41,765 bases of DNA, from contig JAGLSI010000003.1 in the NCBI GenBank assembly GCA_023135835.1, positions 1-41,765 on the forward strand. The letters are read 5' to 3'. The DNA is from Minisyncoccota bacterium (lineage in GTDB: Bacteria; Patescibacteriota; Minisyncoccia; Phycocordibacterales; UBA12079). The translations under genes and the position numbers were made by a program. The notes beneath the pieces were generated by a model. It saw only the letters and a list, made by a program, of their open reading frames with translations, was not told where the DNA came from and searched no databases. Positions 1 through 41,765 of the stretch are shown one piece after another (position 1 is the stretch's first letter; the number at the start of each line of letters is the position of its first letter).

Positions 1-2
1 GC

Positions 3-3000
3 AACGTCGGGATTGGGACGACTGCCCCTGATGGTAAGTTGGAGGTTTATGGAGCTGGGCAACTTGTTAGTGATTTAACAGATGCAGGAAGTAGAGATAA
101 TATGCTAATGATTAATTCATCAGGAACTTCTGGTGGAAGTGGTGGAGCTTTGGTTTTTGGTAATAGTCAGTCTAAGACAGCAGATAGTCTTGGTTGGGCT
201 GCTATAAAGGCTCATTTAACAAATGGTTCTGGTAATACTGTTGGTAATTTAACATTCTCTACAAGAAACTCCACTTCAGATACAGCATTAACACAAAGAA
301 TGACAATTTTATCTGGGGGTAATATTGGAATTGGTGTATCATCTCCATCTCAACAACTAGAAATAACAGGGGATTTTGAATTACCAAATACGACTCACGC
401 TGATGAATCAGGAATAATTTATAAAGGTACAAGCCCGTTTATTCATAATTTTAATTATGGAGATAATGGATCAGTTACAACTGTTGGTGGAAATACTTTT
501 GTGGGTGTGGATTCTGGTAATTTTACAATGGGATCAACGGCGGTTTCAGCTCTTTCTGCTAGTTATAATACAGGGGTAGGAGAAGATTCTTTAAAGTCTT
601 TAACATTAGGATATGGAAATACAGCGTCGGGTTATAATTCTCTTGCTAGTAATACTACGGGAAGTCTTAACTCTGCATTAGGATATTATGCTCTTTTTGA
701 TAATACTACTGGTAATTATAATACAGGGGTAGGAACTGAGTCTCTTGCTAACAATACTATAGGTGATTCTAATACTGCTATAGGAAATAATTCTCTTTGG
801 AATAATGTTGATGGTTCCAATAACTCTGCTTTAGGTCATAGTGCTCTTGTTGGTAATGAAGATGGTGATCTTAATATTGCCATAGGGTATGATGCAGGTC
901 ATTATTATGGAGATTATGCAATGTCAAATACTTCTGGAAATAAAAATATATATTTAGGAGTTCAGACTAAGTCTGCAGGATATGATAAAGAAAATGAGAT
1001 TGTAATTGGTTATACTGCTGAAGGTATTGGCTCTAATTCTGTCGTTTTGGGAAATGAATCTATTACGACAACAGCTTTGAGAGGTAATGTTGGAATTGGA
1101 ACAACTGATCCAGGGGCGAAAACAGAAATTTATCAAGCAATGTCTGATTATGGTTCTGCATTTACTTCACCCCACTTAAATTTGGGGGCAAGCAATACTG
1201 TAGATAATACTGGTTTTGTTGGAATTACTTATGATACGAGCGCTACTGCTAATTATGGTTGGTCATCTGGGGCTTTGAGGAGTTCAAGTGGGCAAGGAGA
1301 TTTTGTTTGGAAATTCCATAGTGCTAGTGCCGTAGGTAGTGAGTTAATGAGAATAACAAGTACAGGCAACGTCGGGATAGGGACTACTGATCCAGTGTCA
1401 GTGCTTCATATTAAAGATACTACATGGACTAATCTATCTATAGAAGCCACCTCTGATGATCCATCATTGCAATTAACATCAGATGGAAGTGGTACAAGTA
1501 ATGACTGGACAATGCGCATGGATGTGTCAGATTCAGATAAACTTCAATGGCGCTATGATGGTACGAAAAAGCTTACAATAACTAGCCCTGGTCAACTAAT
1601 AATGACAAACGACAACTGGCTTTCAGCTGATAATAATGCCGGAACCGACTATGTAAATATGTTCAAGGTAAATACTAGTGATGAAATAGATGTTGGAGCA
1701 ACCTTAAATGTCGGAGCGATGGAATTCTCTGAAGATAGTGGATTTGTAACTGCCATGGATATGCCAGTTTCATCTACACCAACAGCTGGAGATATAGAAG
1801 CTTATGCCTTTAAGGTTGATGGTGATAATATTTTAACTGTTTATGCTGAAGCTGATGGAGCAGGAGGTATTCAAAATGCAAGAGTTGGAATTGGGGATTC
1901 CTCTCCTTCATACCAATTAGAATTATCAACAGATTCCGCTGCAAAACCAGGAACTAGCTCATGGACAGTTTCCTCTGATGAAAGGCTAAAAGATGTTAAT
2001 GGTGATTTCACTAGAGGATTAGATGCTTTGTCTGGACTTTACCCTTCTTACTTTAATTATAAAACAGACAATGATTTAGGGATTCCTAGTGATAGAGAAT
2101 ATGTTGGATTGATTGCTCAGGATGTTCAGTCTGTGATTCCTGAAGCTGTAAGAGAAGGAAAAGAAGGATTTTTGTCTATTGAATCAGATGCTATTTTCTG
2201 GACAATGTTGAACGCTATTAAAGAAATTGGTTTGAAAGTTGGTTCTGATAACATTACTTATACACGAGATACTCTGCAGGTTTTGAACGGAACAGGAGAA
2301 CCGCAAATGAAATTGGCTTATGATGAGGAAAACTTAGCAGAGTTTAATGTATCGGCTGTAGGTGATTTATCTTTGAGTACAGCTGGAAAAGATATTCGGT
2401 TACCAGATGATAATTTATCGGTTTGTTCGGGAGGAGCTTGTTCTTCAGCAGCTTCTTTGATTGAGGGAACTGGTAATTTGGTTGTAGAAAATGTGGCTTA
2501 TATCGCTGGTTCTCTAGGTGTTGGGACAGCTCAACCTAGCCGAGGGTTAGATGTTTACGAGTCTCAATCAGACCCTCAATTTAGAATTTCTTATGACGAT
2601 GATTTGTATTCTGAATTTAATGTTTCTGCCACTGGAGATTTAATAATTTCTGCTGAAGGAGGAGACATCTCTGTTTTGAATGAGAATTTACGAGTTTGTT
2701 CAGATGAAGGTTGCCCTTCTATCGCAAGTCAAATTAAAGATTCTGGTAATTTAGTAGTAGAAAATTCATTGCTAGCTTTAGGAAATGTTGGAATAGGAGG
2801 AACGATTTCTCCAGATTATACATTAGATGTTCAAGGAACTCTACGAGCCTATGGAATTACTGATGCTTCAGATGCTCGTCTAAAAACCAACATCCAACCA
2901 TTAATTCACTTGGGGGTAGCACCCCCAAGTGAAGGGATTTCTGCTACCTTAGAGAATGTTAAAAAATTACGAGGAGTTACTTTTGAATGGAAGAATGAAG

Positions 3001-3314
3001 ATTTTGGAACAGGAATTCAGATTGGAATGATTGCTCAAGAACTAGAAGAAGTTTACCCAGATTTGGTTTCAACAGATGATAGCGGGTTTAAATCAATTCA
3101 ATATGGTAAATTTACAGCAGTTCTGTTAGAAGCAGTTAAAGATTTAATTAATTTTGGAGAAAAAATTGAATATAGAAGTGCAAGATTAGAAAATAGAACA
3201 GCAGAATTGGAAGAAAAAAATATTGAACTTGAAAAACAGGCAGAAAGTTTAGAGCAGAAAACTCAGACATTAGAAGCTCGGATAGAAGCTCTAGAAAATA
3301 TACTTCGTCAGTAA
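3..3314 (+). CDS. Large fibre/adhesin-like protein (5'-truncated) with GNVGIGT repeats, Asn/Gly/Ser-rich beta-helical repeats, two peptidase-S74 (intramolecular chaperone) domains and a C-terminal coiled coil
   Basis: Frame is open from base 3 (NVGIGTTAPDGKLEV), so the true start lies upstream of the window. Repeated GN(V/I)GIG motifs, N-T/S-A-x-G-x-x-A/S-L repeats, SDERLK (~1975) and SDARLK (~2870) S74 motifs, each followed by G(L/M)IAQ(D/E). Confidence 0.8.
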   Translation, partial: NVGIGTTAPDGKLEVYGAGQLVSDLTDAGSRDNMLMINSSGTSGGSGGALVFGNSQSKTADSLGWAAIKAHLTNGSGNTVGNLTFSTRNSTSDTALTQRMTILSGGNIGIGVSSPSQQLEITGDFELPNTTHADESGIIYKGTSPFIHNFNYGDNGSVTTVGGNTFVGVDSGNFTMGSTAVSALSASYNTGVGEDSLKSLTLGYGNTASGYNSLASNTTGSLNSALGYYALFDNTTGNYNTGVGTESLANNTIGDSNTAIGNNSLWNNVDGSNNSALGHSALVGNEDGDLNIAIGYDAGHYYGDYAMSNTSGNKNIYLGVQTKSAGYDKENEIVIGYTAEGIGSNSVVLGNESITTTALRGNVGIGTTDPGAKTEIYQAMSDYGSAFTSPHLNLGASNTVDNTGFVGITYDTSATANYGWSSGALRSSSGQGDFVWKFHSASAVGSELMRITSTGNVGIGTTDPVSVLHIKDTTWTNLSIEATSDDPSLQLTSDGSGTSNDWTMRMDVSDSDKLQWRYDGTKKLTITSPGQLIMTNDNWLSADNNAGTDYVNMFKVNTSDEIDVGATLNVGAMEFSEDSGFVTAMDMPVSSTPTAGDIEAYAFKVDGDNILTVYAEADGAGGIQNARVGIGDSSPSYQLELSTDSAAKPGTSSWTVSSDERLKDVNGDFTRGLDALSGLYPSYFNYKTDNDLGIPSDREYVGLIAQDVQSVIPEAVREGKEGFLSIESDAIFWTMLNAIKEIGLKVGSDNITYTRDTLQVLNGTGEPQMKLAYDEENLAEFNVSAVGDLSLSTAGKDIRLPDDNLSVCSGGACSSAASLIEGTGNLVVENVAYIAGSLGVGTAQPSRGLDVYESQSDPQFRISYDDDLYSEFNVSATGDLIISAEGGDISVLNENLRVCSDEGCPSIASQIKDSGNLVVENSLLALGNVGIGGTISPDYTLDVQGTLRAYGITDASDARLKTNIQPLIHLGVAPPSEGISATLENVKKLRGVTFEWKNEDFGTGIQIGMIAQELEEVYPDLVSTDDSGFKSIQYGKFTAVLLEAVKDLINFGEKIEYRSARLENRTAELEEKNIELEKQAESLEQKTQTLEARIEALENILRQ
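2905..2933. repeat. REP-like palindrome copy 1 (in-frame within the S74 domain)
   Basis: TTCACTTGGGGGT-AGC-ACCCCCAAGTGAA, perfect 13-bp stem. Confidence 0.9.
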
Positions 3315-3326
3315 TTCTAATAATTA

Positions 3327-3353
3327 CTACTTGGGGGTAGCACCCCCAAGTAG
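3327..3353. repeat. REP-like palindrome copy 2 (5' of RAYT)
   Basis: CTACTTGGGGGT-AGC-ACCCCCAAGTAG. Confidence 0.92.
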
Positions 3354-3373
3354 GATCTCTAAGTAATAAAAAA

Positions 3374-4114
3374 ATGAGAAAAACAATAATATACAGAAAA
3401 AACGAATATTATCACATTTATAATCGGGGAGTTGATAAGAGAATTATTTTTACAGATAAATTTGATTTGCAGAGATTTTATCAAAGTATGGAAGAATTTA
3501 ATTCTGTTGAACCAATAGGGAGTATTTTTGAAAATCGTTTTAATTTAAAAAACAGAAAAGAATCGCTTGGGGGTGCTACCCCCAAGTATGGGAAATTGGT
3601 GGAAATTGTGGCTTATTGTTTAAATCCTAATCACTATCATTTAATACTAACTTCTTTAGTTGAAGGTGGAATAAGTGAATATATGAGAAGACTTAATTCT
3701 GGATATACTACTTATTTTAATCAAAGATATAAAAGAACAGGTTCATTATTTGGAGGAACTTTTAAATCTGTTTATATTAATTCAGATTCTTATTTAAGAT
3801 TTTTAAGTGTTTATGTAAATTTAAATTTTGAAGTGCATCAAAAGTTTCAAAATGTTAAAGATAAAAAATTATTTCATAAATCTAGCTGGGACGAATATAT
3901 AAAAGTTAAAATTATAAAAGGAAAAAGAGGTGAAGAGAATCAAGTCATTAATAATAAAAATGATATTTGTGATAAATCAATGATCTCGTCTCATTTTGAT
4001 TCAGTAGATCAGTATAAAAAATTTGCTTTAGAGTCGTTAAAGGACATAAAAGCAAAAAGATATAAAGATAGTGAGGTTATTAAGAAAACTTTTGAAACAA
4101 GTAAAGGGTTTTAA
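3374..4114 (+). mobile_element. REP-associated tyrosine transposase (RAYT/TnpA-REP, Y1 HUH family)
   Basis: Motifs YYHIYNRG, YCLNPNHYHL (HUH), YFNQRYKRTGSLF, YVNLN (candidate catalytic Tyr) and SSW; flanked by inverted palindromic repeats. Confidence 0.9.
3566..3586. repeat. REP-like palindrome copy 3 (in-frame inside RAYT, opposite orientation)
   Basis: CTTGGGGGT-GCT-ACCCCCAAG, translated as LGGATPK. Confidence 0.9.
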
Positions 4115-4115
4115 A

Positions 4116-4142
4116 TTACTTGGGGGTGCTACCCCCAAGTAA
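4116..4142. repeat. REP-like palindrome copy 4 (3' of RAYT)
   Basis: TTACTTGGGGGT-GCT-ACCCCCAAGTAA; loop is inverted relative to copies 1-2. Confidence 0.92.
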
Positions 4143-4162
4143 AAAATATTATATAAAAGAAG

Positions 4163-7100
4163 ATGAAAAAAATATTTAAAATAAATACATCAATATCGGT
4201 AATAATTGTAGGAATTTTATTTTTCTCTAGTATTGCTTGGGCGGCTATTTTTTATGGAATAGTAGCTGATTCTAGTGCTAGTTTGGTTGGGCATTGGCCT
4301 TTAGATGAAGGGAGTGAGAAAGGTTTAACAGGATTTTATGATCTTTCTGTAGCTTCTCATGATTCTGTTTTTAGCACAACTAGTCAAGATCAGGAGACTC
4401 ATGGACTTGCTTTTAATACTGATGGAACAAAAATGTTTATTGTGGGTATGACTAATGATAGAGTTTATGAATACCATTTAACCACAGGCTTTGACGTTTC
4501 TTCAGCTTCTTATGATTCGTATTATCAGATTCCTGGTGTATCCTTTCTTGTTAACCCTGTGGGACTTGCTTTTAATACTGATGGAACAAAAATGTTTATT
4601 GTTGATATTTATTATAATAATGTAAGTGAATATCACTTAACCACAGGTTTTGACGTTTCTACAACTTCTTTTGATTCAGATTTTGATGTTTCGGGAGAGG
4701 ATGGAAATCCTACGGGGGTTACGTTTAATATTAATGGAACAAAAATGTTTGTAACTGGCGTTGAGAATGATAATGTTTATGAATATCATTTAACTACTGG
4801 TTTTGATGTTTCTACAGCTTCTCATGATTCAAGTTTTGATATATCAGGGCAGGATGATTATCCTGAGGAACTTGTTTTTAGTGCTGATGGTTTTCAAATG
4901 TTTGTTGTAGGAAGTGGTGACTTTGAGGTTAACGTATATGATTTAGGGGCAGCTTTTGATGTTTCTTCTGCTTCGTATAGTTCTGTTTTTAGTGTATCTG
5001 GTGAAGACACAGACCCTAGAGGAATTGCTTTTAATTTAGATGGATCAAAGATGCTTCTTGTTGGTGAAACTGATGATGATGTTAATGAATATCATTTTAC
5101 TTTATCTATGGTTGTGGCTGACAAAACCGCCAACGAAAACCACGGTGAAATTTACGAAACCGCCTACACTACCGACCACATGGGACAGGCTAATAAAGCG
5201 ATGATTTTTGATGGGGTGGATGATAATATTATAATTAGCGATATTGATTTTTCTGATGAGATGACTGGGTCAGTGTGGGTAAAATTTGATGAAGTGTCTA
5301 GTCAGCAGATGGTAGTTTCACAATCTACTGTTTTGGAATATCAATTACAAATGAGAGGTAGTGCTGGGAGTGAATATTTTAGAATTAGGGTGGATACTAA
5401 TGGCGGGAATGGAATTGCAGATTCAACAACACGGGCTATTGCAGATCAATGGTATAATATTACTTGGACCTATGATGGTTCTGATTTGAAAATATATGTT
5501 GACGGAGTATTGGAAAGTACTAATAGTGATGCCTCGGGGAACATAGATGATATTAATGAGAACGTGGGGATCGGCGCTAGAAGTAATGGAGATTATCCAA
5601 CGGACGGTTCCATTTCCGATGTCCGTATCTACGATAAAGCTCTTAGTGCTAAAGAAGTGACAAGTATCTACGAACAATATCGTCCAAAAACACAATTTAG
5701 CACTCGGCAAAAAGGTTTGGTAGGACATTGGATGTTGGATTCAGAGAGTGAAAAAGTGGGAGATAATATTAATGATAATGGTGATTTTGAAACTGGTGAT
5801 TTAACTGGATGGTCGTATTGGTTTAATTCTGCTAATGGTGCCGCGGGGAGTGGGTCAATTGATTCTTCTGAATATTTTGGTGGGTCGTATAGTGGAAAAA
5901 TAAATATTACTAATGGTGGTGGTGCTATTGGTGATATTAATTTTTCTAATAAATATTTTACAACAGCAACGAGCACTGTATATCGCTTGTCTTTTGCAGT
6001 TAAGGCTGATTTTACTCCAACAGCTCCTTTTTCGGCGCGTATTATAAAAAATACTGGCCCATACACAAATTGTGGTTTAATAGAAGATATTACTCCAACT
6101 TCAGAATGGCAGACTTATGATTATACTTTTGATGCAACTTACGGTTTTACAGATGATGTTAGAGTTATTTTTTATTTAGGAAATATTGGTATAGGTAATA
6201 TTTATTTTGATAATGTTTCGTTTAAAGAAGTGAGCATTGCCGACAAAACCCCAAATGAAAATCATGGTGATGTTTATGGTGCTGTTTCTACCACCGACCA
6301 AATGGGGCAAGCTGACCGAGCGATGGTTTTTGATGGAACAAATGATTATGTAGAAATTACCGATTCAACAGATTTTGATATTGATAGTAATGGTTTTACA
6401 TATACGGCTTGGATAAATGGGACTGATTTTACTCCAGCTTATAATATGTTTATGGGGCATTATCTTCCTTATTTTAATGTTAGGAGTACTGGAAAATTAC
6501 ATCTTAGTGTTCATGACGGAACTCAAAGGTCTTGTTATGGCAACACTGTTTTAGATACGGATACTTGGTATTTTGTTTCAGCTACTTATGATAGTGATGG
6601 ATATATGAGAGTCTTCGTAAATGGAGAACAAGATGGAATAGCTGGTCCTTATTCTGATTTAGTTAATTCTTCTTCTCATCAGTATATTGGACAATGGTAT
6701 AATACTGGTACTTATAAGTTTACAGGTTCAATTTCTGATGTGCGTGTTTATAATTATGCTTTGGATTCAAGTGAGCTTGAAACCCTTTATCATTCTTATC
6801 GTCCAAAAATATCTTCTGGGTCTTTGCAAAAAGGTTTGGTTGGACATTGGCCTTTAGATGGGGAGAGTGAAAAGGTAGATGATGATTTGCTTGCTAATGG
6901 AGATTGTGAGATAGCTAAACCAACTTTAAATAGTGCTAGTTCAGGGGCTAGAGCTACGACAGCTCTTTCAAGTACAGAAGCTTTTTCTGGAGTTTCTTCA
7001 ACAAAACTAACTTTAACAGAAGATACTACAGCAGGATTTTATAATATAGGTGCTTATAATTTAAATAACCTAACCCCCGGAAAAACATATAGATATTCAG

Positions 7101-7921
7101 GGTATGTTTATATTCCTTCTAGTGGAGGTGTTTCTACATCGGCTTTTTTACAGTTTTACGATTATAATGGAGCTTATTCTGCTCAAACTCAGACTATAAC
7201 AACAGAAGATGAATGGGTACCCTTTTCTATAACAAGAACAATAAGAAGTGATGCAACTATGGCTTTTGTTAGAGTTAGTGGGAGTGGTCTTAATACTGAA
7301 TATTTATATTTTGATAATTTATCTTTGCGAGAAGTTGAGACTAGTGATAAAGGAGCTTACTCAAATCATGGTGAGGTTTATGGACCAACTTCAACAACAG
7401 GAATAAATGGAGAAACTGATGGAGCGATGAGTTTTGATGGGACTGATGATTATATTAATATGGGGAACGAGGCAAGTTTTCAGGTAACAGGAAGCCAGAC
7501 TATAAGTATGTGGCTTTATCCAGATAACTTTTCTGCAAGAAGGAACCCTCTTGCCAAGGCCTATGGGGGAGAAGGAACGATTACACAAGAAACAGACGGA
7601 GATTTAAGTTATTATTATGGAACAGCTGGTAGTAATACGACCCCTTATCAAGGATTTAGAACTACTTCACCCTTAACTTTAAATAACTGGAATCATATTG
7701 TTCTAACTAGAGATTTAGACAATATGGTTTTGAAATGGTATTTAAATGGTGCAGAAATTACTTCAACCACAGCTCTTTATTCTTATGCCACAGCGTCATC
7801 CCTTGATTTAAAAATTGGTGATGGATATACATCTAATTATGCTGGAAAAATTGCCAATGTTCGTATTTATAATCGAGCTTTAAGTGATGAAGAAATCGCA
7901 TTACTTTATTCTAGAAAATAG
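4163..7921 (+). CDS. Secreted LamG/concanavalin-like multidomain surface protein with beta-propeller repeats and two CBM4/9-like domains
   Basis: N-terminal signal/TM segment; three LVGHWxLD...FDGxxD...GxIxxVR(I/V)Y LamG units; GLAFNTDGTKMF propeller repeats; NGD(F/C)E...YFDN CBM-like modules. Confidence 0.8.
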   Translation: MKKIFKINTSISVIIVGILFFSSIAWAAIFYGIVADSSASLVGHWPLDEGSEKGLTGFYDLSVASHDSVFSTTSQDQETHGLAFNTDGTKMFIVGMTNDRVYEYHLTTGFDVSSASYDSYYQIPGVSFLVNPVGLAFNTDGTKMFIVDIYYNNVSEYHLTTGFDVSTTSFDSDFDVSGEDGNPTGVTFNINGTKMFVTGVENDNVYEYHLTTGFDVSTASHDSSFDISGQDDYPEELVFSADGFQMFVVGSGDFEVNVYDLGAAFDVSSASYSSVFSVSGEDTDPRGIAFNLDGSKMLLVGETDDDVNEYHFTLSMVVADKTANENHGEIYETAYTTDHMGQANKAMIFDGVDDNIIISDIDFSDEMTGSVWVKFDEVSSQQMVVSQSTVLEYQLQMRGSAGSEYFRIRVDTNGGNGIADSTTRAIADQWYNITWTYDGSDLKIYVDGVLESTNSDASGNIDDINENVGIGARSNGDYPTDGSISDVRIYDKALSAKEVTSIYEQYRPKTQFSTRQKGLVGHWMLDSESEKVGDNINDNGDFETGDLTGWSYWFNSANGAAGSGSIDSSEYFGGSYSGKINITNGGGAIGDINFSNKYFTTATSTVYRLSFAVKADFTPTAPFSARIIKNTGPYTNCGLIEDITPTSEWQTYDYTFDATYGFTDDVRVIFYLGNIGIGNIYFDNVSFKEVSIADKTPNENHGDVYGAVSTTDQMGQADRAMVFDGTNDYVEITDSTDFDIDSNGFTYTAWINGTDFTPAYNMFMGHYLPYFNVRSTGKLHLSVHDGTQRSCYGNTVLDTDTWYFVSATYDSDGYMRVFVNGEQDGIAGPYSDLVNSSSHQYIGQWYNTGTYKFTGSISDVRVYNYALDSSELETLYHSYRPKISSGSLQKGLVGHWPLDGESEKVDDDLLANGDCEIAKPTLNSASSGARATTALSSTEAFSGVSSTKLTLTEDTTAGFYNIGAYNLNNLTPGKTYRYSGYVYIPSSGGVSTSAFLQFYDYNGAYSAQTQTITTEDEWVPFSITRTIRSDATMAFVRVSGSGLNTEYLYFDNLSLREVETSDKGAYSNHGEVYGPTSTTGINGETDGAMSFDGTDDYINMGNEASFQVTGSQTISMWLYPDNFSARRNPLAKAYGGEGTITQETDGDLSYYYGTAGSNTTPYQGFRTTSPLTLNNWNHIVLTRDLDNMVLKWYLNGAEITSTTALYSYATASSLDLKIGDGYTSNYAGKIANVRIYNRALSDEEIALLYSRK

Positions 7922-7984
7922 AAATTAATTTAGTAATTATAAGGATTTGTTATCCACTTAGAAAATTTATTTATACAAGTATTT

Positions 7985-7993
7985 TGGTATAAT
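7985..7993 (+). promoter_or_regulatory. Extended -10 promoter candidate
   Basis: TGGTATAAT, 70 nt upstream of the 8063 start. Confidence 0.45.
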
Positions 7994-8062
7994 ATATTAA
8001 ATGCTATTGTTAAAAATGCTTTATTTATTTTATAAAATAAATTTCAGATTTAAAGCTAAATT

Positions 8063-10339
8063 ATGTTAAATCAATTTATTGATATTATTAAAGATACAAC
8101 GATAACTACTATTATTTCGGTAATGGGTCTATTTGGTATGGGTGATGTTGGTTTTTTAGATTCACCAGATGTTAATTTATCTGATTTTGCTCAAGCTAAT
8201 ATCTCAGAAGCGATAAATTCTGATGTCGGTGAAGTTGTAGAGGAGTCTCCAGAAACAATTAATCCTGTGGCAAGTATTGATAATGAAGATTTATTTTCAG
8301 ATGTTCAAGAGAATCAAGTAGAACTAATAGACGGAACAGAATATTTTATTAAAGAGGATCTTCCTGAAGCTATTTTTGCTAGACCAGAACCATTGGTGGT
8401 AGTTATTCCTGAAACTGAAAATATTGTAATTACTGAATCAGGTGAGTCTCTAGTTGAGCAAGATGAGCAAGAAGAATTTATTACATTAGGAGAAGGATTG
8501 ATTGAAGATGTTCGTGTAATTAATCCTATTAAGCCAACCAAAGTTAAAAAGGAAGTAGATGTTTCTTTGATTTTAGAAACTAATTTTGATGAGTTTGATT
8601 CTAAATTGCAGATTGTTGAGATTACCGAAGATGAAGATAACTTTTTCGTAGCTTATCAATATATTACTCTTGCTGTTGAGGACAAAGTTTGGAAGGTAGT
8701 TTTAAAAGAAAAAAATATTAGTATTAATAAAAATATTTTAGAAGGAAAAGATTTAGGAAATTATTTATCTGAAGAATTAGCAGAAGTTATAAATACTGAT
8801 ATTGTTTATTTAAAGGAAGTTCAGGAAATTCAAATTATTAAAAAAGCTAAAGAAGATGCTCTTGCTTTAGTAGAGGTGGAGGAAAGTACAAGAACTGTGG
8901 CCACTGATTATTCTTCTTTGATTGGAAAGGTTCTTGATATAGAAGAAATTGATTTTGGAGATTATATTCCTTTTGTAAAAGATGAAGAAATTACAGAGAT
9001 AATCACTATTTCAGATATAATTACTAGTGAAACAGAAATAGATGAAGAGGACCCTATTGTTGATCCAGAACCTGTGGCTGAAGAAGATAATACAACTTCA
9101 ACAGGGGTAGTTGATAATCAAGCCCCGTTGTTAGTAATTCAGGGAAATAACCCAGCTTTAGTTCAAATTGGTACTAGTTATGTAGATTTAGGAGCTAAGG
9201 TAACTGATAATATTAGCGAAGGGTTGGGTGTTCATGTAGGCGGTGATGTTGTAGATACCTCAGTTAAAGGATCTTATTTTGTAATATATACAGCTACAGA
9301 CGAAGCAGGAAATGTGGCGACCGCTACAAGAGAAGTTATAGTATATGACTACGGGGTTGTTCCTGAAGTTCCAAAGGAAGATGATATTTCTGTAGATATT
9401 CCAGAAGAGGAAATTGTGGAGGAAGAAGATGCTGTGGATGAAGAAGATGCAAGTCCAGAAATAAAAGAATTAACCGTTGATAATTGGGAAGAAGGTTCTT
9501 TTGAAGAGAAAAAGATTTTTGCAGAAGATGAGCTTGGTATTAAAGTAGCTAAGAAAATTTTAGAAGAAGAATTAGATTCTTTAATTATAGAAGCTATCAA
9601 CAGGTTAGACGAGGAAGTTGTAGTTGATATGTCTCAAACTAAAGGAGAGGATATTTATGATATGGGAGTTACAGAGGAAGAGTTGGCTGAAATTATATTA
9701 GCCGAAGAAGAACAGGCTCTTGCTGAAGCTGAGGTTGATACAGTAATTGAGGTTGTTGAAGTTGTTGCTGATACTGTGGTTGAGGCTGTTAGTGAAGGTT
9801 TAGAAAATGTAAAAGAAGCAACCGAAGATATTGTAGAAGAGGTAACAGCTTCGCTTGGTTTTGTTAATGTGAAAGGCTTGTTTGGAGATGTAAATTCATT
9901 TGCAGGTAAAAATAATACAGCCCAAATTTTAAGCAATGGTGTTTATGAATTAATTGGTTCTTTGGCTGATAATTTTTATAATATTTTTAATATTATTTAT
10001 AAAAAAATAAAAACTTCCCCTGTTGGTGAAGTTGGAGGAAGCTTTAAGAAACTTTTTGTTGAAAATACAGGGAATCTAGTTCCTTTTATAAGTTTTTCTT
10101 ATAATAAAATAAAAGAGGCGCCAATTACTGTGATCTCTAAATTATCTGGGGTTTCATCTTTAGCTGGTATAAAATATTCAAAAGAAGATTATCTTGGTGA
10201 AGAGCTTGTTGTAGATGAAATAGAAGAAATAAATAAAACAGGAGCATTAAAGGAAAAAGTTTCCGCTGCAGGAAGATTTATGAAATATAGTTTAAATAAA
10301 ACATTAGATTTTTTTAAAAATAATAAACCTGCTATTTAA
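8063..10339 (+). CDS. Highly acidic putative surface protein with a DUF5011/Ig-like domain
   Basis: E/D-rich; DNQAPLLVIQGNNP...YVDLGAKVTDN...VDTSVKGSYFVIYTATDEAGN...TREVIV matches the Ig-like (DUF5011) pattern. Confidence 0.65.
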   Translation: MLNQFIDIIKDTTITTIISVMGLFGMGDVGFLDSPDVNLSDFAQANISEAINSDVGEVVEESPETINPVASIDNEDLFSDVQENQVELIDGTEYFIKEDLPEAIFARPEPLVVVIPETENIVITESGESLVEQDEQEEFITLGEGLIEDVRVINPIKPTKVKKEVDVSLILETNFDEFDSKLQIVEITEDEDNFFVAYQYITLAVEDKVWKVVLKEKNISINKNILEGKDLGNYLSEELAEVINTDIVYLKEVQEIQIIKKAKEDALALVEVEESTRTVATDYSSLIGKVLDIEEIDFGDYIPFVKDEEITEIITISDIITSETEIDEEDPIVDPEPVAEEDNTTSTGVVDNQAPLLVIQGNNPALVQIGTSYVDLGAKVTDNISEGLGVHVGGDVVDTSVKGSYFVIYTATDEAGNVATATREVIVYDYGVVPEVPKEDDISVDIPEEEIVEEEDAVDEEDASPEIKELTVDNWEEGSFEEKKIFAEDELGIKVAKKILEEELDSLIIEAINRLDEEVVVDMSQTKGEDIYDMGVTEEELAEIILAEEEQALAEAEVDTVIEVVEVVADTVVEAVSEGLENVKEATEDIVEEVTASLGFVNVKGLFGDVNSFAGKNNTAQILSNGVYELIGSLADNFYNIFNIIYKKIKTSPVGEVGGSFKKLFVENTGNLVPFISFSYNKIKEAPITVISKLSGVSSLAGIKYSKEDYLGEELVVDEIEEINKTGALKEKVSAAGRFMKYSLNKTLDFFKNNKPAI

Positions 10340-10353
10340 TTAGAAAAAATAAC

Positions 10354-11403
10354 ATGATAAAAACAGATAAAATTAGAGTTGCTATAAATGGTTTTGGTAG
10401 AATAGGCCGAGCTTTTTATAAATTAGCTTTAGCAGAGCCACAGATAGAAATTGTTGCTGTTAATGATTTGTCAGATATAGACAATTTAAATTATCTCTTA
10501 AAGTACGATAGTGCTTATGGATTATCAGAATGCAAGTCTTTAGAAAAAGATATTTTTTATAATGAACCAGATCCACAATATTTACCATGGAAAGAATTAG
10601 AGGTAGATATTGTTGTTGAGTCTACAGGAGCTTTTAATACTTATGAAAAAGCGAGTGCTCATATTAAAGCTGGGGCAAAAAAAGTAGTTTTGAGTGCCCC
10701 TGTAAAAGAAAATAAAAATCCTTTAGAAGAGAAAGAAATTTCAGGACCTGATATTCCAGAATATAATTTAAAAGGAAAAACTGTTTTAATGGGAATAAAT
10801 GAAGATGAGTTGAAAGATTGTTACATTAGTGCTAATGGTTCTTGTACTACTAATGCTGTTAGTCCTGTTTTGCAAATTTTAAATCAAAAAATAGGTATAG
10901 AAAAAGCTTTGTTGAATACAATTCATTCATATACTTCTACGCAAAGATTGGTTGACTCCACTAATAAAAAAGATTTTAGAAAGGGGAGAGCTGCTGCTCA
11001 AAATATAATTCCTTCTACTACAGGAGCTGCAATTGCTACAACCTTAGCTATAAAAGAATTGGCTGGGAAATTTGATGGTATGTCGGTTAGAGTTCCCACT
11101 TTAGTTGGTTCGTTAGTTGATTTAACTTTTATAACTAAGAGAAATGTAAGCGTAGAGGAACTAAATTCAATCTTAAAAGAAGCGACTCAAGATAAAAGAT
11201 GGGATGGAATTTATAATGTAACAGAGGATCCGATTGTTTCTTCTGATATTATCGCTAATCCTTATGCTGCCTTAGTTGATTTATCTTTAACAAAGGTGGT
11301 TGATGGTAACTTAGTAAAAGTTTTGATTTGGTATGATAATGAAATGGGTTATACTAATACTTTAATTAAGCATGTTTTAAAAACGAGTGAAAGTTTAAAT
11401 TAG
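10354..11403 (+). CDS. gap: Type I glyceraldehyde-3-phosphate dehydrogenase
   Basis: INGFGRIGR, GSCTTN catalytic motif, WYDNE. Confidence 0.97.
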   Translation: MIKTDKIRVAINGFGRIGRAFYKLALAEPQIEIVAVNDLSDIDNLNYLLKYDSAYGLSECKSLEKDIFYNEPDPQYLPWKELEVDIVVESTGAFNTYEKASAHIKAGAKKVVLSAPVKENKNPLEEKEISGPDIPEYNLKGKTVLMGINEDELKDCYISANGSCTTNAVSPVLQILNQKIGIEKALLNTIHSYTSTQRLVDSTNKKDFRKGRAAAQNIIPSTTGAAIATTLAIKELAGKFDGMSVRVPTLVGSLVDLTFITKRNVSVEELNSILKEATQDKRWDGIYNVTEDPIVSSDIIANPYAALVDLSLTKVVDGNLVKVLIWYDNEMGYTNTLIKHVLKTSESLN

Positions 11404-11413
11404 TTAGTAATTT

Positions 11414-11490
11414 GAAGTCCGACCTCTTAACTAAAATATTCGTAACCTTTAGTTATTCGTTTTGTTTTCTTAATACTGAGGTCGGACTTC
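11414..11490. repeat. Inverted doublet of a 13-bp quasi-palindrome (second REP-like family)
   Basis: GAAGTCCGACCTC (11414-11426) and its exact reverse complement GAGGTCGGACTTC (11478-11490). Confidence 0.75.
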
Positions 11491-11551
11491 TTAATTATTT
11501 TGAACCGATAATTTAGAAATTTAAATAAAATTAAAAATTAATAGTAAAATT

Positions 11552-12007
11552 ATGGAAAAAACAATAAAAATTTTGATAGCTTCGGATCATGCAGGATTTG
11601 AGTTAAAAGAAGTTCTAAAACCCTTTTTAATAGATTTAGGTTATGAAGTAGAAGATGAAGGTGCTTTTGAATATCATTCAGAAGATGATTATCCTGATTT
11701 TATAAATCCCTTAGCTTCTAAAGTATCTCAAAATTCAGAAGAATATAAAGGAATTATTTTAGGTTCTTCTGGGCAAGGAGAGGCTATTGTTGCTAATCGC
11801 TTTAAGGGAGTAAGGGCTGTTGTTTTTAATTCTTCAAATTTAGAAATAATAAAATTATCCAGAGAACACAACAATGCAAATATATTGTCTTTAGGAGCTA
11901 AGTTCCTTTCTGATAAAGAGGCTCAGGATGCAGTGAAATTGTGGTTAGAAACTTCTTTCCCTGAAGAAGTTAGGCATGTTCGTAGAATTGAAAAAATAGA
12001 TAATTAG
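11552..12007 (+). CDS. rpiB: Ribose-5-phosphate isomerase B (RpiB/LacAB family)
   Basis: ASDHAGFELK, DDYPDF, GSSGQGE (Glu-type, as in mycobacterial RpiB), REHNNAN, RHVRR. Confidence 0.93.
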   Translation: MEKTIKILIASDHAGFELKEVLKPFLIDLGYEVEDEGAFEYHSEDDYPDFINPLASKVSQNSEEYKGIILGSSGQGEAIVANRFKGVRAVVFNSSNLEIIKLSREHNNANILSLGAKFLSDKEAQDAVKLWLETSFPEEVRHVRRIEKIDN

Positions 12008-12140
12008 TAATTAATTATTAGTTAAACCAGTGATAAAACGACAAAGGTTTGATTGGTTTAATATAGAAGTTAAAGGAGAAGCTGTTTATATAACATCAAT
12101 GGTATTTAAAATTAATTTTAAATATAACAAGATATTATAA

Positions 12141-12160
12141 TACTCCAGTTAACTGGAGTA
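12141..12160. promoter_or_regulatory. Perfect palindrome copy 1, putative operator overlapping a TATAAT -10 box
   Basis: TACTCCAGTTAACTGGAGTA; TATAAT at 12136-12141. Confidence 0.7.
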
Positions 12161-12205
12161 ATGTTAAAATAATTTTATTATATTTTATTATATTTTATTT
12201 ATATT

Positions 12206-12643
12206 ATGGTTAACGTATCAAAACAAAGATTAAGTAGAAATGTTTTAAATCAAATCAATGATAGATTAATTAGTGTTGTTTCTAATTTAAAAACAAATTC
12301 TTTTACAGGGAATTTTTTAGATGATTTGTTGAGTGAATCTGAAAAAATAACTTTAGCCAAAAGATTAGCTGTTATATTTATGCTTCAAGAAAATATAAGC
12401 TGGTATAGAATTTCTACTTTATTGAAAGTAAGTCAAACTACAGTCAGGAAGATTGCTGTGGATATTGATTTAGAAAAATATGAAAATATTTTAAAGATTG
12501 TTAATCAAAGAAAAAATAGAATCACTTTTTGGACAGGAATGGAAATTGTTTTAAAGGCGGGAATGCCTCCGATTGTAGGAAAGGGAAGATGGGATTTTCT
12601 TAATGATTTAGATGAAAAATATAATTTAAAGAATAAAGAATAA
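12206..12643 (+). CDS. TrpR-like (Trp repressor/YerC-YecD family) HTH protein
   Basis: FLDDLLSESEKITLAKRLAV...ISWYRISTLLKVSQTTVRK resembles the TrpR LLTxxE...xxR...SQRxI...VSxATI pattern. Confidence 0.75.
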   Translation: MVNVSKQRLSRNVLNQINDRLISVVSNLKTNSFTGNFLDDLLSESEKITLAKRLAVIFMLQENISWYRISTLLKVSQTTVRKIAVDIDLEKYENILKIVNQRKNRITFWTGMEIVLKAGMPPIVGKGRWDFLNDLDEKYNLKNKE

Positions 12644-12670
12644 AGAATAAAGAATAGAGAATAGAGAATA
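12627..12670 (+). repeat. 7-bp tandem repeat x6 spanning the TrpR-like stop codon
   Basis: (TAAAGAA)4(TAGAGAA)2. Confidence 0.8.
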
Positions 12671-12676
12671 AATTAG

Positions 12677-12704
12677 TAATTACTCCAGTTAACTGGAGTA
12701 ATTA
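12677..12704. repeat. Perfect palindrome copy 2
   Basis: TAATTACTCCAGTTAACTGGAGTAATTA (28 bp). Confidence 0.9.
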
Positions 12705-12872
12705 AATCTATTTAACACAAATCATTTGAGATAATTATCTATTATTAGTTATTTATATATGTAGTAGTTAAAATACTTTAACTATCTCAGTTAATTATGG
12801 TAACCGAAAATGTTTGTGAGGTTTTTAATAGATTAGACTAATTTAATTTTAATAAATAAAAAATATCAAAAG

Positions 12873-12896
12873 ATTACTCCAGTTAACTGGAGTAAT
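12873..12896. repeat. Perfect palindrome copy 3
   Basis: ATTACTCCAGTTAACTGGAGTAAT (24 bp). Confidence 0.9.
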
Positions 12897-12944
12897 ATAA
12901 GTGTTAATATTAGTGTTGTAGTATAAATAACTTGTAAGAATAAA

Positions 12945-13703
12945 TTATTTTTTCTTTAAATATTGTCCGATTTTCCACCAAAAGATTTTTTGTTGGTCTT
13001 TAATTGATTTACGACTCTCTTTTACTTCTGACCAATATTGATAAATAATATTTTCTGGAATTCTTTTAAAAAACCCTAGATAGAAACCAAAAGAACCTTT
13101 GCCTTTTTTATTTGTTTCCTGAAAATATTCTCTTATTTCAGCAACTAAGTAATGTTTTTCGGAATGAAGTGAGCTTTTTTTATTATTATTTTGTGGAGAT
13201 AATAGATTTCCAATGCTTTGAACTCCCTTACCACTTAATTTAACCTCTTTTTTTTCTGGAAGAAAAGGCTTTAATTTGCTACTAATAAAATCTGGGATAA
13301 TTTTTTTACTATAATTTTTAATAGTATTTTTTTCTGAAATTTCAGAAATTTTATTCAGCTCTTTTTTAATAGTTTTTGTAAAAATTTTTTCTAATGAAAA
13401 GTCTAAGGTATTTTTAATTTTAGCTGTTTTTGTTTCTATGTCTTTAATAACTTCTTCAGAAAGAAAAGGAAATTCATAAGGGTTTGTAGTTTTGTTTATC
13501 TGAATATCAGTTTTTCTTAAAAATTGTTTTGTATTTTTTGAGTTATCTATTCCTATAATTAAAACAGGTTTTTCTTTTTTATTATTTGATTGTGAGTAAG
13601 GGGCTAGAATAATAGAACCAATTGAAAAGTTTTCTTGAGTAAAAAACAAGGCTGGTTTTTGAAATTTATTTCTATATATAGGAATAACAGTTAGTATATT
13701 CAT
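12945..13703 (-). CDS. Hypothetical basic protein; N-terminus reminiscent of the PriA 3'-DNA-binding domain, small helical C-terminal domain
   Basis: 252-aa ORF; VIPI...FFT..FSIGSIILAP..K..VLII pattern; no helicase motifs. Confidence 0.55.
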   Translation of the reverse strand: MNILTVIPIYRNKFQKPALFFTQENFSIGSIILAPYSQSNNKKEKPVLIIGIDNSKNTKQFLRKTDIQINKTTNPYEFPFLSEEVIKDIETKTAKIKNTLDFSLEKIFTKTIKKELNKISEISEKNTIKNYSKKIIPDFISSKLKPFLPEKKEVKLSGKGVQSIGNLLSPQNNNKKSSLHSEKHYLVAEIREYFQETNKKGKGSFGFYLGFFKRIPENIIYQYWSEVKESRKSIKDQQKIFWWKIGQYLKKK

Positions 13704-13856
13704 AATTTAATTATATACTATCTATTCATTAAAGCACCAGAACCTACCTACATCAGTAGGTATAAAAATAATTATTGAATTATTCTTGTAAATATGGACA
13801 ATATTAATTTTTCATGATATGTTTTTAATAGATTTGTAAAATAAAATTTTTTAAAA

Positions 13857-14312
13857 ATGGGGGGTATTATGGATGAAATAAGTAGGATAAAGATTTCTTA
13901 TAAAAATTGGTTATCTTCTGTCCAGAAATGGATAAAGATATTAAGAAAGGTTCAAAAAAGAGAATCTTTTTCTAATAATGATGGTTTTAAGTCATTAGTT
14001 GTAATGAATGATTGCGGTTATTGCGAAGAAAGCGAATTTCTTGGAAATGAATTCTGTGGGTGTCAAGGTTGTCATCTTCATCAAAAACAAAGGATGTATT
14101 TTCCTCCAGGAATGATTGTTGGAAAGAAATTTCCTGTTTGTTTTTCGTATGTATATCCAGAAAGTCATTTTTCCTTGTTTGTTTCTGAAATGAGGAAAAA
14201 TTTTGTTGATTTTGAGGTGGCAGAATACCATAGTGAAATAATTTTGGATACAATTTTAAAAGATTGTCCTGATAAAGGCAGGGCAAAAAGAGATGGAATT
14301 GTTGTTCGATAA
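13857..14312 (+). CDS. Hypothetical Cys-rich protein
   Basis: 151-aa ORF with CGYC...CGCQGCH...C...C; followed by a strong hairpin. Confidence 0.55.
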   Translation: MGGIMDEISRIKISYKNWLSSVQKWIKILRKVQKRESFSNNDGFKSLVVMNDCGYCEESEFLGNEFCGCQGCHLHQKQRMYFPPGMIVGKKFPVCFSYVYPESHFSLFVSEMRKNFVDFEVAEYHSEIILDTILKDCPDKGRAKRDGIVVR

Positions 14313-14314
14313 CA

Positions 14315-14358
14315 AATAACCCTGTATCTTATCTAGGTAGATAAGATACAGGGTTATT
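14315..14358. terminator. Long perfect hairpin between convergent genes
   Basis: AATAACCCTGTATCTTATCTA-GG-TAGATAAGATACAGGGTTATT, 21-bp stem. Confidence 0.7.
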
Positions 14359-14362
14359 ATAA

Positions 14363-15007
14363 TTAATAAGATACTTCCATTAAGTTGTTATTATCTAAGA
14401 TATAAATATTATTATCATCTTTTTTAATAAAAGTAGGGTTTTTACCTTTATAAATTGGTTGTAAGTTTTGCTCTGTTTCGTAATCAACTCCTAATGCATA
14501 AATACCATCATCTAATGCCATTAAAATAACATCATCTCTGTTTTTATAAAAATCAATTGCTGTTATCTGCTTTTTAATTTCTATTGTAGATATTGTTTCA
14601 AGAGCTTCTGTTGAAATTAAGTTTTTTCTAAAATCAGCCATAATAGTCCAATATTCAGAATCTGCTTTTTCTATTATAAAACCACTAGTATTTTGAGGGA
14701 CAAAAAATGGATTTAATTCAAGAGTTTTTTCCCCGAAGATTTCTATTTCTTTAGTCCAGGGCCAGTATCCTTCTTTGTAAACAAGTACATTATGAATTCC
14801 ATTTTTTATTTTAAATTCAGGGTTAATACTATTTGTTGATTTTTCCTGTGTGTTATCTATGTAAATAACCAGAGTTTCGTCTAAGCTATTTATTTGTAAA
14901 AAACCATTTTGTTTTTTATCGTAATTAAAATAAAATAAACTACCTAAAATTAATATTAATATTCCTATAACTATTAATGAATTCTTTTCTTTTTTATTTT
15001 TTTGCAT
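14363..15007 (-). CDS. Membrane-anchored PEGA-domain protein
   Basis: N-terminal TM; GFLQINS...IYID...GIHNVLVYKEGYWPWTKEIEI PEGA pattern. Confidence 0.75.
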   Translation of the reverse strand: MQKNKKEKNSLIVIGILILILGSLFYFNYDKKQNGFLQINSLDETLVIYIDNTQEKSTNSINPEFKIKNGIHNVLVYKEGYWPWTKEIEIFGEKTLELNPFFVPQNTSGFIIEKADSEYWTIMADFRKNLISTEALETISTIEIKKQITAIDFYKNRDDVILMALDDGIYALGVDYETEQNLQPIYKGKNPTFIKKDDNNIYILDNNNLMEVSY

Positions 15008-15041
15008 TTTTTAATTCTACCATTACTTAAATTAAAATCAA

Positions 15042-15070
15042 TTGTAAATTTTTTAAAATAATCGTATGAT
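15042..15070 (+). promoter_or_regulatory. Sigma70-type promoter candidate for murA-mreB
   Basis: TTGTAA-17-TATGAT. Confidence 0.45.
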
Positions 15071-15167
15071 GAAGAGGTAATTTAAAAATTAAATTAAAAG
15101 ATATTTATTAGAAGTAAAAAGGGACTTGTTCCTTTAAAGATACTTTTAATAAAGTATCTTTAACGGG

Positions 15168-16460
15168 ATGAAAAAAGATAAATTTATAATTCAAGGATTA
15201 GGAAATAATAACTTTTTATCAGGGAAGATAAGGGTTAATGGGGCTAAAAATGCTGTTTTGCCTGTAATGGCTTCAAGTGTTTTATTTAAGGATGGTTTTG
15301 GGGTTAAAAATGTTCCTTTTATTGAAGATTTAAACCGTTTAGATGAGATTTTAAAGGGATTAGGGATAGAAATGAAAAAAGAAAAAGAAGGAGAATATTT
15401 TATTAATACAAAAGGAATTAACGGTGTAGAAATTGACGAAGAAGCTTCTAAAAGAATGAGAGCTTCTGTTATTTTTACAGGGCCAATTTTAGCTCGTTTT
15501 GGAGAATTAGTTTTTCCTCATCCTGGAGGGTGTGTTATTGGAGCACGACCGATAGATCTATTTTTAGATGGTTTTGAAAAAATGGGGGCTAAGATTGAAC
15601 ATAGCGATGGGAAATATTCCATAAAAGCTAAAGATGGAAGATTAAAAGGAGCAAATATATTTTTTAAAATTCCAAGTGTAACAGCTACAGAAACTTTTAT
15701 TATGGCAGGGATTTTAGCAGAAGGGAAAACAACTTTAAAAAATGTAGCAATAGAACCAGAAATAATTTCTTTAATAGAATGGCTGAATAGTTGTGGTGCT
15801 AAAATTAAAGGAGTAGGGACTCCTGTTCTAGAAATAGAAGGAGGTGTTTTATTAGAAGCTGGTGATAAAATTTATGAAACTATAGCTGACCGTTTAGAGA
15901 CAGGATCTTTTTTAATTCTAGGGGCTTTATGTGCTTCTGATTTAGAGATTTATAATTGCAACCCTGCTCATTTAGAAATAATAACTGAGATGTTAAAGGA
16001 TTCAGGTGTAGATATGCAAGTTGGTAAAGACTTTATAAAAGTAAATAATAAAAATTTAAAAAATTATAAAGCTTTTAATATAAAAACTCATGAGTATCCT
16101 GGATTTCCAACAGACTTACAATCTCCAATGACAGTTTTTCTTACTCAGGCTCAAGGTGAATCTTTAATCTTTGAAACTATTTTTGAAGGGAGGTTGAATT
16201 ATACAAGTGATTTAGTTAAGATGGGAGCAGATATAAAAATGTGGGATGCACATAGAGTTACTGTTAAAGGCCCTAATCAGTTGAAGGGTCGCGAGTTAGA
16301 AGGACCAGATATTAGAACAGGTTTTGCTTTTGTAATCGCTTCTTTGGTTGCAGAAAAAGAATCTGTTATCACTAATGTTTACTATATTGATAGGGGTTAT
16401 GGATCAATAGAAAAAAGATTATCTGGAATTGGAGCAGATATAAAAAGAGTTGAAAATTAA
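15168..16460 (+). CDS. murA: UDP-N-acetylglucosamine 1-carboxyvinyltransferase
   Basis: GAKNA, RMRAS, PGGCVIGARP (active-site Cys retained), YPGFPTDLQ, IDRGY. Confidence 0.97.
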   Translation: MKKDKFIIQGLGNNNFLSGKIRVNGAKNAVLPVMASSVLFKDGFGVKNVPFIEDLNRLDEILKGLGIEMKKEKEGEYFINTKGINGVEIDEEASKRMRASVIFTGPILARFGELVFPHPGGCVIGARPIDLFLDGFEKMGAKIEHSDGKYSIKAKDGRLKGANIFFKIPSVTATETFIMAGILAEGKTTLKNVAIEPEIISLIEWLNSCGAKIKGVGTPVLEIEGGVLLEAGDKIYETIADRLETGSFLILGALCASDLEIYNCNPAHLEIITEMLKDSGVDMQVGKDFIKVNNKNLKNYKAFNIKTHEYPGFPTDLQSPMTVFLTQAQGESLIFETIFEGRLNYTSDLVKMGADIKMWDAHRVTVKGPNQLKGRELEGPDIRTGFAFVIASLVAEKESVITNVYYIDRGYGSIEKRLSGIGADIKRVEN

Positions 16461-16471
16461 AACTATATATT

Positions 16472-17488
16472 ATGTCATTTTTCACAAAAAAATTAGGAAT
16501 AGATTTAGGGACAGCTAACACTTTAATCTTTGCACCAAAAAAAGGGGTTGTTTTGAGTGAGCCGTCAGTTGTTGCTGTATCAGAAATTGATAATAAGATA
16601 TTAGCTGTTGGAATAGGAGCTAAGAAGATGATAGGAAGAACTCCAGAAAGTGTTATTACTTATAGGCCCATGAAGGACGGTGTTATTGCTGATTATAGAG
16701 TAACTGAAGTAATGCTTCGTTATTATATAAACAAAGTTTTAGGTAAGTGGAATTTTTTTAAACCAGAAGTAATTATTTCTGTTCCAGCGGGAATTACATC
16801 AACAGAAAGGCGAGCTGTTATTGAGGCCACTATAAAAGCAGGAGCTAAAAAAGCTTTTGTAGTTAAAGAACCTATTTTAGCCGCTATTGGAGCAGGAGTA
16901 GCTATTGAAGAAGCAGGGGGTCATATGATTGTTGATATTGGTGGAGGAACTATTGATGTTGCTGTTATTTCTTTGGGAGGAATTGTTGCTTCCACTTCTG
17001 TAAAATGTGCAGGAGATAAGATGAATGAAACAATTATTGATTTTGTTAAAAGAAAGTATAACTTATCAATAGGAGATAAAACAGCTGAAGAAATAAAAAT
17101 TAAAATTGGATCAGCCTTACCTTTAGAAGAAGAATTATCAATGGAGATAAGAGGGAGAGATTTTATTTCTGGTTTACCTAGGACAATTGAAGTAAAAACA
17201 AATGAAGTCGCAAAAGCTTTAAGCAAAGATTTAAGAGAGATAATTAAAGCTATTAAGACTGTTTTCCAAGAAACTCCCCCTGAATTATCAGCAGATATAG
17301 TTCAAAGAGGTATAATTATGACAGGAGGGTCTTCACAATTAAGAAATTTACCAGAATTAATTTATAGAAGAACTGGGGTTAAAGCTTGTCTAGCAAAGGA
17401 TTCTTTTTATTGTGTATCAAAAGGAACAGGCGTAGCGTTAGAACATTTAGACGTGTATAGAAAAAGTGTTATTTTAAAAAGATATTAG
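16472..17488 (+). CDS. mreB: Rod shape-determining protein MreB
   Basis: GIDLGTANT, RPMKDGVIAD, VDIGGGT, TPPELSAD. Confidence 0.96.
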   Translation: MSFFTKKLGIDLGTANTLIFAPKKGVVLSEPSVVAVSEIDNKILAVGIGAKKMIGRTPESVITYRPMKDGVIADYRVTEVMLRYYINKVLGKWNFFKPEVIISVPAGITSTERRAVIEATIKAGAKKAFVVKEPILAAIGAGVAIEEAGGHMIVDIGGGTIDVAVISLGGIVASTSVKCAGDKMNETIIDFVKRKYNLSIGDKTAEEIKIKIGSALPLEEELSMEIRGRDFISGLPRTIEVKTNEVAKALSKDLREIIKAIKTVFQETPPELSADIVQRGIIMTGGSSQLRNLPELIYRRTGVKACLAKDSFYCVSKGTGVALEHLDVYRKSVILKRY

Positions 17489-17491
17489 ATG

Positions 17492-17642
17492 AGTCAAAAG
17501 TCTATATGCAAAGCATATAATTCCAGCGCTCGGATTATGTGAAAATGAATTTTCACAAATCCTCGCTTGAAATTATAAAGTTTATAAAGTCTATAAAGTA
17601 AAAAATTTGCTTTGCAAATTTTCTTAAAAACTATAAACTAAC
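17492..17642. repeat. Composite intergenic hairpin element (AAAGTC-type arms, nested hairpins)
   Basis: AGTCAAAAGTC...(TATAAAGT)x3, core AAAATTTGC-TTT-GCAAATTTT, plus nested hairpins at 17503-17576. Confidence 0.65.
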
Positions 17643-17654
17643 CTATTAAACAAA

Positions 17655-18344
17655 ATGTTTTTAAACAAAGAAAATTTACACCACGCTTATCTTTTAGAAG
17701 GAGAAAGGGATTTAATTTTACCAGATCTTTTGTTTTTTTTGGAAAAAGAATTAAATTTTCAAATTTCTTCTAATCCAGATTTATATTTGAGAGATTTTGT
17801 TACTTTTGGGATTGATGATGGGAAAATTATTAAAGATTTTCAGTCTAAAAAACCTGTTGTTGGAAATAAGCAAGTTATAATTATTCAAACTAATTTTATA
17901 ACTAATGAAGCTCAAAATTCATTATTAAAAATGTTTGAGGAGCCAACTAAAGATGTTCATATATTTTTAATAATTCAGTCTTCTGAAAATCTTCTAGCAA
18001 CTCTTAAATCTCGTCTTCAAATAATTAAGTTTGAAAATGATAGTGTAGACAAAGAAGATTTAGTAATAGAGTTTTTAAAATCAAATCTTTCGAAAAGATT
18101 TGATTTAATTAAAGAATTTTTACCTAAAACTACTAAAGATAAGGCTGATAAGGTTGGGGCTATACAGTTTTTAAATAGTTTGGAAAAAACTTTGCATAAA
18201 AAGTTTTCAGATAAAAAAGAAGATTTTTTAGATTTTGAAAATATTTTTATAGAAATTAGCAAGTGCCGTTCGTATTTAAATGACCGTTCCCCGTCAGTTA
18301 AAATGATTTTAGAGCATATTTCTCAAATAATTCCTATAAATTAA
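17655..18344 (+). CDS. holB: DNA polymerase III delta-prime-like clamp-loader subunit (reduced)
   Basis: HHAYLLEG, NPD, GIDD, EAQNSLLKMFEEP, LATLKSR; lacks Walker A and the Zn module. Confidence 0.75.
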   Translation: MFLNKENLHHAYLLEGERDLILPDLLFFLEKELNFQISSNPDLYLRDFVTFGIDDGKIIKDFQSKKPVVGNKQVIIIQTNFITNEAQNSLLKMFEEPTKDVHIFLIIQSSENLLATLKSRLQIIKFENDSVDKEDLVIEFLKSNLSKRFDLIKEFLPKTTKDKADKVGAIQFLNSLEKTLHKKFSDKKEDFLDFENIFIEISKCRSYLNDRSPSVKMILEHISQIIPIN

Positions 18345-18371
18345 ACATAAGGTTTTTTATATAAAGATGAT

Positions 18372-18968
18372 ATGGCTATAAATAAAACAGAGCAAATGAA
18401 AAAAATAATGGAGGAAATTTTAAATCTTAAAAAATCTCCTTTATATGCTGAAAGAATTAAAAATAAAGCTTTTCCTGTTATTGGAGAAGGGGACTGTGAT
18501 GCAGAAATTGTGTTTGTAGGGGAAGCTCCTGGGAAAAATGAAGCCAAAACAGGTAAACCTTTTTGTGGAGCTTCAGGAAGGGTTTTGGATGAACTTTTAG
18601 ACTCTATTAAATTAAAAAGAGAAGATGTTTATGTTACTAATATAGTCAAAGATAGACCAACGGCTAATAGAGATCCTTCAAAAGATGAAATTAAAATTTA
18701 CGGACCTTTTTTAGATAAGCAGATTGAAATTATTCAGCCTAAGATAATCGCTACTTTGGGGAGATATTCAGCAGAATATATTATGAAAAGATTTGGTTTG
18801 GAAGAAGAAATTGAAACAATTGGGAAAATGCGAGGAAAAGCTTTTGAGGTCAAGACTTCTTATGGCTTAGTTAAGATTATTCCTTTACTTCATCCTGCTG
18901 TGGCGTTATATAATTCATTTAGTCGCGATGACCTTAAAAAAGACTTTAAGGTTTTGGAAAATAGATAA
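18372..18968 (+). CDS. Uracil-DNA glycosylase, family 4
   Basis: VGEAPGKNE...PFCGASG, TNIVKDRP..NRDP, HPA. Confidence 0.9.
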   Translation: MAINKTEQMKKIMEEILNLKKSPLYAERIKNKAFPVIGEGDCDAEIVFVGEAPGKNEAKTGKPFCGASGRVLDELLDSIKLKREDVYVTNIVKDRPTANRDPSKDEIKIYGPFLDKQIEIIQPKIIATLGRYSAEYIMKRFGLEEEIETIGKMRGKAFEVKTSYGLVKIIPLLHPAVALYNSFSRDDLKKDFKVLENR

Positions 18969-19006
18969 AAAATAAACGGCTCATTATAATGAGCCGTTTA
19001 TTTTTT
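18967..19006 (+). terminator. Intrinsic terminator (AACGGCT family)
   Basis: AAAAAATAAACGGCTCATT-AT-AATGAGCCGTTTATTTTTT. Confidence 0.8.
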
Positions 19007-19071
19007 TATATTTCTAATGTATACTCATATTTAATGAATATTAAATTAATTAGAAAAATTGCTATTGCCAT

Positions 19072-19269
19072 GAGGGTCTGTCTATAATCTCATGTCGAAC
19101 TGAAATATCTAAATTTTTAACGAAAATTTTATCTTTTAATGAAATATACAAGAGTATATTGAGGAAAAAGAGATAATTTGCAGTAAAAATTTAGATATTT
19201 TAGTCGGCAAACTTTTCTTTTTATTTGTGGTGAGATTATAGATAGACCCTCTCGGTCGCTTCTGCGACC
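19072..19269 (+). ncRNA. Candidate long rod-shaped structured RNA or foldback element
   Basis: Nested stems 19072-19092/19231-19251 and 19093-19119/19184-19209, apical AATATAC-AAGA-GTATATT; most stem mismatches are G-U on the + strand. Confidence 0.45.
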
Positions 19270-19330
19270 CTGTAATTAGTTATTTATTATTTTTTAATTA
19301 AAAATTATTATGTTAGCAAACGAACTTAGA

Positions 19331-19361
19331 CCCGTCCTTCACTAAAGTTGCGGAGGGCAGG
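19331..19361. repeat. GC-rich imperfect palindromic element
   Basis: CCCGTCCTTC-ACTAAAGTTGC-GGAGGGCAGG. Confidence 0.55.
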
Positions 19362-19412
19362 ATATAGTAAAGTTAAATAACTTTTGTCAATTAATATAAA
19401 CAATAAACTATC

Positions 19413-21251
19413 ATGAAAGCAAACACATTACGTCAAAAATATTTAGAATTTTTTAAAACAAAAAAGCACTCTATTATTCCTAGTGCGTCAATAATGCCTG
19501 ATAATGATCCTACGACTTTATTCACAGGTTCAGGAATGCAACCAATGCTGCCTTACTTATTAGGAGAAAAACATCCAAAGGGTACTCGGCTGGTAGATTC
19601 TCAAAAAAGTTTTAGGGCTCCAGATATAGAAGATGTGGGAGATAATCGACATACAACTTTTTTTGAAATGTTGGGAAATTGGTCTTTAGGAGATTATTTC
19701 AAAAAAGAACAAATTGAATGGATGTTTGAATTTTTAACTAAAGAATTAGGACTTGATCCTAATAGGATTTATACATCTGTTTTTAGAGGGGATGAAAAAA
19801 TTGGTATTCCCAAAGACGACGAAACTGTTAAATTATGGCAGGAAAGGTTTGAAAGTGTTGGTGTAGAAGCTAGGGCTGTTGATATGGCCGAACGGGATGG
19901 AATGCAAGGAGGAAGAATTTTTTATTATGATGCTAAAGAAAACTGGTGGTCACGATCAGGAGTTCCAGATAATATGCCTGTTGGTGAACCAGGAGGGCCA
20001 GATTCTGAAATGTTTTGGGATTTTGGTGTTGATTTAAAAATTCATGAAAATTCAGAATATAAAGATCAGCCTTGTCATCCTGCTTGTGATTGTGGAAGAT
20101 TTTTGGAAATTGGGAATAATGTTTTTATGTCGTATATAAAGACGGATGCAGGGTTTGAAGAGTTAGAGAAGAAAAATATAGATTTTGGAGGAGGTTTGGA
20201 AAGAATGGTTGTGGCTGTTTTAGACAACCCAGACGTTTTTATGAGTGATTTATTTGAGGGAATGAAAATTAAAATAGAAGAGTTAACAGGAAAGAAATAT
20301 GGAGAATCTGAAGAAGTCACTTATGCATTCAGAGTAATTCTAGATCATCTAAGAGGAGCAACTTTTATTATTGGAGATGATAAAGGAGTTACTCCTTCAA
20401 ATACTGATCAAGGTTATATTGTGCGAAGATTAATTCGGAGAGCTATTCGTTATGGAAAGCAGTTGGGTATTACTCAAGAACTTTGGTTGAAAGAAATTGC
20501 TAAAGTGGTTATTGAAGATTACAAGGGTACTTATTCTGAATTAGAAAGAAATAAAGATTTTGTTTTAGAGCAATTAGATAAAGAAGAGATTCAGTTTTCT
20601 AAAACTTTGGAGAAGGGTTTGAGAGAGTTAGAAAAAGGAACCGATCCTTTTGTTTTATTCACTACCTACGGTTTCCCTATTGAAATGACTCAAGAACTGG
20701 CAAAAGAAAAAGATATTGAAGTTAATGTGGAAGATTTTCAAAATAAAATGAAAAAACATCAAGAGCTTTCACGGACAGCTTCTGTTGGAAAATTTAAATC
20801 TGGTTTAGCTGATGATTCTAAAGAAACTACTTGTTTACATACTGCTGCTCATTTACTTTTAGCTGCTTTGAAAAAAGTATTAGGGACAGAGGTAATTCAA
20901 AAAGGTTCTAATATTACAGCAGAAAGATTAAGATTTGATTTTTCTTGGGGAGAAAAAATGACAGATGAACAAAAAACTGAAGTAGAAAAAATAGTTAATG
21001 AAGCAATTCAGCAAAATATTCCTGTTGAGTGTAATGAAATGTCAATTGAAGAAGCTAAAAAACAAGGGGCTTCTGGTATTTTTGATGATAAATATGGAGA
21101 TGTTGTAAAGGTCTATAAAATTGGAGATTTTTCTCAAGAACTTTGTTCTGGACCTCATGTTGAGAATACAGAAGAATTAGGTAGGTTTAAAATAACAAAA
21201 GAAGAAAGTTCTAGTGCAGGAGTAAGGAGAATTAAGGCTGTTTTGGAATAA
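19413..21251 (+). CDS. alaS: Alanine--tRNA ligase (aminoacylation + editing domains, no C-Ala domain)
   Basis: DPTTLFTGSGMQP, RHTTFFEMLGNWS, IDFGGGLER, editing motifs HTAAH and ELCSGPH, ends GVRRIKAVLE. Confidence 0.96.
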   Translation: MKANTLRQKYLEFFKTKKHSIIPSASIMPDNDPTTLFTGSGMQPMLPYLLGEKHPKGTRLVDSQKSFRAPDIEDVGDNRHTTFFEMLGNWSLGDYFKKEQIEWMFEFLTKELGLDPNRIYTSVFRGDEKIGIPKDDETVKLWQERFESVGVEARAVDMAERDGMQGGRIFYYDAKENWWSRSGVPDNMPVGEPGGPDSEMFWDFGVDLKIHENSEYKDQPCHPACDCGRFLEIGNNVFMSYIKTDAGFEELEKKNIDFGGGLERMVVAVLDNPDVFMSDLFEGMKIKIEELTGKKYGESEEVTYAFRVILDHLRGATFIIGDDKGVTPSNTDQGYIVRRLIRRAIRYGKQLGITQELWLKEIAKVVIEDYKGTYSELERNKDFVLEQLDKEEIQFSKTLEKGLRELEKGTDPFVLFTTYGFPIEMTQELAKEKDIEVNVEDFQNKMKKHQELSRTASVGKFKSGLADDSKETTCLHTAAHLLLAALKKVLGTEVIQKGSNITAERLRFDFSWGEKMTDEQKTEVEKIVNEAIQQNIPVECNEMSIEEAKKQGASGIFDDKYGDVVKVYKIGDFSQELCSGPHVENTEELGRFKITKEESSSAGVRRIKAVLE

Positions 21252-21281
21252 AGGAGGTTATTTGTTTAATTAAAGGTAGTT

Positions 21282-21313
21282 TTTTAACGGCTCAACTTGT
21301 TGAGCCGTTAAAA
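21282..21313. terminator. Hairpin (AACGGCT family) after alaS
   Basis: TTTTAACGGCTCAAC-TT-GTTGAGCCGTTAAAA. Confidence 0.65.
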
Positions 21314-21316
21314 TTT

Positions 21317-21369
21317 TAAATAGTAGCGCTTGCTTATGCCTGCAGACGGGCTCGGAGCGCTACTATTTA
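21317..21369. repeat. AGTAGCGCT palindrome with an internal insertion
   Basis: TAAATAGTAGCGCT...CGGAGCGCTACTATTTA; an uninterrupted copy lies at 32615-32637. Confidence 0.65.
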
Positions 21370-21522
21370 GTTGTTGTAAAAACAAGGAACTTTGATACTA
21401 TTATATTAATATATTAACAATTAAATAACCCTAATTCATTTAAAAATGATCGGGTAAACTCTAAATTATTAAAATAATTAGAAAACCTTAAATCATCAAA
21501 GATGATCAGGTAAAGAAAAAAC

Positions 21523-22599
21523 ATGAATAAAACAACAAATTGGATAGTAGGAATAATTATTATAGCAGTAGTAATTTGGTTTGGATTCTTAAACAAAGAA
21601 ACAGAACCAGTTTCAATTGAGCCTATTAAGATTGGGGTAATTTTACCTTTGTCTGGAGATTATGCTTTTTTTGGTGAAAGTGAAAGAGATGCTATTAATT
21701 TAGCATTTAAAGAAACAGAAGCTAATGTTGAAGTTATTTTTGAGGATGATGGATTTGATGCTAAGAAAGCCGTTTCTGCTTATCATAAATTAACAAGTGT
21801 TGATAATGTTGATATTTTAATAAATGCAGATAGTATTGCTTTTCCAGCGATTTACCCTTTAATTAAGCAAGATGAAATTTTAACTTTTCAAATCTTTGAA
21901 TCAAGTAGTCGGTTTAAAGATACTGTTTTTCAAGTAATGCCTCATAGTTACGCTTTGTTTTCTAAATTAGGGGAAATTAGTGATAGTAAATACGATACAG
22001 TAGCTCTAGTATATGGTAGTGGAGAATTTTTAGTGAAAGATGCAGATTATTTTAAGAAAATGATGCCAGAAAATAAAATTGTTTATGAAATAATGTTGGG
22101 TTCTAATTCTGATTATAGAACAGAAGTATTAAAATTATTAGCAGAAAAACCTGAAGCAACAACTTTATTTTTATCTGTAGCTGATGGAATAAAATTTTTG
22201 AAAGCACTTGAAGATCAAAAAGGAAATACAGACATTGATTTAATATGTGATGCTAATATAGAAATGAGCATAGGTCAGTATATAGAAGCTGTTGGAAGTG
22301 ATATTTTTGAAGATTGTTTTTCAACAAATTTACCTAATCAAATGACAGATGATTTTAAGCTTAAGTTTGAACAAGAATATGGGAACGAGCCAATATTTTC
22401 AGCAGATTATGCATATGATATTGCTTTGATTATAAGCGATCTTATAAAACAACCAAAGTCAGATTGGCTAGACATTGCTCAAAATATTTCTTTAAGCGGG
22501 GCATCAGGAATTGTTAAATTTGATGAGATGGGAACAAGATTACCAGCGTCAGAGACTCATATTTTTAAAGACGGGGAATTTATACTATATGAAGAATAA
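21523..22599 (+). CDS. Branched-chain amino-acid type (LivJ-like) substrate-binding protein, membrane-anchored
   Basis: N-terminal TM; IKIGVILPLSGDYAFFG, FEDD, DYRTEVLK, AYD, GASGIVKFDEMG. Confidence 0.85.
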   Translation: MNKTTNWIVGIIIIAVVIWFGFLNKETEPVSIEPIKIGVILPLSGDYAFFGESERDAINLAFKETEANVEVIFEDDGFDAKKAVSAYHKLTSVDNVDILINADSIAFPAIYPLIKQDEILTFQIFESSSRFKDTVFQVMPHSYALFSKLGEISDSKYDTVALVYGSGEFLVKDADYFKKMMPENKIVYEIMLGSNSDYRTEVLKLLAEKPEATTLFLSVADGIKFLKALEDQKGNTDIDLICDANIEMSIGQYIEAVGSDIFEDCFSTNLPNQMTDDFKLKFEQEYGNEPIFSADYAYDIALIISDLIKQPKSDWLDIAQNISLSGASGIVKFDEMGTRLPASETHIFKDGEFILYEE

Positions 22600-22629
22600 T
22601 TAAATTATTAAAATTTAATTTAGAATTAT

Positions 22630-22666
22630 AAAAAACTGTTTATATAAGTATATAGGCAGTTTTTTT
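22630..22666 (+). terminator. Intrinsic terminator
   Basis: AAAAAACTGTTTATATA..TATATAGGCAGTTTTTTT. Confidence 0.65.
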
Positions 22667-22820
22667 ATTTAAGTAAGCTTGTTACTACTATTTTATTTTT
22701 ATGGTAAAATATAAGGATAAAAATAATTATTAATAAGTATGGAGTGGAGGGTATAGAAAAGTTTGTGAAGTAATTTTTCTAATTATCTAATCTACCTAAC
22801 ACCTAAATAACTAAATTATT

Positions 22821-24074
22821 ATGAACAAAAAATTACAAGATGTAACTCCTCCTAAAAGGACGATTCACGATATTCCTGTTCCGAATGGTAAGGGGAGAGG
22901 AAGAAATCCGATTTCTGATTTTAAGAGTGATAAAAAGAAGAAAACTTCTTTTAGTAAAAAAATTATTATAGCAGTAATTTTTGGACTTATTGCTTTTCTT
23001 CTATTTAGTTTTTTAGCTTCTTCTAGTGTGACAGTAAATGTTATTTCTAGGCAATTAACAAAAAGAACAGATGCTAGTTTTATAGCTGTTTCTAGTAATG
23101 AGACTGGTGGAATTCCTTTTGATGTTGTGATGTTAGATAAAACTATTGTAGAGTCAATAGTTGCTACAGGAGAAGAGGAAGTGAATGAAAAAGCTAGTGG
23201 GGAAATAATTGTTTTTAATAATTTTGATTTTGAAAATCAGAGATTAATAAAAAATACTCGTTTTGAAACTTCAGAAGGTTTGGTTTTTAGAATTCAAAAT
23301 TCTGTAGTTGTCCCTGGGCAAAAGGAGGATTCATCGGGAGAAGTTATTCCTGGGAGTATAGAAGTAACTGTTTATGCTGATCAGCCTGGGGAAGAATATA
23401 ACGTAGGGCTAAAAGATTTTACTATTCCTGGTTTTGAGGGAACAGAGAGATTTGATAAATTCTATGCTCGTTCAAAAACTGTTATGGCAGGTGGTTTTGA
23501 GGGAGTAAAAAAGGTTGCTTCTGAAAAAGATGTAGAAAATATGCAAATACAATTAGGAGAGAGGTTGATTGCTGAATTAACGGAAGAAATTAAAACTCAA
23601 ATACCTGAAGGGTTCGTTTTGTATCAGAATGGTATTTTCTCAGAAACTAAGTTTTTAGGAACTAAGGATATGGGAGATAAAGTCGGGGTAGAAGAGAAAG
23701 TTAATGTTTACGCAGTAATTTTTAATAGAGGTGATTTAAGTAAATATGTAGCTGAAAATATTATAGATAATTATGATGGTGCTGATTTAATAATTTCTAA
23801 TTTAGATAACTTAGATTTTGAGATAAAGAATAAAGATGATGTTATTCCTTGGGTAGAAGAGAGATTTGTATTTTCCTTAAAAGGAGAGTGTAATTTTGAA
23901 TGGACTTTTGATGAAGATGACTTAAAAAATGATTTTGTAGGGAAGTCAAAAAGTAGTACTAATGAGATATTATCTAGATATCCAAGCATAGATTCAGCAG
24001 AAGTAATCATTAAACCTTTTTGGAAAAACTCTTTTCCTCGTAGTACTGGGAATATAGAAATAGTTTTAAATTAA
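22821..24074 (+). CDS. Membrane-anchored hypothetical protein with a baseplate-J-like beta domain
   Basis: TM at aa ~47-66; KASGEIIVFN...LIKNTRF...VVVPG...VTVYADQPGEEYNV...GG pattern. Confidence 0.6.
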   Translation: MNKKLQDVTPPKRTIHDIPVPNGKGRGRNPISDFKSDKKKKTSFSKKIIIAVIFGLIAFLLFSFLASSSVTVNVISRQLTKRTDASFIAVSSNETGGIPFDVVMLDKTIVESIVATGEEEVNEKASGEIIVFNNFDFENQRLIKNTRFETSEGLVFRIQNSVVVPGQKEDSSGEVIPGSIEVTVYADQPGEEYNVGLKDFTIPGFEGTERFDKFYARSKTVMAGGFEGVKKVASEKDVENMQIQLGERLIAELTEEIKTQIPEGFVLYQNGIFSETKFLGTKDMGDKVGVEEKVNVYAVIFNRGDLSKYVAENIIDNYDGADLIISNLDNLDFEIKNKDDVIPWVEERFVFSLKGECNFEWTFDEDDLKNDFVGKSKSSTNEILSRYPSIDSAEVIIKPFWKNSFPRSTGNIEIVLN

Positions 24075-24111
24075 CTTAAATTATATAAAAAAGACTTTGT
24101 TATAAAAAGAC

Positions 24112-24140
24112 TTGAAAAAAAAGAGGGTTTTTGTTAGAAT
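24112..24140 (+). promoter_or_regulatory. Strong sigma70 promoter for the infA-rpsI cluster
   Basis: TTGAAA-17-TAGAAT with a TGn extension. Confidence 0.65.
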
Positions 24141-24160
24141 AACTCTCGTTACTTTAAATA

Positions 24161-24391
24161 ATGGAAAATAAAGAAGAACAATTTGTAGAAGGGGTTATCG
24201 TTGAGGCTCTGCCTAATACTCTTTTTAATGTAGAAATTGAGAATAAGGATACTGGAGAAGTAGAAATACAATTAGTATATTTGTCTGGTAAAATGAGAAT
24301 TCATAGAATTAAAGTATTAGTAGGAGATAAAGTAAAAATAAAAGTAGATCCTTATGGTGGTAGAGGAAGGATTACTCAAAGGTTAAAATAG
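24161..24391 (+). CDS. infA: Translation initiation factor IF-1
   Basis: [35 protein letters not shown]. Confidence 0.96.
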
Positions 24392-24407
24392 CCTTAAATT
24401 TGGAAGC

Positions 24408-24521
24408 ATGAAAATAAAATCATCAGTTAAAAAACAATGTGTAAAATGTAAGGTTGTCCGAAGAAACGGGCGTGTTTGTGTTATTTGTGAAAATCCAAGG
24501 CATAAACAACGACAGAGATAA
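24408..24521 (+). CDS. rpmJ: 50S ribosomal protein L36, Zn-ribbon form (missed by the ORF track)
   Basis: Hand translation [37 protein letters not shown]; canonical position between infA and rpsM. Confidence 0.97.
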
Positions 24522-24706
24522 TTATTTTGCCTACAGATTTGAATTTGGCTTGCCGAATTTAAATCTGTGGTTGCAAAATAATATCCCTCACCCAGAGTGG
24601 GGAAGAATTTTAATAAAAGAAAAAAGCAAAAGATTGATTATATAAATTAAATATATATAATTATCGCTGGGTGAAGGGATTGAGATTTTCTAAATGAATT
24701 TATCTC
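24521..24706 (+). promoter_or_regulatory. Structured intergenic leader before rpsM
   Basis: Hairpin 24521-24582 with G-U pairs; long-range stem 24583-24595/24667-24680. Confidence 0.45.
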
Positions 24707-24739
24707 GCTTTACTCGAAAATTAATTAAGAAAAACTATA

Positions 24740-25117
24740 ATGAGAATTTCAGGAATTACAATCCCAGATGAAAAAAGATTAGAAATAGGCTTGACTATTT
24801 TATATGGTGTGGGAAGATCCCTTGCTCATAAAATTTTAGATGAAGCCAAGGTAGATTATGGAAAAAAATCTAAAGATTTAAGCGCTGATGAAGAAAAAAA
24901 TATTAGAAAGATTATAGAAGAGTATAAGTTAGAAGGAAATTTAAAGAGAGAAATAAGTGGAAATATTAAGAGATTGATTGATATTAAGTCATACAGAGGT
25001 TCTAGACATACAAAAAGTTTACCTTGTCGGGGGCAAAGAACTAGAACAAACGCTAGAACTTTACGAGGTAAAAAGAAAACAATGGGTTCAGGTAGGAAAA
25101 AAGCAGATAAAAAATAA
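24740..25117 (+). CDS. rpsM: 30S ribosomal protein S13
   Basis: RISG, LTILYGVG, SYRGSRH, RGQRTRTNART. Confidence 0.97.
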   Translation: MRISGITIPDEKRLEIGLTILYGVGRSLAHKILDEAKVDYGKKSKDLSADEEKNIRKIIEEYKLEGNLKREISGNIKRLIDIKSYRGSRHTKSLPCRGQRTRTNARTLRGKKKTMGSGRKKADKK

Positions 25118-25122
25118 TTTAA

Positions 25123-25227
25123 TTAGGGATTAGGGATTAGCTAGTTAGCTGGTTAGAGAAAAAATTCACAAAGTAAATTTTTTCTAACAAGCTAATTAGT
25201 TAAAAAGCTAAAATCCTAGTAAGCTAA
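25123..25227. repeat. Intergenic hairpin element with TTAGCT/AGCTAA tandem arms
   Basis: TTAGGGA/TTAGCTNG units, core AAAAAATTCAC-AAA-GTAAATTTTT, then CTAA units. Confidence 0.7.
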
Positions 25228-25233
25228 ATAAAT

Positions 25234-25677
25234 ATGGGTAAAAAAAGAATTATAAAAAAGACAGGAAAAACAGGGGAAACAAAAAAAAGTGCTTTAAAAT
25301 CACGATTTTTGAATAAAGGGTCTAAAAGAAAATTAGACTCAGGAGTTTTGCATGTTAGATCTACTTATAATAATACAATAGTTTCTTTAACAGATTTACA
25401 AGGTAATTTAGTTTGTACTTCTTCAAGTGGAGCTTTAGGTTTTAAAGGAGCTAAGAAAGGAACTCCTTTTGCAGCTGCTAAGATTGGTGAGTTAATTGGA
25501 GATATGGCTAAGTCAATGGGAGTAAAAACAGTTGATGTTATTGTTAAAGGAGTGGGTGCTGGTAGAGAGTCTGCTATTAGAGGGTTTATTTCAAAAGGAA
25601 TTCACATTAATTCAATTAAAGATAAGACACCGATTCCTCATAATGGTCCAAAACCAAAAAAACCAAGAAGAGTATAA
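25234..25677 (+). CDS. rpsK: 30S ribosomal protein S11
   Basis: STYNNTIV, GFKGAKKGTPFAA, GRESAIR, TPIPHNG. Confidence 0.97.
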   Translation: MGKKRIIKKTGKTGETKKSALKSRFLNKGSKRKLDSGVLHVRSTYNNTIVSLTDLQGNLVCTSSSGALGFKGAKKGTPFAAAKIGELIGDMAKSMGVKTVDVIVKGVGAGRESAIRGFISKGIHINSIKDKTPIPHNGPKPKKPRRV

Positions 25678-25678
25678 A

Positions 25679-25776
25679 TTAGGAAATTAGGAATTAGCTT
25701 ATTAGCTTGTTAGAGGAAAAATCGTTTTAAGATTTTTCTCCTAACAAGCCAATAAGCTAGCCAGCTAAAAAGCTAA
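25679..25776. repeat. Intergenic hairpin element with TTAGCT/AGCTAA tandem arms
   Basis: TAGCTTATTAGCTTGTTAG...CTAACAAGCCAATAAGCTA. Confidence 0.7.
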
Positions 25777-25780
25777 AAAA

Positions 25781-26392
25781 ATGATTATAAAAACAAAATA
25801 TAAATTATGTAGAAGATTGGGAGCTAGTCTTTTTGAGAAAACTCAAACTCAAAAATATGCTTTATCTGAAACACGAAAAAGTGGTAACAGAAGACTGAAA
25901 AGGAAAAAGATGCCTTCTCAGTATGGTTTACAGTTGATTGAAAAACAAAAATTACGTTTTTCTTATGGGATAAGAGAAAAGCAACTATCACGATATGTGA
26001 AAGAAGCTATGGTTCAAAAAACTAAAAGCCCAGCAGATTCTTTATATACAAGACTAGAATTAAGATTAGATAATGTTGTTTATAGATTAGGTTTAGCTCC
26101 AACTAGAGCAATGGCAAGACAGCTAGTTTCTCACGGACATATTATGGTAAATGGAAGAAAATTATCTGTCGCTTCTCATAAAACTAAGATAGGAGATAAA
26201 ATAGAAATTAGAAAAGGAAGTCAAGGAAAAGTGGTTTTTGCTGATTTACAAGATAAGATAAAGGATGTAATTTCAGTTGATTGGTTAAATTTTGATATAA
26301 AAAAGAAAGAGGGTAAGGTTATAGCAGAACCCAAATTAGAAAATCAAGAAATTTTTGATTTTAAAATTATTTTAGAATTTTACGGACGTTAA
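25781..26392 (+). CDS. rpsD: 30S ribosomal protein S4
   Basis: SQYGLQLIEKQK, LELRLDNVVYRLG, ARQLVSHGHI. Confidence 0.97.
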   Translation: MIIKTKYKLCRRLGASLFEKTQTQKYALSETRKSGNRRLKRKKMPSQYGLQLIEKQKLRFSYGIREKQLSRYVKEAMVQKTKSPADSLYTRLELRLDNVVYRLGLAPTRAMARQLVSHGHIMVNGRKLSVASHKTKIGDKIEIRKGSQGKVVFADLQDKIKDVISVDWLNFDIKKKEGKVIAEPKLENQEIFDFKIILEFYGR

Positions 26393-26529
26393 TTTGTAAA
26401 AATGTCTAAAATGATGTATTATTTATGTGCTTTAATTATTAAAATGTAGAAAGCATATAATTGATAGTTAAAATTTATTTTATGAATTTAGCTATAAATT
26501 ATATGCTGTTAACTATAAATTAAATAAAA

Positions 26530-27498
26530 ATGTCTGAATATAATATTTTATTACCATCAAAGCCTAAAATCATTAAAGATGAGGGTTTTAAGGGTTTTTA
26601 TCAAATTGATGGTTTGTATCCTGGATATGGTCATACACTAGGTAACTCCTTAAGAAGAATTATTTTATCTTCTTTGCCTGGTACAGCTGTTACCTCTGTA
26701 GAAATAGAAGGGGTAAGTCATGAATTTTCTACAATTGATGGAATTAAAGAAGATGTAATTAGAATTCTTTTAAATATAAAGAAGTTACGAATTAAATTAC
26801 TTACAGATGAACCGCAAGTATTAACTCTAAAAGCTAGTGGTGTAAAAACCGTTACAGCTAAAGATATAGATAAAAATGGACAAGTAGAAGTGATGAATCC
26901 AGAATTAGAGATAGCTACTTTAACTAGCGCTAAAAGTTCTTTGGAAATGAAAATTACTGTAAAGAAAGGTTTGGGGTATATTAGTAAAGAAGATCAAGCT
27001 GAAGAAAGAACAAATATAGGAATGATTATTTTAGACGCTTCTTTTACTCCTATTAGAAGAGTAAGTTATGAAGTTGAAAATATGAGAGTTGGAGATAAGA
27101 CAGACTTTAATAGACTTTCTTTGTTTATAGAAACAGACGGAACAATTTTACCTAAAGAAGCTTTGGAGAGATCCATTGAAATAATGATTAAACAATTATC
27201 TGCTATTGTAGGTTTTGTAGAAGAAGATGTTAAAATTTCAGAAGAAGAGCAACAACAGGTTGAAGAAAAAGACGGTAAAGAAGAAATGGATGTTGACTTT
27301 TTAAAGACAAGAGTAGATACTTTGAACCTATCATTGAGAACATCTAACGCTTTAGCAGAGGCAAGTATTAGAACTGTTGGAGGTTTAGTTAAAAAAACAG
27401 AGGATGATTTGTTAGGTTTAGACGGATTAGGAGCAAAAGGAATTCAAGAAGTTAAAAGAGCTTTAAGTAATTTTGGAATAATGTTGAAGCAAAAATAA
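26530..27498 (+). CDS. rpoA: RNA polymerase alpha subunit
   Basis: GYGHTLGNSLRRIILSS, HEFSTIDGIKED, alpha-CTD LSLRTSNAL. Confidence 0.97.
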   Translation: MSEYNILLPSKPKIIKDEGFKGFYQIDGLYPGYGHTLGNSLRRIILSSLPGTAVTSVEIEGVSHEFSTIDGIKEDVIRILLNIKKLRIKLLTDEPQVLTLKASGVKTVTAKDIDKNGQVEVMNPELEIATLTSAKSSLEMKITVKKGLGYISKEDQAEERTNIGMIILDASFTPIRRVSYEVENMRVGDKTDFNRLSLFIETDGTILPKEALERSIEIMIKQLSAIVGFVEEDVKISEEEQQQVEEKDGKEEMDVDFLKTRVDTLNLSLRTSNALAEASIRTVGGLVKKTEDDLLGLDGLGAKGIQEVKRALSNFGIMLKQK

Positions 27499-27518
27499 AA
27501 TAATAAATTTAATTTATC

Positions 27519-27875
27519 ATGAGGCATCATAACACTAATAGAAAATTTGGAAGGGTAAGAAAACAAAGAAAAGCACTTTTGCAGTCTTTAGCAGTGGCTC
27601 TTTTAGATAATGAAAGTATAAAAACAACAGAAGCTAAAGCCAAGGAATTAAGACCTTTTGTAGAAAAATTAATCACAAGAGGAAAGAAAGATTCTATTTT
27701 TACAAAAAGACTTTTAAGAGCAAGATTGGGAAGTGGTAATTTAGATATAGTTAAAAAGTTAACTAAAGAAATTGCTGAAAAATATAAAGAAAGAAATGGA
27801 GGTTATACTCGTATTACAAAATTAACTCCTAGGCAAGGAGATGGAAGCCCGATGGCTCAGATAGAATTAGTTTAA
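27519..27875 (+). CDS. rplQ: 50S ribosomal protein L17
   Basis: MRH, IKTTEAKAKELR, RNGGYTRI. Confidence 0.97.
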   Translation: MRHHNTNRKFGRVRKQRKALLQSLAVALLDNESIKTTEAKAKELRPFVEKLITRGKKDSIFTKRLLRARLGSGNLDIVKKLTKEIAEKYKERNGGYTRITKLTPRQGDGSPMAQIELV

Positions 27876-27887
27876 ATAAATAAAATT

Positions 27888-28232
27888 ATGGAATATAACT
27901 TAGATGCAAAAGGAGAAAAATTAGGAAGATTAGCTACTCAGATAGCGATTTTATTGATGGGTAAAAATAAAGCCAATTTTGCTAAGAATGAATTAGCTGA
28001 TGTTAAGGTTAATGTAACTAATGCTTCAAAGTTAGATATTACAAAAAAGAAAATGAAGCAAACCGAATACCAAAGATACTCAGGTTTTCCGGGAGGAAGG
28101 AAGGTTGAGAATATGGAAAAAGTAATTGCTGATAAAGGTTACACTGAAATTTTAAACAAAGCGGTTTATGGAATGCTTCCTGGGAATAAACTTCGTCCAT
28201 TAATAATGAAAAACTTAATAATAAAAGAATAG
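27888..28232 (+). CDS. rplM: 50S ribosomal protein L13 (short form)
   Basis: DAKGEKLGRLA, LMGK, YSGFPGG, AVYGMLP. Confidence 0.94.
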   Translation: MEYNLDAKGEKLGRLATQIAILLMGKNKANFAKNELADVKVNVTNASKLDITKKKMKQTEYQRYSGFPGGRKVENMEKVIADKGYTEILNKAVYGMLPGNKLRPLIMKNLIIKE

Positions 28233-28348
28233 TCAAAAGTTACTAAAGTCTATAAAGTCCATAACCTGCTTGCCGGCAGGCAGGAGTTAGAAAAATCACA
28301 AAGTGATTTTTTAAAAAAAAGACTTTCGACTTTATAGACTTTACGACT
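28231..28348. repeat. Intergenic hairpin element with AAAGTC/GACTTT arms, containing a 20-bp GC palindrome
   Basis: AAAGT units, CCTGCTTGCCGGCAGGCAGG at 28265-28284, core AAAAATCAC-AAA-GTGATTTTT, GACTTT x3. Confidence 0.75.
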
Positions 28349-28356
28349 AATGTATT

Positions 28357-28767
28357 ATGGTTACTAAAACAACAACAAAAAAATATATTGAAACAGTAGG
28401 GAGAAGAAAAACAGCTACTGCTAGAGTAAGATTAACCGAAGCAGGAAAAACTTCTTATACAATTAATGACGCTAAGTTAGCTGATTATTTTCCAACAGAG
28501 AGTTTGCAGGCAATCGTGAAAGATGCTTTTAATGTTGTTAAATTAGATACTAAATATTCTGTTTCTGCTTTAGTTAAAGGAGGTGGAATTAATTCACAGG
28601 CTGAAGCTGTAAGACATGGAATTTCTAGAGCTTTACTGAAGATAGATGAAGAGTTTAAAAAAGATCTTAAAAAAGAAGGATTTTTAAGAAGAGACCCAAG
28701 GATGAAAGAAAGAAAGAAGTTTGGTTTGAAAAAAGCGAGAAAGTCTCCACAATGGAATAAACGATAA
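28357..28767 (+). CDS. rpsI: 30S ribosomal protein S9
   Basis: GRRKTATARV, GGGINSQAEA, RDPRMKERKKFG. Confidence 0.97.
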   Translation: MVTKTTTKKYIETVGRRKTATARVRLTEAGKTSYTINDAKLADYFPTESLQAIVKDAFNVVKLDTKYSVSALVKGGGINSQAEAVRHGISRALLKIDEEFKKDLKKEGFLRRDPRMKERKKFGLKKARKSPQWNKR

Positions 28768-28862
28768 GATAAATAGAAATTTAAATAAAGAGCAAAATTT
28801 TTTGCTAGAAAAACTTTTCCATTTAGGATAAAAAAATCACTCTTTGTTTATAGAGAGATTGG

Positions 28863-28887
28863 AAGGGCGGGGCTTCGCCCCGCCCTT
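28863..28887. other. GC-rich perfect hairpin
   Basis: AAGGGCGGGGC-TTC-GCCCCGCCCTT (reads GC-GAA-GC on the minus strand). Confidence 0.6.
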
Positions 28888-28923
28888 AATCATTTTTAGA
28901 ACAAATTATAGTTTAATAAATTT

Positions 28924-29520
28924 ATGTTAGATAATTTTGAAAAAAAAGAAAATTTAAATGAGAATGTAAACGAAGATGAAGTATCTGATGATGTTGTTAT
29001 TGAGTCAGAAGAAGAAACACTAAGTTCTTTTGGTGATAAAAATACTAATAAGTTAAAAGAAAAATTAAAATTAGTTACATCGGAGAAACAAGAGTATTTA
29101 GATGGTTGGCAACGAGCCAAGGCTGATTTGGTTAATGCTAAAAAGGAGTTTGGAGAACAAAAAACAGATTTATTAAAGTATGCAAATACTGATTTAATTT
29201 TACAAATAATCCCTGTTTTAGATTCTTTTGAAATGGCTTTAAAAAATATAGATGAATTAGATGAAAGTTTGAAAGAATGGTCGCAAGGGGTTCAGTATAT
29301 TTATTCTCAATTATCTTCAGTGTTAGAGACAAATGGAGTAAAACAAATAAATCCATTGAATGAAAATTTTAATCCTGAGTTTCACGTTTCTATTGAAGGT
29401 GTAAAAGTTGACGAAAAAAAATTTGAGAATATAATAGTAGAAGTCGTTCAAAAAGGATATACACTTAACGAAAAAATTATAAGAGAGGCTAAAGTTAAGG
29501 TAGGGGAATTGAAAAGATAA
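28924..29520 (+). CDS. grpE: Nucleotide exchange factor GrpE
   Basis: WQRAKADLVN, FNPEFH, VVQKGY...REAKVKV; upstream of dnaK. Confidence 0.95.
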   Translation: MLDNFEKKENLNENVNEDEVSDDVVIESEEETLSSFGDKNTNKLKEKLKLVTSEKQEYLDGWQRAKADLVNAKKEFGEQKTDLLKYANTDLILQIIPVLDSFEMALKNIDELDESLKEWSQGVQYIYSQLSSVLETNGVKQINPLNENFNPEFHVSIEGVKVDEKKFENIIVEVVQKGYTLNEKIIREAKVKVGELKR

Positions 29521-29574
29521 TAAGATTTTTTAAATATTAATAAGATAAATTACTAATTAACTATAATAAAAACT

Positions 29575-31536
29575 ATGAGCAAAATTTTAGGAATTGATTT
29601 AGGAACAACTAACTCTGCAATGGCAATAATTGAAGGAGGTGAAGCAAAAATTTTAGAAAATGCTGAAGGATCAAGAACTACTCCATCAGTAGTGGCTATT
29701 TCAAAAACAGGTGAAAGGTTGGTTGGTCAGCTAGCAAGAAGACAAGCTGTAACGAATCCTAAAAATACAGTTTTTGGAATTAAAAGATTTATTGGGCATA
29801 AATATGATGACAAAGAGCTAGATAAAGATAAAGAAACTGCTCCTTTTGAAATTGCAAAATCTAGTACTGGAGGAACTGAAATAAAAATGGGAGATAAGGG
29901 TTATCGGCCTGAAGAGATTTCAGCAATGATTATTTCAAAATTAAAAGCAGATGCAGAAGCTAAAATTGGGGAACCTATCACAGAAGCAGTGATCACTGTA
30001 CCTGCTTATTTTAATGATTCACAGAGAAAAGCAACTAAAGATGCAGGTAAAATAGCAGGATTAGAGGTAAAAAGGATTATTAACGAACCTACCGCAGCCG
30101 CTTTATCTTATGGGTTTAATAAAAATAATGATCAACAAATTGTTGTTTTTGACTTTGGGGGAGGAACTTTTGATGTATCTGTTCTAGAAGTATCTAATGA
30201 TACTGTAGAAGTTAAATCAACAGATGGAGATTCTCATATGGGAGGAAGAGATATTGATCAAAAAATTATTCAATGGATTATTGCTGAATTTAAAAAAGAT
30301 TCAGGCATTGATATTAGTGGAGACACTTTAGCTTTACAAAGATTAGATGAGTCAGCAGAAAAAGCTAAATTAGAACTTTCAACAGCTCAGGATACAGAGA
30401 TTAATATTCCATTTATTACTTCTGGAGAAGACGGACCTAAACATCTTCTTCTGAAAATGACTAGAGCTAAGTTGGAAGAATTGGCCGATGAATATATTCA
30501 AAAATCAATTGAAATTACAAAACGAGCTTTGGAAGCATCACCTTTTGAAATTTCAGATATTGATGAAGTTATTTTAGTAGGGGGGCAAACAAGAATGCCA
30601 GCTATTCAAAAAATAGTTAAAGAATTATTTAATAAAGAACCAAATCAATCTATTAACCCAGATGAAGTAGTTTCTACTGGAGCTGCTATTCAAGCGGGTA
30701 TTTTGCAAGGAGATGTTAAAGATGTTCTGTTGTTAGATGTTATTCCTTTATCTTTAGGAATTGAAACAATGGGAGGGGTAGCTACAAAGTTAATTGAAAA
30801 AAATACTACTATTCCTACTTCAAAATCTCAGATTTTTTCTACAGCAGTAGATAATCAGCCCTCTGTAGAAATTCACATCACCCAAGGAGAAAGGTCTTTA
30901 GCATCTGATAATAAAAGCTTAGGAAGGTTTATTCTAGAAGGGATTACTCCAGCCCCTAGAGGTGTTCCTCAAGTAGAAGTTTCTTTTGATATTGATGCTA
31001 ATGGTATTTTGAATGTAAAAGCTATAGAAAAAGCTAGTGGAAAAGAGCAATCAATTAGAATTGAAGCGTCATCAGGTCTTTCAGATGAAGATGTAGAAAA
31101 AATGAAACAAGATGCAGAATTGCATGCTGATGAAGATAAAAAGAAAAAAGAAGAAATAGAAATTAAAAATACAGCAGAACAATTTATTCATACTGCAGAG
31201 AAATCAGTTAAGGAAAATGAAAAAAAGATTTCTGAAGAAATTAAAAATGATGTAAATACTAAGGTAGAAGAACTAAAGAAAATAAAAGATGGTTCTGATA
31301 TTGAGGCTATTAAAAAAGCAACAGATGAGCTTTCAGCATCAATGCAAAAAATAGGGGAAGAAGTGATGAAGAAGATGCAGGAAGAACAAGCCTCTAATCC
31401 TATGGACGGGCAAAGTAAGCAAACTCCTGCGGGGGGAGAAGCTCCAGAAGGGACTCAAGAAGAAGGTGTTCATGATGCTGAGTATAAAGAAGTGGATGGA
31501 GATGATACTGAAAATAAAGAAGAAGAAAATAAATAA
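29575..31536 (+). CDS. dnaK: Chaperone DnaK
   Basis: [34 protein letters not shown]. Confidence 0.98.
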
Positions 31537-31553
31537 TAAGAATAACTAAAATA

Positions 31554-32600
31554 ATGTCAAAAGATTATTATAAAGTTTTAGGGGTTGAAAAAAAGGCTTC
31601 TAAAACTGAAATAAAAAAAGCTTTTCATAAATTAGCCCATAAATATCATCCTGATAAAGCTAATGGTGATGAAACTAGGTTTAAAGAAGCGAGTGAAGCT
31701 TATACTGTTTTATCTGATGATAAAAAAAGAGCTGAGTATGACACTTATGGACAAGCTTTTGGGGGAAATGGCGGTCCTCAAGGGGGTTTTGGTGGTTTTG
31801 GACAAGGAGCTCAGGGGTTTGATTTTGATTTAGGAGATATTTTCGGAGATATATTTGGAGGAGGTAGAAGTAGAGTAAAAAGAGGTTCTGATATTTCTGT
31901 TGATATTGAGGTTTCGTTTGCTGAAGCAGTTTTTGGGGTTGAAAGAAAGATAGTTTTAACTAAAAATTCTACTTGTTCTGTTTGTGAGGGAACAGGTGCA
32001 AAAAAAGGTTCAGAAATGGAAACATGTTCTTCTTGTGGGGGTAATGGAAAAATTCATGAGACTAAACAATCATTTTTAGGGTCTTTTTCAACAGTCAGGG
32101 TTTGTGATAGATGTCAGGGTAAGGGGAAAATTCCTAAGGAAAAATGTAAAGAATGTCGTGGAGTTGGTATTTTAAAAAAGCAAGAAAAATTTGAAATAAA
32201 AATACCAGCAGGGATTAATAATGGAGAAATGATTCGTTTAACAGGAGCTGGTGAAGCTATTCCTGACGGGAACCCAGGGGATTTATATATTAAGGTATAT
32301 GTTAAACCACATATTGTTTTTAAGAAACAAGGAAGTGATTTGATTATGAATTTGGGAGTTAAGTTGACAGATGCTTTGTTGGGGGCAGAGTATAATATAG
32401 CAACTTTAGATGGAAAAATAAAAGTTAAGATTCCAAAAGGAGTGAGTCATGGAGAGATTTTGAGAGTAAAAGATAAAGGGGTGCCTATTTCTGAAAGACG
32501 AAGAGGGAATTTACTTATAACTATAAATATAAAATTACCTAATAAATTATCAGGTAAAGCTAAAAAATTAATAGAAGAATTAAAAGGAGAAGGGGTTTAA
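31554..32600 (+). CDS. dnaJ: Chaperone DnaJ
   Basis: J-domain HPD, G/F region, four CxxCxGxG repeats. Confidence 0.97.
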   Translation: MSKDYYKVLGVEKKASKTEIKKAFHKLAHKYHPDKANGDETRFKEASEAYTVLSDDKKRAEYDTYGQAFGGNGGPQGGFGGFGQGAQGFDFDLGDIFGDIFGGGRSRVKRGSDISVDIEVSFAEAVFGVERKIVLTKNSTCSVCEGTGAKKGSEMETCSSCGGNGKIHETKQSFLGSFSTVRVCDRCQGKGKIPKEKCKECRGVGILKKQEKFEIKIPAGINNGEMIRLTGAGEAIPDGNPGDLYIKVYVKPHIVFKKQGSDLIMNLGVKLTDALLGAEYNIATLDGKIKVKIPKGVSHGEILRVKDKGVPISERRRGNLLITINIKLPNKLSGKAKKLIEELKGEGV

Positions 32601-32614
32601 TTAATTATTTTAAA

Positions 32615-32637
32615 AAGTAGCGCTCCGAGCGCTACTT
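32615..32637. repeat. AGTAGCGCT palindrome (intact copy)
   Basis: AAGTAGCGCTC-C-GAGCGCTACTT. Confidence 0.7.
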
Positions 32638-32650
32638 AGAATAGATAAAT

Positions 32651-32681
32651 AAAAAACACTCCCGACAAAAATCGTCGGGAG
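32651..32681 (-). terminator. Terminator for the minus-strand small ORF
   Basis: CTCCCGAC...GTCGGGAG stem with a U-run on the minus strand. Confidence 0.55.
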
Positions 32682-32705
32682 CTAGTGAAGAGCGGTATAA
32701 AAGAA

Positions 32706-32897
32706 TTATCTTCCGCTGGGAGGTCCTTGGTATTCCCATGGGTCCATTTGTTTTTGATCAGAGTTTTCTGGGAAAGGGGGTTTTGTTTGAAATTTTACAG
32801 GATTTTTTTCTTCAACAAGAGTCTCTGTTTCAACAGGAGTTTTTGTTAGAGTTTCTTTTCCGAAAGACTTCGGTTTCTTGCTAAAATATGGATCCAT
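32706..32897 (-). CDS. Small Pro/Thr/Lys-rich hypothetical protein
   Basis: 63 aa, AAAGGAGG 5 nt before the ATG, downstream terminator. Confidence 0.55.
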   Translation of the reverse strand: MDPYFSKKPKSFGKETLTKTPVETETLVEEKNPVKFQTKPPFPENSDQKQMDPWEYQGPPSGR

Positions 32898-33048
32898 TTT
32901 TTCCTCCTTTGTCTTTGTGAATTAAAAAATACAACTAAATTTAGAATACATAAAAAAGACTTAAAAAGCAAGGATTGTTGAATAATTGGTATTTTTGCAA
33001 GTTTTTTGGTAAAATTCCATAAGAGTAAAATATAATAATATTGTGCAT

Positions 33049-33242
33049 GCCAAGGTGAATGAATGCGAGTTTCGTAGTATTCATCTGGAGCGAAGCGGAA
33101 GAGGGTTTGGTAGACGCGCTAGTCGAGCGAATGAAAAATGAACGACTTCATTTTTCATCCGATTTTTCAGGAAGAAAAAATTTTCGTTATCAAATGATAG
33201 TGAGATAGAAAATAGGGCTAGTGGAGTTTCTTCGCTAATTCC
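33049..33242 (+). pseudogene. Fragmented duplicate of the 5' part of tRNA-Leu, interrupted by hairpin insertions
   Basis: Blocks GCCAAGGTG, GCGAA, TTGGTAGACGCGCTAGTC and CTAGTGGAG are collinear with the tRNA at 33277; same upstream TAATATTGTGCAT. Confidence 0.75.
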
Positions 33243-33276
33243 TAAAATAGTAAGTTTAAAATATAATATTGTGCAT

Positions 33277-33358
33277 GCCGAGGTGGCGAAATTGGTAGAC
33301 GCGCTAGTCTTAGGAACTAGTGGAGCAATCCGTGGGAGTTCAAGTCTCCCCCTCGGCA
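33277..33358 (+). tRNA. tRNA-Leu (TAG)
   Basis: GCCGAGG/CCTCGGC acceptor, CTAGT-CTTAGGA-ACTAG anticodon arm, variable arm, GTTCAAG; CCA not encoded. Confidence 0.96.
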
Positions 33359-33426
33359 CAAAAATAATGGAAAAAATACGATAGTATTTGTGTAATCTAT
33401 TTTAGGTTTTTTATCCTATTAAAAAT

Positions 33427-33891
33427 ATGAAAATAAGAAAAGCAAAAAAAGAAGATATTTTATCTATATTAAAGCTTGTAGAAAAAATGGTTGATTTTCA
33501 CTATGCTATAGATAAAATATATAAACCTTATAAAGAATATAAAGAATTAGAAAAATATTTTAAAAGTTTAATTAATACTAAAGATAATATTTTAGTTGTT
33601 GTTGAAAACGAAAATAAGATAATTGGTTTTTTAGAAGGAGGTATTGAAAAAGCTTCTAATGATGTGATGTTTGATAAAATAGGAACTATTAATAATATTT
33701 TTATTGAAGAAAAATTTAGAAATAAAGGAATTGCTAAAAAATTATTAAAATATATTTTTGAATATTTCAAATCAAAAAATATAGAATATATTCAAATAAG
33801 TACAGATGCTAGAAATAAAGTAGGGAAGGAATTTTGGAAGAAAAATAATTTTTTTGAATATCAAATAAAAATGTTAAGAAAATTAAAATAA
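33427..33891 (+). CDS. GNAT-family N-acetyltransferase
   Basis: IRKAKKED, IFIEEKFRNKGIAKKLL (motif A), FWKKNNF. Confidence 0.9.
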   Translation: MKIRKAKKEDILSILKLVEKMVDFHYAIDKIYKPYKEYKELEKYFKSLINTKDNILVVVENENKIIGFLEGGIEKASNDVMFDKIGTINNIFIEEKFRNKGIAKKLLKYIFEYFKSKNIEYIQISTDARNKVGKEFWKKNNFFEYQIKMLRKLK

Positions 33892-33897
33892 TTTTTT

Positions 33898-34815
33898 ATG
33901 AACATCCAAGCTCAAAAATCAGAAAATATTAGAAAGACATATTTGCTAATGTCTTTATTTTTAATTATTGTGATTGGAATTGGTTGGTTTTTTTCTGAAC
34001 TAATGGATAGTCGAAATATTTTATATTTTGCAGTAGGATTTTCTCTTTTGATGAATATTTTTTCATATTGGTATTCAGATAAGGTTGTTTTAAAAATGTC
34101 AGGAGCTAAACAAATAAAAAGAGAAGAAAATAGAAATCTTTTTGATACTGTTGAGAGATTATCTAGACAAGCTCATTTACCCATTCCTAAAGTTTATATA
34201 ATGAATGATCAATCTTTGAATGCTTTTGCCACAGGTAGAAATGCAAAAAATTCAGCTGTAGCAGTAACCCAAGGTTTATTAAACGTTTTAGAACAAAGAG
34301 AGCTAGAAGGGGTGATTGCTCACGAACTTTCTCATATTCAAAATAATGACATTTTAATTTCTACTATTATTGTAGTTTTGGTAGGTTTTGTATCACTTTT
34401 GTCTGATTTCTTTTTAAGAATGTCTATTTTTGGAGGATTAAGAGATAATGAAAACAATTCTGCTGGTTCAGTAATGGCTATTGTTGGGATAGTTTTGGCT
34501 ATTTTAGCTCCTTTTGTAGCTATGATAATTCAATTAGCTATTTCTAGAAAAAGAGAATTTTTAGCGGATGCTTCCGGAGCTTCTTTAACTCATAATCCGT
34601 CTGGTTTAGCTAGTGCTTTGGAAAAAATTTCTTCTAGTTCTGTACAAATGAAAAAAGCTTCTAGAGCTACTGCTCATATATTTATTTCTAATCCATACAA
34701 AAAGAACTCTAAACATTCTGTCGGGCAAAGAAAAAGAACTAGTTTTTTAGCTAAGATGTTTATGACCCATCCTCCAACAGAGGAAAGAATTAATGCTTTG
34801 TTAGGAAGAAGATAG
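33898..34815 (+). CDS. htpX: Zinc metalloprotease HtpX (M48)
   Basis: NAFATGR, HELSH, SRKREFLAD, THPP. Confidence 0.94.
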   Translation: MNIQAQKSENIRKTYLLMSLFLIIVIGIGWFFSELMDSRNILYFAVGFSLLMNIFSYWYSDKVVLKMSGAKQIKREENRNLFDTVERLSRQAHLPIPKVYIMNDQSLNAFATGRNAKNSAVAVTQGLLNVLEQRELEGVIAHELSHIQNNDILISTIIVVLVGFVSLLSDFFLRMSIFGGLRDNENNSAGSVMAIVGIVLAILAPFVAMIIQLAISRKREFLADASGASLTHNPSGLASALEKISSSSVQMKKASRATAHIFISNPYKKNSKHSVGQRKRTSFLAKMFMTHPPTEERINALLGRR

Positions 34816-34823
34816 ATTTAAAT

Positions 34824-35507
34824 ATGGAAAATAAAAATAAAGAAATTAAGGAAGATTTTGTTTTAGAAAAATATAATTTTTTAAAATTAGAAAATGAAAT
34901 CAAGAGTCTTAAGAAAATAATATTAGATAAAGATGAAAAGATAAAAGAGCTTTCTTCTTTATATCAAAGAGATTTTTTAACTTTGCTTTATAATAGGCAT
35001 GGTTTTATGGCAGAGGTTGATAAAATTATAGATGAAGGTCGTAAATTAAAAAATAAGCAAGATAAAAGAAAGATTATATTAGAAGCTTTTTCTTTAATTT
35101 TTATTGATGTTGATGACTTGAAAAAAATAAATGATAAGTGTGGTCATTCTAAAGGAGATGAAGTTTTAAAAATGATGGCAGAAGTATTTAAATCATCAGT
35201 AAGAAAATTTGATATAGTTGCTAGGTGGGGAGGAGATGAATTTATAATTGGTTTGGTGGGGGTTAATTCTGAAAAAGCTGTTGAGATTGCTGAAAATATA
35301 AAAAAGAAAATTCAATTATTAGAAGTTGGAGGCAAAAAATTAAGTGTTAGTTTTGGAATAACAGATGTAATTGATAACTGTATAGAAAATAAAGAAGATA
35401 TTATTGCTTTGGTGGAAAAAGCTGATGAGGCTATGTATAGAGCAAAAAGTAGGTTAGGCAAAAACACGATAGTTGTTTATAATTGTAAAACAGGTTTGTA
35501 TGAATAA
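34824..35507 (+). CDS. GGDEF diguanylate cyclase with an N-terminal coiled coil
   Basis: DFLTLLYNR, DVDDLKKINDKCGH, RKFD I-site, WGGDEF, ADEAMY. Confidence 0.92.
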   Translation: MENKNKEIKEDFVLEKYNFLKLENEIKSLKKIILDKDEKIKELSSLYQRDFLTLLYNRHGFMAEVDKIIDEGRKLKNKQDKRKIILEAFSLIFIDVDDLKKINDKCGHSKGDEVLKMMAEVFKSSVRKFDIVARWGGDEFIIGLVGVNSEKAVEIAENIKKKIQLLEVGGKKLSVSFGITDVIDNCIENKEDIIALVEKADEAMYRAKSRLGKNTIVVYNCKTGLYE

Positions 35508-35538
35508 GGGAAATAATTATTAATTAACAAAAAATATT

Positions 35539-35922
35539 ATGCATAATACAAAAAATTTATCTATGTTTGGGATTGGAGCGGTTGTTATTTTTATTTTGGT
35601 TTTGCTTTGGGCAATTCCTCAGTATAAAGTATGGACACAAGAATTAAACGGAAAGGCTTTGTTTAAAGAAGCTGAGTGGAGTCGTCAAATTGCTGTTGAA
35701 GAAGCAAGGGCTAAAAAAGAATCAGCAATTTTAGAAGCAGAGGCGGAAGTTGAAAGAGCCAAGGGTGTGGCTGAGGCTAATGATATTGTAGCTGGATCTT
35801 TGGAAGGGAATGAGGAGTATTTAAGATATCTTTGGATAAATGGTCTTCAGACAAATGAAATGCAGGTAATTTATGTTCCTACAGAAGCAGGGTTGCCGAT
35901 TTTGGAGGCAGGGAGACGATAA
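35539..35922 (+). CDS. Small membrane-anchored SPFH/band-7-like coiled-coil protein
   Basis: TM; AEAEVERAKGVAEAN; YLRYLWI; IYVPTEAGLPILE. Confidence 0.6.
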   Translation: MHNTKNLSMFGIGAVVIFILVLLWAIPQYKVWTQELNGKALFKEAEWSRQIAVEEARAKKESAILEAEAEVERAKGVAEANDIVAGSLEGNEEYLRYLWINGLQTNEMQVIYVPTEAGLPILEAGRR

Positions 35923-35966
35923 GTTAGCTTGTTAGGGATTAGCTTTTTAGTTAGTTAGAGAAAGTG

Positions 35967-36006
35967 AAAAATCTAACGGCTACGCTACTGTAGCCGTTAG
36001 ATTTTT
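35967..36006. terminator. Bidirectional terminator (AACGGCT family)
   Basis: AAAAATCTAACGGCTAC-GCTACT-GTAGCCGTTAGATTTTT. Confidence 0.75.
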
Positions 36007-36111
36007 TGTTGCGGGCAACCTCGTGCTGGAACCGTTGGGTATCAAGCCCTGTAAGGCAGTTTTAATCTTTTTATGACTAATAATCGAAAGATCCTCGTGC
36101 ACCTTTAGTCT

Positions 36112-36603
36112 CTATAGGTTTACTAATTTTGAAATATTATTTGGCAAATAATCAATTCCGCCGAATTCTTTTATGGGAATAGATTTAATTTTTTCCTTAA
36201 TTTCATCTTTAACATAAGTAATCGTCATTTCTTTTGTTCCGCCAATACTTTCACAGTCATCTTCAACTAAAACATCTGGTGTGATTCTTTCAGCAACATC
36301 TTTGTATCTCTCATCTTTTTGACGAAATAACAATTGACCATCTGGGAACTTGTATTTTTCGAGAACATTTTGTATTTGTTTGATTTCTTCTGATTTTCTA
36401 CGAGAAGTCAGATATAAAATTTCTGCATTATCATTTTTCCAATTCTGCAATTTTTTAACTGCATTGCCAATAGGAATATATGATTTATAATCATGCACAG
36501 ATTTTCGTTTATTTTCAACTTGTTTAACAATTTCATCACGAGTATGACCTGTTGCATTTTTGTGCATGATTATTGTTCCTTCTGTAAAAATTAGTATTTT
36601 CAT
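36112..36603 (-). CDS. HAD-like fold hypothetical protein (catalytic Asp apparently replaced)
   Basis: ILIFTEGTI (cf. DxDGT), YLTSR, LVEDD. Confidence 0.6.
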   Translation of the reverse strand: MKILIFTEGTIIMHKNATGHTRDEIVKQVENKRKSVHDYKSYIPIGNAVKKLQNWKNDNAEILYLTSRRKSEEIKQIQNVLEKYKFPDGQLLFRQKDERYKDVAERITPDVLVEDDCESIGGTKEMTITYVKDEIKEKIKSIPIKEFGGIDYLPNNISKLVNL

Positions 36604-36635
36604 ATTTTTTAGTTCTTCGTGCTAGCACGATGTTG

Positions 36636-36722
36636 CGGAGAGAACAGGATTCGAACCTGCGGTGGAGTTTCCCCCACGCTTGCTTTCCAAGCAAGTACCT
36701 TAAACCACTCAGCCATCTCTCC
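36636..36722 (-). tRNA. tRNA-Ser (GGA)
   Basis: Minus strand GGAGAGATGGCTGAGTGG...CTTGC-TTGGAAA-GCAAG...long variable arm...GTTCGAATCC...CTCTCCG. Confidence 0.96.
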
Positions 36723-36764
36723 ATAAAATATTCTTTTTATTATACTAGATAAATAGATTTTATA

Positions 36765-36802
36765 AAGTAAAAAGTGTCGGCTAAAGCCGACACTTTTTAC
36801 TT
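36765..36802. terminator. Terminator hairpin
   Basis: AAGTAAAAAGTGTCGGC-TAAA-GCCGACACTTTTTACTT. Confidence 0.7.
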
Positions 36803-36823
36803 ATGTAACTTATATATGTTTTT

Positions 36824-37006
36824 CTATTGTTGTTTAAAATATATATACAAAACATAAATTCCTGGAATAGCGAATGTGAACCAGAGAATATTTGTCCAAT
36901 TTAGCCAAAATTCTGACCAATAAGAACCTATGATAATTCCAATAGAAACTACACACACTTCATAAAGTGCAGCTTGCCACCACTTAAAAGTAAAATTATG
37001 TAACAT
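36824..37006 (-). CDS. Small two-TM membrane protein
   Basis: 60-aa hydrophobic, Trp-rich ORF with a downstream terminator. Confidence 0.55.
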   Translation of the reverse strand: MLHNFTFKWWQAALYEVCVVSIGIIIGSYWSEFWLNWTNILWFTFAIPGIYVLYIYFKQQ

Positions 37007-37014
37007 AAAATTTT

Positions 37015-37115
37015 AGTCAAAAGTCCTTAATGTCAAAAGTCAAAAGTCTTGAAAAAATTTGCAAAGAAAATTTTTTAATTTTAGGGACTTTACAGACTTT
37101 ATAGACCTTTAACTT
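37015..37115. repeat. Intergenic hairpin element with AAAGTC/GACTTT arms
   Basis: AGTCAAAAGTC...GTCAAAAGTCAAAAGTC, core AAAAAATTTGC-AAA-GAAAATTTTTT, GACTTTACAGACTTTATAGAC. Confidence 0.7.
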
Positions 37116-37226
37116 AGTTGTTAATTAATAAAAGCTATTTCTTATATAATTATACTATAAAGTAGCAAAAACAAGGCTTTTTATGGTGTAAAACTTTACT
37201 TTTTTACCTAGATGTATCGTTTTGGT

Positions 37227-37235
37227 TTATCCACA
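37227..37235 (+). promoter_or_regulatory. Consensus DnaA box upstream of nrdJ
   Basis: TTATCCACA. Confidence 0.45.
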
Positions 37236-37312
37236 GTTTTTTTGTTGGCGCTTCATGTAAAATAAGAAAGTAAATAAAAAATTATTAATTTCTAGTAAAA
37301 ACTGTAAAGAAT

Positions 37313-39601
37313 ATGTCTAAAACAACAAAAAAAGTAGCAAAAAAACAAGATTTAGTGAAAAAAATTCAAAAAAGAGATGGTTCAGTAATAGATTTTAATT
37401 TAGATAAGATTGTAAATGCGATTTATAAAGCAATGTTGGCTTCAGGTGAGGGATCAGAGAGAGAATCAGAATTACTTGCAAATAAAGTTTATTTAGACTT
37501 GGTAAAGATTTCTAAAAGATATAAAAACTTTATTCCAACAGTAGAAGGGGTTCAGGATTCAGTTGAAACTGAATTGGTTCAAAATGACTATGTTAGGACG
37601 GTAAAAGGATATATTTTATATAGGCAAGAAAGAGCAAAGTTAAGAGAACAAGGGGTAAAAGTTCCAGAAAAGGTGAGAAAATTAGTAGAAGAAGGGAAAA
37701 AATACTTTAAAAATCCTTTAGCGGAATTTGTTTATTATCGTTCTTATTCAAAATGGATAGAAGGAGAAGGAAGAAGAGAGACTTGGATAGAAACAGTTGA
37801 TAGGTATGTGGATTTTATGAAAGAGAATTTAGGAGATAAATTAAAACCAGCTGAATATAAAAAAGTAAGAGAATTTATTTTAAATCAAAAATCAATGCCG
37901 TCTATGAGGTTGTTTTGGAGTGCTGGAAAAGCTGCTCGTAGATGTAATGCAGCCGCTTATAATTGTTCTTATATTGCCCCTTCAAGACTACAAGATTTTG
38001 GAGAAATTATGTATTTATCAATGTGTGGTTGTGGAGTAGGGTTTAGTGCTGAAAGTTATAATGTTCAAAAGCTTCCTCAAATTAAAATTCATAATGGTAA
38101 ATTAAAAATGCGAAAGGCTTTTGTAGTTGATGATTCTAAAGAAGGGTGGGCTAACGCATTTGTTCATGGTTTAAAAACTTGGTTTGATGGTGAAGATGTT
38201 CGTTTTGATTTTTCCCAATTAAGACCAGAAGGGGCGAAGTTAGTAACAATGGGAGGAAAAAGTTCAGGACCAGATCCTTTGAAAAATTTAATTGATTTTA
38301 CTAGAGAAAGAGTTTTGAAAATGCATGGGAAAAGATTAAGTAATTTAGATGTGCATGATATTGTTTGTAAAATTGGAGAAGTGGTTGTTTCTGGAGGAGT
38401 AAGAAGAACGGCTTTAATTTCTCTTTCTGATTTAGATGATAATGAAATGAGGTTTGCTAAAAATGGACAATTTTATTTAAATAATAGTCAAAGGACAATG
38501 GCTAATAACTCTACTGCTTATAACGAAAAACCAAGTACTGCTGATTTCATGGATGAGTGGGTGGCTTTAATGAAAAGTGGAGCAGGGGAAAGAGGTATTT
38601 TTAATAGAAGTTCTTTAGAACAACAATTACCAGAACGAAGAAGAGAGATTTTTAAAAATCATATGGAAGACTTTGGGGTAAACCCTTGTGGAGAAATTAA
38701 TATTAGATCAAAACAATTTTGTAATTTAAGTGAGTTGGTGGCTCGTTCTGAAGATACTTTAAAAACACTATTAGAAAAAGCAGAAATAGCTACATTGCTA
38801 GGAACATATCAGGCTACTTTGACTCATTTTGATTATTTATCTAAAGATTGGAAAAAGAATTGTGAAGAAGAGAGGTTATTGGGTGTTTCAATTACAGGGC
38901 ATTGGGATTGTAAGGCTGTACAAGATGTAAAAGTTTTAGAAAAGTTAAAAAATCATGTAATTAAGTCCAACCAAAAATACTCTAAAAGATTTGGAATTAA
39001 TCCTGCTACCAGCACTACTTGTGTTAAACCTTCAGGAACAGTATCACAATTAGTAGATTGTGCTTCAGGAATGCATCCCAGGCATTCAAAATACTATATT
39101 AGAAGAATAAGAATTTCTTCCACAGATTCATTATTTAAGATGTTAAGAGACCAAGGTGTTCCTTATCAGCCTGAAAACGGGCAATCAAAAGAAAATGCTA
39201 ATACTTATGTATTTGAATTTCCTGTTAAATCTCCTGTTGACTCAAAATTATTTAAAAATGATTTAACCGCTATGGACCAATTAAAGCATTGGGAAATGGT
39301 TAAAAGATATTACACAGAACACAATCCCTCAGTAACTGTTTCAGTTAGTGATAACGAATGGATAGAAGTTGCCGATTGGGTTTATAGTAATTGGGATATA
39401 GTAGGTGGTTTATCTTTTTTGCCTAGAAATGATTTTGTGTATCAATTAGCTCCTTTTAAAGAAACAGATGTAAAAACTTATGAGGATATGTTGAAGAGGT
39501 TTAAAGGGGTAGATTTTTCTAAAATTGTTACTTACGAGAAAGAAGATGAAACTGAGGGTTCAAAAGAGATGGCTTGTGTTGCTGGTCTTTGTGAAGTTTA
39601 G
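37313..39601 (+). CDS. nrdJ: Class II (adenosylcobalamin-dependent) ribonucleotide reductase with an N-terminal ATP cone
   Basis: KRDG ATP cone, YNC, GGVRRTA, NPCGEI, FCNLSE, CVKPSGT, C-terminal CVAGLC. Confidence 0.9.
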   Translation: MSKTTKKVAKKQDLVKKIQKRDGSVIDFNLDKIVNAIYKAMLASGEGSERESELLANKVYLDLVKISKRYKNFIPTVEGVQDSVETELVQNDYVRTVKGYILYRQERAKLREQGVKVPEKVRKLVEEGKKYFKNPLAEFVYYRSYSKWIEGEGRRETWIETVDRYVDFMKENLGDKLKPAEYKKVREFILNQKSMPSMRLFWSAGKAARRCNAAAYNCSYIAPSRLQDFGEIMYLSMCGCGVGFSAESYNVQKLPQIKIHNGKLKMRKAFVVDDSKEGWANAFVHGLKTWFDGEDVRFDFSQLRPEGAKLVTMGGKSSGPDPLKNLIDFTRERVLKMHGKRLSNLDVHDIVCKIGEVVVSGGVRRTALISLSDLDDNEMRFAKNGQFYLNNSQRTMANNSTAYNEKPSTADFMDEWVALMKSGAGERGIFNRSSLEQQLPERRREIFKNHMEDFGVNPCGEINIRSKQFCNLSELVARSEDTLKTLLEKAEIATLLGTYQATLTHFDYLSKDWKKNCEEERLLGVSITGHWDCKAVQDVKVLEKLKNHVIKSNQKYSKRFGINPATSTTCVKPSGTVSQLVDCASGMHPRHSKYYIRRIRISSTDSLFKMLRDQGVPYQPENGQSKENANTYVFEFPVKSPVDSKLFKNDLTAMDQLKHWEMVKRYYTEHNPSVTVSVSDNEWIEVADWVYSNWDIVGGLSFLPRNDFVYQLAPFKETDVKTYEDMLKRFKGVDFSKIVTYEKEDETEGSKEMACVAGLCEV

Positions 39602-39606
39602 AAATA

Positions 39607-39670
39607 GATTTGAGAGATAAGATTTAGGGTTTATGATTTAAGGATGGATTTTGGCTTTGCCAAAATCCAT
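39607..39670. repeat. GATTT-repeat arm plus hairpin
   Basis: GATTTG/GATTTA units, then ATGGATTTTGGC-TTT-GCCAAAATCCAT. Confidence 0.55.
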
Positions 39671-39724
39671 TTTATATAAGTATAAGTTGGTTGTTTTTTT
39701 TATCTTGTGTTATATAATAAATTT

Positions 39725-41476
39725 ATGGAAAAAGAACAAAATGAAAATTTAGAGAAAATGCGCCATACTTTAGCGCATATTTTAATGCAAGCGCTAGAAG
39801 AACTGCATAGTGCTATTCCTGCGATTGGTCCAGTAATTGAAAATGGTTTTTATCATGATTTTGACGCTGAGGTGCAAATTACCGATAAAGATTTGAAAAC
39901 AATTAACAGGGAAATGATAAAAATTATCAATAAAGATTTGCCTATTGAAAAAAAAGTTTTTCCTATTGATGAAGGAATTAAACTTCTAGAAGATAAAAAA
40001 TATATTTATACTCTTGAGCTAGCTAAAGAATTAAAGGAAGGAGGAGAAAAAGAAATTTCTTTTTATCAACAAGGAGATTTTATTAATATGTGTAATGGTC
40101 CACATTTAGAATCTACTGGTAAAATTAATCCGAAAGCATTTAAGCTAAATAAAATTTCAGGTGTTTATTGGAGAGGTGATGATAAAAATAAAATGCTCCA
40201 AAGAATTTATGGAGTAGCTTTTGAGAGCCCTGAAGAGTTGAAAGATTATGAAAAAATGATGGAAGAGGCATTAAAAAGAGATCATAGAAAATTAGGAAAA
40301 GAATTAGATTTATTTAGTATTAGCCAGAAGGTGGGAGCAGGATTAATTTTATGGCATCCAAAATTATCTAAAACAAGAGAAGTGATAGAATCTTTTTGGA
40401 GAAAATTTCACAGACAGCGTGGATATGATGCTGTTTATACTCCTCATATTGGAAGATCAGAATTATGGGAAACTTCAGGTCATTTGAAAAATTTTAAAGA
40501 GATGATGTATTCTCCTATGGATGTTGATGGAGAACAGTATTATATAAAGCCAATGAACTGTCCTTTTCATGTTGAAATATATAAATCTAGCCCACGATCT
40601 TGGAGAGATTTTCCTTTTCGTTGGAATGAATTAGGTGCTGTTTATAGATATGAAAAATCTGGAGAACTAGCAGGTATGCTTAGGGTGAGAGGTTTTACCC
40701 AAGATGATGCTCATATAATTTGTCGTAAAGATCAATTCATTGATGAATACAGAGAAGTATTGAAGTTCACTATAGATATTTTAGAAAAATTTGGATTTAA
40801 GAAAGAAAATATAAAAGCTTATATTGCTACAAGAGACCCAAAACTTGATAAGTATTTAGGGACAGATGAGATTTGGGATTCATCTGAAAAAATAATAACA
40901 GAAATAATTAAAGAATTTGGTATTCCTAATGAAGTGGAAGAAGGGGGAGCTAAATTTTATGGTCCAGCTATTGATTTAAAAATTAAGGATTCAATTGGAA
41001 GAGAGTGGCAACTAACCACTATTCAGCTTGATTTTAATTTACCTGAAAAGTTTGACATGACCTATCAAGGAAAAGAGGGTAAGGAAAGACCTATAATGAT
41101 TCACAGGGCTTTATTAGGTTCGTTAGAAAGATTTATTGCTATTCTTATTGAGCATTATGGAGGAAATTTCCCGTTTTGGCTTGCTCCGCTTCAGGTAAAA
41201 ATTATTCCAGTAGCCGATGAGCATAATGAATATGCTCAGAATATTTTTGAGAAATTAAGAAAAGAAGATTTTAGGGCTGAGATAGATACTTCAGATAATA
41301 ATTTTGGTAAAAAAGTTAGGGAAGCAAAAAATGAAAAAGTTCCTTATTTTGTTGTTGTTGGAGATGATGATATTAAAAACAACAAATTAACTTTAGAAAG
41401 TAGAGATGGGGAAGATTCAGTTCAGATTTCTTTAGAAGAATTATTTGAAAAATTTAATCAAGAAAACAAAAAATAG
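39725..41476 (+). CDS. thrS: Threonine--tRNA ligase (no TGS domain)
   Basis: RHTLAH, CNGPH, RDHRKLG, KPMNCP, RVRGFTQDDAH, FYGP; ATG at 39725 preferred over GTG at 39707. Confidence 0.97.
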   Translation: MEKEQNENLEKMRHTLAHILMQALEELHSAIPAIGPVIENGFYHDFDAEVQITDKDLKTINREMIKIINKDLPIEKKVFPIDEGIKLLEDKKYIYTLELAKELKEGGEKEISFYQQGDFINMCNGPHLESTGKINPKAFKLNKISGVYWRGDDKNKMLQRIYGVAFESPEELKDYEKMMEEALKRDHRKLGKELDLFSISQKVGAGLILWHPKLSKTREVIESFWRKFHRQRGYDAVYTPHIGRSELWETSGHLKNFKEMMYSPMDVDGEQYYIKPMNCPFHVEIYKSSPRSWRDFPFRWNELGAVYRYEKSGELAGMLRVRGFTQDDAHIICRKDQFIDEYREVLKFTIDILEKFGFKKENIKAYIATRDPKLDKYLGTDEIWDSSEKIITEIIKEFGIPNEVEEGGAKFYGPAIDLKIKDSIGREWQLTTIQLDFNLPEKFDMTYQGKEGKERPIMIHRALLGSLERFIAILIEHYGGNFPFWLAPLQVKIIPVADEHNEYAQNIFEKLRKEDFRAEIDTSDNNFGKKVREAKNEKVPYFVVVGDDDIKNNKLTLESRDGEDSVQISLEELFEKFNQENKK

Positions 41477-41703
41477 TGGAAGATTTAAAATTAGGAAAAT
41501 ATAAGCATTTTAAAGGTATGGAAGTAGAAGTTATTGGAATTGCTTTAGATAGTGAAAATTTAGAAAAAATGGTTGTTTATAATCATCCTGATCCAGTTAA
41601 AGGAGAAGGGTCTGATACTATGTGGGTAAGACCATTAGACATGTTTATAGAAACCATAGAAAGAGATGGGAAGATGGTTAAAAGATTTGAGTATATAGGA
41701 TAA
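41476..41703 (+). CDS. DUF1653-like small protein
   Basis: GKYKHFKG..EVIG.A..SE..E.MVVY...WVRP..MF...RF. Confidence 0.85.
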   Translation: MEDLKLGKYKHFKGMEVEVIGIALDSENLEKMVVYNHPDPVKGEGSDTMWVRPLDMFIETIERDGKMVKRFEYIG

Positions 41704-41704
41704 T

Positions 41705-41737
41705 AAAAAGAGTGTTCCTGTAAGGAACACTCTTTTT
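41705..41737. terminator. Bidirectional terminator
   Basis: AAAAAGAGTGTTCCT-GTA-AGGAACACTCTTTTT. Confidence 0.85.
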
Positions 41738-41744
41738 TTATTAG

Positions 41745-41765
41745 TGCGAATGGTAGGACTCGAAC
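41745..41765 (-). tRNA. 3' end of a tRNA truncated by the window edge (possibly Leu; anticodon not visible)
   Basis: Minus strand GTTCGAGTCCTACCATTCGCA = T-arm + acceptor 3' strand + discriminator A. Confidence 0.8.

What the first reader, a model, noticed from the sequence alone, without database searches (positions are those of the whole stretch)
2905..2933. REP palindrome translated in-frame inside a host protein
Seen: REP copy 1 is read as IHLGVAPPSE immediately after SDARLKTNIQPL, making this loop about 10 aa longer than the equivalent stretch of the first S74 domain (SDERLKDVNGDFTRGLDAL), with no frameshift. Known precedent: Rickettsia palindromic elements insert in-frame in ORFs. Inference: the neighbouring RAYT deposited a REP that became protein sequence, a route for adding peptide loops to surface proteins.
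Basis: partly seen in the sequence, partly recalled or inferred. Interest (0 to 1): 0.7.

Follow-up and report, generated by a model that had tools for sequence, protein, structure and literature searches.

The report
Mobile hairpins rewrite CPR protein loops
A 21-base DNA hairpin that also brackets the neighbouring transposase-like gene sits in frame in a loop of a surface-protein folding domain and in several housekeeping genes of this tiny Patescibacteria genome, and related genomes carry different hairpins at the same spots, so the enzyme likely both inserts these hairpins and overwrites older ones in place.

Summary
Observation confirmed. The palindrome at 2905-2933 lies in frame (IHLGVAPPSE) in the second S74 domain. 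The loop is 12 aa longer than canonical and 10 aa longer than in G005, which lacks both the loop and this RAYT. The 21-bp core has 13 exact copies genome-wide: 3 at or in the RAYT gene, 9 inside reading frames (fmt, tgt, miaA, truB, rsmA and others). The targets are mostly cytoplasmic enzymes, and 4 of 8 comparable coding copies add no length. The S74 loop is a hotspot: 10 of 15 close homologues hold other inserts, 9 of them clearly hairpins. At truB the 11-nt core is swapped 11/11 between sister genomes, the only such window of 241,246. Best reading: a RAYT-type HUH nuclease inserts hairpins into tolerant loops and later overwrites them; the enzyme's role is inferred, not shown. Precedents: Rickettsia RPEs, intragenic REPs, overwritten REPINs. 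This scan found the same phenomenon before in other CPR genomes, including an S74 loop. New variant of a known kind.

The parts
2905..2933 (.). In-frame palindrome: 13-bp arms, 3-nt loop; 21-bp core at 2909-2929; reads IHLGVAPPSE on the + strand
3..3314 (+). Host ORF, open at the 5' end, at least 1103 aa: repetitive protein with two Peptidase_S74 domains and a C-terminal coiled-coil-like tail; surface location is inferred
2868..3068 (+). Second S74 (intramolecular chaperone autocleavage) domain; Ser, Asp, Arg and Lys of the SDxRLK motif are intact; the hairpin peptide is a low-confidence coil behind the motif
1974..2150 (+). First S74 domain with the canonical 12-aa loop (end approximate)
3327..3353 (.). 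Copy of the repeat upstream of the RAYT gene
3374..4114 (+). RAYT-like Y1/HUH transposase gene, 246 aa; His87, His89 and Tyr147 invariant in 55 aligned homologues
3566..3586 (.). Copy of the repeat in frame inside the RAYT gene (LGGATPK, codons 65-71), before the HUH motif
4116..4142 (.). Copy of the repeat directly behind the RAYT stop codon

Best explanation
The hairpin is one of 13 identical copies of a repeat tied to the adjacent RAYT-like gene, and that enzyme likely puts such hairpins into tolerant protein loops and likely overwrites older hairpins in place. Shown: the repeat flanks and sits inside the RAYT gene; it lies in frame in the S74 loop and in housekeeping genes; orthologous positions in sister genomes are empty, or hold a different hairpin of the same build (CTTGG, 4-bp stem, 3-nt loop, CCAAG), often at the same length. 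Inferred: the HUH/Tyr nuclease cuts and rejoins single-stranded hairpin DNA, as shown for other TnpA-REP proteins. A first event adds about 30 nt at a permissive loop. Later events replace the resident hairpin, or a decayed look-alike, with the type the current enzyme recognises, in either orientation. Copies survive in genes because the core is 7 codons and 5 of its 6 frames have no stop. The peptide is likely a tolerated by-product, not a selected function.
For: RAYT link: in 11 of 19 Y1 loci examined, an internal hairpin is identical to a flanking one, and the type differs between loci. Copies cluster near a RAYT in G003 (7 of 22 loci on a 24-kb contig, p about 7e-6) and G006 (3 of 7, p 0.006). 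The exact repeat is confined to few genomes: 2 of 41 relatives searched have exact copies, G000 included. Insertion: S74 loop is 12-15 aa in all 45 distant homologues with the motif. Of 15 close homologues, 5 are short and 10 are long; 9 of the 10 fold better than at least 98 of 100 codon shuffles, with different hairpins. Overwriting: net length change versus G005 is 0 in fmt, tgt, miaA and truB. At truB the 11-nt core differs 11 of 11 between G000 and G005 while both stay palindromic; the rest of the gene differs 14%, and it is the only 11/11 window among 241,246 with conserved flanks. argS holds a different core in each of G000, G005, G003 and G002 at one position. GT4 and miaA hold the same repeat in G000 and G003 with the loop inverted. 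The miaA loop holds a hairpin in 12 of 19 family genomes, against at most 2 in 200 codon shuffles. There are 14 perfect 21-bp hairpins in G000 coding DNA, against 0-2 in 20 shuffles. Precedent: REPORTH preprint, Results; TnpA-REP cleavage and strand transfer (passages).
Against: No biochemical or in vivo evidence that this protein cuts these hairpins. It scores only 19 bits on NCBIfam NF047646 (cut-off 80), and a profile of 55 homologues found no solved structure at E up to 1. G003 has 15 exact copies, yet none of its Y1 genes examined is bracketed by and carries this type. Its closest RAYT orthologue carries another type, with one copy of this type about 120 bp upstream; one paralogue runs off a contig end. 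In G002 and L202 the S74 loop holds a hairpin other than that of the adjacent RAYT. The tree of S74 flanks is mostly unresolved (two informative nodes, 99 and 76), so the number of independent insertions is not fixed. G005 differs by about 22% in these flanks, too far to place the insertion junctions. There is no GTAG foot or other conserved guide beyond a flanking A and T. Independent insertion into the same site cannot be told from overwriting at every slot.
Confidence: 0.7

Rival explanations
1. Pure insertion: the neighbouring RAYT pasted one new copy into an empty S74 loop, and equal-length cases elsewhere are separate insertions with small deletions at the same tolerant loops.
For: The net gain against G005 (30 nt) matches the 29-bp hairpin. 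A second repeat family in G000 (peptide LPAGRQ) gives clean +7 or +8 aa gains at 4 of 4 comparable sites. S74 inserts differ in length and start position between genomes.
Against: It needs exact length compensation four times in 8 genes. It does not explain identical register and identical outer arms with a fully changed core at truB and argS, or the fmt site, where G003 and G002 hold decayed hairpin-like look-alikes in a region that aligns without a gap to solved Fmt. The G004 insert ends in nearly the same register as the G000 one, which suggests an older shared slot.
Confidence: 0.15
2. Host-driven change without the RAYT: replication template switching perfects and inverts quasi-palindromes, and gene conversion between short repeats homogenises them; the RAYT gene is only another target.
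For: Loop inversions (GT4, miaA) and copy-specific outer-arm symmetry of 0-5 bp are what template switching is known to give (general knowledge). G003 has fresh copies without an identified cognate RAYT.
Against: Template switching copies from the same molecule and cannot bring in a genome-wide foreign core. The shared arms are only 5-6 bp, far below what RecA needs (general knowledge). Each Y1 gene is bracketed by its own type, and copies cluster near it.
Confidence: 0.1
3. The palindromes are selected binding sites or mRNA hairpins (for example for the RAYT acting as a DNA organiser), or encode a useful peptide.
For: Exact conservation of 13 copies. Five of the coding copies are in tRNA- or rRNA-acting enzymes; the share of such genes in the genome was not measured.
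Against: The same slot holds different peptides, frames and orientations in sister genomes, or nothing at all. Coding occupancy of 9 of 13 does not differ from the 82% coding share (p 0.19).
Confidence: 0.05

Closest known systems
Intragenic GTAG/CGTC REPs and Rickettsia RPEs (Di Nocera et al. 2013, PMC3733652; read: passages and section 15; Ogata's RPE papers not read, known through that paper)
   Same: Short palindromes in frame inside intact genes, including truB and tRNA synthetases; thought to be tolerated in loops.
   Different: There most copies are intergenic and tagged by GTAG or CGTC, and they are treated as insertions. Here there is no such tag, 9 of 13 copies are coding, a cognate Y1 gene is present, and many sites are length-neutral swaps.
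REPIN-RAYT systems; overwriting of REPINs at orthologous sites (REPORTH preprint 10.1101/2024.10.14.618302; read: passages and Results section 17)
   Same: Orthologous positions hold different repeat types that follow the RAYT of the genome; the authors suggest that REPINs may be overwritten.
   Different: That work concerns extragenic doublets of Group 3 RAYTs in Pseudomonas chlororaphis. Here mostly single 21-bp hairpins lie in coding DNA, so a swap rewrites 4-5 codons, and the swap is seen at base level.
TnpA-REP subclass 2.4 / RAYT Group 4 (Quentin et al. 2018, 10.1101/279083; read: parts 2-5 of 7)
   Same: REP copies in frame inside the tnpA-REP gene itself as well as flanking it.
   Different: [quoted passage not shown] Here the main slot is before HuH, the spacing is 58 aa, and there is no foot.
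TnpA-Y1 subclass 2.1 / RAYT Group 1 / TIRYT (Quentin 2018; Bertels 2017, PMC5581495, passages; Di Nocera 2013)
   Same: HuH-Y spacing in the common 58-67 range; flanked by untagged inverted repeats; low repeat copy number (Group 1 mean 12).
   Different: Quentin found no REP-like hairpins with 2.1 and describes a Y---NP motif and a C-terminal HTH. This protein has Y-x-x-L-N and no HTH hit, and it has true dispersed hairpins. Placement was not tested by phylogeny.

Membership tests
REP/RAYT system (REPtron) | Y1 HUH protein with intact HuH and catalytic Tyr | tested here: met
   PF01797 above cut-off; His87, His89 and Tyr147 invariant in 55 homologues
REP/RAYT system (REPtron) | Gene flanked by palindromes that recur dispersed in the genome | tested here: met
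   Copies at 3327 and 4116; 13 exact copies on 10 contigs
REP/RAYT system (REPtron) | Single-copy, diverged genes rather than identical IS copies | tested here: met
   4 PF01797 matches in G000; the others are 33-56% identical to this one
Canonical GTAG-REP / RAYT Groups 2-3 | 5' GT[AG]G tetranucleotide at the hairpin foot | tested here: not met
   Flanks of 13 copies share only A (11 of 13) and T (12 of 13)
Canonical GTAG-REP / RAYT Groups 2-3 | Copies predominantly extragenic | tested here: not met
   9 of 13 coding in G000; 14 of 24 in ORFs of 170 aa or more in G003
NCBIfam RayT (NF047646) | Score above the curated cut-off of 80 bits | tested here: not met
   19 bits; 50 of 55 homologues match weakly at E up to 0.01, best E 3.5e-7
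TnpA-REP subclass 2.4 | In-gene REP between HuH and Y, long HuH-Y spacing | tested here: not met
   Slot at codon 65, before HuH at 87; spacing 58. Some homologues carry a further copy near codon 153-157.
TnpA-Y1 subclass 2.1 / TIRYT | Phylogenetic placement, Y---NP motif, C-terminal HTH | tested here: inconclusive
   Spacing fits; NP motif absent and no HTH hit; no tree with reference sequences was built
REP/RAYT system (REPtron) | Protein cleaves and strand-transfers its cognate ssDNA hairpin | not testable with these tools
   needs biochemistry
Rickettsia palindromic element (RPE) | Sequence family of Rickettsia | not tested
   No comparison with RPE sequences was run; the resemblance is in behaviour only
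Peptidase S74 / ICA domain (host) | Pfam match, SDxRLK motif and ICA fold | tested here: met
   PF13884 E 2.9e-29; motif invariant in 44 sequences; best fold match MyRF ICA 7DC3, E 7.6e-5, then 3GUD and 3GW6

The most novel reading that the evidence does not exclude
These Patescibacteria RAYTs are find-and-replace editors. Each recognises the generic foot of a 21-bp hairpin and rewrites its 11-nt core with its own version, in its own gene and in a standing set of slots in essential enzymes. Gain, loss or a specificity change of a RAYT would then recode the same loops of many proteins in a block, and a short-patch DNA editor that needs only 5-6 bp arms would exist in nature.
Probability: 0.4. 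Interest if true: 0.8.

Novelty: new variant of a known kind. Interest (0 to 1): 0.52.

Why it matters
How RAYTs spread REPs is a long-standing open question. These coding slots keep a base-level record of it: empty, filled, inverted and core-swapped alleles at aligned positions. That gives defined substrates for a direct test of insertion versus overwriting. If overwriting is enzymatic, it is a mutational process that changes several codons at once in essential genes of reduced genomes. It also matters for annotation and phylogeny: in these bacteria, short peptides such as LGVAPPS or LGGSTPK in unrelated proteins are repeat-derived, and loop columns can share or differ in sequence for reasons unrelated to descent. 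The single S74 copy alone is an ordinary tolerated insertion.

Tried and rejected
Assembly artefact: rejected as far as one study can show. Expression: no RNA holder listed; this says nothing either way. AlphaFold model of Fmt from 6 sequences: pLDDT under 50 at residues 190-219, which covers the hairpin peptide, so it was not used. Sequence search of PDB with the RAYT and with a 55-sequence profile: nothing useful. Sequence search of PDB with the S74 tail gave only coiled coils. S74 flank tree: largely unresolved, used only for two nodes. In one search, 25 of 86 loci lacked my motif pattern and were left out; L191 was dropped as identical to the G004 locus. A first hairpin filter missed the G005 truB copy because of a GC threshold, and a similar filter missed hairpins at G005 C3 and others, so 11 of 19 is a lower bound. 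The idea that the tgt copy was converted from the RAYT-internal copy (shared GKLV flank) was dropped: G005 tgt has the same flank without the repeat. The exact-match scan of GTDB gave 16 stretches, 15 in one record set labelled as a CPR bacterium and 1 in another bin; I do not count it as independent of the handle searches. Enrichment in RNA-acting enzymes was not tested, for lack of a genome-wide annotation. Literature searches with no relevant hit: 'repetitive extragenic palindromic' + Patescibacteria (1 unrelated paper); 'candidate phyla radiation' + palindrom + 'REP-associated tyrosine' (0); Patescibacteria + RAYT (0); Parcubacteria / palindromic repeats / coding sequences (25 listed, none on this). 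The library lacks most subscription papers. Supplements (Di Nocera Additional file 3, Quentin Figs S9-S10) were not seen and may list further in-gene cases.

Full report
Observation. Window 2905-2933 is a perfect hairpin (13-bp arms, 3-nt loop) inside the frame 3-3314, read as IHLGVAPPSE after SDARLKTNIQPL. Its core CTTGGGGGTAGCACCCCCAAG (2909-2929) occurs four times in the window, against none in 100 shuffles. The other three are upstream of, inside and downstream of a 246-aa Y1 transposase-like gene at 3374-4114. The host domain is a true S74/ICA domain by Pfam, motif and predicted fold. In the model the peptide is coil with mean pLDDT 59, between blocks of 82 and 89, just behind the intact SDxRLK motif. 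Contigs of three runs of one study carry the same letters across the hairpin. The genome is 573 kb and about 30% G+C; named homologues of the transposase are from Patescibacteria / Paceibacterota.

Is the loop an insertion? Yes, against the family. Of 86 S74 loci examined, 61 had my motif pattern; the loop is 12 aa in 40 of them and 12-15 aa in all 45 distant ones. Here it is 24 aa. G005, a same-genus genome (351 reciprocal best hits, median 85% aa identity), has 14 aa. There the S74 gene runs straight into the Ig-like gene, with neither this RAYT nor the LamG gene between.

The loop is a hotspot. Of 15 distinct close homologues, 5 have 13-15 aa and 10 have 19-62 aa. Nine of the ten long loops fold better than at least 98 of 100 codon shuffles; one (L193) does not, and looks decayed. 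The hairpins are of several unrelated types, single, doubled or nested. Filled and empty alleles are sisters at the two supported nodes (99 and 76); the rest of the tree is unresolved. Among 5 filled loops with a RAYT within 9 kb, the loop repeat is that RAYT's own in G000 and G006, two mismatches of 17 away in G004, and different in G002 and L202. The G004 insert ends in nearly the same register as the G000 one, so the slot may predate the present copy.

Genome-wide. There are 13 exact copies: 4 intergenic and 9 coding, in fmt, tgt, miaA, truB, rsmA, a GT4 glycosyltransferase, an M23 peptidase N-terminus, the RAYT and the S74 protein. Variants sit in argS, tsaD and at second sites in miaA and rsmA. 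Coding DNA holds 14 perfect 21-bp hairpins, against 0-2 in 20 codon shuffles. Nine of 13 is not different from the 82% coding share (p 0.19), unlike classical REPs. Exact copies were found in 2 of 41 genomes searched, G000 and G003. In G003, 14 of 24 places within 3 mismatches are in ORFs of 170 aa or more, including enolase, CTP synthase and transketolase, and the same slots as G000 in GT4, argS, tgt, rsmA, miaA and M23. All five stop-free frames of the element are used across the two genomes. The general build, with fixed 6-bp outer arms and a free 11-nt core, is found in 87 of 301 genomes of the class, up to 26 per genome; the reversed control pattern is found in 10 genomes by my count of the table, at most twice. 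I did not check coding status in those genomes.

Many copies are replacements. Against G005 the net length change around the copy is 0 in fmt, tgt, miaA and truB, +1 in M23, +2 in rsmA, -7 in GT4 and +10 in S74. At truB both genomes have a perfect hairpin with the same inner arms and register, but all 11 core bases differ; the gene differs by 14% elsewhere. Among 241,246 eleven-base windows with conserved flanks in all orthologue pairs this is the only 11/11 window. The windows with 10 mismatches fall at truB, at a hairpin-like site in tsaD and in one unrelated gene. argS has four different cores at one position in G000, G005, G003 and G002, and unrelated sequence in G004 and G001. In GT4 and miaA, G000 and G003 have the same repeat with the 3-nt loop inverted. 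In fmt the site aligns without a gap to solved Fmt 4IQF, and G003 and G002 hold decayed look-alikes. In miaA one loop, 9% of residues, holds 17 of 25 hairpins across 19 family genomes, and 12 of 19 genomes have one there, against at most 2 in 200 shuffles. A second family in G000 (peptide LPAGRQ) behaves differently, with clean gains of 7-8 aa at 4 of 4 sites, so both modes exist.

Link to the enzyme. His87, His89 and Tyr147 are invariant in 55 homologues. In 11 of 19 Y1 loci examined, a hairpin inside the gene, mostly near codon 53-65, is identical to a flanking one, and the type changes from locus to locus. The two most distant Y1 genes (27% and 33% identity) have no hairpins. Homologous proteins show a different peptide at that slot almost every time. 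Copies cluster near a RAYT in G003 and G006; for G000 the chance that 1 of 10 other copies lies within 500 bp of it is about 0.02. Against: G003 has 15 exact copies but no Y1 gene bracketed by and carrying this type among those examined; one paralogue is cut by a contig end. No activity has been measured.

Mechanism. Shown: anatomy, frames, empty, filled, inverted and swapped alleles. From established work: TnpA-REP proteins bind folded ssDNA REPs, cleave, and transfer strands (PMC8266576, passages). Inferred: this protein inserts about 30 nt of hairpin at tolerant loops and later replaces resident hairpins with its own type, acting preferentially nearby. Selection removes frameshifting and stop-carrying outcomes. 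The peptide is incidental, since it changes freely between sisters. I put this at 0.7, insertion only at 0.15, host template switching and conversion at 0.1, and a selected function at 0.05.

Comparison. In-frame palindromes in genes are known: Rickettsia RPEs and intragenic GTAG/CGTC REPs, including in truB (PMC3733652). REPs inside their own transposase gene are known for subclass 2.4 (10.1101/279083). Overwriting was suggested for extragenic REPINs (10.1101/2024.10.14.618302). This system works like a REP/RAYT pair, but fails membership of the canonical GTAG groups (no foot, mostly coding) and of subclass 2.4 (slot position, spacing); placement in subclass 2.1 is untested. Four searches found no paper on it in Patescibacteria, in a library that lacks most subscription journals. 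The scan's own notes report the phenomenon many times on other DNA (499 findings matched the words; overwriting and an S74-loop hotspot). They are unchecked notes and not support. I had reached the same reading before opening them.

Verdict. Real, partly as first interpreted, a new variant of a known kind. Interest 0.52; the editor reading has probability 0.4 and would deserve 0.8.

Noticed in passing
window 12129-12900: A TrpR-like YerC/YecD gene (12206-12643) is bracketed by three copies of a loop-less palindrome at 12141, 12677 and 12873, with more copies elsewhere in the genome; it looks like an autoregulated repressor with its operators.
   Followed up: no
G000 genome-wide (C12, C32, C33 and others): A second palindrome family (peptide LPAGRQ; 11 perfect copies, 15-18 with up to 2 mismatches) gives clean 7-8 aa insertions against G005; I found no Y1 gene in G000 bracketed by it.
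   Followed up: partly
window 3374-7921: The RAYT and the 1252-aa LamG/CBM protein are both missing at the syntenic place in G005, so they came or went as a block.
   Followed up: partly
G000 C15:5861-6563; C18:2-386 with C15:2-320; C30:21473-22145: Two further RAYT-like genes each have their own hairpin type flanking and inside the gene (one is split over two contig ends). A more distant Y1 gene with a Y---NP motif has no such repeats.
   Followed up: partly
window 11410-11495: An inverted pair of half-hairpins between gapA and an rpiB-like gene resembles the repeat type that flanks a RAYT in G003 contig C11.
   Followed up: no
L202:2474-2941: An S74 loop in which one hairpin family is nested inside an older doublet shared with G004, all in frame.
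   Followed up: partly
G000 C12, gene starting near 1140 (pheT-like by recall of its N-terminus), about codon 650: A further length-neutral swap against G005 between two other hairpin families, 9 of 11 core positions different.
   Followed up: partly
G003:C9:3200-4320 (L275): The RAYT orthologue has one hairpin type downstream, decayed copies of it inside and just upstream, and a fresh copy of the G000 type 120 bp upstream; possibly a specificity switch in progress.
   Followed up: partly
G000, G003 coding copies: Many targets act on tRNA or rRNA (miaA, truB, tgt, rsmA, fmt, tsaD, argS, a SpoU methylase), as also noted for other intragenic REPs in PMC3733652; enrichment was not tested.
   Followed up: no
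window 12945-13703: A 252-aa protein with only weak, below-cut-off Pfam hits (Tad5, RIP/P131-like); conserved in G005.
   Followed up: no

What the first reader, a model, noticed from the sequence alone, without database searches (positions are those of the whole stretch)
12136..12896. TrpR-like gene bracketed by three identical trp-operator-like palindromes
Seen: TACTCCAGTTAACTGGAGTA occurs three times with no mismatch: overlapping a TATAAT box 45 nt before the gene, 33 nt after the stop, and ~195 nt further downstream in a convergent intergenic region. Known: the symmetrised E. coli trp operator is GTACT-AGTTAACT-AGTAC; this site equals TACT-CC-AGTTAACT-GG-AGTA, the same elements with 2 bp added per side. 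No trp genes are in the window, and two sites lie downstream where simple repression is not expected. Inference: a self-contained TrpR-like protein plus cognate sites that loops or organises DNA, controls an unannotated RNA between sites 2 and 3, or moves as a cassette; its layout parallels the RAYT-REP locus. One of the best candidates here for an undescribed system.
Basis: partly seen in the sequence, partly recalled or inferred. Interest (0 to 1): 0.8.

Follow-up and report, generated by a model that had tools for sequence, protein, structure and literature searches.

The report
TrpR-like protein with its own palindromes
A small DNA-binding protein gene in a tiny-genome bacterium is bracketed by perfect palindromes that very probably are its own binding sites, and the same protein-plus-palindrome pairs, each with a different matching sequence, recur and spread through the genomes of related bacteria.

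Summary
TACTCCAGTTAACTGGAGTA occurs three times exactly, around a 145-aa gene of the Trp-repressor fold.

Of 42 homologue loci across the order, 38 carry matching palindromes both before the start and after the stop. The palindrome sequence changes with the protein.

Residue 3 of an N-terminal arm tracks the central bases. The first two residues of the recognition helix track the outer bases. A prediction made from this code was then confirmed on a metagenome locus.

The upstream copy abuts or overlaps the gene's likely promoter, so autorepression is the likely mechanism.

The palindromes are not confined to the gene. There are 3-32 copies of a core per gene-bearing genome and 0-3 in most genomes without the gene. 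Copies are intergenic, enriched between convergent genes and lack promoters. Their arms are extended to perfect palindromes of up to 68 bp, unique at each site.

This resembles REP repeats or terminators, not a regulon. How the copies spread, and what the protein does at them, is unknown. No RNA data exist and no description was found in print. Verdict: new variant of a known kind; interest 0.74.

The parts
12141..12160 (.). Site 1: 20-bp perfect palindrome; likely operator of the TrpR-like gene's own promoter; lies 134 nt after the rpiB stop
   Evidence: Exact match. The centre lies 55 nt before the ATG. In 38 of 42 homologue loci a cognate palindrome lies 9-170 nt before the start.
12162..12170 (+). 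TGTTAAAAT, an extended -10-like element directly after site 1; candidate promoter of the gene
   Evidence: Pattern hit. Relatives carry (A)TGTTATAAT or TGGTATAAT at the same offset after their upstream palindrome. Inference only; no transcript data.
12136..12141 (+).
   Evidence: Sequence. A -10-like hexamer starts at this offset (-14) in 6 of 31 upstream-proximal palindromes and in 0 of 31 downstream ones.
12206..12643 (+). Gene for a 145-aa TrpR-fold helix-turn-helix protein with an N-terminal arm (MVNVSKQ...), recognition helix (VSQTTVRK, residues 75-82) and a C-terminal extension (residues ~100-145) specific to this Patescibacteria subfamily
   Evidence: ORF. PF01371 at 35.9 bits against a cut-off of 27. 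AlphaFold model pLDDT 83. Best Foldseek hits are TrpR/YerC structures. Homodimer model scores 0.70 against a best control of 0.00.
12677..12704 (.). Site 2: 28-bp perfect palindrome (core 12681-12700) 33 nt after the stop; hairpin at the 3' end of the gene and second binding site
   Evidence: RNA hairpin -15.5 kcal/mol, z -5.9. Flagged terminator-like on both strands by the consensus scan.
12873..12896 (.). Site 3: 24-bp perfect palindrome (core 12875-12894), 48 nt after the stop of the convergent minus-strand gene 12945-13703
   Evidence: RNA hairpin on the minus strand -13.0 kcal/mol, z -5.1, followed by CTTTTGA.

Best explanation
The gene encodes a dimeric DNA-binding protein of the Trp-repressor (TrpR/HisR-YerC) fold that recognises the 20-bp palindrome TACTCCAGTT|AACTGGAGTA.

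- How it reads the site: the recognition helix (VS-Q-T-TV) reads the outer part of each half-site. A basic N-terminal arm (residue 3) reads the centre.
- Site 1: it abuts the gene's promoter, so the protein represses its own synthesis.
- Sites 2 and 3: they lie after the stops of the gene and of its convergent neighbour. When transcribed they form strong hairpins. Most likely they close off the unit as terminators or protein roadblocks.
- Dispersed copies: the same 20-24-bp unit has been copied to other intergenic places. These are mostly gene ends without promoters, where its arms have been extended into long perfect palindromes.

Protein and palindromes form a co-evolving pair that diversifies into many specificities across Patescibacteria.

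Shown here: the anatomy, the conservation, the covariation, the dispersal and the fold. Inferred: binding, autorepression, the terminator or roadblock role, and copy-and-paste spread.

My own odds per step: binding 0.85, autorepression 0.7, copy-and-paste origin of the dispersed copies 0.6, terminator/insulator role 0.45.
For: (1) Family and fold.
- PF01371 scores above its cut-off.
- A profile search of solved structures gives YerC/TrpR-like structures 3kor, 3frw and 3g1c at E 1e-8 to 2e-7.
- Foldseek top hits are all TrpR/YerC, with probability 1.0 and target TM 0.67-0.77.
- The homodimer model scores 0.70 against a best control of 0.00, a mark reached by 20 of 30 solved homo-pairs and 1 of 23 single chains. 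Its runs agree in at least 91% of contacts and its pLDDT is at least 75.
- TrpR and HisR operators are 20-bp palindromes, and HisR and TrpR are often autoregulated (PMC9413887, passages).

(2) Conserved bracket.
- 28 of 42 homologue loci have perfect cognate palindromes on both sides.
- This rises to 38 of 42 when up to 2 mismatches per 20-mer are allowed.
- Long forms in other orders of the phylum show the same layout: 6 of 18 loci on both sides and 5 of 18 on one side.

(3) Covariation.
- The strongest of all protein-column by site-position pairs is residue 3 with the central base (excess mutual information 1.13).
- N3 goes with GTT|AAC in 15 of 15 loci. H3 goes with TA|TA in 13 of 13.
- Helix residues: D with ACCCC, K with AGTCC, I-A with AGTGC, Q or E with ACTCC, P with ATTCC.

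(4) Prediction.
- From this code, P0016 (N3 plus P) was predicted to carry TATTCCAGTTAACTGGAATA (note).
- Its locus has exactly that sequence, once upstream and twice downstream.

(5) Promoter geometry.
- Extended -10 motifs lie 12-23 nt after the centre of the upstream palindrome at cassettes. They are rare at dispersed copies: 9 hits at 81 sites, 6 of them at cassette-upstream sites.

(6) Numbers track the gene.
- Ten of 41 relatives have 3 or more CAGTTAACTG copies, and 9 of those 10 have the gene.
- The 3 remaining gene-bearing genomes instead have 7-23 CGATATATCG copies.
- Genomes without the gene mostly have 0-3.

(7) Copying.
- A 24-bp unit is identical at 12 of 13 ATTCCAGTT-type sites of G003, with unrelated flanks.
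- Shared asymmetric centre variants occur in the up- and downstream copies of one locus (L032 and L027).

(8) Terminator-like features.
- Hairpin energies.
- A-run...T-run flanks at 19 sites against 5 in the opposite order, among 81 sites.
- Convergent gaps hold 23 of 60 site-bearing regions, against 56 of 482 intergenic regions in G000.
- No Rho RNA-binding domain was found in the 90%-complete genome.
Against: - No binding, transcript or termination data exist. No RNA run holds the locus (listed under Tried and rejected).
- Whole sets of perfect palindromes exist without a detected cognate gene: 13 ATTCCAGTT-type sites in G003, 14 CAGTTAACTG-core sites in G002 (the largest type among the 11 fetched is TATCGCAGTT), and 5 CAGTTAACTG sites in G005. 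So the sites persist without the protein, or cross-binding occurs, or genes are missing from draft assemblies. G002 contigs end at palindromes.
- 28 of 81 sites have no T-run on either side and 5 have the reverse order. Many are therefore not canonical terminators.
- Perfect arms of up to 31-34 bp that stop abruptly cannot be explained by protein binding or by selection on RNA. Mean extra pairing after the first mismatch is 0.78.
- Foldseek E-values are weak (0.04-0.2).
- The dimer pass may rest on likeness to solved TrpR dimers.
- Covariation counts are not phylogenetically independent.
- Scores against the NCBIfam YerC/YecD and TrpR models are below their cut-offs.
Confidence: 0.6

Rival explanations
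1. REP/RAYT-like selfish pair. The palindromes are short mobile repeats and the TrpR-like protein is their dedicated partner. It would be required for their spread or maintenance, for example by recruiting a host nuclease or polymerase to the palindrome centre or by stabilising extruded hairpins. Transcription control would be secondary.
For: - The gene is flanked by its own repeats, and the copies are dispersed, intergenic and biased to gene ends.
- Copy numbers track the gene.
- Several protein/palindrome lineages coexist in one genome. G003 has 4 genes and 46 hits to the two cores searched, 32 CAGTTAACTG and 14 CAATCGATTG.
- Dispersed copies are not at shared positions in congeners. None of G010's 3 matches any of G014's 3, and the G003 sites whose flanking genes map to G000 have no CAGTTAACTG or CAATCGATTG core at the G000 position.
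- A 24-bp unit is identical at 12 loci with unrelated flanks.
- In G010 the palindrome rides in a ~145-bp repeat that is 93-95% identical.
- Arm extension is perfect and then stops, which points to a DNA-level copying process.
Against: - The protein has no nuclease or recombinase domain. Its invariant residues are M1, S5, E46, K52, R53 and T79.
- No precise empty site or target duplication could be shown, because intergenic DNA is too diverged between the available genomes.
- The downstream palindrome is conserved across an order (38 of 42 loci). That argues for a function at the gene itself, not mere accumulation.
- Orphan palindrome sets stay perfect without a detected cognate gene.
Confidence: 0.25
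2. Ordinary ligand-responsive repressor with a regulon. The dispersed palindromes are operators that control the neighbouring genes, as for TrpR or HisR.
For: - TrpR-family membership and a 20-bp palindromic operator format.
- About half of the site-bearing regions lie between same-strand genes, where a downstream promoter could be controlled (31 of 60 regions).
Against: - 23 of 60 regions are convergent gaps with no promoter to control.
- Dispersed copies lack the adjacent -10 element that cassette sites have.
- In same-strand gaps, 12 of 16 dispersed copies lie nearer the upstream stop than the next start. Median distances are 199 and 322 nt.
- The neighbouring genes share no theme in G000: ribosomal protein L21, cold-shock protein, acetyltransferase, holA-like, by my reading of the ORFs.
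- Positions are not conserved among congeners.
- No trp or his genes adjoin the sites.
Confidence: 0.12
3. Chromosome-organising protein in the manner of ParB/parS, MatP/matS or Noc. Dimers on dispersed palindromes bridge DNA through the C-terminal extension. The sites flanking the gene form a loop.
For: - The number of sites per genome (5-46) and their palindromic form resemble such systems (recalled).
- A subfamily-specific C-terminal extension with two further helices could mediate higher-order contacts.
- Paired sites lie 430-580 bp apart around the gene.
Against: - Sites are strictly intergenic: 12 of 12 in G000, where about 13% of the genome is intergenic by my ORF call. Known organiser sites are not so restricted (recalled).
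- Several paralogues with different sites coexist in one small genome, and the gene is patchy among close relatives (12 of 41 genomes). That is odd for a core function.
- Spacing shows no helical phasing (my arithmetic).
- Draft assemblies prevent a test of chromosomal clustering.
Confidence: 0.08
4. The palindromes are simply intrinsic terminators or other RNA hairpins, and their association with the gene is incidental.
For: - The genome has 224 perfect hairpins with arms of 10 or more and at least 3 G/C per arm. Many sit at gene ends with A/T-run flanks.
- The three local sites fold strongly.
Against: - Incidental association cannot explain the same-sequence pair around the gene in 38 of 42 loci.
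- It cannot explain the covariation with protein residues or the confirmed prediction.
- The upstream copy lies before the likely transcription start.
- There is no tolerance of G-T pairs or mismatches in the arms.
Confidence: 0.04

Closest known systems
Trp repressor family (Pfam PF01371): E. coli TrpR and the histidine repressor HisR (B. subtilis YerC)
   Same: - Helix-turn-helix fold and a likely intertwined dimer.
- A 20-bp palindromic operator with a GTnnAC-type centre, and frequent autoregulation (PMC9413887, passages).
   Different: - About 40-50 residues longer, with a conserved C-terminal extension (GMPPxVGKGRW in this order) and a sequence-reading N-terminal arm.
- Below the NCBIfam cut-offs for both YerC/YecD and TrpR.
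- No amino-acid biosynthesis genes as targets.
- A second cognate site after the stop codon in nearly all loci, and dozens of promoter-less dispersed copies.
- Several paralogues per genome, each with its own site.
- The ligand, if there is one, is unknown.
REP elements with their RAYT (REPIN-RAYT) genes
   Same: - The gene is flanked by its own short palindromic repeats.
- The repeats are dispersed in intergenic DNA, preferentially at gene ends.
- Repeat populations track the gene, and several pairs coexist per genome.
- The same genome also holds canonical Y1-transposase genes flanked by their own hairpin families, one of them in this window at 3599-3817.
   Different: - The partner protein is a helix-turn-helix DNA binder with no HUH/Y1 catalytic domain.
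- The repeats are perfect zero-loop palindromes.
- Each copy has its own perfectly symmetric arm extension.
Repressors with auxiliary operators downstream of the promoter (LacI O2, GalR OI; recalled)
   Same: Cognate sites lie on both sides of a transcription unit, which would allow looping.
   Different: The second site here lies after the stop of the regulator's own gene and doubles as a hairpin. No tetramerisation has been shown, and no helical phasing was seen.
Controller (C) proteins of restriction-modification systems (recalled)
   Same: A small autoregulating helix-turn-helix dimer with a palindromic box at its own promoter, diversifying into many non-cross-reacting specificities.
   Different: - No restriction or methylase genes lie beside any of the loci inspected. 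In G000 the neighbours are rpiB and a 252-aa protein of unknown function.
- The sites also lie downstream of the gene and are dispersed.

Membership tests
Trp repressor family (Pfam PF01371) | Sequence match to the family model above its curated cut-off | tested here: met
   35.9 bits against a cut-off of 27, E 7.9e-9, residues 19-83. Relatives in the protein database all carry PF01371.
Trp repressor family (Pfam PF01371) | All-helical TrpR fold with an intertwined homodimer | tested here: met
   The model has pLDDT 83. The top Foldseek hits are TrpR/YerC structures (probability 1.0, E 0.04-0.2). The homodimer model scores 0.70 against a best control of 0.00, with contacts in helices 11-58. 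This may be a pass by likeness to solved TrpR dimers.
Trp repressor family (Pfam PF01371) | Binds a roughly 20-bp palindromic operator | tested here: inconclusive
   A 20-bp palindrome is present, it covaries with the protein, and a prediction from that was confirmed.
Trp repressor family (Pfam PF01371) | Amino-acid co-repressor and control of trp or his genes | tested here: not met
   No trp or his genes lie next to any site in G000. Dispersed sites lack promoters. Ligand binding cannot be tested with these tools.
YerC/YecD (NCBIfam TIGR02531) and TrpR (TIGR01321) equivalogs | Score above the curated cut-off | tested here: not met
   23.2 bits against 42.2, and 17.7 against 67.25. It is a separate subfamily.
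REP-RAYT (REPIN-RAYT) systems | Gene flanked by its cognate repeats, with further dispersed intergenic copies | tested here: met
REP-RAYT (REPIN-RAYT) systems | The partner gene encodes an HUH/Y1 transposase | tested here: not met
   The gene is PF01371 only. The genome's four Y1_Tnp hits are elsewhere and have their own hairpin families.
Intrinsic (Rho-independent) terminators | Stable hairpin followed by a T-run | tested here: inconclusive
   Sites 2 and 3 pass a consensus scan. Of 81 sites, 19 have A-run...T-run flanks, 28 have a one-sided T-run, 28 have none, 5 have the reverse order and 1 has both. No transcript ends are available.
ParB/parS-, MatP/matS-type organisers | Sites clustered in one chromosomal domain, with protein bridging or spreading | not testable with these tools
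   Assemblies are drafts (35 contigs in G000). No oligomer beyond the dimer was tested.

The most novel reading that the evidence does not exclude
This would be a new class of repeat-and-partner symbiosis in Patescibacteria. Units of 20-24 bp, perfectly palindromic, copy themselves into intergenic DNA. Their arms are then extended by a fold-back or template-switch process centred on the palindrome.

Each repeat lineage is tied to its own TrpR-fold protein, which reads the repeat with an N-terminal arm and a recognition helix. In function this is a REPIN-RAYT analogue with a pure DNA-binding partner.

Protein-bound palindromes may serve the host as switchable bidirectional terminators in a genome in which no Rho domain was found.
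Probability: 0.3. Interest if true: 0.85.

Novelty: new variant of a known kind. Interest (0 to 1): 0.74.

Why it matters
- **Regulators in Patescibacteria.** These bacteria have very small genomes, few recognisable regulators and almost no genetics. Here is a widespread family. It was found in 50 of 301 genomes sampled in the order and 69 of 301 in the phylum, and it has 1672 cluster representatives at E 1e-10. Its DNA targets can be read directly from the genome.
- **A readable recognition code.** The code is simple and has already made one successful prediction. This is a natural system for studying how protein-DNA specificity diversifies. It is also a possible source of orthogonal repressor/operator pairs.
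- **Dispersed perfect palindromes.** Copies of up to 62-68 bp raise two open questions. How are such sequences generated and tolerated? Do protein-bound palindromes act as terminators or insulators where no Rho domain was found?
- **If the repeats depend on the protein for their spread.** It would be a repeat-partner system without a transposase.

Tried and rejected
- **RNA evidence.** No RNA holder was listed for window 11400-13800; 4 DNA runs of one study hold it. Laying the contigs of those 4 runs on 10300-15100 showed only that contigs break at the palindromes (pieces end at 12163 and start at 12211 and 12628). There was also a depth spike at 12554-12714. No contig joins across the cassette and no excised form was seen. 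This is no evidence either way.
- **Unannotated RNA between sites 2 and 3.** No Rfam hit at gathering score anywhere in the window except two tRNAs. Fold z-scores are -1.36 on the + strand and -2.05 on the - strand. No ORF of 30 aa or more lies there.
- **Empty-site analysis.** Seven G003 intergenic regions with palindromes were aligned to the orthologous G000 regions. The DNA is too diverged to define insertion boundaries or target duplications. One G003 cassette, with an added gene, lies where window 18335-18435 has no palindrome.
- **Cassette replacement at the rpiB locus.** The G005 gene at the same position has a different palindrome (TAGTTCAATCGATTGAACTA). Its nucleotide identity along the gene, 41-53 of 60 per window, is only a little below that of the flanking genes. 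The protein tree is mostly unresolved, with 8 of 12 inner branches open. I could not decide between in-place divergence and conversion by a paralogue.
- **Helical phasing of upstream and downstream sites.** None is apparent, by my arithmetic.
- **Phage origin.** A tblastn search of 50,697 phage records found no match.
- **Literature.** Searches for YerC plus Trp repressor, TrpR plus Patescibacteria, YecD or YerC, Candidate Phyla Radiation plus palindromic repeat plus intergenic and Trp repressor, palindrome, flanked, helix-turn-helix, repetitive extragenic gave no description of this arrangement. Only PMC9413887 was read, as passages found by term. Supplements were not seen.
- **Promoter scan.** The consensus scan found no more promoter-like sites than shuffles did (8 against a mean of 8.5). 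The promoter call rests on the conserved motif in relatives.
- **Rows dropped.** L022 (G021, a 66-residue match at E 4.5e-4, no similar palindrome) was left out of the 42-locus count. L175 (a match with 4 stops) was left out. The seven loci whose ORF start my first script over-extended were left out of alignment A1 (35 of 42 rows). Four loci without a clear site were left out of the covariation table (38 of 42).
- **My own ORF calls.** ORFs come from my own crude longest-ORF script with a minimum of 80 aa. The four G038 sites it marked 'coding' lie at ORF ends.
Full report
**1. The observation**

The 20-mer TACTCCAGTTAACTGGAGTA occurs three times without mismatch, at 12141-12160, 12681-12700 and 12875-12894. 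No match was found in 100 shuffles. Two copies are longer perfect palindromes: 12677-12704 (28 bp) and 12873-12896 (24 bp).

They bracket a 145-aa ORF at 12206-12643 on the + strand. The ORF matches Pfam Trp_repressor above its cut-off (35.9 against 27 bits). Upstream lies rpiB (11552-12007). Downstream lies a convergent 252-aa gene of unknown function (12945-13703).

The window is contig C23 of a 572,592-base, 35-contig genome with 30% G+C. Public names of close relatives of the protein say Patescibacteria or 'Candidatus Pacebacteria'.

**2. What the protein is**

A profile of 35 homologues finds the solved YerC/TrpR-like structures 3kor, 3frw and 3g1c at E 1e-8 to 2e-7. E. coli TrpR follows at E 0.04 and weaker.

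The AlphaFold model (pLDDT 83) has eight helices. Its best Foldseek hits are all TrpR or YerC-like proteins (probability 1.0, target TM 0.67-0.77, E 0.04-0.2).

A two-copy model gives an intertwined dimer with score 0.70 against a best control of 0.00. That mark was reached by 20 of 30 solved homo-pairs and 1 of 23 single chains. The runs agree in at least 91% of contacts and pLDDT is at least 75. TrpR dimers are solved, so this shows likeness, not proof.

The protein scores below the NCBIfam cut-offs for YerC/YecD and TrpR. Three features set it apart:
- a conserved N-terminal tail (M-x-x-V/I-S-K-K-K-L, S5 invariant);
- a recognition helix V-S-x-x-T-V;
- a C-terminal extension ending in GMPPxVGKGRW.

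It is therefore a separate subfamily of the TrpR family. According to PMC9413887 (passages), TrpR and HisR (YerC) bind 20-bp palindromes and HisR is often autoregulated.

**3. The bracket is conserved and the palindrome changes with the protein**

The protein has relatives in 12 of 41 nearest genomes and in 50 of 301 genomes sampled in the order. There are often several per genome: G000 has 2, G003 has 4, G005 has 2 and G007 has 2.

I examined 42 loci, leaving out L022.
- 28 have perfect cognate palindromes both before the start and after the stop.
- With up to two mismatches per 20-mer the count is 38 of 42.
- One locus has only upstream copies. One has only a downstream copy, with just 69 nt of upstream sequence available. 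Two have none.

The upstream centre lies 9-170 nt before the start. The downstream centre lies from 8 nt before the end of the stop codon to about 210 nt after it.

The sequences differ from locus to locus. Examples:
- TATTCCAATCGATTGGAATA at the second G000 copy (C33);
- TACCCCAGTTAACTGGGGTA;
- TAGTGCAGTTAACTGCACTA;
- TCATACGATATATCGTATGA;
- TACTATCATATATGATAGTA.

Long forms of the protein in other orders of the phylum show the same layout with yet other palindromes: 6 of 18 loci on both sides and 5 of 18 on one side. The four short YerC-like forms of about 120 aa among the 18 have none.

**4. A recognition code, and a test of it**

I compared all protein columns with all ten half-site positions for 38 loci. 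The strongest pair is residue 3 with the base next to the dyad.
- N3 goes with GTT|AAC (15 of 15 loci).
- H3 goes with TA|TA (13 of 13).
- R3 goes with ATC|GAT, TTT|AAA or ATT|AAT.

In the close family the first two residues of the recognition helix track positions 6-8:
- D-T with ACCCC;
- K-S with AGTCC;
- I-A with AGTGC;
- Q or E with ACTCC;
- P with ATTCC.

These counts are not phylogenetically independent. However, centre and arm types assort separately; for example, N3 occurs with TCGGTT arms in L030 and L049.

I then noticed that G003 and G000 hold ATTCCAGTT-type sites with no matching gene. The metagenome locus of P0016 has exactly that palindrome, once upstream and twice downstream. 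Two further new loci fit the R3 rule.

I take sequence-specific binding of the protein to these palindromes as very likely. An N-terminal arm that reads the operator centre is known from other repressors (recalled, not tested here).

**5. Autoregulation**

In the close family the upstream palindrome is followed within a few bases by (A)TGTTATAAT or TGGTATAAT, an extended -10. In this window the equivalent is TGTTAAAAT at 12162-12170.

The palindrome would thus cover about -40 to -20 of the promoter. In the CGATATATCG-type loci the palindrome lies only 9-20 nt before the ATG, so it overlaps the -10 region of what must be leaderless or short-leader transcripts.

Such -10 motifs were found 9 times at the 81 sites examined. 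Six of the hits are at upstream sites of cassettes. This geometry supports repression of the gene by its own product. It is an inference; there are no transcript data.

**6. The palindromes are dispersed repeats**

The core CCAGTTAACTG G occurs 8 times in G000, written without the space as CCAGTTAACTGG. All copies are intergenic. Three carry symmetric variants, ATTCCAG..CTGGAAT and AGTCCAG..CTGGACT. The core of the second paralogue occurs 4 times.

CAGTTAACTG counts across 41 relatives:

| Genome | Count | TrpR-like gene found |
|---|---|---|
| G003 | 32 | yes |
| G007 | 32 | yes |
| G038 | 29 | yes |
| G002 | 14 | no |
| G000 | 8 | yes |
| G006 | 6 | yes |
| G005 | 5 | yes |
| G010 | 5 | yes |
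| G014 | 5 | yes |
| G036 | 3 | yes |
| the other 31 genomes | 0-2 | 3 of 31 (G019, G021, G035) |

Nine of the ten genomes with 3 or more copies have the gene.

CGATATATCG counts:
- 10, 23 and 7 in the three gene-bearing genomes of that type, and 0-3 elsewhere;
- 6-32 in five further gene-bearing genomes.

The reversed control pattern gave 0-5.

The exception is G002: 14 sites of the CAGTTAACTG core, the largest type among the 11 fetched being TATCGCAGTT, and no gene found. It has contigs that begin or end at palindromes, so the gene may be unassembled.

**7. Where the dispersed copies lie**

I called ORFs with my own script. Site-bearing regions fall as follows:

| Genome | Same-strand gaps | Convergent gaps | Divergent gaps |
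|---|---|---|---|
| G000 | 4 | 3 | 0 |
| G003 | 20 | 15 | 5 |
| G038 | 7 | 5 | 1 |
| Total | 31 | 23 | 6 |

. The G000 baseline is 367, 56 and 59 intergenic regions, or 67%, 16% and 17% by length. Convergent gaps are thus over-represented two- to three-fold. This is much like the genome's generic perfect hairpins, which fall 115, 46 and 9.

Further points:
- In same-strand gaps, 12 of 16 dispersed copies lie nearer the upstream stop.
- The copies are not positionally conserved. The G003 sites whose flanks map to G000 have no CAGTTAACTG or CAATCGATTG core at the G000 position. G010 and G014 share none of their three dispersed copies each.
- One suggestive case: G003 has a TAGTCCAG-type cassette between the same two genes where G000 has a lone TAGTCCAG palindrome (C12:41589) beside other genes.

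This pattern is not that of a promoter regulon. It fits gene-end elements such as REPs or terminators.

**8. Perfect, site-specific arm extensions**

There are 81 distinct sites in G000, G003 and G038.
- The median perfect arm is 13 bp. Sixteen sites have arms of 20 or more, and the longest is 31 (a 62-bp perfect palindrome). G014 has one with 34-bp arms.
- Beyond the shared 20-24-bp unit the arm sequence is different at every site.
- Mean extension beyond 10 bp is 5.2, against 0.46 expected from composition.
- After the first mismatch only 0.78 further pairs follow.
- First mismatches are not enriched for G-T.

So the symmetry is exact and then ends. That is the mark of a DNA-level copying event, such as fold-back or template switching centred on the palindrome. 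It is not the mark of selection on an RNA stem or on a protein site.

A-run...T-run flanks, the form of a bidirectional terminator, occur at 19 sites against 5 in the reverse order. Twenty-eight sites have a one-sided T-run and 28 have none.

The shared unit itself is identical at many loci with unrelated flanks: 24 bp at 12 of 13 ATTCCAGTT sites of G003. It must have been copied; it cannot have evolved in place. Copies at one locus share asymmetric centre variants (L032 and L027). In G010 the palindrome travels inside a ~145-bp repeat.

How the unit is copied is unexplained.

**9. Context in this genome**

G000 has 224 perfect hairpins with arms of 10 or more and at least 3 G/C per arm. Several are repeated hairpin families.

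It has four Y1-transposase (RAYT-like) hits, one of them in the window at 3599-3817, flanked by its own hairpin family. The genome thus also holds canonical REP-RAYT-type pairs. The TrpR-like pair is a parallel arrangement with a different kind of protein.

No Rho RNA-binding domain was found in this 90%-complete genome.

**10. How it most likely works**

- A dimer binds each 20-bp palindrome.
- Binding at site 1 shuts off the adjacent promoter.
- Sites 2 and 3 form -15.5 and -13.0 kcal/mol hairpins when transcribed and pass a terminator scan. They end the transcripts of the gene and of its convergent neighbour, and may be reinforced or modulated by bound protein.
- The dispersed copies are products of a copy-and-extend process. 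The host may use them as terminators.

I cannot decide here whether the protein merely exploits them, controls them, or is needed for their spread. Orphan sets of perfect palindromes without a detected cognate gene count against strict dependence.

**11. Novelty**

The family, the 20-bp palindromic operator and autoregulation are known for TrpR and HisR. Five features appear to be new:
- the near-universal second site after the stop codon;
- the reading N-terminal arm;
- the multiplication into paralogues with private palindromes;
- the dozens of promoter-less dispersed copies;
- the long perfect arm extensions.

Five literature searches found no description. The library lacks most subscription journals, and supplements were closed.

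The family is large. It has 3748 cluster representatives at E 0.001, 1672 at 1e-10 and 196 at 1e-30. It is present in 69 of 301 genomes sampled across the phylum at E 1e-8, a count that includes shorter YerC-like forms.

Noticed in passing
window 2905-4142: A Y1-transposase (RAYT/IS200-like) match at 3599-3817 (PF01797, 30.7 bits) sits among three copies of the hairpin ACTTGGGGGT(loop)ACCCCCAAGT at 2905-2933, 3327-3353 and 4116-4142. The same hairpin recurs on at least seven other contigs. This is a canonical REP-RAYT-type pair.
   Followed up: partly
G000 genome-wide; window 18967-19006, 21282-21313, 32615-32637, 35967-36006: The 572-kb genome holds 224 perfect hairpins with arms of 10 or more and at least 3 G/C per arm. 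Several are repeated families: CCTGCCTGCCGGCAGGCAGG (about 13 copies), TAAACGGCTCA..TGAGCCGTTTA, AAAATTCCATCGGCTCA..TGAGCCGATGGAATTTT, ACAGCGCTCCAAGCGCTGT and ACGGATTTTGGC..GCCAAAATCCGT. I did not look into whether any has a protein partner.
   Followed up: no
G000 whole genome: No Rho RNA-binding domain (PF07497) was found in the 90%-complete assembly, while 9 of 14 control genomes ring. Together with the hairpin load, this suggests reliance on hairpin termination.
   Followed up: partly
L155 (G014:C12, centre at locus position 1798) and L118 (G003:C12, centre 2538): Perfect palindromes of 68 bp and 62 bp are centred on the TrpR-type core. This is unusually long for bacterial chromosomes.
   Followed up: partly
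L112 (G003:C6) 3490-3770: Four palindromes with three different cores form one array: CCATTTAAATGG, GCAGTTAACTGC and CCAATCGATTGG twice. All share the outer flank AATACT..AGTATT. The last two lie in a ~52-bp tandem duplication.
   Followed up: no
L151-L153 (G010:C25): The three dispersed palindromes of G010 lie inside a ~145-190-bp non-coding repeat that is 87-95% identical. It sits after secF-like and nuclease-like genes and looks like a MITE-type element.
   Followed up: partly
proteins of L012, L025 and relatives: Two C-terminal variants occur: GMPPIVGKGRW-FL and GIPSxVGAGQWNxL. They combine with the same recognition-helix type. The D-T type at the same chromosomal position in G003 and G007 has different C-termini, which suggests recombination between paralogues.
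   Followed up: partly
window 12634-12668: The 3' end of the gene and the DNA after it form a short AT-rich tandem repeat (AATAAAGAATAAAGAATAGAGAATAGAGAATAAA). Summed contig depth in the four metagenome runs spikes 4- to 8-fold over 12554-12714.
   Followed up: no
window 12945-13703 (-): The 252-aa convergent neighbour has only sub-threshold Pfam hits (Tad5 at 22.9 bits and RIP_P131-like at 19.9 bits, both below 27). It is conserved beside the cassette in G005 at 77% identity.
   Followed up: no
G468 (another order of the phylum): Seven matches to the TrpR-like profile occur in one 0.8-Mb genome, four of them on one contig. Their palindromes were not examined, except at L162, where none was seen within 200 nt.
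   Followed up: no

What the first reader, a model, noticed from the sequence alone, without database searches (positions are those of the whole stretch)
17492..39670. Family of intergenic hairpins with tandem-repeat arms and a shared core
Seen: elements fill much of the gap between stop and next start with [tandem 7-9-mers]-[A-tract/T-tract hairpin]-[reverse-complement tandem units]. Arm types differ: AAAGTC/GACTTT (17492, 28231, 37015), TTAGCT/AGCTAA (25123, 25679, half copy 35924, degenerate ~22755-22815) and GATTT (39607). Different arm types share the core, e.g. AAAAA(T)TCAC-AAA-GT(G/A)A(A)TTTTT at 25159 and 28291. Three interrupt the normally compact ribosomal-protein operon. Inference: an unnamed non-autonomous element or mRNA processing/translation-coupling structure; repeat arms would allow register-slipped pairing.
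Basis: partly seen in the sequence, partly recalled or inferred. Interest (0 to 1): 0.7.

Follow-up and report, generated by a model that had tools for sequence, protein, structure and literature searches.

The report
Gene-less copies of four-helix-bundle cassettes
The repeat-armed hairpins between genes of this tiny uncultured bacterium are real, and at least the commonest type is the empty form of a small cassette that elsewhere in the same genome wraps a four-helix-bundle gene in the same arms, so that unexplained protein family likely helps spread a long-unexplained class of 7-9-base bacterial repeats.

Summary
The hairpins are real. Of the eight sites named, four have matching arms, one has mismatched arms and three are half-elements. 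The genome holds about 20 such spacers against 0.3 in shuffles. On contig C15 the same AAAGT/ACTTT arms enclose a 114-aa four-helix-bundle gene (PF05635, 23S rRNA intervening-sequence protein). That arm word follows one protein subfamily across phyla (28 of 34 close homologues). Many arrays occur in 7 of 16 genomes with the subfamily versus 3 of 42 with only other subfamilies. The elements come, go and swap arm type at orthologous junctions and also sit inside RNase P RNA. The arms do not covary, show no RNA-strand bias and no link to reverse transcriptases. Best reading: gene-less relics of a selfish, IVS-like cassette, likely spread by DNA-level exchange at the arm word; the mechanism is untested. 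The link is strong for AAAGT arms and weak for TTAG/TAGCT arms. This scan reported the same layout on other DNA many times; my searches found no paper on it outside rRNA.

The parts
17492..17651 (+). Hybrid element between mreB and holB: AAAGT-type left arm (17492-17599, interrupted), core hairpin 17600-17622, right arm of a different type (17628-17651) ending 3 nt before the ATG
   Evidence: the orthologous site in G005 also has an AAAGT element
17503..17577 (.). Nested, separate ~75-nt hairpin element bounded by TATA words, inserted in the left arm
   Evidence: near-identical copies at C2, C1 and C7, more distant relatives on at least six other contigs
22755..22814 (+). Half element: core plus CTAA-type right arm before the ATG at 22821; left arm degenerate
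   Evidence: fold not significant (z -1.4)
25123..25228 (+). Complete TTAG/TAGCT-type element between rpsM and rpsK; core 25159-25183
   Evidence: (z -6.2)
25679..25777 (+). Complete TTAG/TAGCT-type element between rpsK and rpsD; core variant 25717-25737
   Evidence: z -6.3; a similar element is at the same site in G001, a 25-nt spacer in G005
28231..28350 (+). Complete AAAGT-type element between rplM and rpsI, overlapping the rplM stop; nested 20-nt GC-rich palindrome 28265-28284; core 28291-28311
   Evidence: (z -7.2); arm 5-mer profile 0.84 similar to the flanks of the C15 gene
35924..36006 (+). TTAG-type left arm only (35924-35963) after a stop codon, followed by an unrelated long hairpin (35967-36006)
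37013..37114 (-). Complete AAAGT-type element read on the minus strand, upstream of the 60-aa ORF 36824-37006; core 37052-37076
   Evidence: z -3.0 on minus; 0.80 to C15 flanks
39606..39670 (+). GATTT-type left arm only (39606-39643) after the nrdJ stop, followed by a separate palindrome (39644-39670)
   Evidence: arm resembles flanks of another PF05635 subfamily (0.50-0.59)

Best explanation
The hairpins are gene-less copies of a small cassette, a four-helix-bundle (PF05635) gene enclosed by two inverted arrays of a 7-9-base word, and they likely spread and swap by DNA-level exchange at that word, probably helped by the cassette's own protein. SHOWN: (1) the AAAGT arms of the window are the arms of the gene-bearing copy at G000:C15:2592-2936, between ftsE and ftsX; (2) each arm word follows one protein subfamily; (3) full and empty forms sit at stop-to-start junctions, pointing with the host operon, and also inside RNase P RNA; (4) they are gained, lost and exchanged at orthologous sites; (5) in empty copies a short A-tract/T-tract palindrome stands where the gene would be, and other small palindromes nest inside. 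INFERRED: (6) the arms would pair in the transcript and loop the insert out, keeping the upstream stop near the downstream start, which would explain tolerance in ribosomal operons and RNase P RNA; (7) the protein, likely a pentamer like its solved relatives, would recognise its own word in both arms as inverted binding sites and promote copying or replacement through host recombination; (8) once made, empty copies persist for long periods without the gene, reshuffling units by slippage and conversion. I put about 0.85 on the identity (1-5) for AAAGT arms, less for TTAG/TAGCT arms, and about 0.4 on step 7.
For: C15 gene flanked by four left and four right AAAGT units; window arms at 17492, 28231 and 37013 score 0.80-0.84 against its flanks. 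A second arm type in G000 occurs as a gene-bearing copy (C21), an internally deleted copy with both arms (C16) and an empty hairpin (C17). Arm word tracks the protein tree: AAAGT arms in 28 of 34 homologues at >=58% identity versus 2 of 65 below; 4 label changes versus 16.4 in shuffles, 0 of 500 as low, on a quick tree of 99 rows (96 distinct; 8 of 107 dropped for broken or cut ORFs) that mixes Patescibacteria, Bacteroidota and Gammaproteobacteria. Across 150 genomes of the order, >=10 arm 14-mers in 7 of 16 with the cognate subfamily, 3 of 42 with only other subfamilies, 3 of 92 with none found (Fisher p = 0.003 against other subfamilies). rplM-rpsI spacer: element in 4 of 19 family genomes (two arm types), 1-22 nt in 14, 45 nt in 1. 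One host junction carries gene-bearing cassettes of at least three arm types in five relatives and a plain 28-nt spacer in G000; another carries two types and a 2-nt spacer in G000. Hybrids with mismatched arms around the same core exist. For DNA-level rather than RNA-level constraint: no covariation, G-U-compatible mismatches 18 sense to 24 antisense, sense strand folds better in 7 of 14, purine face of the core loop 17 sense to 11 antisense.
Against: No experiment or RNA data. Arm-protein co-inheritance is also what simple physical linkage would give; kin are not independent. 7 of 14 array-rich genomes of the family have no cognate gene found, and G005 (96% complete) has 47 arm 14-mers with no PF05635 match; MAG gaps may or may not explain this. 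9 of 16 genomes with the cognate gene have few arrays. Turnover is slow: 11 of 22 G005 sites are shared with G000 in the same arm type. No consistent target-site duplication was visible at empty versus filled junctions (by eye). The TTAG/TAGCT arms at 25123 and 25679 match PF05635 flanks only weakly (0.24-0.32), and no gene with those arms was found in G000. The 114-aa protein has no catalytic domain (only PF05635), so a partner enzyme is required and none was identified.
Confidence: 0.6

Rival explanations
1. Retro-element: RNase III would cut the paired arms out of the host transcript, as for rRNA intervening sequences, and the Avd-like protein would bind the released RNA and recruit a reverse transcriptase in trans; empty hairpins would be SINE-like copies.
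For: PF05635 is homologous to Avd (PMC10053308, passages), a pentamer whose five protomers contact an RNA stem-loop and which an RT needs (bioRxiv 10.1101/2023.10.23.563531, passages). The Coxiella IVS has heptamer repeats and is cut by RNase III in vitro (PMC4990558, passages). G000 has RNase III and one RT. Elements point with transcription: left arms 27:4 nine- to seven-nt spacings, right arms 12:22, p = 3e-5.
Against: RT found in 7 of 13 array-rich genomes versus 58 of 137 others (p = 0.56); single-contig G011 has 58 arm 14-mers and no RVT_1 match. G000's RT is not beside a PF05635 gene. No RNA-strand bias in pairing. Both copies in RNase P RNA look reversed relative to the mRNA-type polarity (by eye).
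Confidence: 0.15
2. Host regulatory system: the four-helix-bundle protein is an RNA-binding regulator, and the hairpins are its dispersed binding sites that tune translation initiation or coupling of the downstream gene.
For: Right arms end 5-9 nt before the ATG in 13 of 14 parsed copies; 27 of 625 called ORFs have a right arm just before the start; 11 of 22 sites kept between G000 and G005. The same idea was proposed for TAACTGA repeats before start codons, including ribosomal genes (PMC4679880, abstract, passages and section 16).
Against: The same junctions are empty or hold another arm type in close kin; downstream genes share no function; copies lie inside RNase P RNA and in frame in a coding sequence; arrays persist where no gene is found.
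Confidence: 0.13
3. The arms are REP-like or MITE-like repeats moved by some other enzyme (for example a HUH/Y1 transposase acting on the triloop core), and the four-helix-bundle gene is only a passenger captured between them.
For: The core is a short palindrome with a purine triloop on one strand (GCAAAGC, GCGAAGC among the commonest of 161 intergenic triloop hairpins; that such loops are very stable in single-stranded DNA is recalled, not tested). It is shared by all arm types and by hybrids. The window encodes a Y1_Tnp with its own REPs.
Against: Gene-bearing copies mostly lack the core. Arm word follows the protein subfamily across phyla and predicts array load, which a passenger would not need. 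The Y1 gene's REPs are a different sequence.
Confidence: 0.09
4. Ordinary terminators or locally grown microsatellite hairpins in an AT-rich genome, with no common origin.
For: Genome is about 30% GC; several left arms run into terminator-like hairpins (35924, 39606).
Against: 20 versus 0.3 expected; 80 arm 14-mers versus 1 for the reversed control pattern; near-identical copies at three junctions of G004; position inside ribosomal operons and RNase P RNA; identity with the arms of a gene-bearing cassette.
Confidence: 0.03

Closest known systems
ORF-bearing 23S rRNA intervening sequences (Coxiella, Leptospira, Xanthomonas; S23p / PF05635; PMC4990558)
   Same: Same protein family (E 1.7e-34 to PF05635; E 8e-11 to PDB 2GSC); ORF enclosed by complementary ends; heptamer repeats just upstream of the ORF; ORF in the sense of the host transcript.
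   Different: Here in mRNA spacers and RNase P RNA, not seen in rRNA; most copies lack the gene; several arm words coexist; excision by RNase III not tested.
Dispersed heptamer repeats: TAACTGA of Beggiatoaceae, Cyanobacteria and Bacteroidetes (PMC4679880); cyanobacterial STRR (name recalled, not read)
   Same: Short degenerate tandem words, oriented, ending a few bases before start codons, including in ribosomal operons; patchy across phyla; origin stated as unknown.
   Different: That paper describes direct repeats, almost no inverted pairs, and does not mention four-helix-bundle or S23 proteins (0 hits). Here arm and anti-arm pair and a gene-bearing form is identified.
Avd of diversity-generating retroelements
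   Same: Homologous pentameric four-helix-bundle fold that binds nucleic acid.
   Different: No RT, template repeat or target gene seen beside the C15 gene; no RT enrichment in array-rich genomes.
REP/BIME and Correia-type MITEs (features recalled from general knowledge)
   Same: Small intergenic hairpins with presence/absence variation, nesting in one another.
   Different: No transposase in the full form, no consistent target duplication seen, arms are degenerate tandem arrays. A separate MITE-like insert nests in the 17492 copy.

Membership tests
ORF-bearing rRNA intervening sequence (IVS) | Carries an S23p / PF05635 ORF | tested here: met
   Met by the full form at C15; the window copies themselves are gene-less
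ORF-bearing rRNA intervening sequence (IVS) | Complementary ends that can form a long stem around the insert | tested here: met
   Window folds z -3 to -7 for complete copies; C15 flank duplex -41 kcal/mol
ORF-bearing rRNA intervening sequence (IVS) | Lies in a helix of 23S or 16S rRNA | tested here: not met
   Copies are in mRNA spacers and RNase P RNA; the one GC-rich contig scanned as the likely rRNA contig (C20) had one left-arm match and no right arm or core
ORF-bearing rRNA intervening sequence (IVS) | Excised by RNase III without religation | not testable with these tools
   RNase III gene present; no RNA run listed
Non-autonomous mobile element (MITE-like) | Presence/absence at orthologous sites | tested here: met
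Non-autonomous mobile element (MITE-like) | Shares its ends with a gene-bearing partner | tested here: met
   AAAGT type; weak for TTAG/TAGCT type
Non-autonomous mobile element (MITE-like) | Partner encodes a transposase | tested here: not met
   Only PF05635 in the 114-aa protein
Non-autonomous mobile element (MITE-like) | Target-site duplication | tested here: inconclusive
   None consistent by eye, but the nearest empty alleles are about 12-15% diverged
Diversity-generating retroelement / RT-linked element | Reverse transcriptase beside or co-occurring with the Avd-like gene | tested here: not met
Conserved structured cis-regulatory RNA | Compensatory changes between paired arms and a sense-strand G-U bias | tested here: not met
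   (19 copies, outer 19 nt of each arm): 59 versus 63.1 expected; 18:24
Known Rfam family | Match at gathering score | tested here: not met
   only two tRNAs pass

The most novel reading that the evidence does not exclude
PF05635 four-helix-bundle proteins are the word-specific mobility factors of a widespread class of transposase-free selfish cassettes: each subfamily reads its own 7-9-base word, and the dispersed heptamer hairpins of CPR bacteria, Bacteroidota and others are its non-autonomous copies, with rRNA intervening sequences as a special case. That would give a natural series of small pentameric proteins with distinct, readable sequence specificities.
Probability: 0.35. Interest if true: 0.85.

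Novelty: new variant of a known kind. Interest (0 to 1): 0.55.

Why it matters
It ties two old loose ends together: a protein family of unknown function known from rRNA intervening sequences, and short tandem repeats before start codons whose origin the literature calls unknown. The pairing of arm word with protein subfamily gives a direct, cheap test: cognate versus non-cognate binding. It also shows that very small CPR genomes tolerate layered selfish hairpins inside ribosomal operons and RNase P RNA, which affects annotation (RNase P scores 32 bits here, far under Rfam's cut-off of 100) and probably breaks assemblies.

Tried and rejected
Rfam scan of the window: no family for the elements. 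Covariation and G-U strand bias between arms: none; sense versus antisense folding: no bias. RT-helper association: none. My early idea that G005 lacks the elements because it lacks the gene was wrong: G005 has 47 arm 14-mers and 16 cores at other sites. Target-site duplication: looked for by eye, none consistent. Sequencing runs: no RNA holder listed; contigs of a co-occurring relative about 12% diverged skip the three ribosomal elements, but their spacers equal G005's, so this is not independent; no same-strain empty allele was seen among the joints shown. Complex prediction on four copies of the C15 protein: no verdict. The careful tree did not finish; the quick tree was used. In-place collapse of a gene-bearing copy: G000 shows only arm remnants at 3 of 26 junctions where relatives carry the gene, and no such gene was evident by eye at rpsM-rpsK or rpsK-rpsD in the family and order loci printed. 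Literature searches with no hits; one search gave one listing, not read. Most subscription papers are outside the library, and no supplements were opened.
Full report
Setting. The window is contig C23 of a 573-kb, about 30% GC genome in 35 contigs, 90% complete. The closest named homologues of its cassette gene are from Patescibacteria, so I treat it as a CPR genome. The region holds mreB, holB, the rpsM-rpsK-rpsD-rpoA-rplQ-rplM-rpsI block, dnaK and nrdJ.

Observation. All eight sites are there. Four are complete with matching arms (25123, 25679, 28231, 37013), one is a hybrid (17492) and three are halves (22755, 35924, 39606). Complete copies fold at z -3 to -7 against shuffles; 22755 does not. 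Genome-wide, 20 of 463 intergenic regions show an arm chain and its reverse-complement chain, against 0.3 in shuffles. The AAAGT family has 50 unit clusters or cluster pairs (21 left-right pairs; some single clusters are chance matches in coding sequence), with units 7 or 9 nt apart. The core palindrome occurs 34 times between genes with several arm types, including mismatched pairs. Rfam has nothing for them.

The gene between the arms. A PF05635 search of the genome gave three hits. At C15:2592-2936, between ftsE and ftsX, a 114-aa four-helix-bundle gene has four AAAGT units ending just before its ATG and the reverse-complement units starting in its last codons and ending before the ftsX start. 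The window's AAAGT arms score 0.80-0.84 against these flanks by 5-mer profile. A second arm type shows the whole series in one genome: gene-bearing (C21, right end cut by the contig), internally deleted with both arms (C16) and empty hairpin (C17). The GATTT arm at 39606 resembles flanks of another subfamily in relatives (0.50-0.59). The TTAG/TAGCT arms at 25123 and 25679 match only weakly (0.24-0.32), so their link rests on shared layout and core.

Arm word follows protein subfamily. In 27 gene loci from this genome and relatives, different subfamilies carry different words. Adding 80 loci from genome contigs and dropping 8 with broken or cut ORFs, AAAGT arms flank 28 of 34 proteins at >=58% identity to the C15 protein and 2 of 65 below; on a quick tree the label needs 4 changes against 16.4 shuffled, and the group mixes Patescibacteria, Bacteroidota and Gammaproteobacteria. 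Linkage alone would also cluster the label. A more independent test: among 150 genomes of the order, ten or more arm 14-mers occur in 7 of 16 with the cognate subfamily, 3 of 42 with only other subfamilies and 3 of 92 with none found (p = 0.003 and 5e-5; no correction for kinship, but the seven are in seven families). Against a strict need for the gene: 7 of 14 array-rich genomes of the family have no cognate gene found, and 9 of 16 carriers have few arrays.

Gain, loss and exchange. At rplM-rpsI, 4 of 19 family genomes have an element (two AAAGT, two GATTT), 14 have 1-22 nt and one has 45 nt. G004 has near-identical GATTT copies at three junctions of this operon. In the 28 new order-level loci returned, rpsM-rpsK is 48 nt or less in 24 of 28 and rpsK-rpsD 39 nt or less in 21 of 27. 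The closest relative, G005, has short spacers at all three ribosomal junctions, while G001 shares the rpsK-rpsD element with G000. Of 22 distinct G005 AAAGT sites, 11 have the same type at the orthologous G000 site, 1 a remnant, 4 another or degenerate arm type, 2 nothing, and 4 could not be traced. So turnover is real but slow. One host junction holds gene-bearing cassettes with at least three arm words in five relatives and a plain spacer in G000; another holds two types and a 2-nt spacer in G000.

Structured RNA and nesting. RNase P RNA of G000 holds two AAAGT hairpins. One is shared almost letter for letter with G005 and absent from G001 and G002; the other is shared with G002 and absent from G001 (3 of 5 relatives aligned). 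From the alignment both extend existing helices, which is how rRNA intervening sequences sit. Other small elements nest in the arms: a 20-nt GC-rich palindrome at 28265 and a ~75-nt TATA-bounded hairpin at 17503-17577 with its own copies elsewhere.

RNA or DNA. The elements point with transcription: in 14 parsed copies before an ATG, left arms use 9-nt spacing 27:4 and right arms 7-nt spacing 22:12, and the last unit ends 5-9 nt before the ATG in 13 of 14 (copies were found by their right arm, which may bias this). But spacers of paired units do not covary, and mismatches do not favour G-U on the sense strand. Sense and antisense fold equally, and the core loop faces either way. What is conserved is the word and its spacing, not an exact helix. 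RNase III and one short RT are present, but RTs are not enriched in array-rich genomes (7 of 13 versus 58 of 137). No RNA run was listed.

Mechanism. I read the family as a selfish cassette that is tolerated because its arms would loop it out of the transcript and leave an AT-rich start region for the next gene (inferred). Its protein is related to the pentamer 2GSC and to Avd. I think it most likely recognises its own word in the two inverted arrays and favours copying or replacement by host recombination, with old hairpins as landing sites; this fits hotspots, hybrids and arm swaps. It is untested, and no catalytic partner is known. The retro and regulatory readings remain open at lower odds.

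Comparison with what is known. PMC4990558 (search listing and passages): the Coxiella 23S IVS has an S23p ORF, heptamer repeats before it, a terminal stem and RNase III cleavage in vitro. PMC4679880 (abstract, passages, section 16): oriented heptamer repeats before start codons, no mechanism evident, no mention of four-helix-bundle proteins. PMC10053308 (passages) and bioRxiv 10.1101/2023.10.23.563531 (passages): PF05635 is homologous to Avd, which binds an RNA stem-loop as a pentamer. Searches for the link outside rRNA found nothing, within a library that lacks most subscription papers; supplements were not opened and could hold such a remark. Earlier notes of this scan describe the same layout in many other genomes; I had reached my reading before that look-up.

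Verdict. Real; works like an ORF-bearing intervening sequence moved out of rRNA, but it is not a member in the strict sense, and it is not a classical MITE. New variant of a known kind, interest 0.55. What this case adds is the tie between one arm word, one protein subfamily and genome-wide array load, plus negative tests for covariation and RT dependence.

Noticed in passing
window 2901-4143: Y1_Tnp (PF01797, E 3e-7) ORF 3374-4114 with four copies of a GC-rich palindrome around and inside it: RAYT/REP-like locus.
   Followed up: no
window 17503-17577; G000 C1, C2, C7, C12, C14, C17, C25, C30: A separate TATA-bounded ~75-nt hairpin family; three of its four closest copies sit inside AAAGT arms at the TATA of the spacer, as does a copy in G005.
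   Followed up: partly
G000:C34:9900-10600 (L068): RNase P RNA swollen by several insertions; scores only 32 bits to RF00010, and all five same-genus relatives fall under the cut-off too.
   Followed up: partly
G000:C12 near 31900 and G005 L205: A single AAAGT arm lies inside a coding sequence in both genomes; in G000 a GC-rich palindrome has nested in it.
   Followed up: no
window 12140-12900 and genome-wide: Several other small palindrome families, for example three copies of a 22-nt perfect palindrome around ORF 12206-12643 (Trp-repressor-like), and about 14 copies of another with a CAA/TTG loop.
   Followed up: no
window 24522-24740: rpmJ-rpsM spacer (about 220 nt) holds two further hairpins unlike the tandem-arm type; similar sequences sit at rpsM-rpsK or rpsK-rpsD in G003, G008 and G010.
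   Followed up: no
G000:C30:15358-15909 (L149): Lone 301-aa reverse transcriptase, no PF05635 gene beside it; type not determined.
   Followed up: no
G005 contigs C3, C5, C9, C10: Contigs begin or end inside AAAGT arms, so the elements appear to break assemblies; gene-bearing alleles could be lost this way.
   Followed up: partly
G004:C14:3461-3802 (L221): A copy of the cassette at the same ftsE-ftsX junction as in G000 has an in-frame stop, showing decay of the gene with both arms kept.
   Followed up: partly

Follow-up and report, generated by a model that had tools for sequence, protein, structure and literature searches.

Why should a bacterial tRNA gene be preceded by a broken, hairpin-filled copy of itself? 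The question is raised by tRNA-Leu(TAG) in the window, a term used here for the whole stretch of 41,765 nucleotides that was analysed (Minisyncoccota bacterium, GCA_023135835.1, JAGLSI010000003.1:1-41765). The window is contig C23 of a genome of 572.6 kb in 35 contigs, with about 30% G+C and 90% completeness. An earlier note on this DNA described a 5' duplicate of tRNA-Leu carrying insertions and offered two accounts of it: a decoy or "graveyard" for hairpin insertions, or a noncoding RNA built on a tRNA scaffold. The reading favored here, at slightly better than even confidence, is that the broken copy belongs to the remains of a gene-less cassette, composed of a folded module, a palindrome, a promoter, and a tRNA 5' part, that sits in a loop of the tRNA and regenerates the live gene.

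Anatomy of the tRNA-Leu(TAG) locus

The locus opens at 32986-33015 with a promoter-like site (TTGGTA, 18 nt, TG-TAAAAT) that agrees with nine of 12 consensus positions, has a TG before the second hexamer, and, like the other features of this locus, lies on the plus strand. This block is kept in two relatives, G004 and G005, the latter a congener in which the locus is empty. Its presence in the empty congener suggests that the broken copy probably took over the promoter that first served the tRNA. A second -10-like box lies ahead of the live gene; each of these promoter roles is predicted from sequence. The first leader copy (33020-33048) is repeated as a second (33251-33276), and the broken copy and the intact gene are each preceded by their own. 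The stretch 33020-33037 matches 33251-33268 at 89%, and the leader plus tRNA start at 33035-33057 agrees with 33263-33285 at 22 of 23 positions (96%). The duplicated leader and tRNA start that the earlier note had reported are real, and all of the repeats that it named are present.

The broken copy occupies 33049-33226 and holds gene positions 1-9, 16-33, and 41-49. Positions 1-9 (GCCAAGGTG, 33049-33057) have an A at position 4, where the live copy has a G. In place of positions 10-15 there is a 49-nt element at 33058-33106 made up of a hairpin, GAGCGAAGCGGAAG, and AGGG; the note had parsed this sequence, which is present as described, into a hairpin, GCGAA, and 12 further nucleotides, but it is better taken as one short-form element than as separate parts. 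Positions 16-33, from the D loop to the 5' strand of the anticodon stem, follow at 33107-33124 and are identical to 33292-33309 (18/18); with up to two mismatches allowed, this 18-mer occurs twice in the window and not once in 100 shuffles. The anticodon loop (positions 34-40, including the anticodon) is replaced at 33125-33217 by a full-length module of exactly 93 nt with three hairpins (P1, P2, and P3). The 3' strand of the anticodon stem and the start of the variable arm (positions 41-49, CTAGTGGAG) resume at 33218-33226, identical to 33317-33325 (9/9), so that the two halves of the anticodon stem flank the large insert just as had been noticed.

Between the broken copy and the second leader, at 33227-33250, lie the decayed right arm of a palindrome and a -10-like TAAAAT (33243-33248), for which terminator and promoter roles, respectively, are predicted. 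Relatives read CTAGTGGAG-TT-CTCCACTAG here, and the perfect palindrome, followed by TGATATAGT, is retained at loci L003-L008. The live tRNA-Leu(TAG) at 33277-33359 is found by ARAGORN and by Rfam (RF00005, 59.3 bits, E 3e-12) and is the sole call; neither recognizes the upstream copy as a tRNA. The T arm and 3' acceptor strand are absent from the broken copy, in agreement with the earlier description, because blastn-short finds no copy of live-tRNA positions 50-83 near the upstream piece. An outer 3' half of tRNA-Leu was sought by the same method and not found.

Several familiar explanations were rejected on the anatomy of the locus. A functional tRNA, or a pre-tRNA with removable introns, would need a complete cloverleaf, and gene positions 34-40 and 50-83 have no counterpart within 33049-33262. 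A group I intron would need about 200 nt or more; the insert has 93, and no Rfam intron family matches at E<=10 over 32800-33500 or at E<=0.5 in nine related loci, which agrees with the note's opinion that the inserts are too short. In an archaeal-type bulge-helix-bulge tRNA intron the loop would be interrupted, whereas here the bases of positions 34-40 are replaced. A coding reading fails as well, as the 49-aa and 92-aa open reading frames over the region match no Pfam family (E<=1). RNase P RNA is represented in the genome by a sub-threshold partial match alone (32 bits).

Support for the assembly

A chimeric join of reads from several metagenomic tRNA-Leu loci could imitate such a locus, and the Logan contigs do end within the live tRNA, a community-wide repeat. 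Yet contigs from two runs cover 32400-33295 and 32400-33304 with no differences, a 195-nt contig from a third sample covers 33079-33273, again with none, and nine independently assembled relatives show a matching layout. The Logan coverage consists of DNA contigs of four runs from one study, two of which may be the source sample; a search for RNA runs containing the locus returned none. Misassembly, a concern of the earlier note, can be given next to no weight.

A structured insertion module

The 93-nt insert is not unique to this locus; of the outcomes that the earlier note had named as refuting, neither an assembly artefact nor unique inserts is borne out. BLAST against the genome finds a second copy on contig C33, in the D loop of a 5' fragment of tRNA-Ile(TAT) just upstream of the live tRNA-Ile, and many further copies are found in relatives. 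An alignment of 26 copies defines a module of about 90 nt with 33 base pairs (14 in P1, 7 in P2, and 8 plus 4 in P3). Among these copies 94.7% of the cells pair, and 16 of the 33 pairs have changes on both sides (93 cells); not one of 500 shuffles reaches any of the five measures used, and slid partners pair in 45-59% of cases. When 56 distinct copies are aligned to the model, an alignment that is model-fitted and leans towards the model, the number of pairs with double changes is 26 of 33. G.U pairs outnumber A.C pairs by 29 to 3 when pair 3-32, which alone has 13 A.C, is set aside, and this excess indicates that the module folds on the tRNA-sense strand, as RNA or single-stranded DNA. The predicted RNA fold of the window copy consists of three hairpins, which the centroid closes with the two anticodon-stem halves (z -3.05). 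R1, the covariance model of the module, recognizes the window copy at 33128-33217 with 91.7 bits (E 7.7e-18). The module and the other cassette parts match no Rfam family, and the gathering scores of Rfam 15 are reached only by tRNA and LSU rRNA in the loci searched. The module is a well-supported new structured-nucleic-acid motif.

In the 49-nt short form, a hairpin resembling P1 is combined with AGGG and with the GAGCGAAGCG motif that P3 has in its loop. R1 misses this form, and its kinship to the full module is judged from shared parts compared by eye. The short form is also found in D loops of tRNA fragments at Ser-TGA on contig C7 of this genome, at Leu in G007 (L008), and at Ile in G014 (L033); BLAST adds copies in G012, G014 (two), and G006. 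The GAGCGAAGCG-type motif occurs four times in the genome, always less than 200 nt from a tRNA and on the strand of that tRNA.

Orthologous units and empty sites

Forty relatives were searched, and alignments extending from the D-arm copy across the live tRNA were obtained in G004 (88%) and in G010, G003, G001, G006, G007, G015, G011, and G030 (71-84%); G007 additionally retains the 49-nt insert. Judged by these alignments, the arrangement is orthologous in at least nine relatives, across genera. In the congeners G005 and G002, on the other hand, the unit is absent, and the shared upstream flank and promoter lead directly into an uninterrupted tRNA. Compared with this empty site, G004 has one extra block of about 188 nt, which follows gene position 33, where the anticodon loop begins. 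The block consists, in order, of the module, a CTAGTAGAG-TT-CTCTACTAG palindrome, the -10-like TGATATAGT, 11 nt of leader, and tRNA positions 1-33; because it ends in the leader nucleotides and positions 1-33, a direct repeat of about 44 nt bounds it. The window unit differs from the G004 form by the A for G at position 4, the decayed palindrome arm, and the additional 49-nt insert, and is best read as a worn, older version of the same type of block. Both carry the extra block that the empty congeners lack.

The module and its surroundings have diverged unequally. The window module is identical to its G004 orthologue at 82 of 93 positions (88%), most of the changes being compensatory ones in P1, whereas the upstream flank agrees at 19 of 34 positions (56%), the promoter and leader at 42 of 57, and the spacer at 33227-33262 at 24 of 35. 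Gene conversion cannot account for this conservation, because the genome has only two modules and they are 80% alike. The comparison argues that the module itself is under constraint, either for the host or for its own spread. Gene conversion may be why the pieces taken from the tRNA have remained identical to the live gene, but selection could have the same effect.

Distribution and genomic context of the module

R1 finds two strong copies in this genome. Of the 151 genomes that represent the order, 43 carry the module, with one to 13 copies each; a sample of 150 further genomes from across the phylum (one of the same order, five of the same class, and the rest of other classes) yields no match. 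A loose module pattern run over genome_contigs returned 80 loci, of which R1 accepts 22 as true; all of these are titled Paceibacterota, Paceibacteria, Campbellbacteria, Parcubacteria, Patescibacteria, "Saccharibacteria," or unnamed bacterium, and no locus titled as another phylum matches R1. A phage origin was considered and rejected, the pattern having no match in viral_contigs (IMG/VR).

Most module copies lie beside tRNA genes. Among 20 BLAST-hit loci read by eye, 19 have a tRNA. At 16 of the 20, the module lies within a 5' fragment of a tRNA, and the intact gene for that tRNA comes 60-100 nt downstream with a repeated leader or promoter in front of it; this type was seen at Glu-TTC, Glu-CTC, Thr-TGT, Thr-CGT, Ile-TAT, Ser-GGA, Ser-GCT, Phe, Tyr, and Gln. 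The other four belong to a second, downstream type of cassette, in which the tRNA and its terminator are followed by an antisense copy of the tRNA 3' end, a structured stretch, and a direct copy running from the T loop to the 3' end. In a census of 60 further R1 loci from the order sample, which takes in all but a few of the matches with E up to about 1e-6, 47 have a tRNA within about 450-500 nt, five lie inside 23S rRNA genes, and eight have neither context.

The relationships among copies point to movement or copying, as does the presence of the unit in some congeners and its absence from others. The nearest relative of a module is a copy at a different tRNA of the same genome in 15 of 48 cases, and a copy at the same tRNA of another genome in nine. 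Identity within genomes reaches 96-98% in G014 (Phe, Ser, Arg, and Val loci) and 90-99% in G139; the window module is nearest to the Leu copy of G004, at 88%. Units stand in tandem at Glu-TTC in G001, at Ser-GGA in G009, and at Glu-CTC in the present genome (two units each), with an extra layer at Leu in G010. The tandem Glu and Ser units fit repeated entry into a regenerated target. In G005, the modules at Thr-TGT and Ile share a left junction (…CAGTTG then directly AAGG…), which fits copying through a D-arm block common to many tRNAs.

These data bear on two of the alternatives. Plain decay, in which the 5' part of the gene was duplicated in tandem by chance and slowly filled up with unrelated hairpins, would explain the substitution in the window copy, its decayed palindrome, and its missing 3' part. 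Yet the inserts are members of a covarying family, the layout recurs at tRNAs of many anticodons across the order, and the module has kept its 88% identity to the G004 orthologue against 56% for the flank; decay by itself is very improbable. The "graveyard" of the earlier note survives in part: the hairpins do form a multi-copy family found at many tRNAs and in 23S genes, but they are no random pile-up, since the unit is orthologous among relatives and forms one block of about 188 nt in G004.

The other alternative is a functional noncoding RNA on a tRNA scaffold. The strong, ancestral promoter of the tRNA would drive an RNA of about 190 nt that contains the tRNA-Leu 5' part and the modules, ends at the palindrome, and has, for example, a protein-binding, decoy, or regulatory role; modules within 23S rRNA would serve to bring in this partner as well. 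Such an RNA would suit the covariation and the sense-strand G.U pairs, the conserved promoter-like site, the greater conservation of the module than of its flanks, the retention of the unit across genera, and the occurrence of a module in the only 23S locus found in G035. The helix of anticodon-stem halves that closes the module also follows one compensatory path (G-C, G.A, and T-A in the window, G006, and G007). It is harder to reconcile with the absence of the unit from two congeners with an intact locus, with the restriction of the module to 43 of the 151 genomes of the order, with its varying position (D loop, anticodon loop, and downstream cassettes beyond the terminator), and with tandem copies and degenerate tRNA parts. 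A host RNA of this kind is rather unlikely.

Broken and nested copies at other tRNA genes

The Leu locus is one of many in its own genome. When the 30 tRNAs of the genome were searched with blastn-short, partial copies were found to adjoin at least 16 of them, and broken copies thus recur beside other tRNAs as well as in relatives, where the earlier note had suggested that they be sought. Two 5' units stand in tandem at Glu-CTC. At Ser-TGA, a 5' fragment carries a short-form module in its D loop, and there is a downstream cassette besides; Trp and Gly have downstream cassettes; a weak R1 match by tRNA-Trp (C19, E 0.05) was rejected as a full module and assigned to the downstream type of cassette.

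Some copies enclose the live gene. On C33, the live tRNA-Ile(TAT) is nested between two outer parts, a 5' one whose D loop holds the module and a 3' one. The acceptor strands of these outer halves pair at 7 of 7 positions and the anticodon-stem strands at 5 of 5, and the halves differ there from the inner gene. G014 retains this outer acceptor pair, whereas in G005 and G009 the match between the outer halves has been lost. At the Gln locus of G016, the live tRNA is carried on a 12-bp extension stem within the P3 loop of a module. It is at these two tRNAs, Ile and Gln, that nesting of one tRNA in another was confirmed.

The tRNA-Pro locus of the present genome contains a gene within a comparable nest. 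A 56-nt repeat (promoter plus positions 1-26) lies around an open reading frame, and the order is promoter, tRNA positions 1-26, a covarying hairpin, the frame, and the live tRNA. The frame lies directly behind the hairpin, which is 15 nt long, and encodes a 79-aa single-domain GIY-YIG protein (PF01541, E 4e-18). The nest occurs in five of 41 genomes searched, the others being G003, G008, G017, and G001, where the hairpin covaries (TCCGCC/GGCGGA versus TCTGCC/GGCAGA); G001 also has two additional ORF-less tandem units of 78 nt. Many other relatives match only the tRNA-Pro part of the query, and the one read, G005, has a plain gene.

Modules in 23S rRNA genes

Five module copies lie in 23S rRNA genes of G035, G087, G150, G120, and G049 (loci L050, L147, L155, L157, and L168), score 50-89 bits, and come from at least four families. 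All occupy the same site within the LSU rRNA match, in the 5' domain about 200 nt from the 5' end, between GGAGGAA and GATTCC. We take this site to be near helix 11 of the E. coli structure and presumably distinct from the classical intervening-sequence sites at helices 25 and 45. The genome of G035 is 100% complete, and the single 23S locus found in it carries the module; the module is therefore compatible with a working ribosome, whether retained or removed, and more than tolerated in dead DNA. The 23S gene of the window's own genome is absent from the assembly.

The 23S copies raise the possibility that the modules are excisable. They would be cut from their host RNAs, as intervening sequences of the RNase III type or by another cut-and-join route; full-length genes with a module, such as those for 23S rRNA and possibly the outer tRNA-Ile of C33, would still mature, and the Leu fragment would be a decayed former member. 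The shared 23S site in five genomes of at least four families is in keeping with this, as are the sole 23S locus of G035, the perfect pairing of the outer tRNA-Ile halves in the present genome and in G014, and the fact that modules are always helix-closed. CPR rRNA genes contain many short (<200 bp), ORF-less, unclassified insertion sequences, which one study takes as probable RNase III-type intervening sequences (PMC11270868). Yet the Leu copy lacks the anticodon and the whole 3' third of the gene, so no functional product could be released from it; the outer Ile halves are unpaired in G005 and G009; and no bulge-helix-bulge or intron family was detected. Excision is a decidedly improbable account of the Leu locus.

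Candidate enzymes

The cassettes could be linked to no recombinase, transposase, or nuclease, and no free, circular, or newly inserted copy, terminal inverted repeat, or clean target duplication was seen among the loci. An integrase-bearing element was rejected, as the unit measures 228 nt, its open reading frames have no Pfam match, and the integrase family PF00589 has no match in this 90%-complete genome; four relatives have one to three PF00589 matches each, without link to cassettes. A MITE was likewise rejected, as the inverted repeats are internal hairpins, the module ends differ (GAATGAAA... versus ...AATAGGG), and the junctions that were read show no constant duplication.

Two enzyme families may be considered as candidates only. 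Four genes for Y1_Tnp proteins (IS200/RAYT-like, about 230-260 aa) are present in the genome, one of them in the window at 3374-4114 (Pfam E 3e-7); this gene scores 19 bits, below the NCBIfam RAYT cut-off of 80. Across the order sample, such genes occur in 33 of 43 module-bearing and 58 of 108 module-less genomes, related genomes not being independent, and ten module-bearing genomes are without one, so that the link between Y1 transposase and module is weak. The genome also has three small GIY-YIG genes, one of which is that of the tRNA-Pro nest. Single-domain GIY-YIG nucleases of the Ssn family cut single-stranded DNA at hairpin repeats beside their own genes (PMC11893778). By analogy, the protein of the tRNA-Pro nest might be an Ssn-like nuclease, which is best treated as a lead. 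GIY-YIG reading frames are also recorded in non-intron rRNA inserts of CPR (PMC11270868).

A gene-less cassette as the preferred explanation

In the preferred explanation, a gene-less cassette lodged in tRNA-Leu(TAG), and the "exploded" copy would be the disabled left-hand copy left behind. The cleanest cassette, that of G004, would have entered just after gene position 33 with its 188 nt or so, the left arm of its palindrome repeating tRNA positions 41-49. As the cassette carries a promoter, a leader, and tRNA positions 1-33, its right end would rebuild a complete and separately promoted tRNA, and the resident 5' part would be stranded on the left, presumably without tRNA function. The wider family is seated at the helix tips of stable-RNA genes: in truncated tRNA copies, these are the D and anticodon arms, and in 23S genes, a single site of the 5' domain.

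Entry and exit may proceed by recombination across the repeated tRNA segment, either of the Campbell type or from taken-up DNA. The layout is the product expected if "promoter, 5' part, cargo," on a small circle or on a fragment of taken-up DNA, underwent a single crossover with the resident gene, and spread among different tRNAs could use the conserved D-arm and T-arm blocks. Against a cassette, the junctions are inexact, the anticodon-loop bases being replaced rather than split. Module conservation, the conserved promoter ahead of the unit, and the closing helix would suit a host function too.

A bolder extension of this scheme, possible but on the doubtful side, is that the family represents a new class of gene-less mobile element: a self-folding module of about 90 nt that colonises the helix tips of stable-RNA genes and whose tRNA form is a "bring-your-own-copy" cassette. 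It would be moved on single-stranded or taken-up DNA by a trans-acting, hairpin-specific nuclease (a small GIY-YIG or RAYT-like Y1 protein), and the tRNA-Pro nest would be its autonomous form.

If the preferred cassette reading is true, the seemingly streamlined genomes of ultra-small CPR bacteria carry an active layer of tiny noncoding cassettes that remodel most of their tRNA loci. At least one module is common to the unexplained short inserts in rRNA genes of CPR and to tRNA genes that are nested or broken, so a single mechanism could explain both. Annotation of tRNAs and genome binning would be affected, because contigs break at such loci and pseudo-tRNAs appear.

Comparison with known systems

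Phages, ICEs, genomic islands, and gene-less CIME derivatives integrate at tRNA genes and carry a replacement piece of the gene. The Leu unit resembles them in that direct repeats of a tRNA segment bound the insert (about 44 nt in G004; 23, 18, and 9 nt in the window), the gene is regenerated, and presence or absence varies among close relatives. In contrast to those elements, it measures only about 190-230 nt, has no integrase or other gene, and carries a folded module as its main cargo. The repeat consists of the promoter and 5' part of the tRNA and not the 3' end, and insertion is in the D or anticodon loop.

Archaeal multi-intron and split tRNA genes and transposing tRNA introns are reportedly the subject of Fujishima 2010 and Sugahara 2012 (PMC3293823). 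Such archaeal genes resemble the present loci in having related inserts at D- and anticodon-loop positions of many tRNAs, the genes being disrupted by incoming DNA. Unlike them, the loci described here are bacterial and have no bulge-helix-bulge, the loop bases are replaced rather than split, and a copy without its 3' part always has an intact one beside it.

With REP/REPIN-RAYT systems, IS200/IS605 elements, and Ssn repeats (PMC11893778), the modules share a short, noncoding, multi-copy, hairpin form and a strand-specific fold, and both Y1 and GIY-YIG genes occur in the genome. They differ in having no inverted doublets or terminal repeats and in their targets, which are stable-RNA genes rather than extragenic space; ten of the 43 module-bearing genomes, moreover, have no Y1 gene.

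The likeness in rRNA is to the 23S inserts of CPR bacteria (PMC11270868; Tsurumaki et al. 2022, PMC9297842). The 90-nt module in five 23S genes is, like them, short, ORF-less, hairpin-rich, patchy in occurrence, and without an intron family, and in these five loci a live 23S gene carries it as a stem-loop inserted at the tip of a helix, whereas the window copy lies in a tRNA fragment. The difference is the presence of the module in truncated tRNA gene copies: the word "tRNA" occurs zero times in the main text of PMC11270868, and no description of tRNA-associated copies was found in the literature searched, which leaves supplementary site lists aside. The combination appears undescribed in that literature; in kind, it stands close both to rRNA intervening sequences and to tRNA-targeting integrative elements.

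Modules within RNA genes

The module, a folded insert of about 90 nt with three hairpins, also occurs away from the window. On contig C33 of the source genome (3543-3860; locus L001, 1042-1355), a live tRNA-Ile(TAT) gene lies between outer halves that are the 5' and 3' parts of a second tRNA-Ile. The acceptor and anticodon stems of this outer tRNA pair with each other, yet they are unlike those of the inner gene. A full module occupies the outer D loop, and the inner gene is carried by a third conserved insert in the outer anticodon loop.

The same module that is found beside tRNAs is present in 23S rRNA genes of five related genomes (loci L050 in G035, L147 in G087, L155 in G150, L157 in G120, and L168 in G049), roughly 200 nt in from the gene's 5' end and flanked by GGAGGAA and GATTCC. 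In G035, the module-bearing locus is the sole 23S locus found. The 23S rRNA gene is absent from the assembly of the source genome, in which, genome-wide, no tmRNA was called and RNase P RNA gave only a partial, below-threshold match. The tRNA-Ser(GGA) gene of the window (36635-36722, minus strand) has no nearby partial copies in the source genome; its G009 orthologue has two module units upstream.

Downstream cassettes and a G+C-rich palindrome

A second conserved cassette type lies 3' of tRNAs in the source genome (C7, 5555-5790; C19, 2651-2850, minus strand; C2, 16670-16880) and in relatives (L003, L008, L010, L017, and L024-L026). In order, it contains a terminator, a copy of the tRNA 3' end in antisense orientation, a structured region bearing motifs like GGGGTCGCGA..CTTAG..hairpin..CTAAG, and a direct copy running from the T loop to the 3' end. 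This type has no match in Rfam, and some copies host a full module. In relatives (L005, L008, and L010), the loops of the tRNA fragment and the cassette hairpins contain an inserted G+C-rich palindrome of 20 nt (CCTGCCTGCCGGCAGGCAGG), with arms similar to the hairpin that precedes the GIY-YIG gene of the tRNA-Pro nest described below.

Genes possibly associated with mobility

An ORF of 246 aa whose Y1 transposase domain is IS200/RAYT-like (Pfam E-value 3e-7) lies at window positions 3374-4114 on the plus strand. It is one of four such genes in the 573-kb source genome, and at least one occurs in 91 of 151 genomes sampled from the order.

Upstream of the live tRNA-Pro(TGG) gene on contig C2 (19009-19380; locus L174, 310-681) is a nest that carries a gene: a promoter is followed by tRNA positions 1-26, a covarying 15-nt hairpin, an ORF, a leader repeat, and the live tRNA. 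The direct repeat is 56 nt, and the ORF encodes 79 aa with GIY-YIG as its single domain. The nest recurs in G001, G003, G008, and G017, and the tRNA part alone was matched in many further relatives, among which the locus was inspected in G005 only. This nest may be an autonomous form of the cassettes, the proposed gene-less units that rebuild the tRNA gene they enter, and may offer a lead toward an Ssn-like system, Ssn being a family of single-domain GIY-YIG nucleases with hairpin repeats next to their genes.
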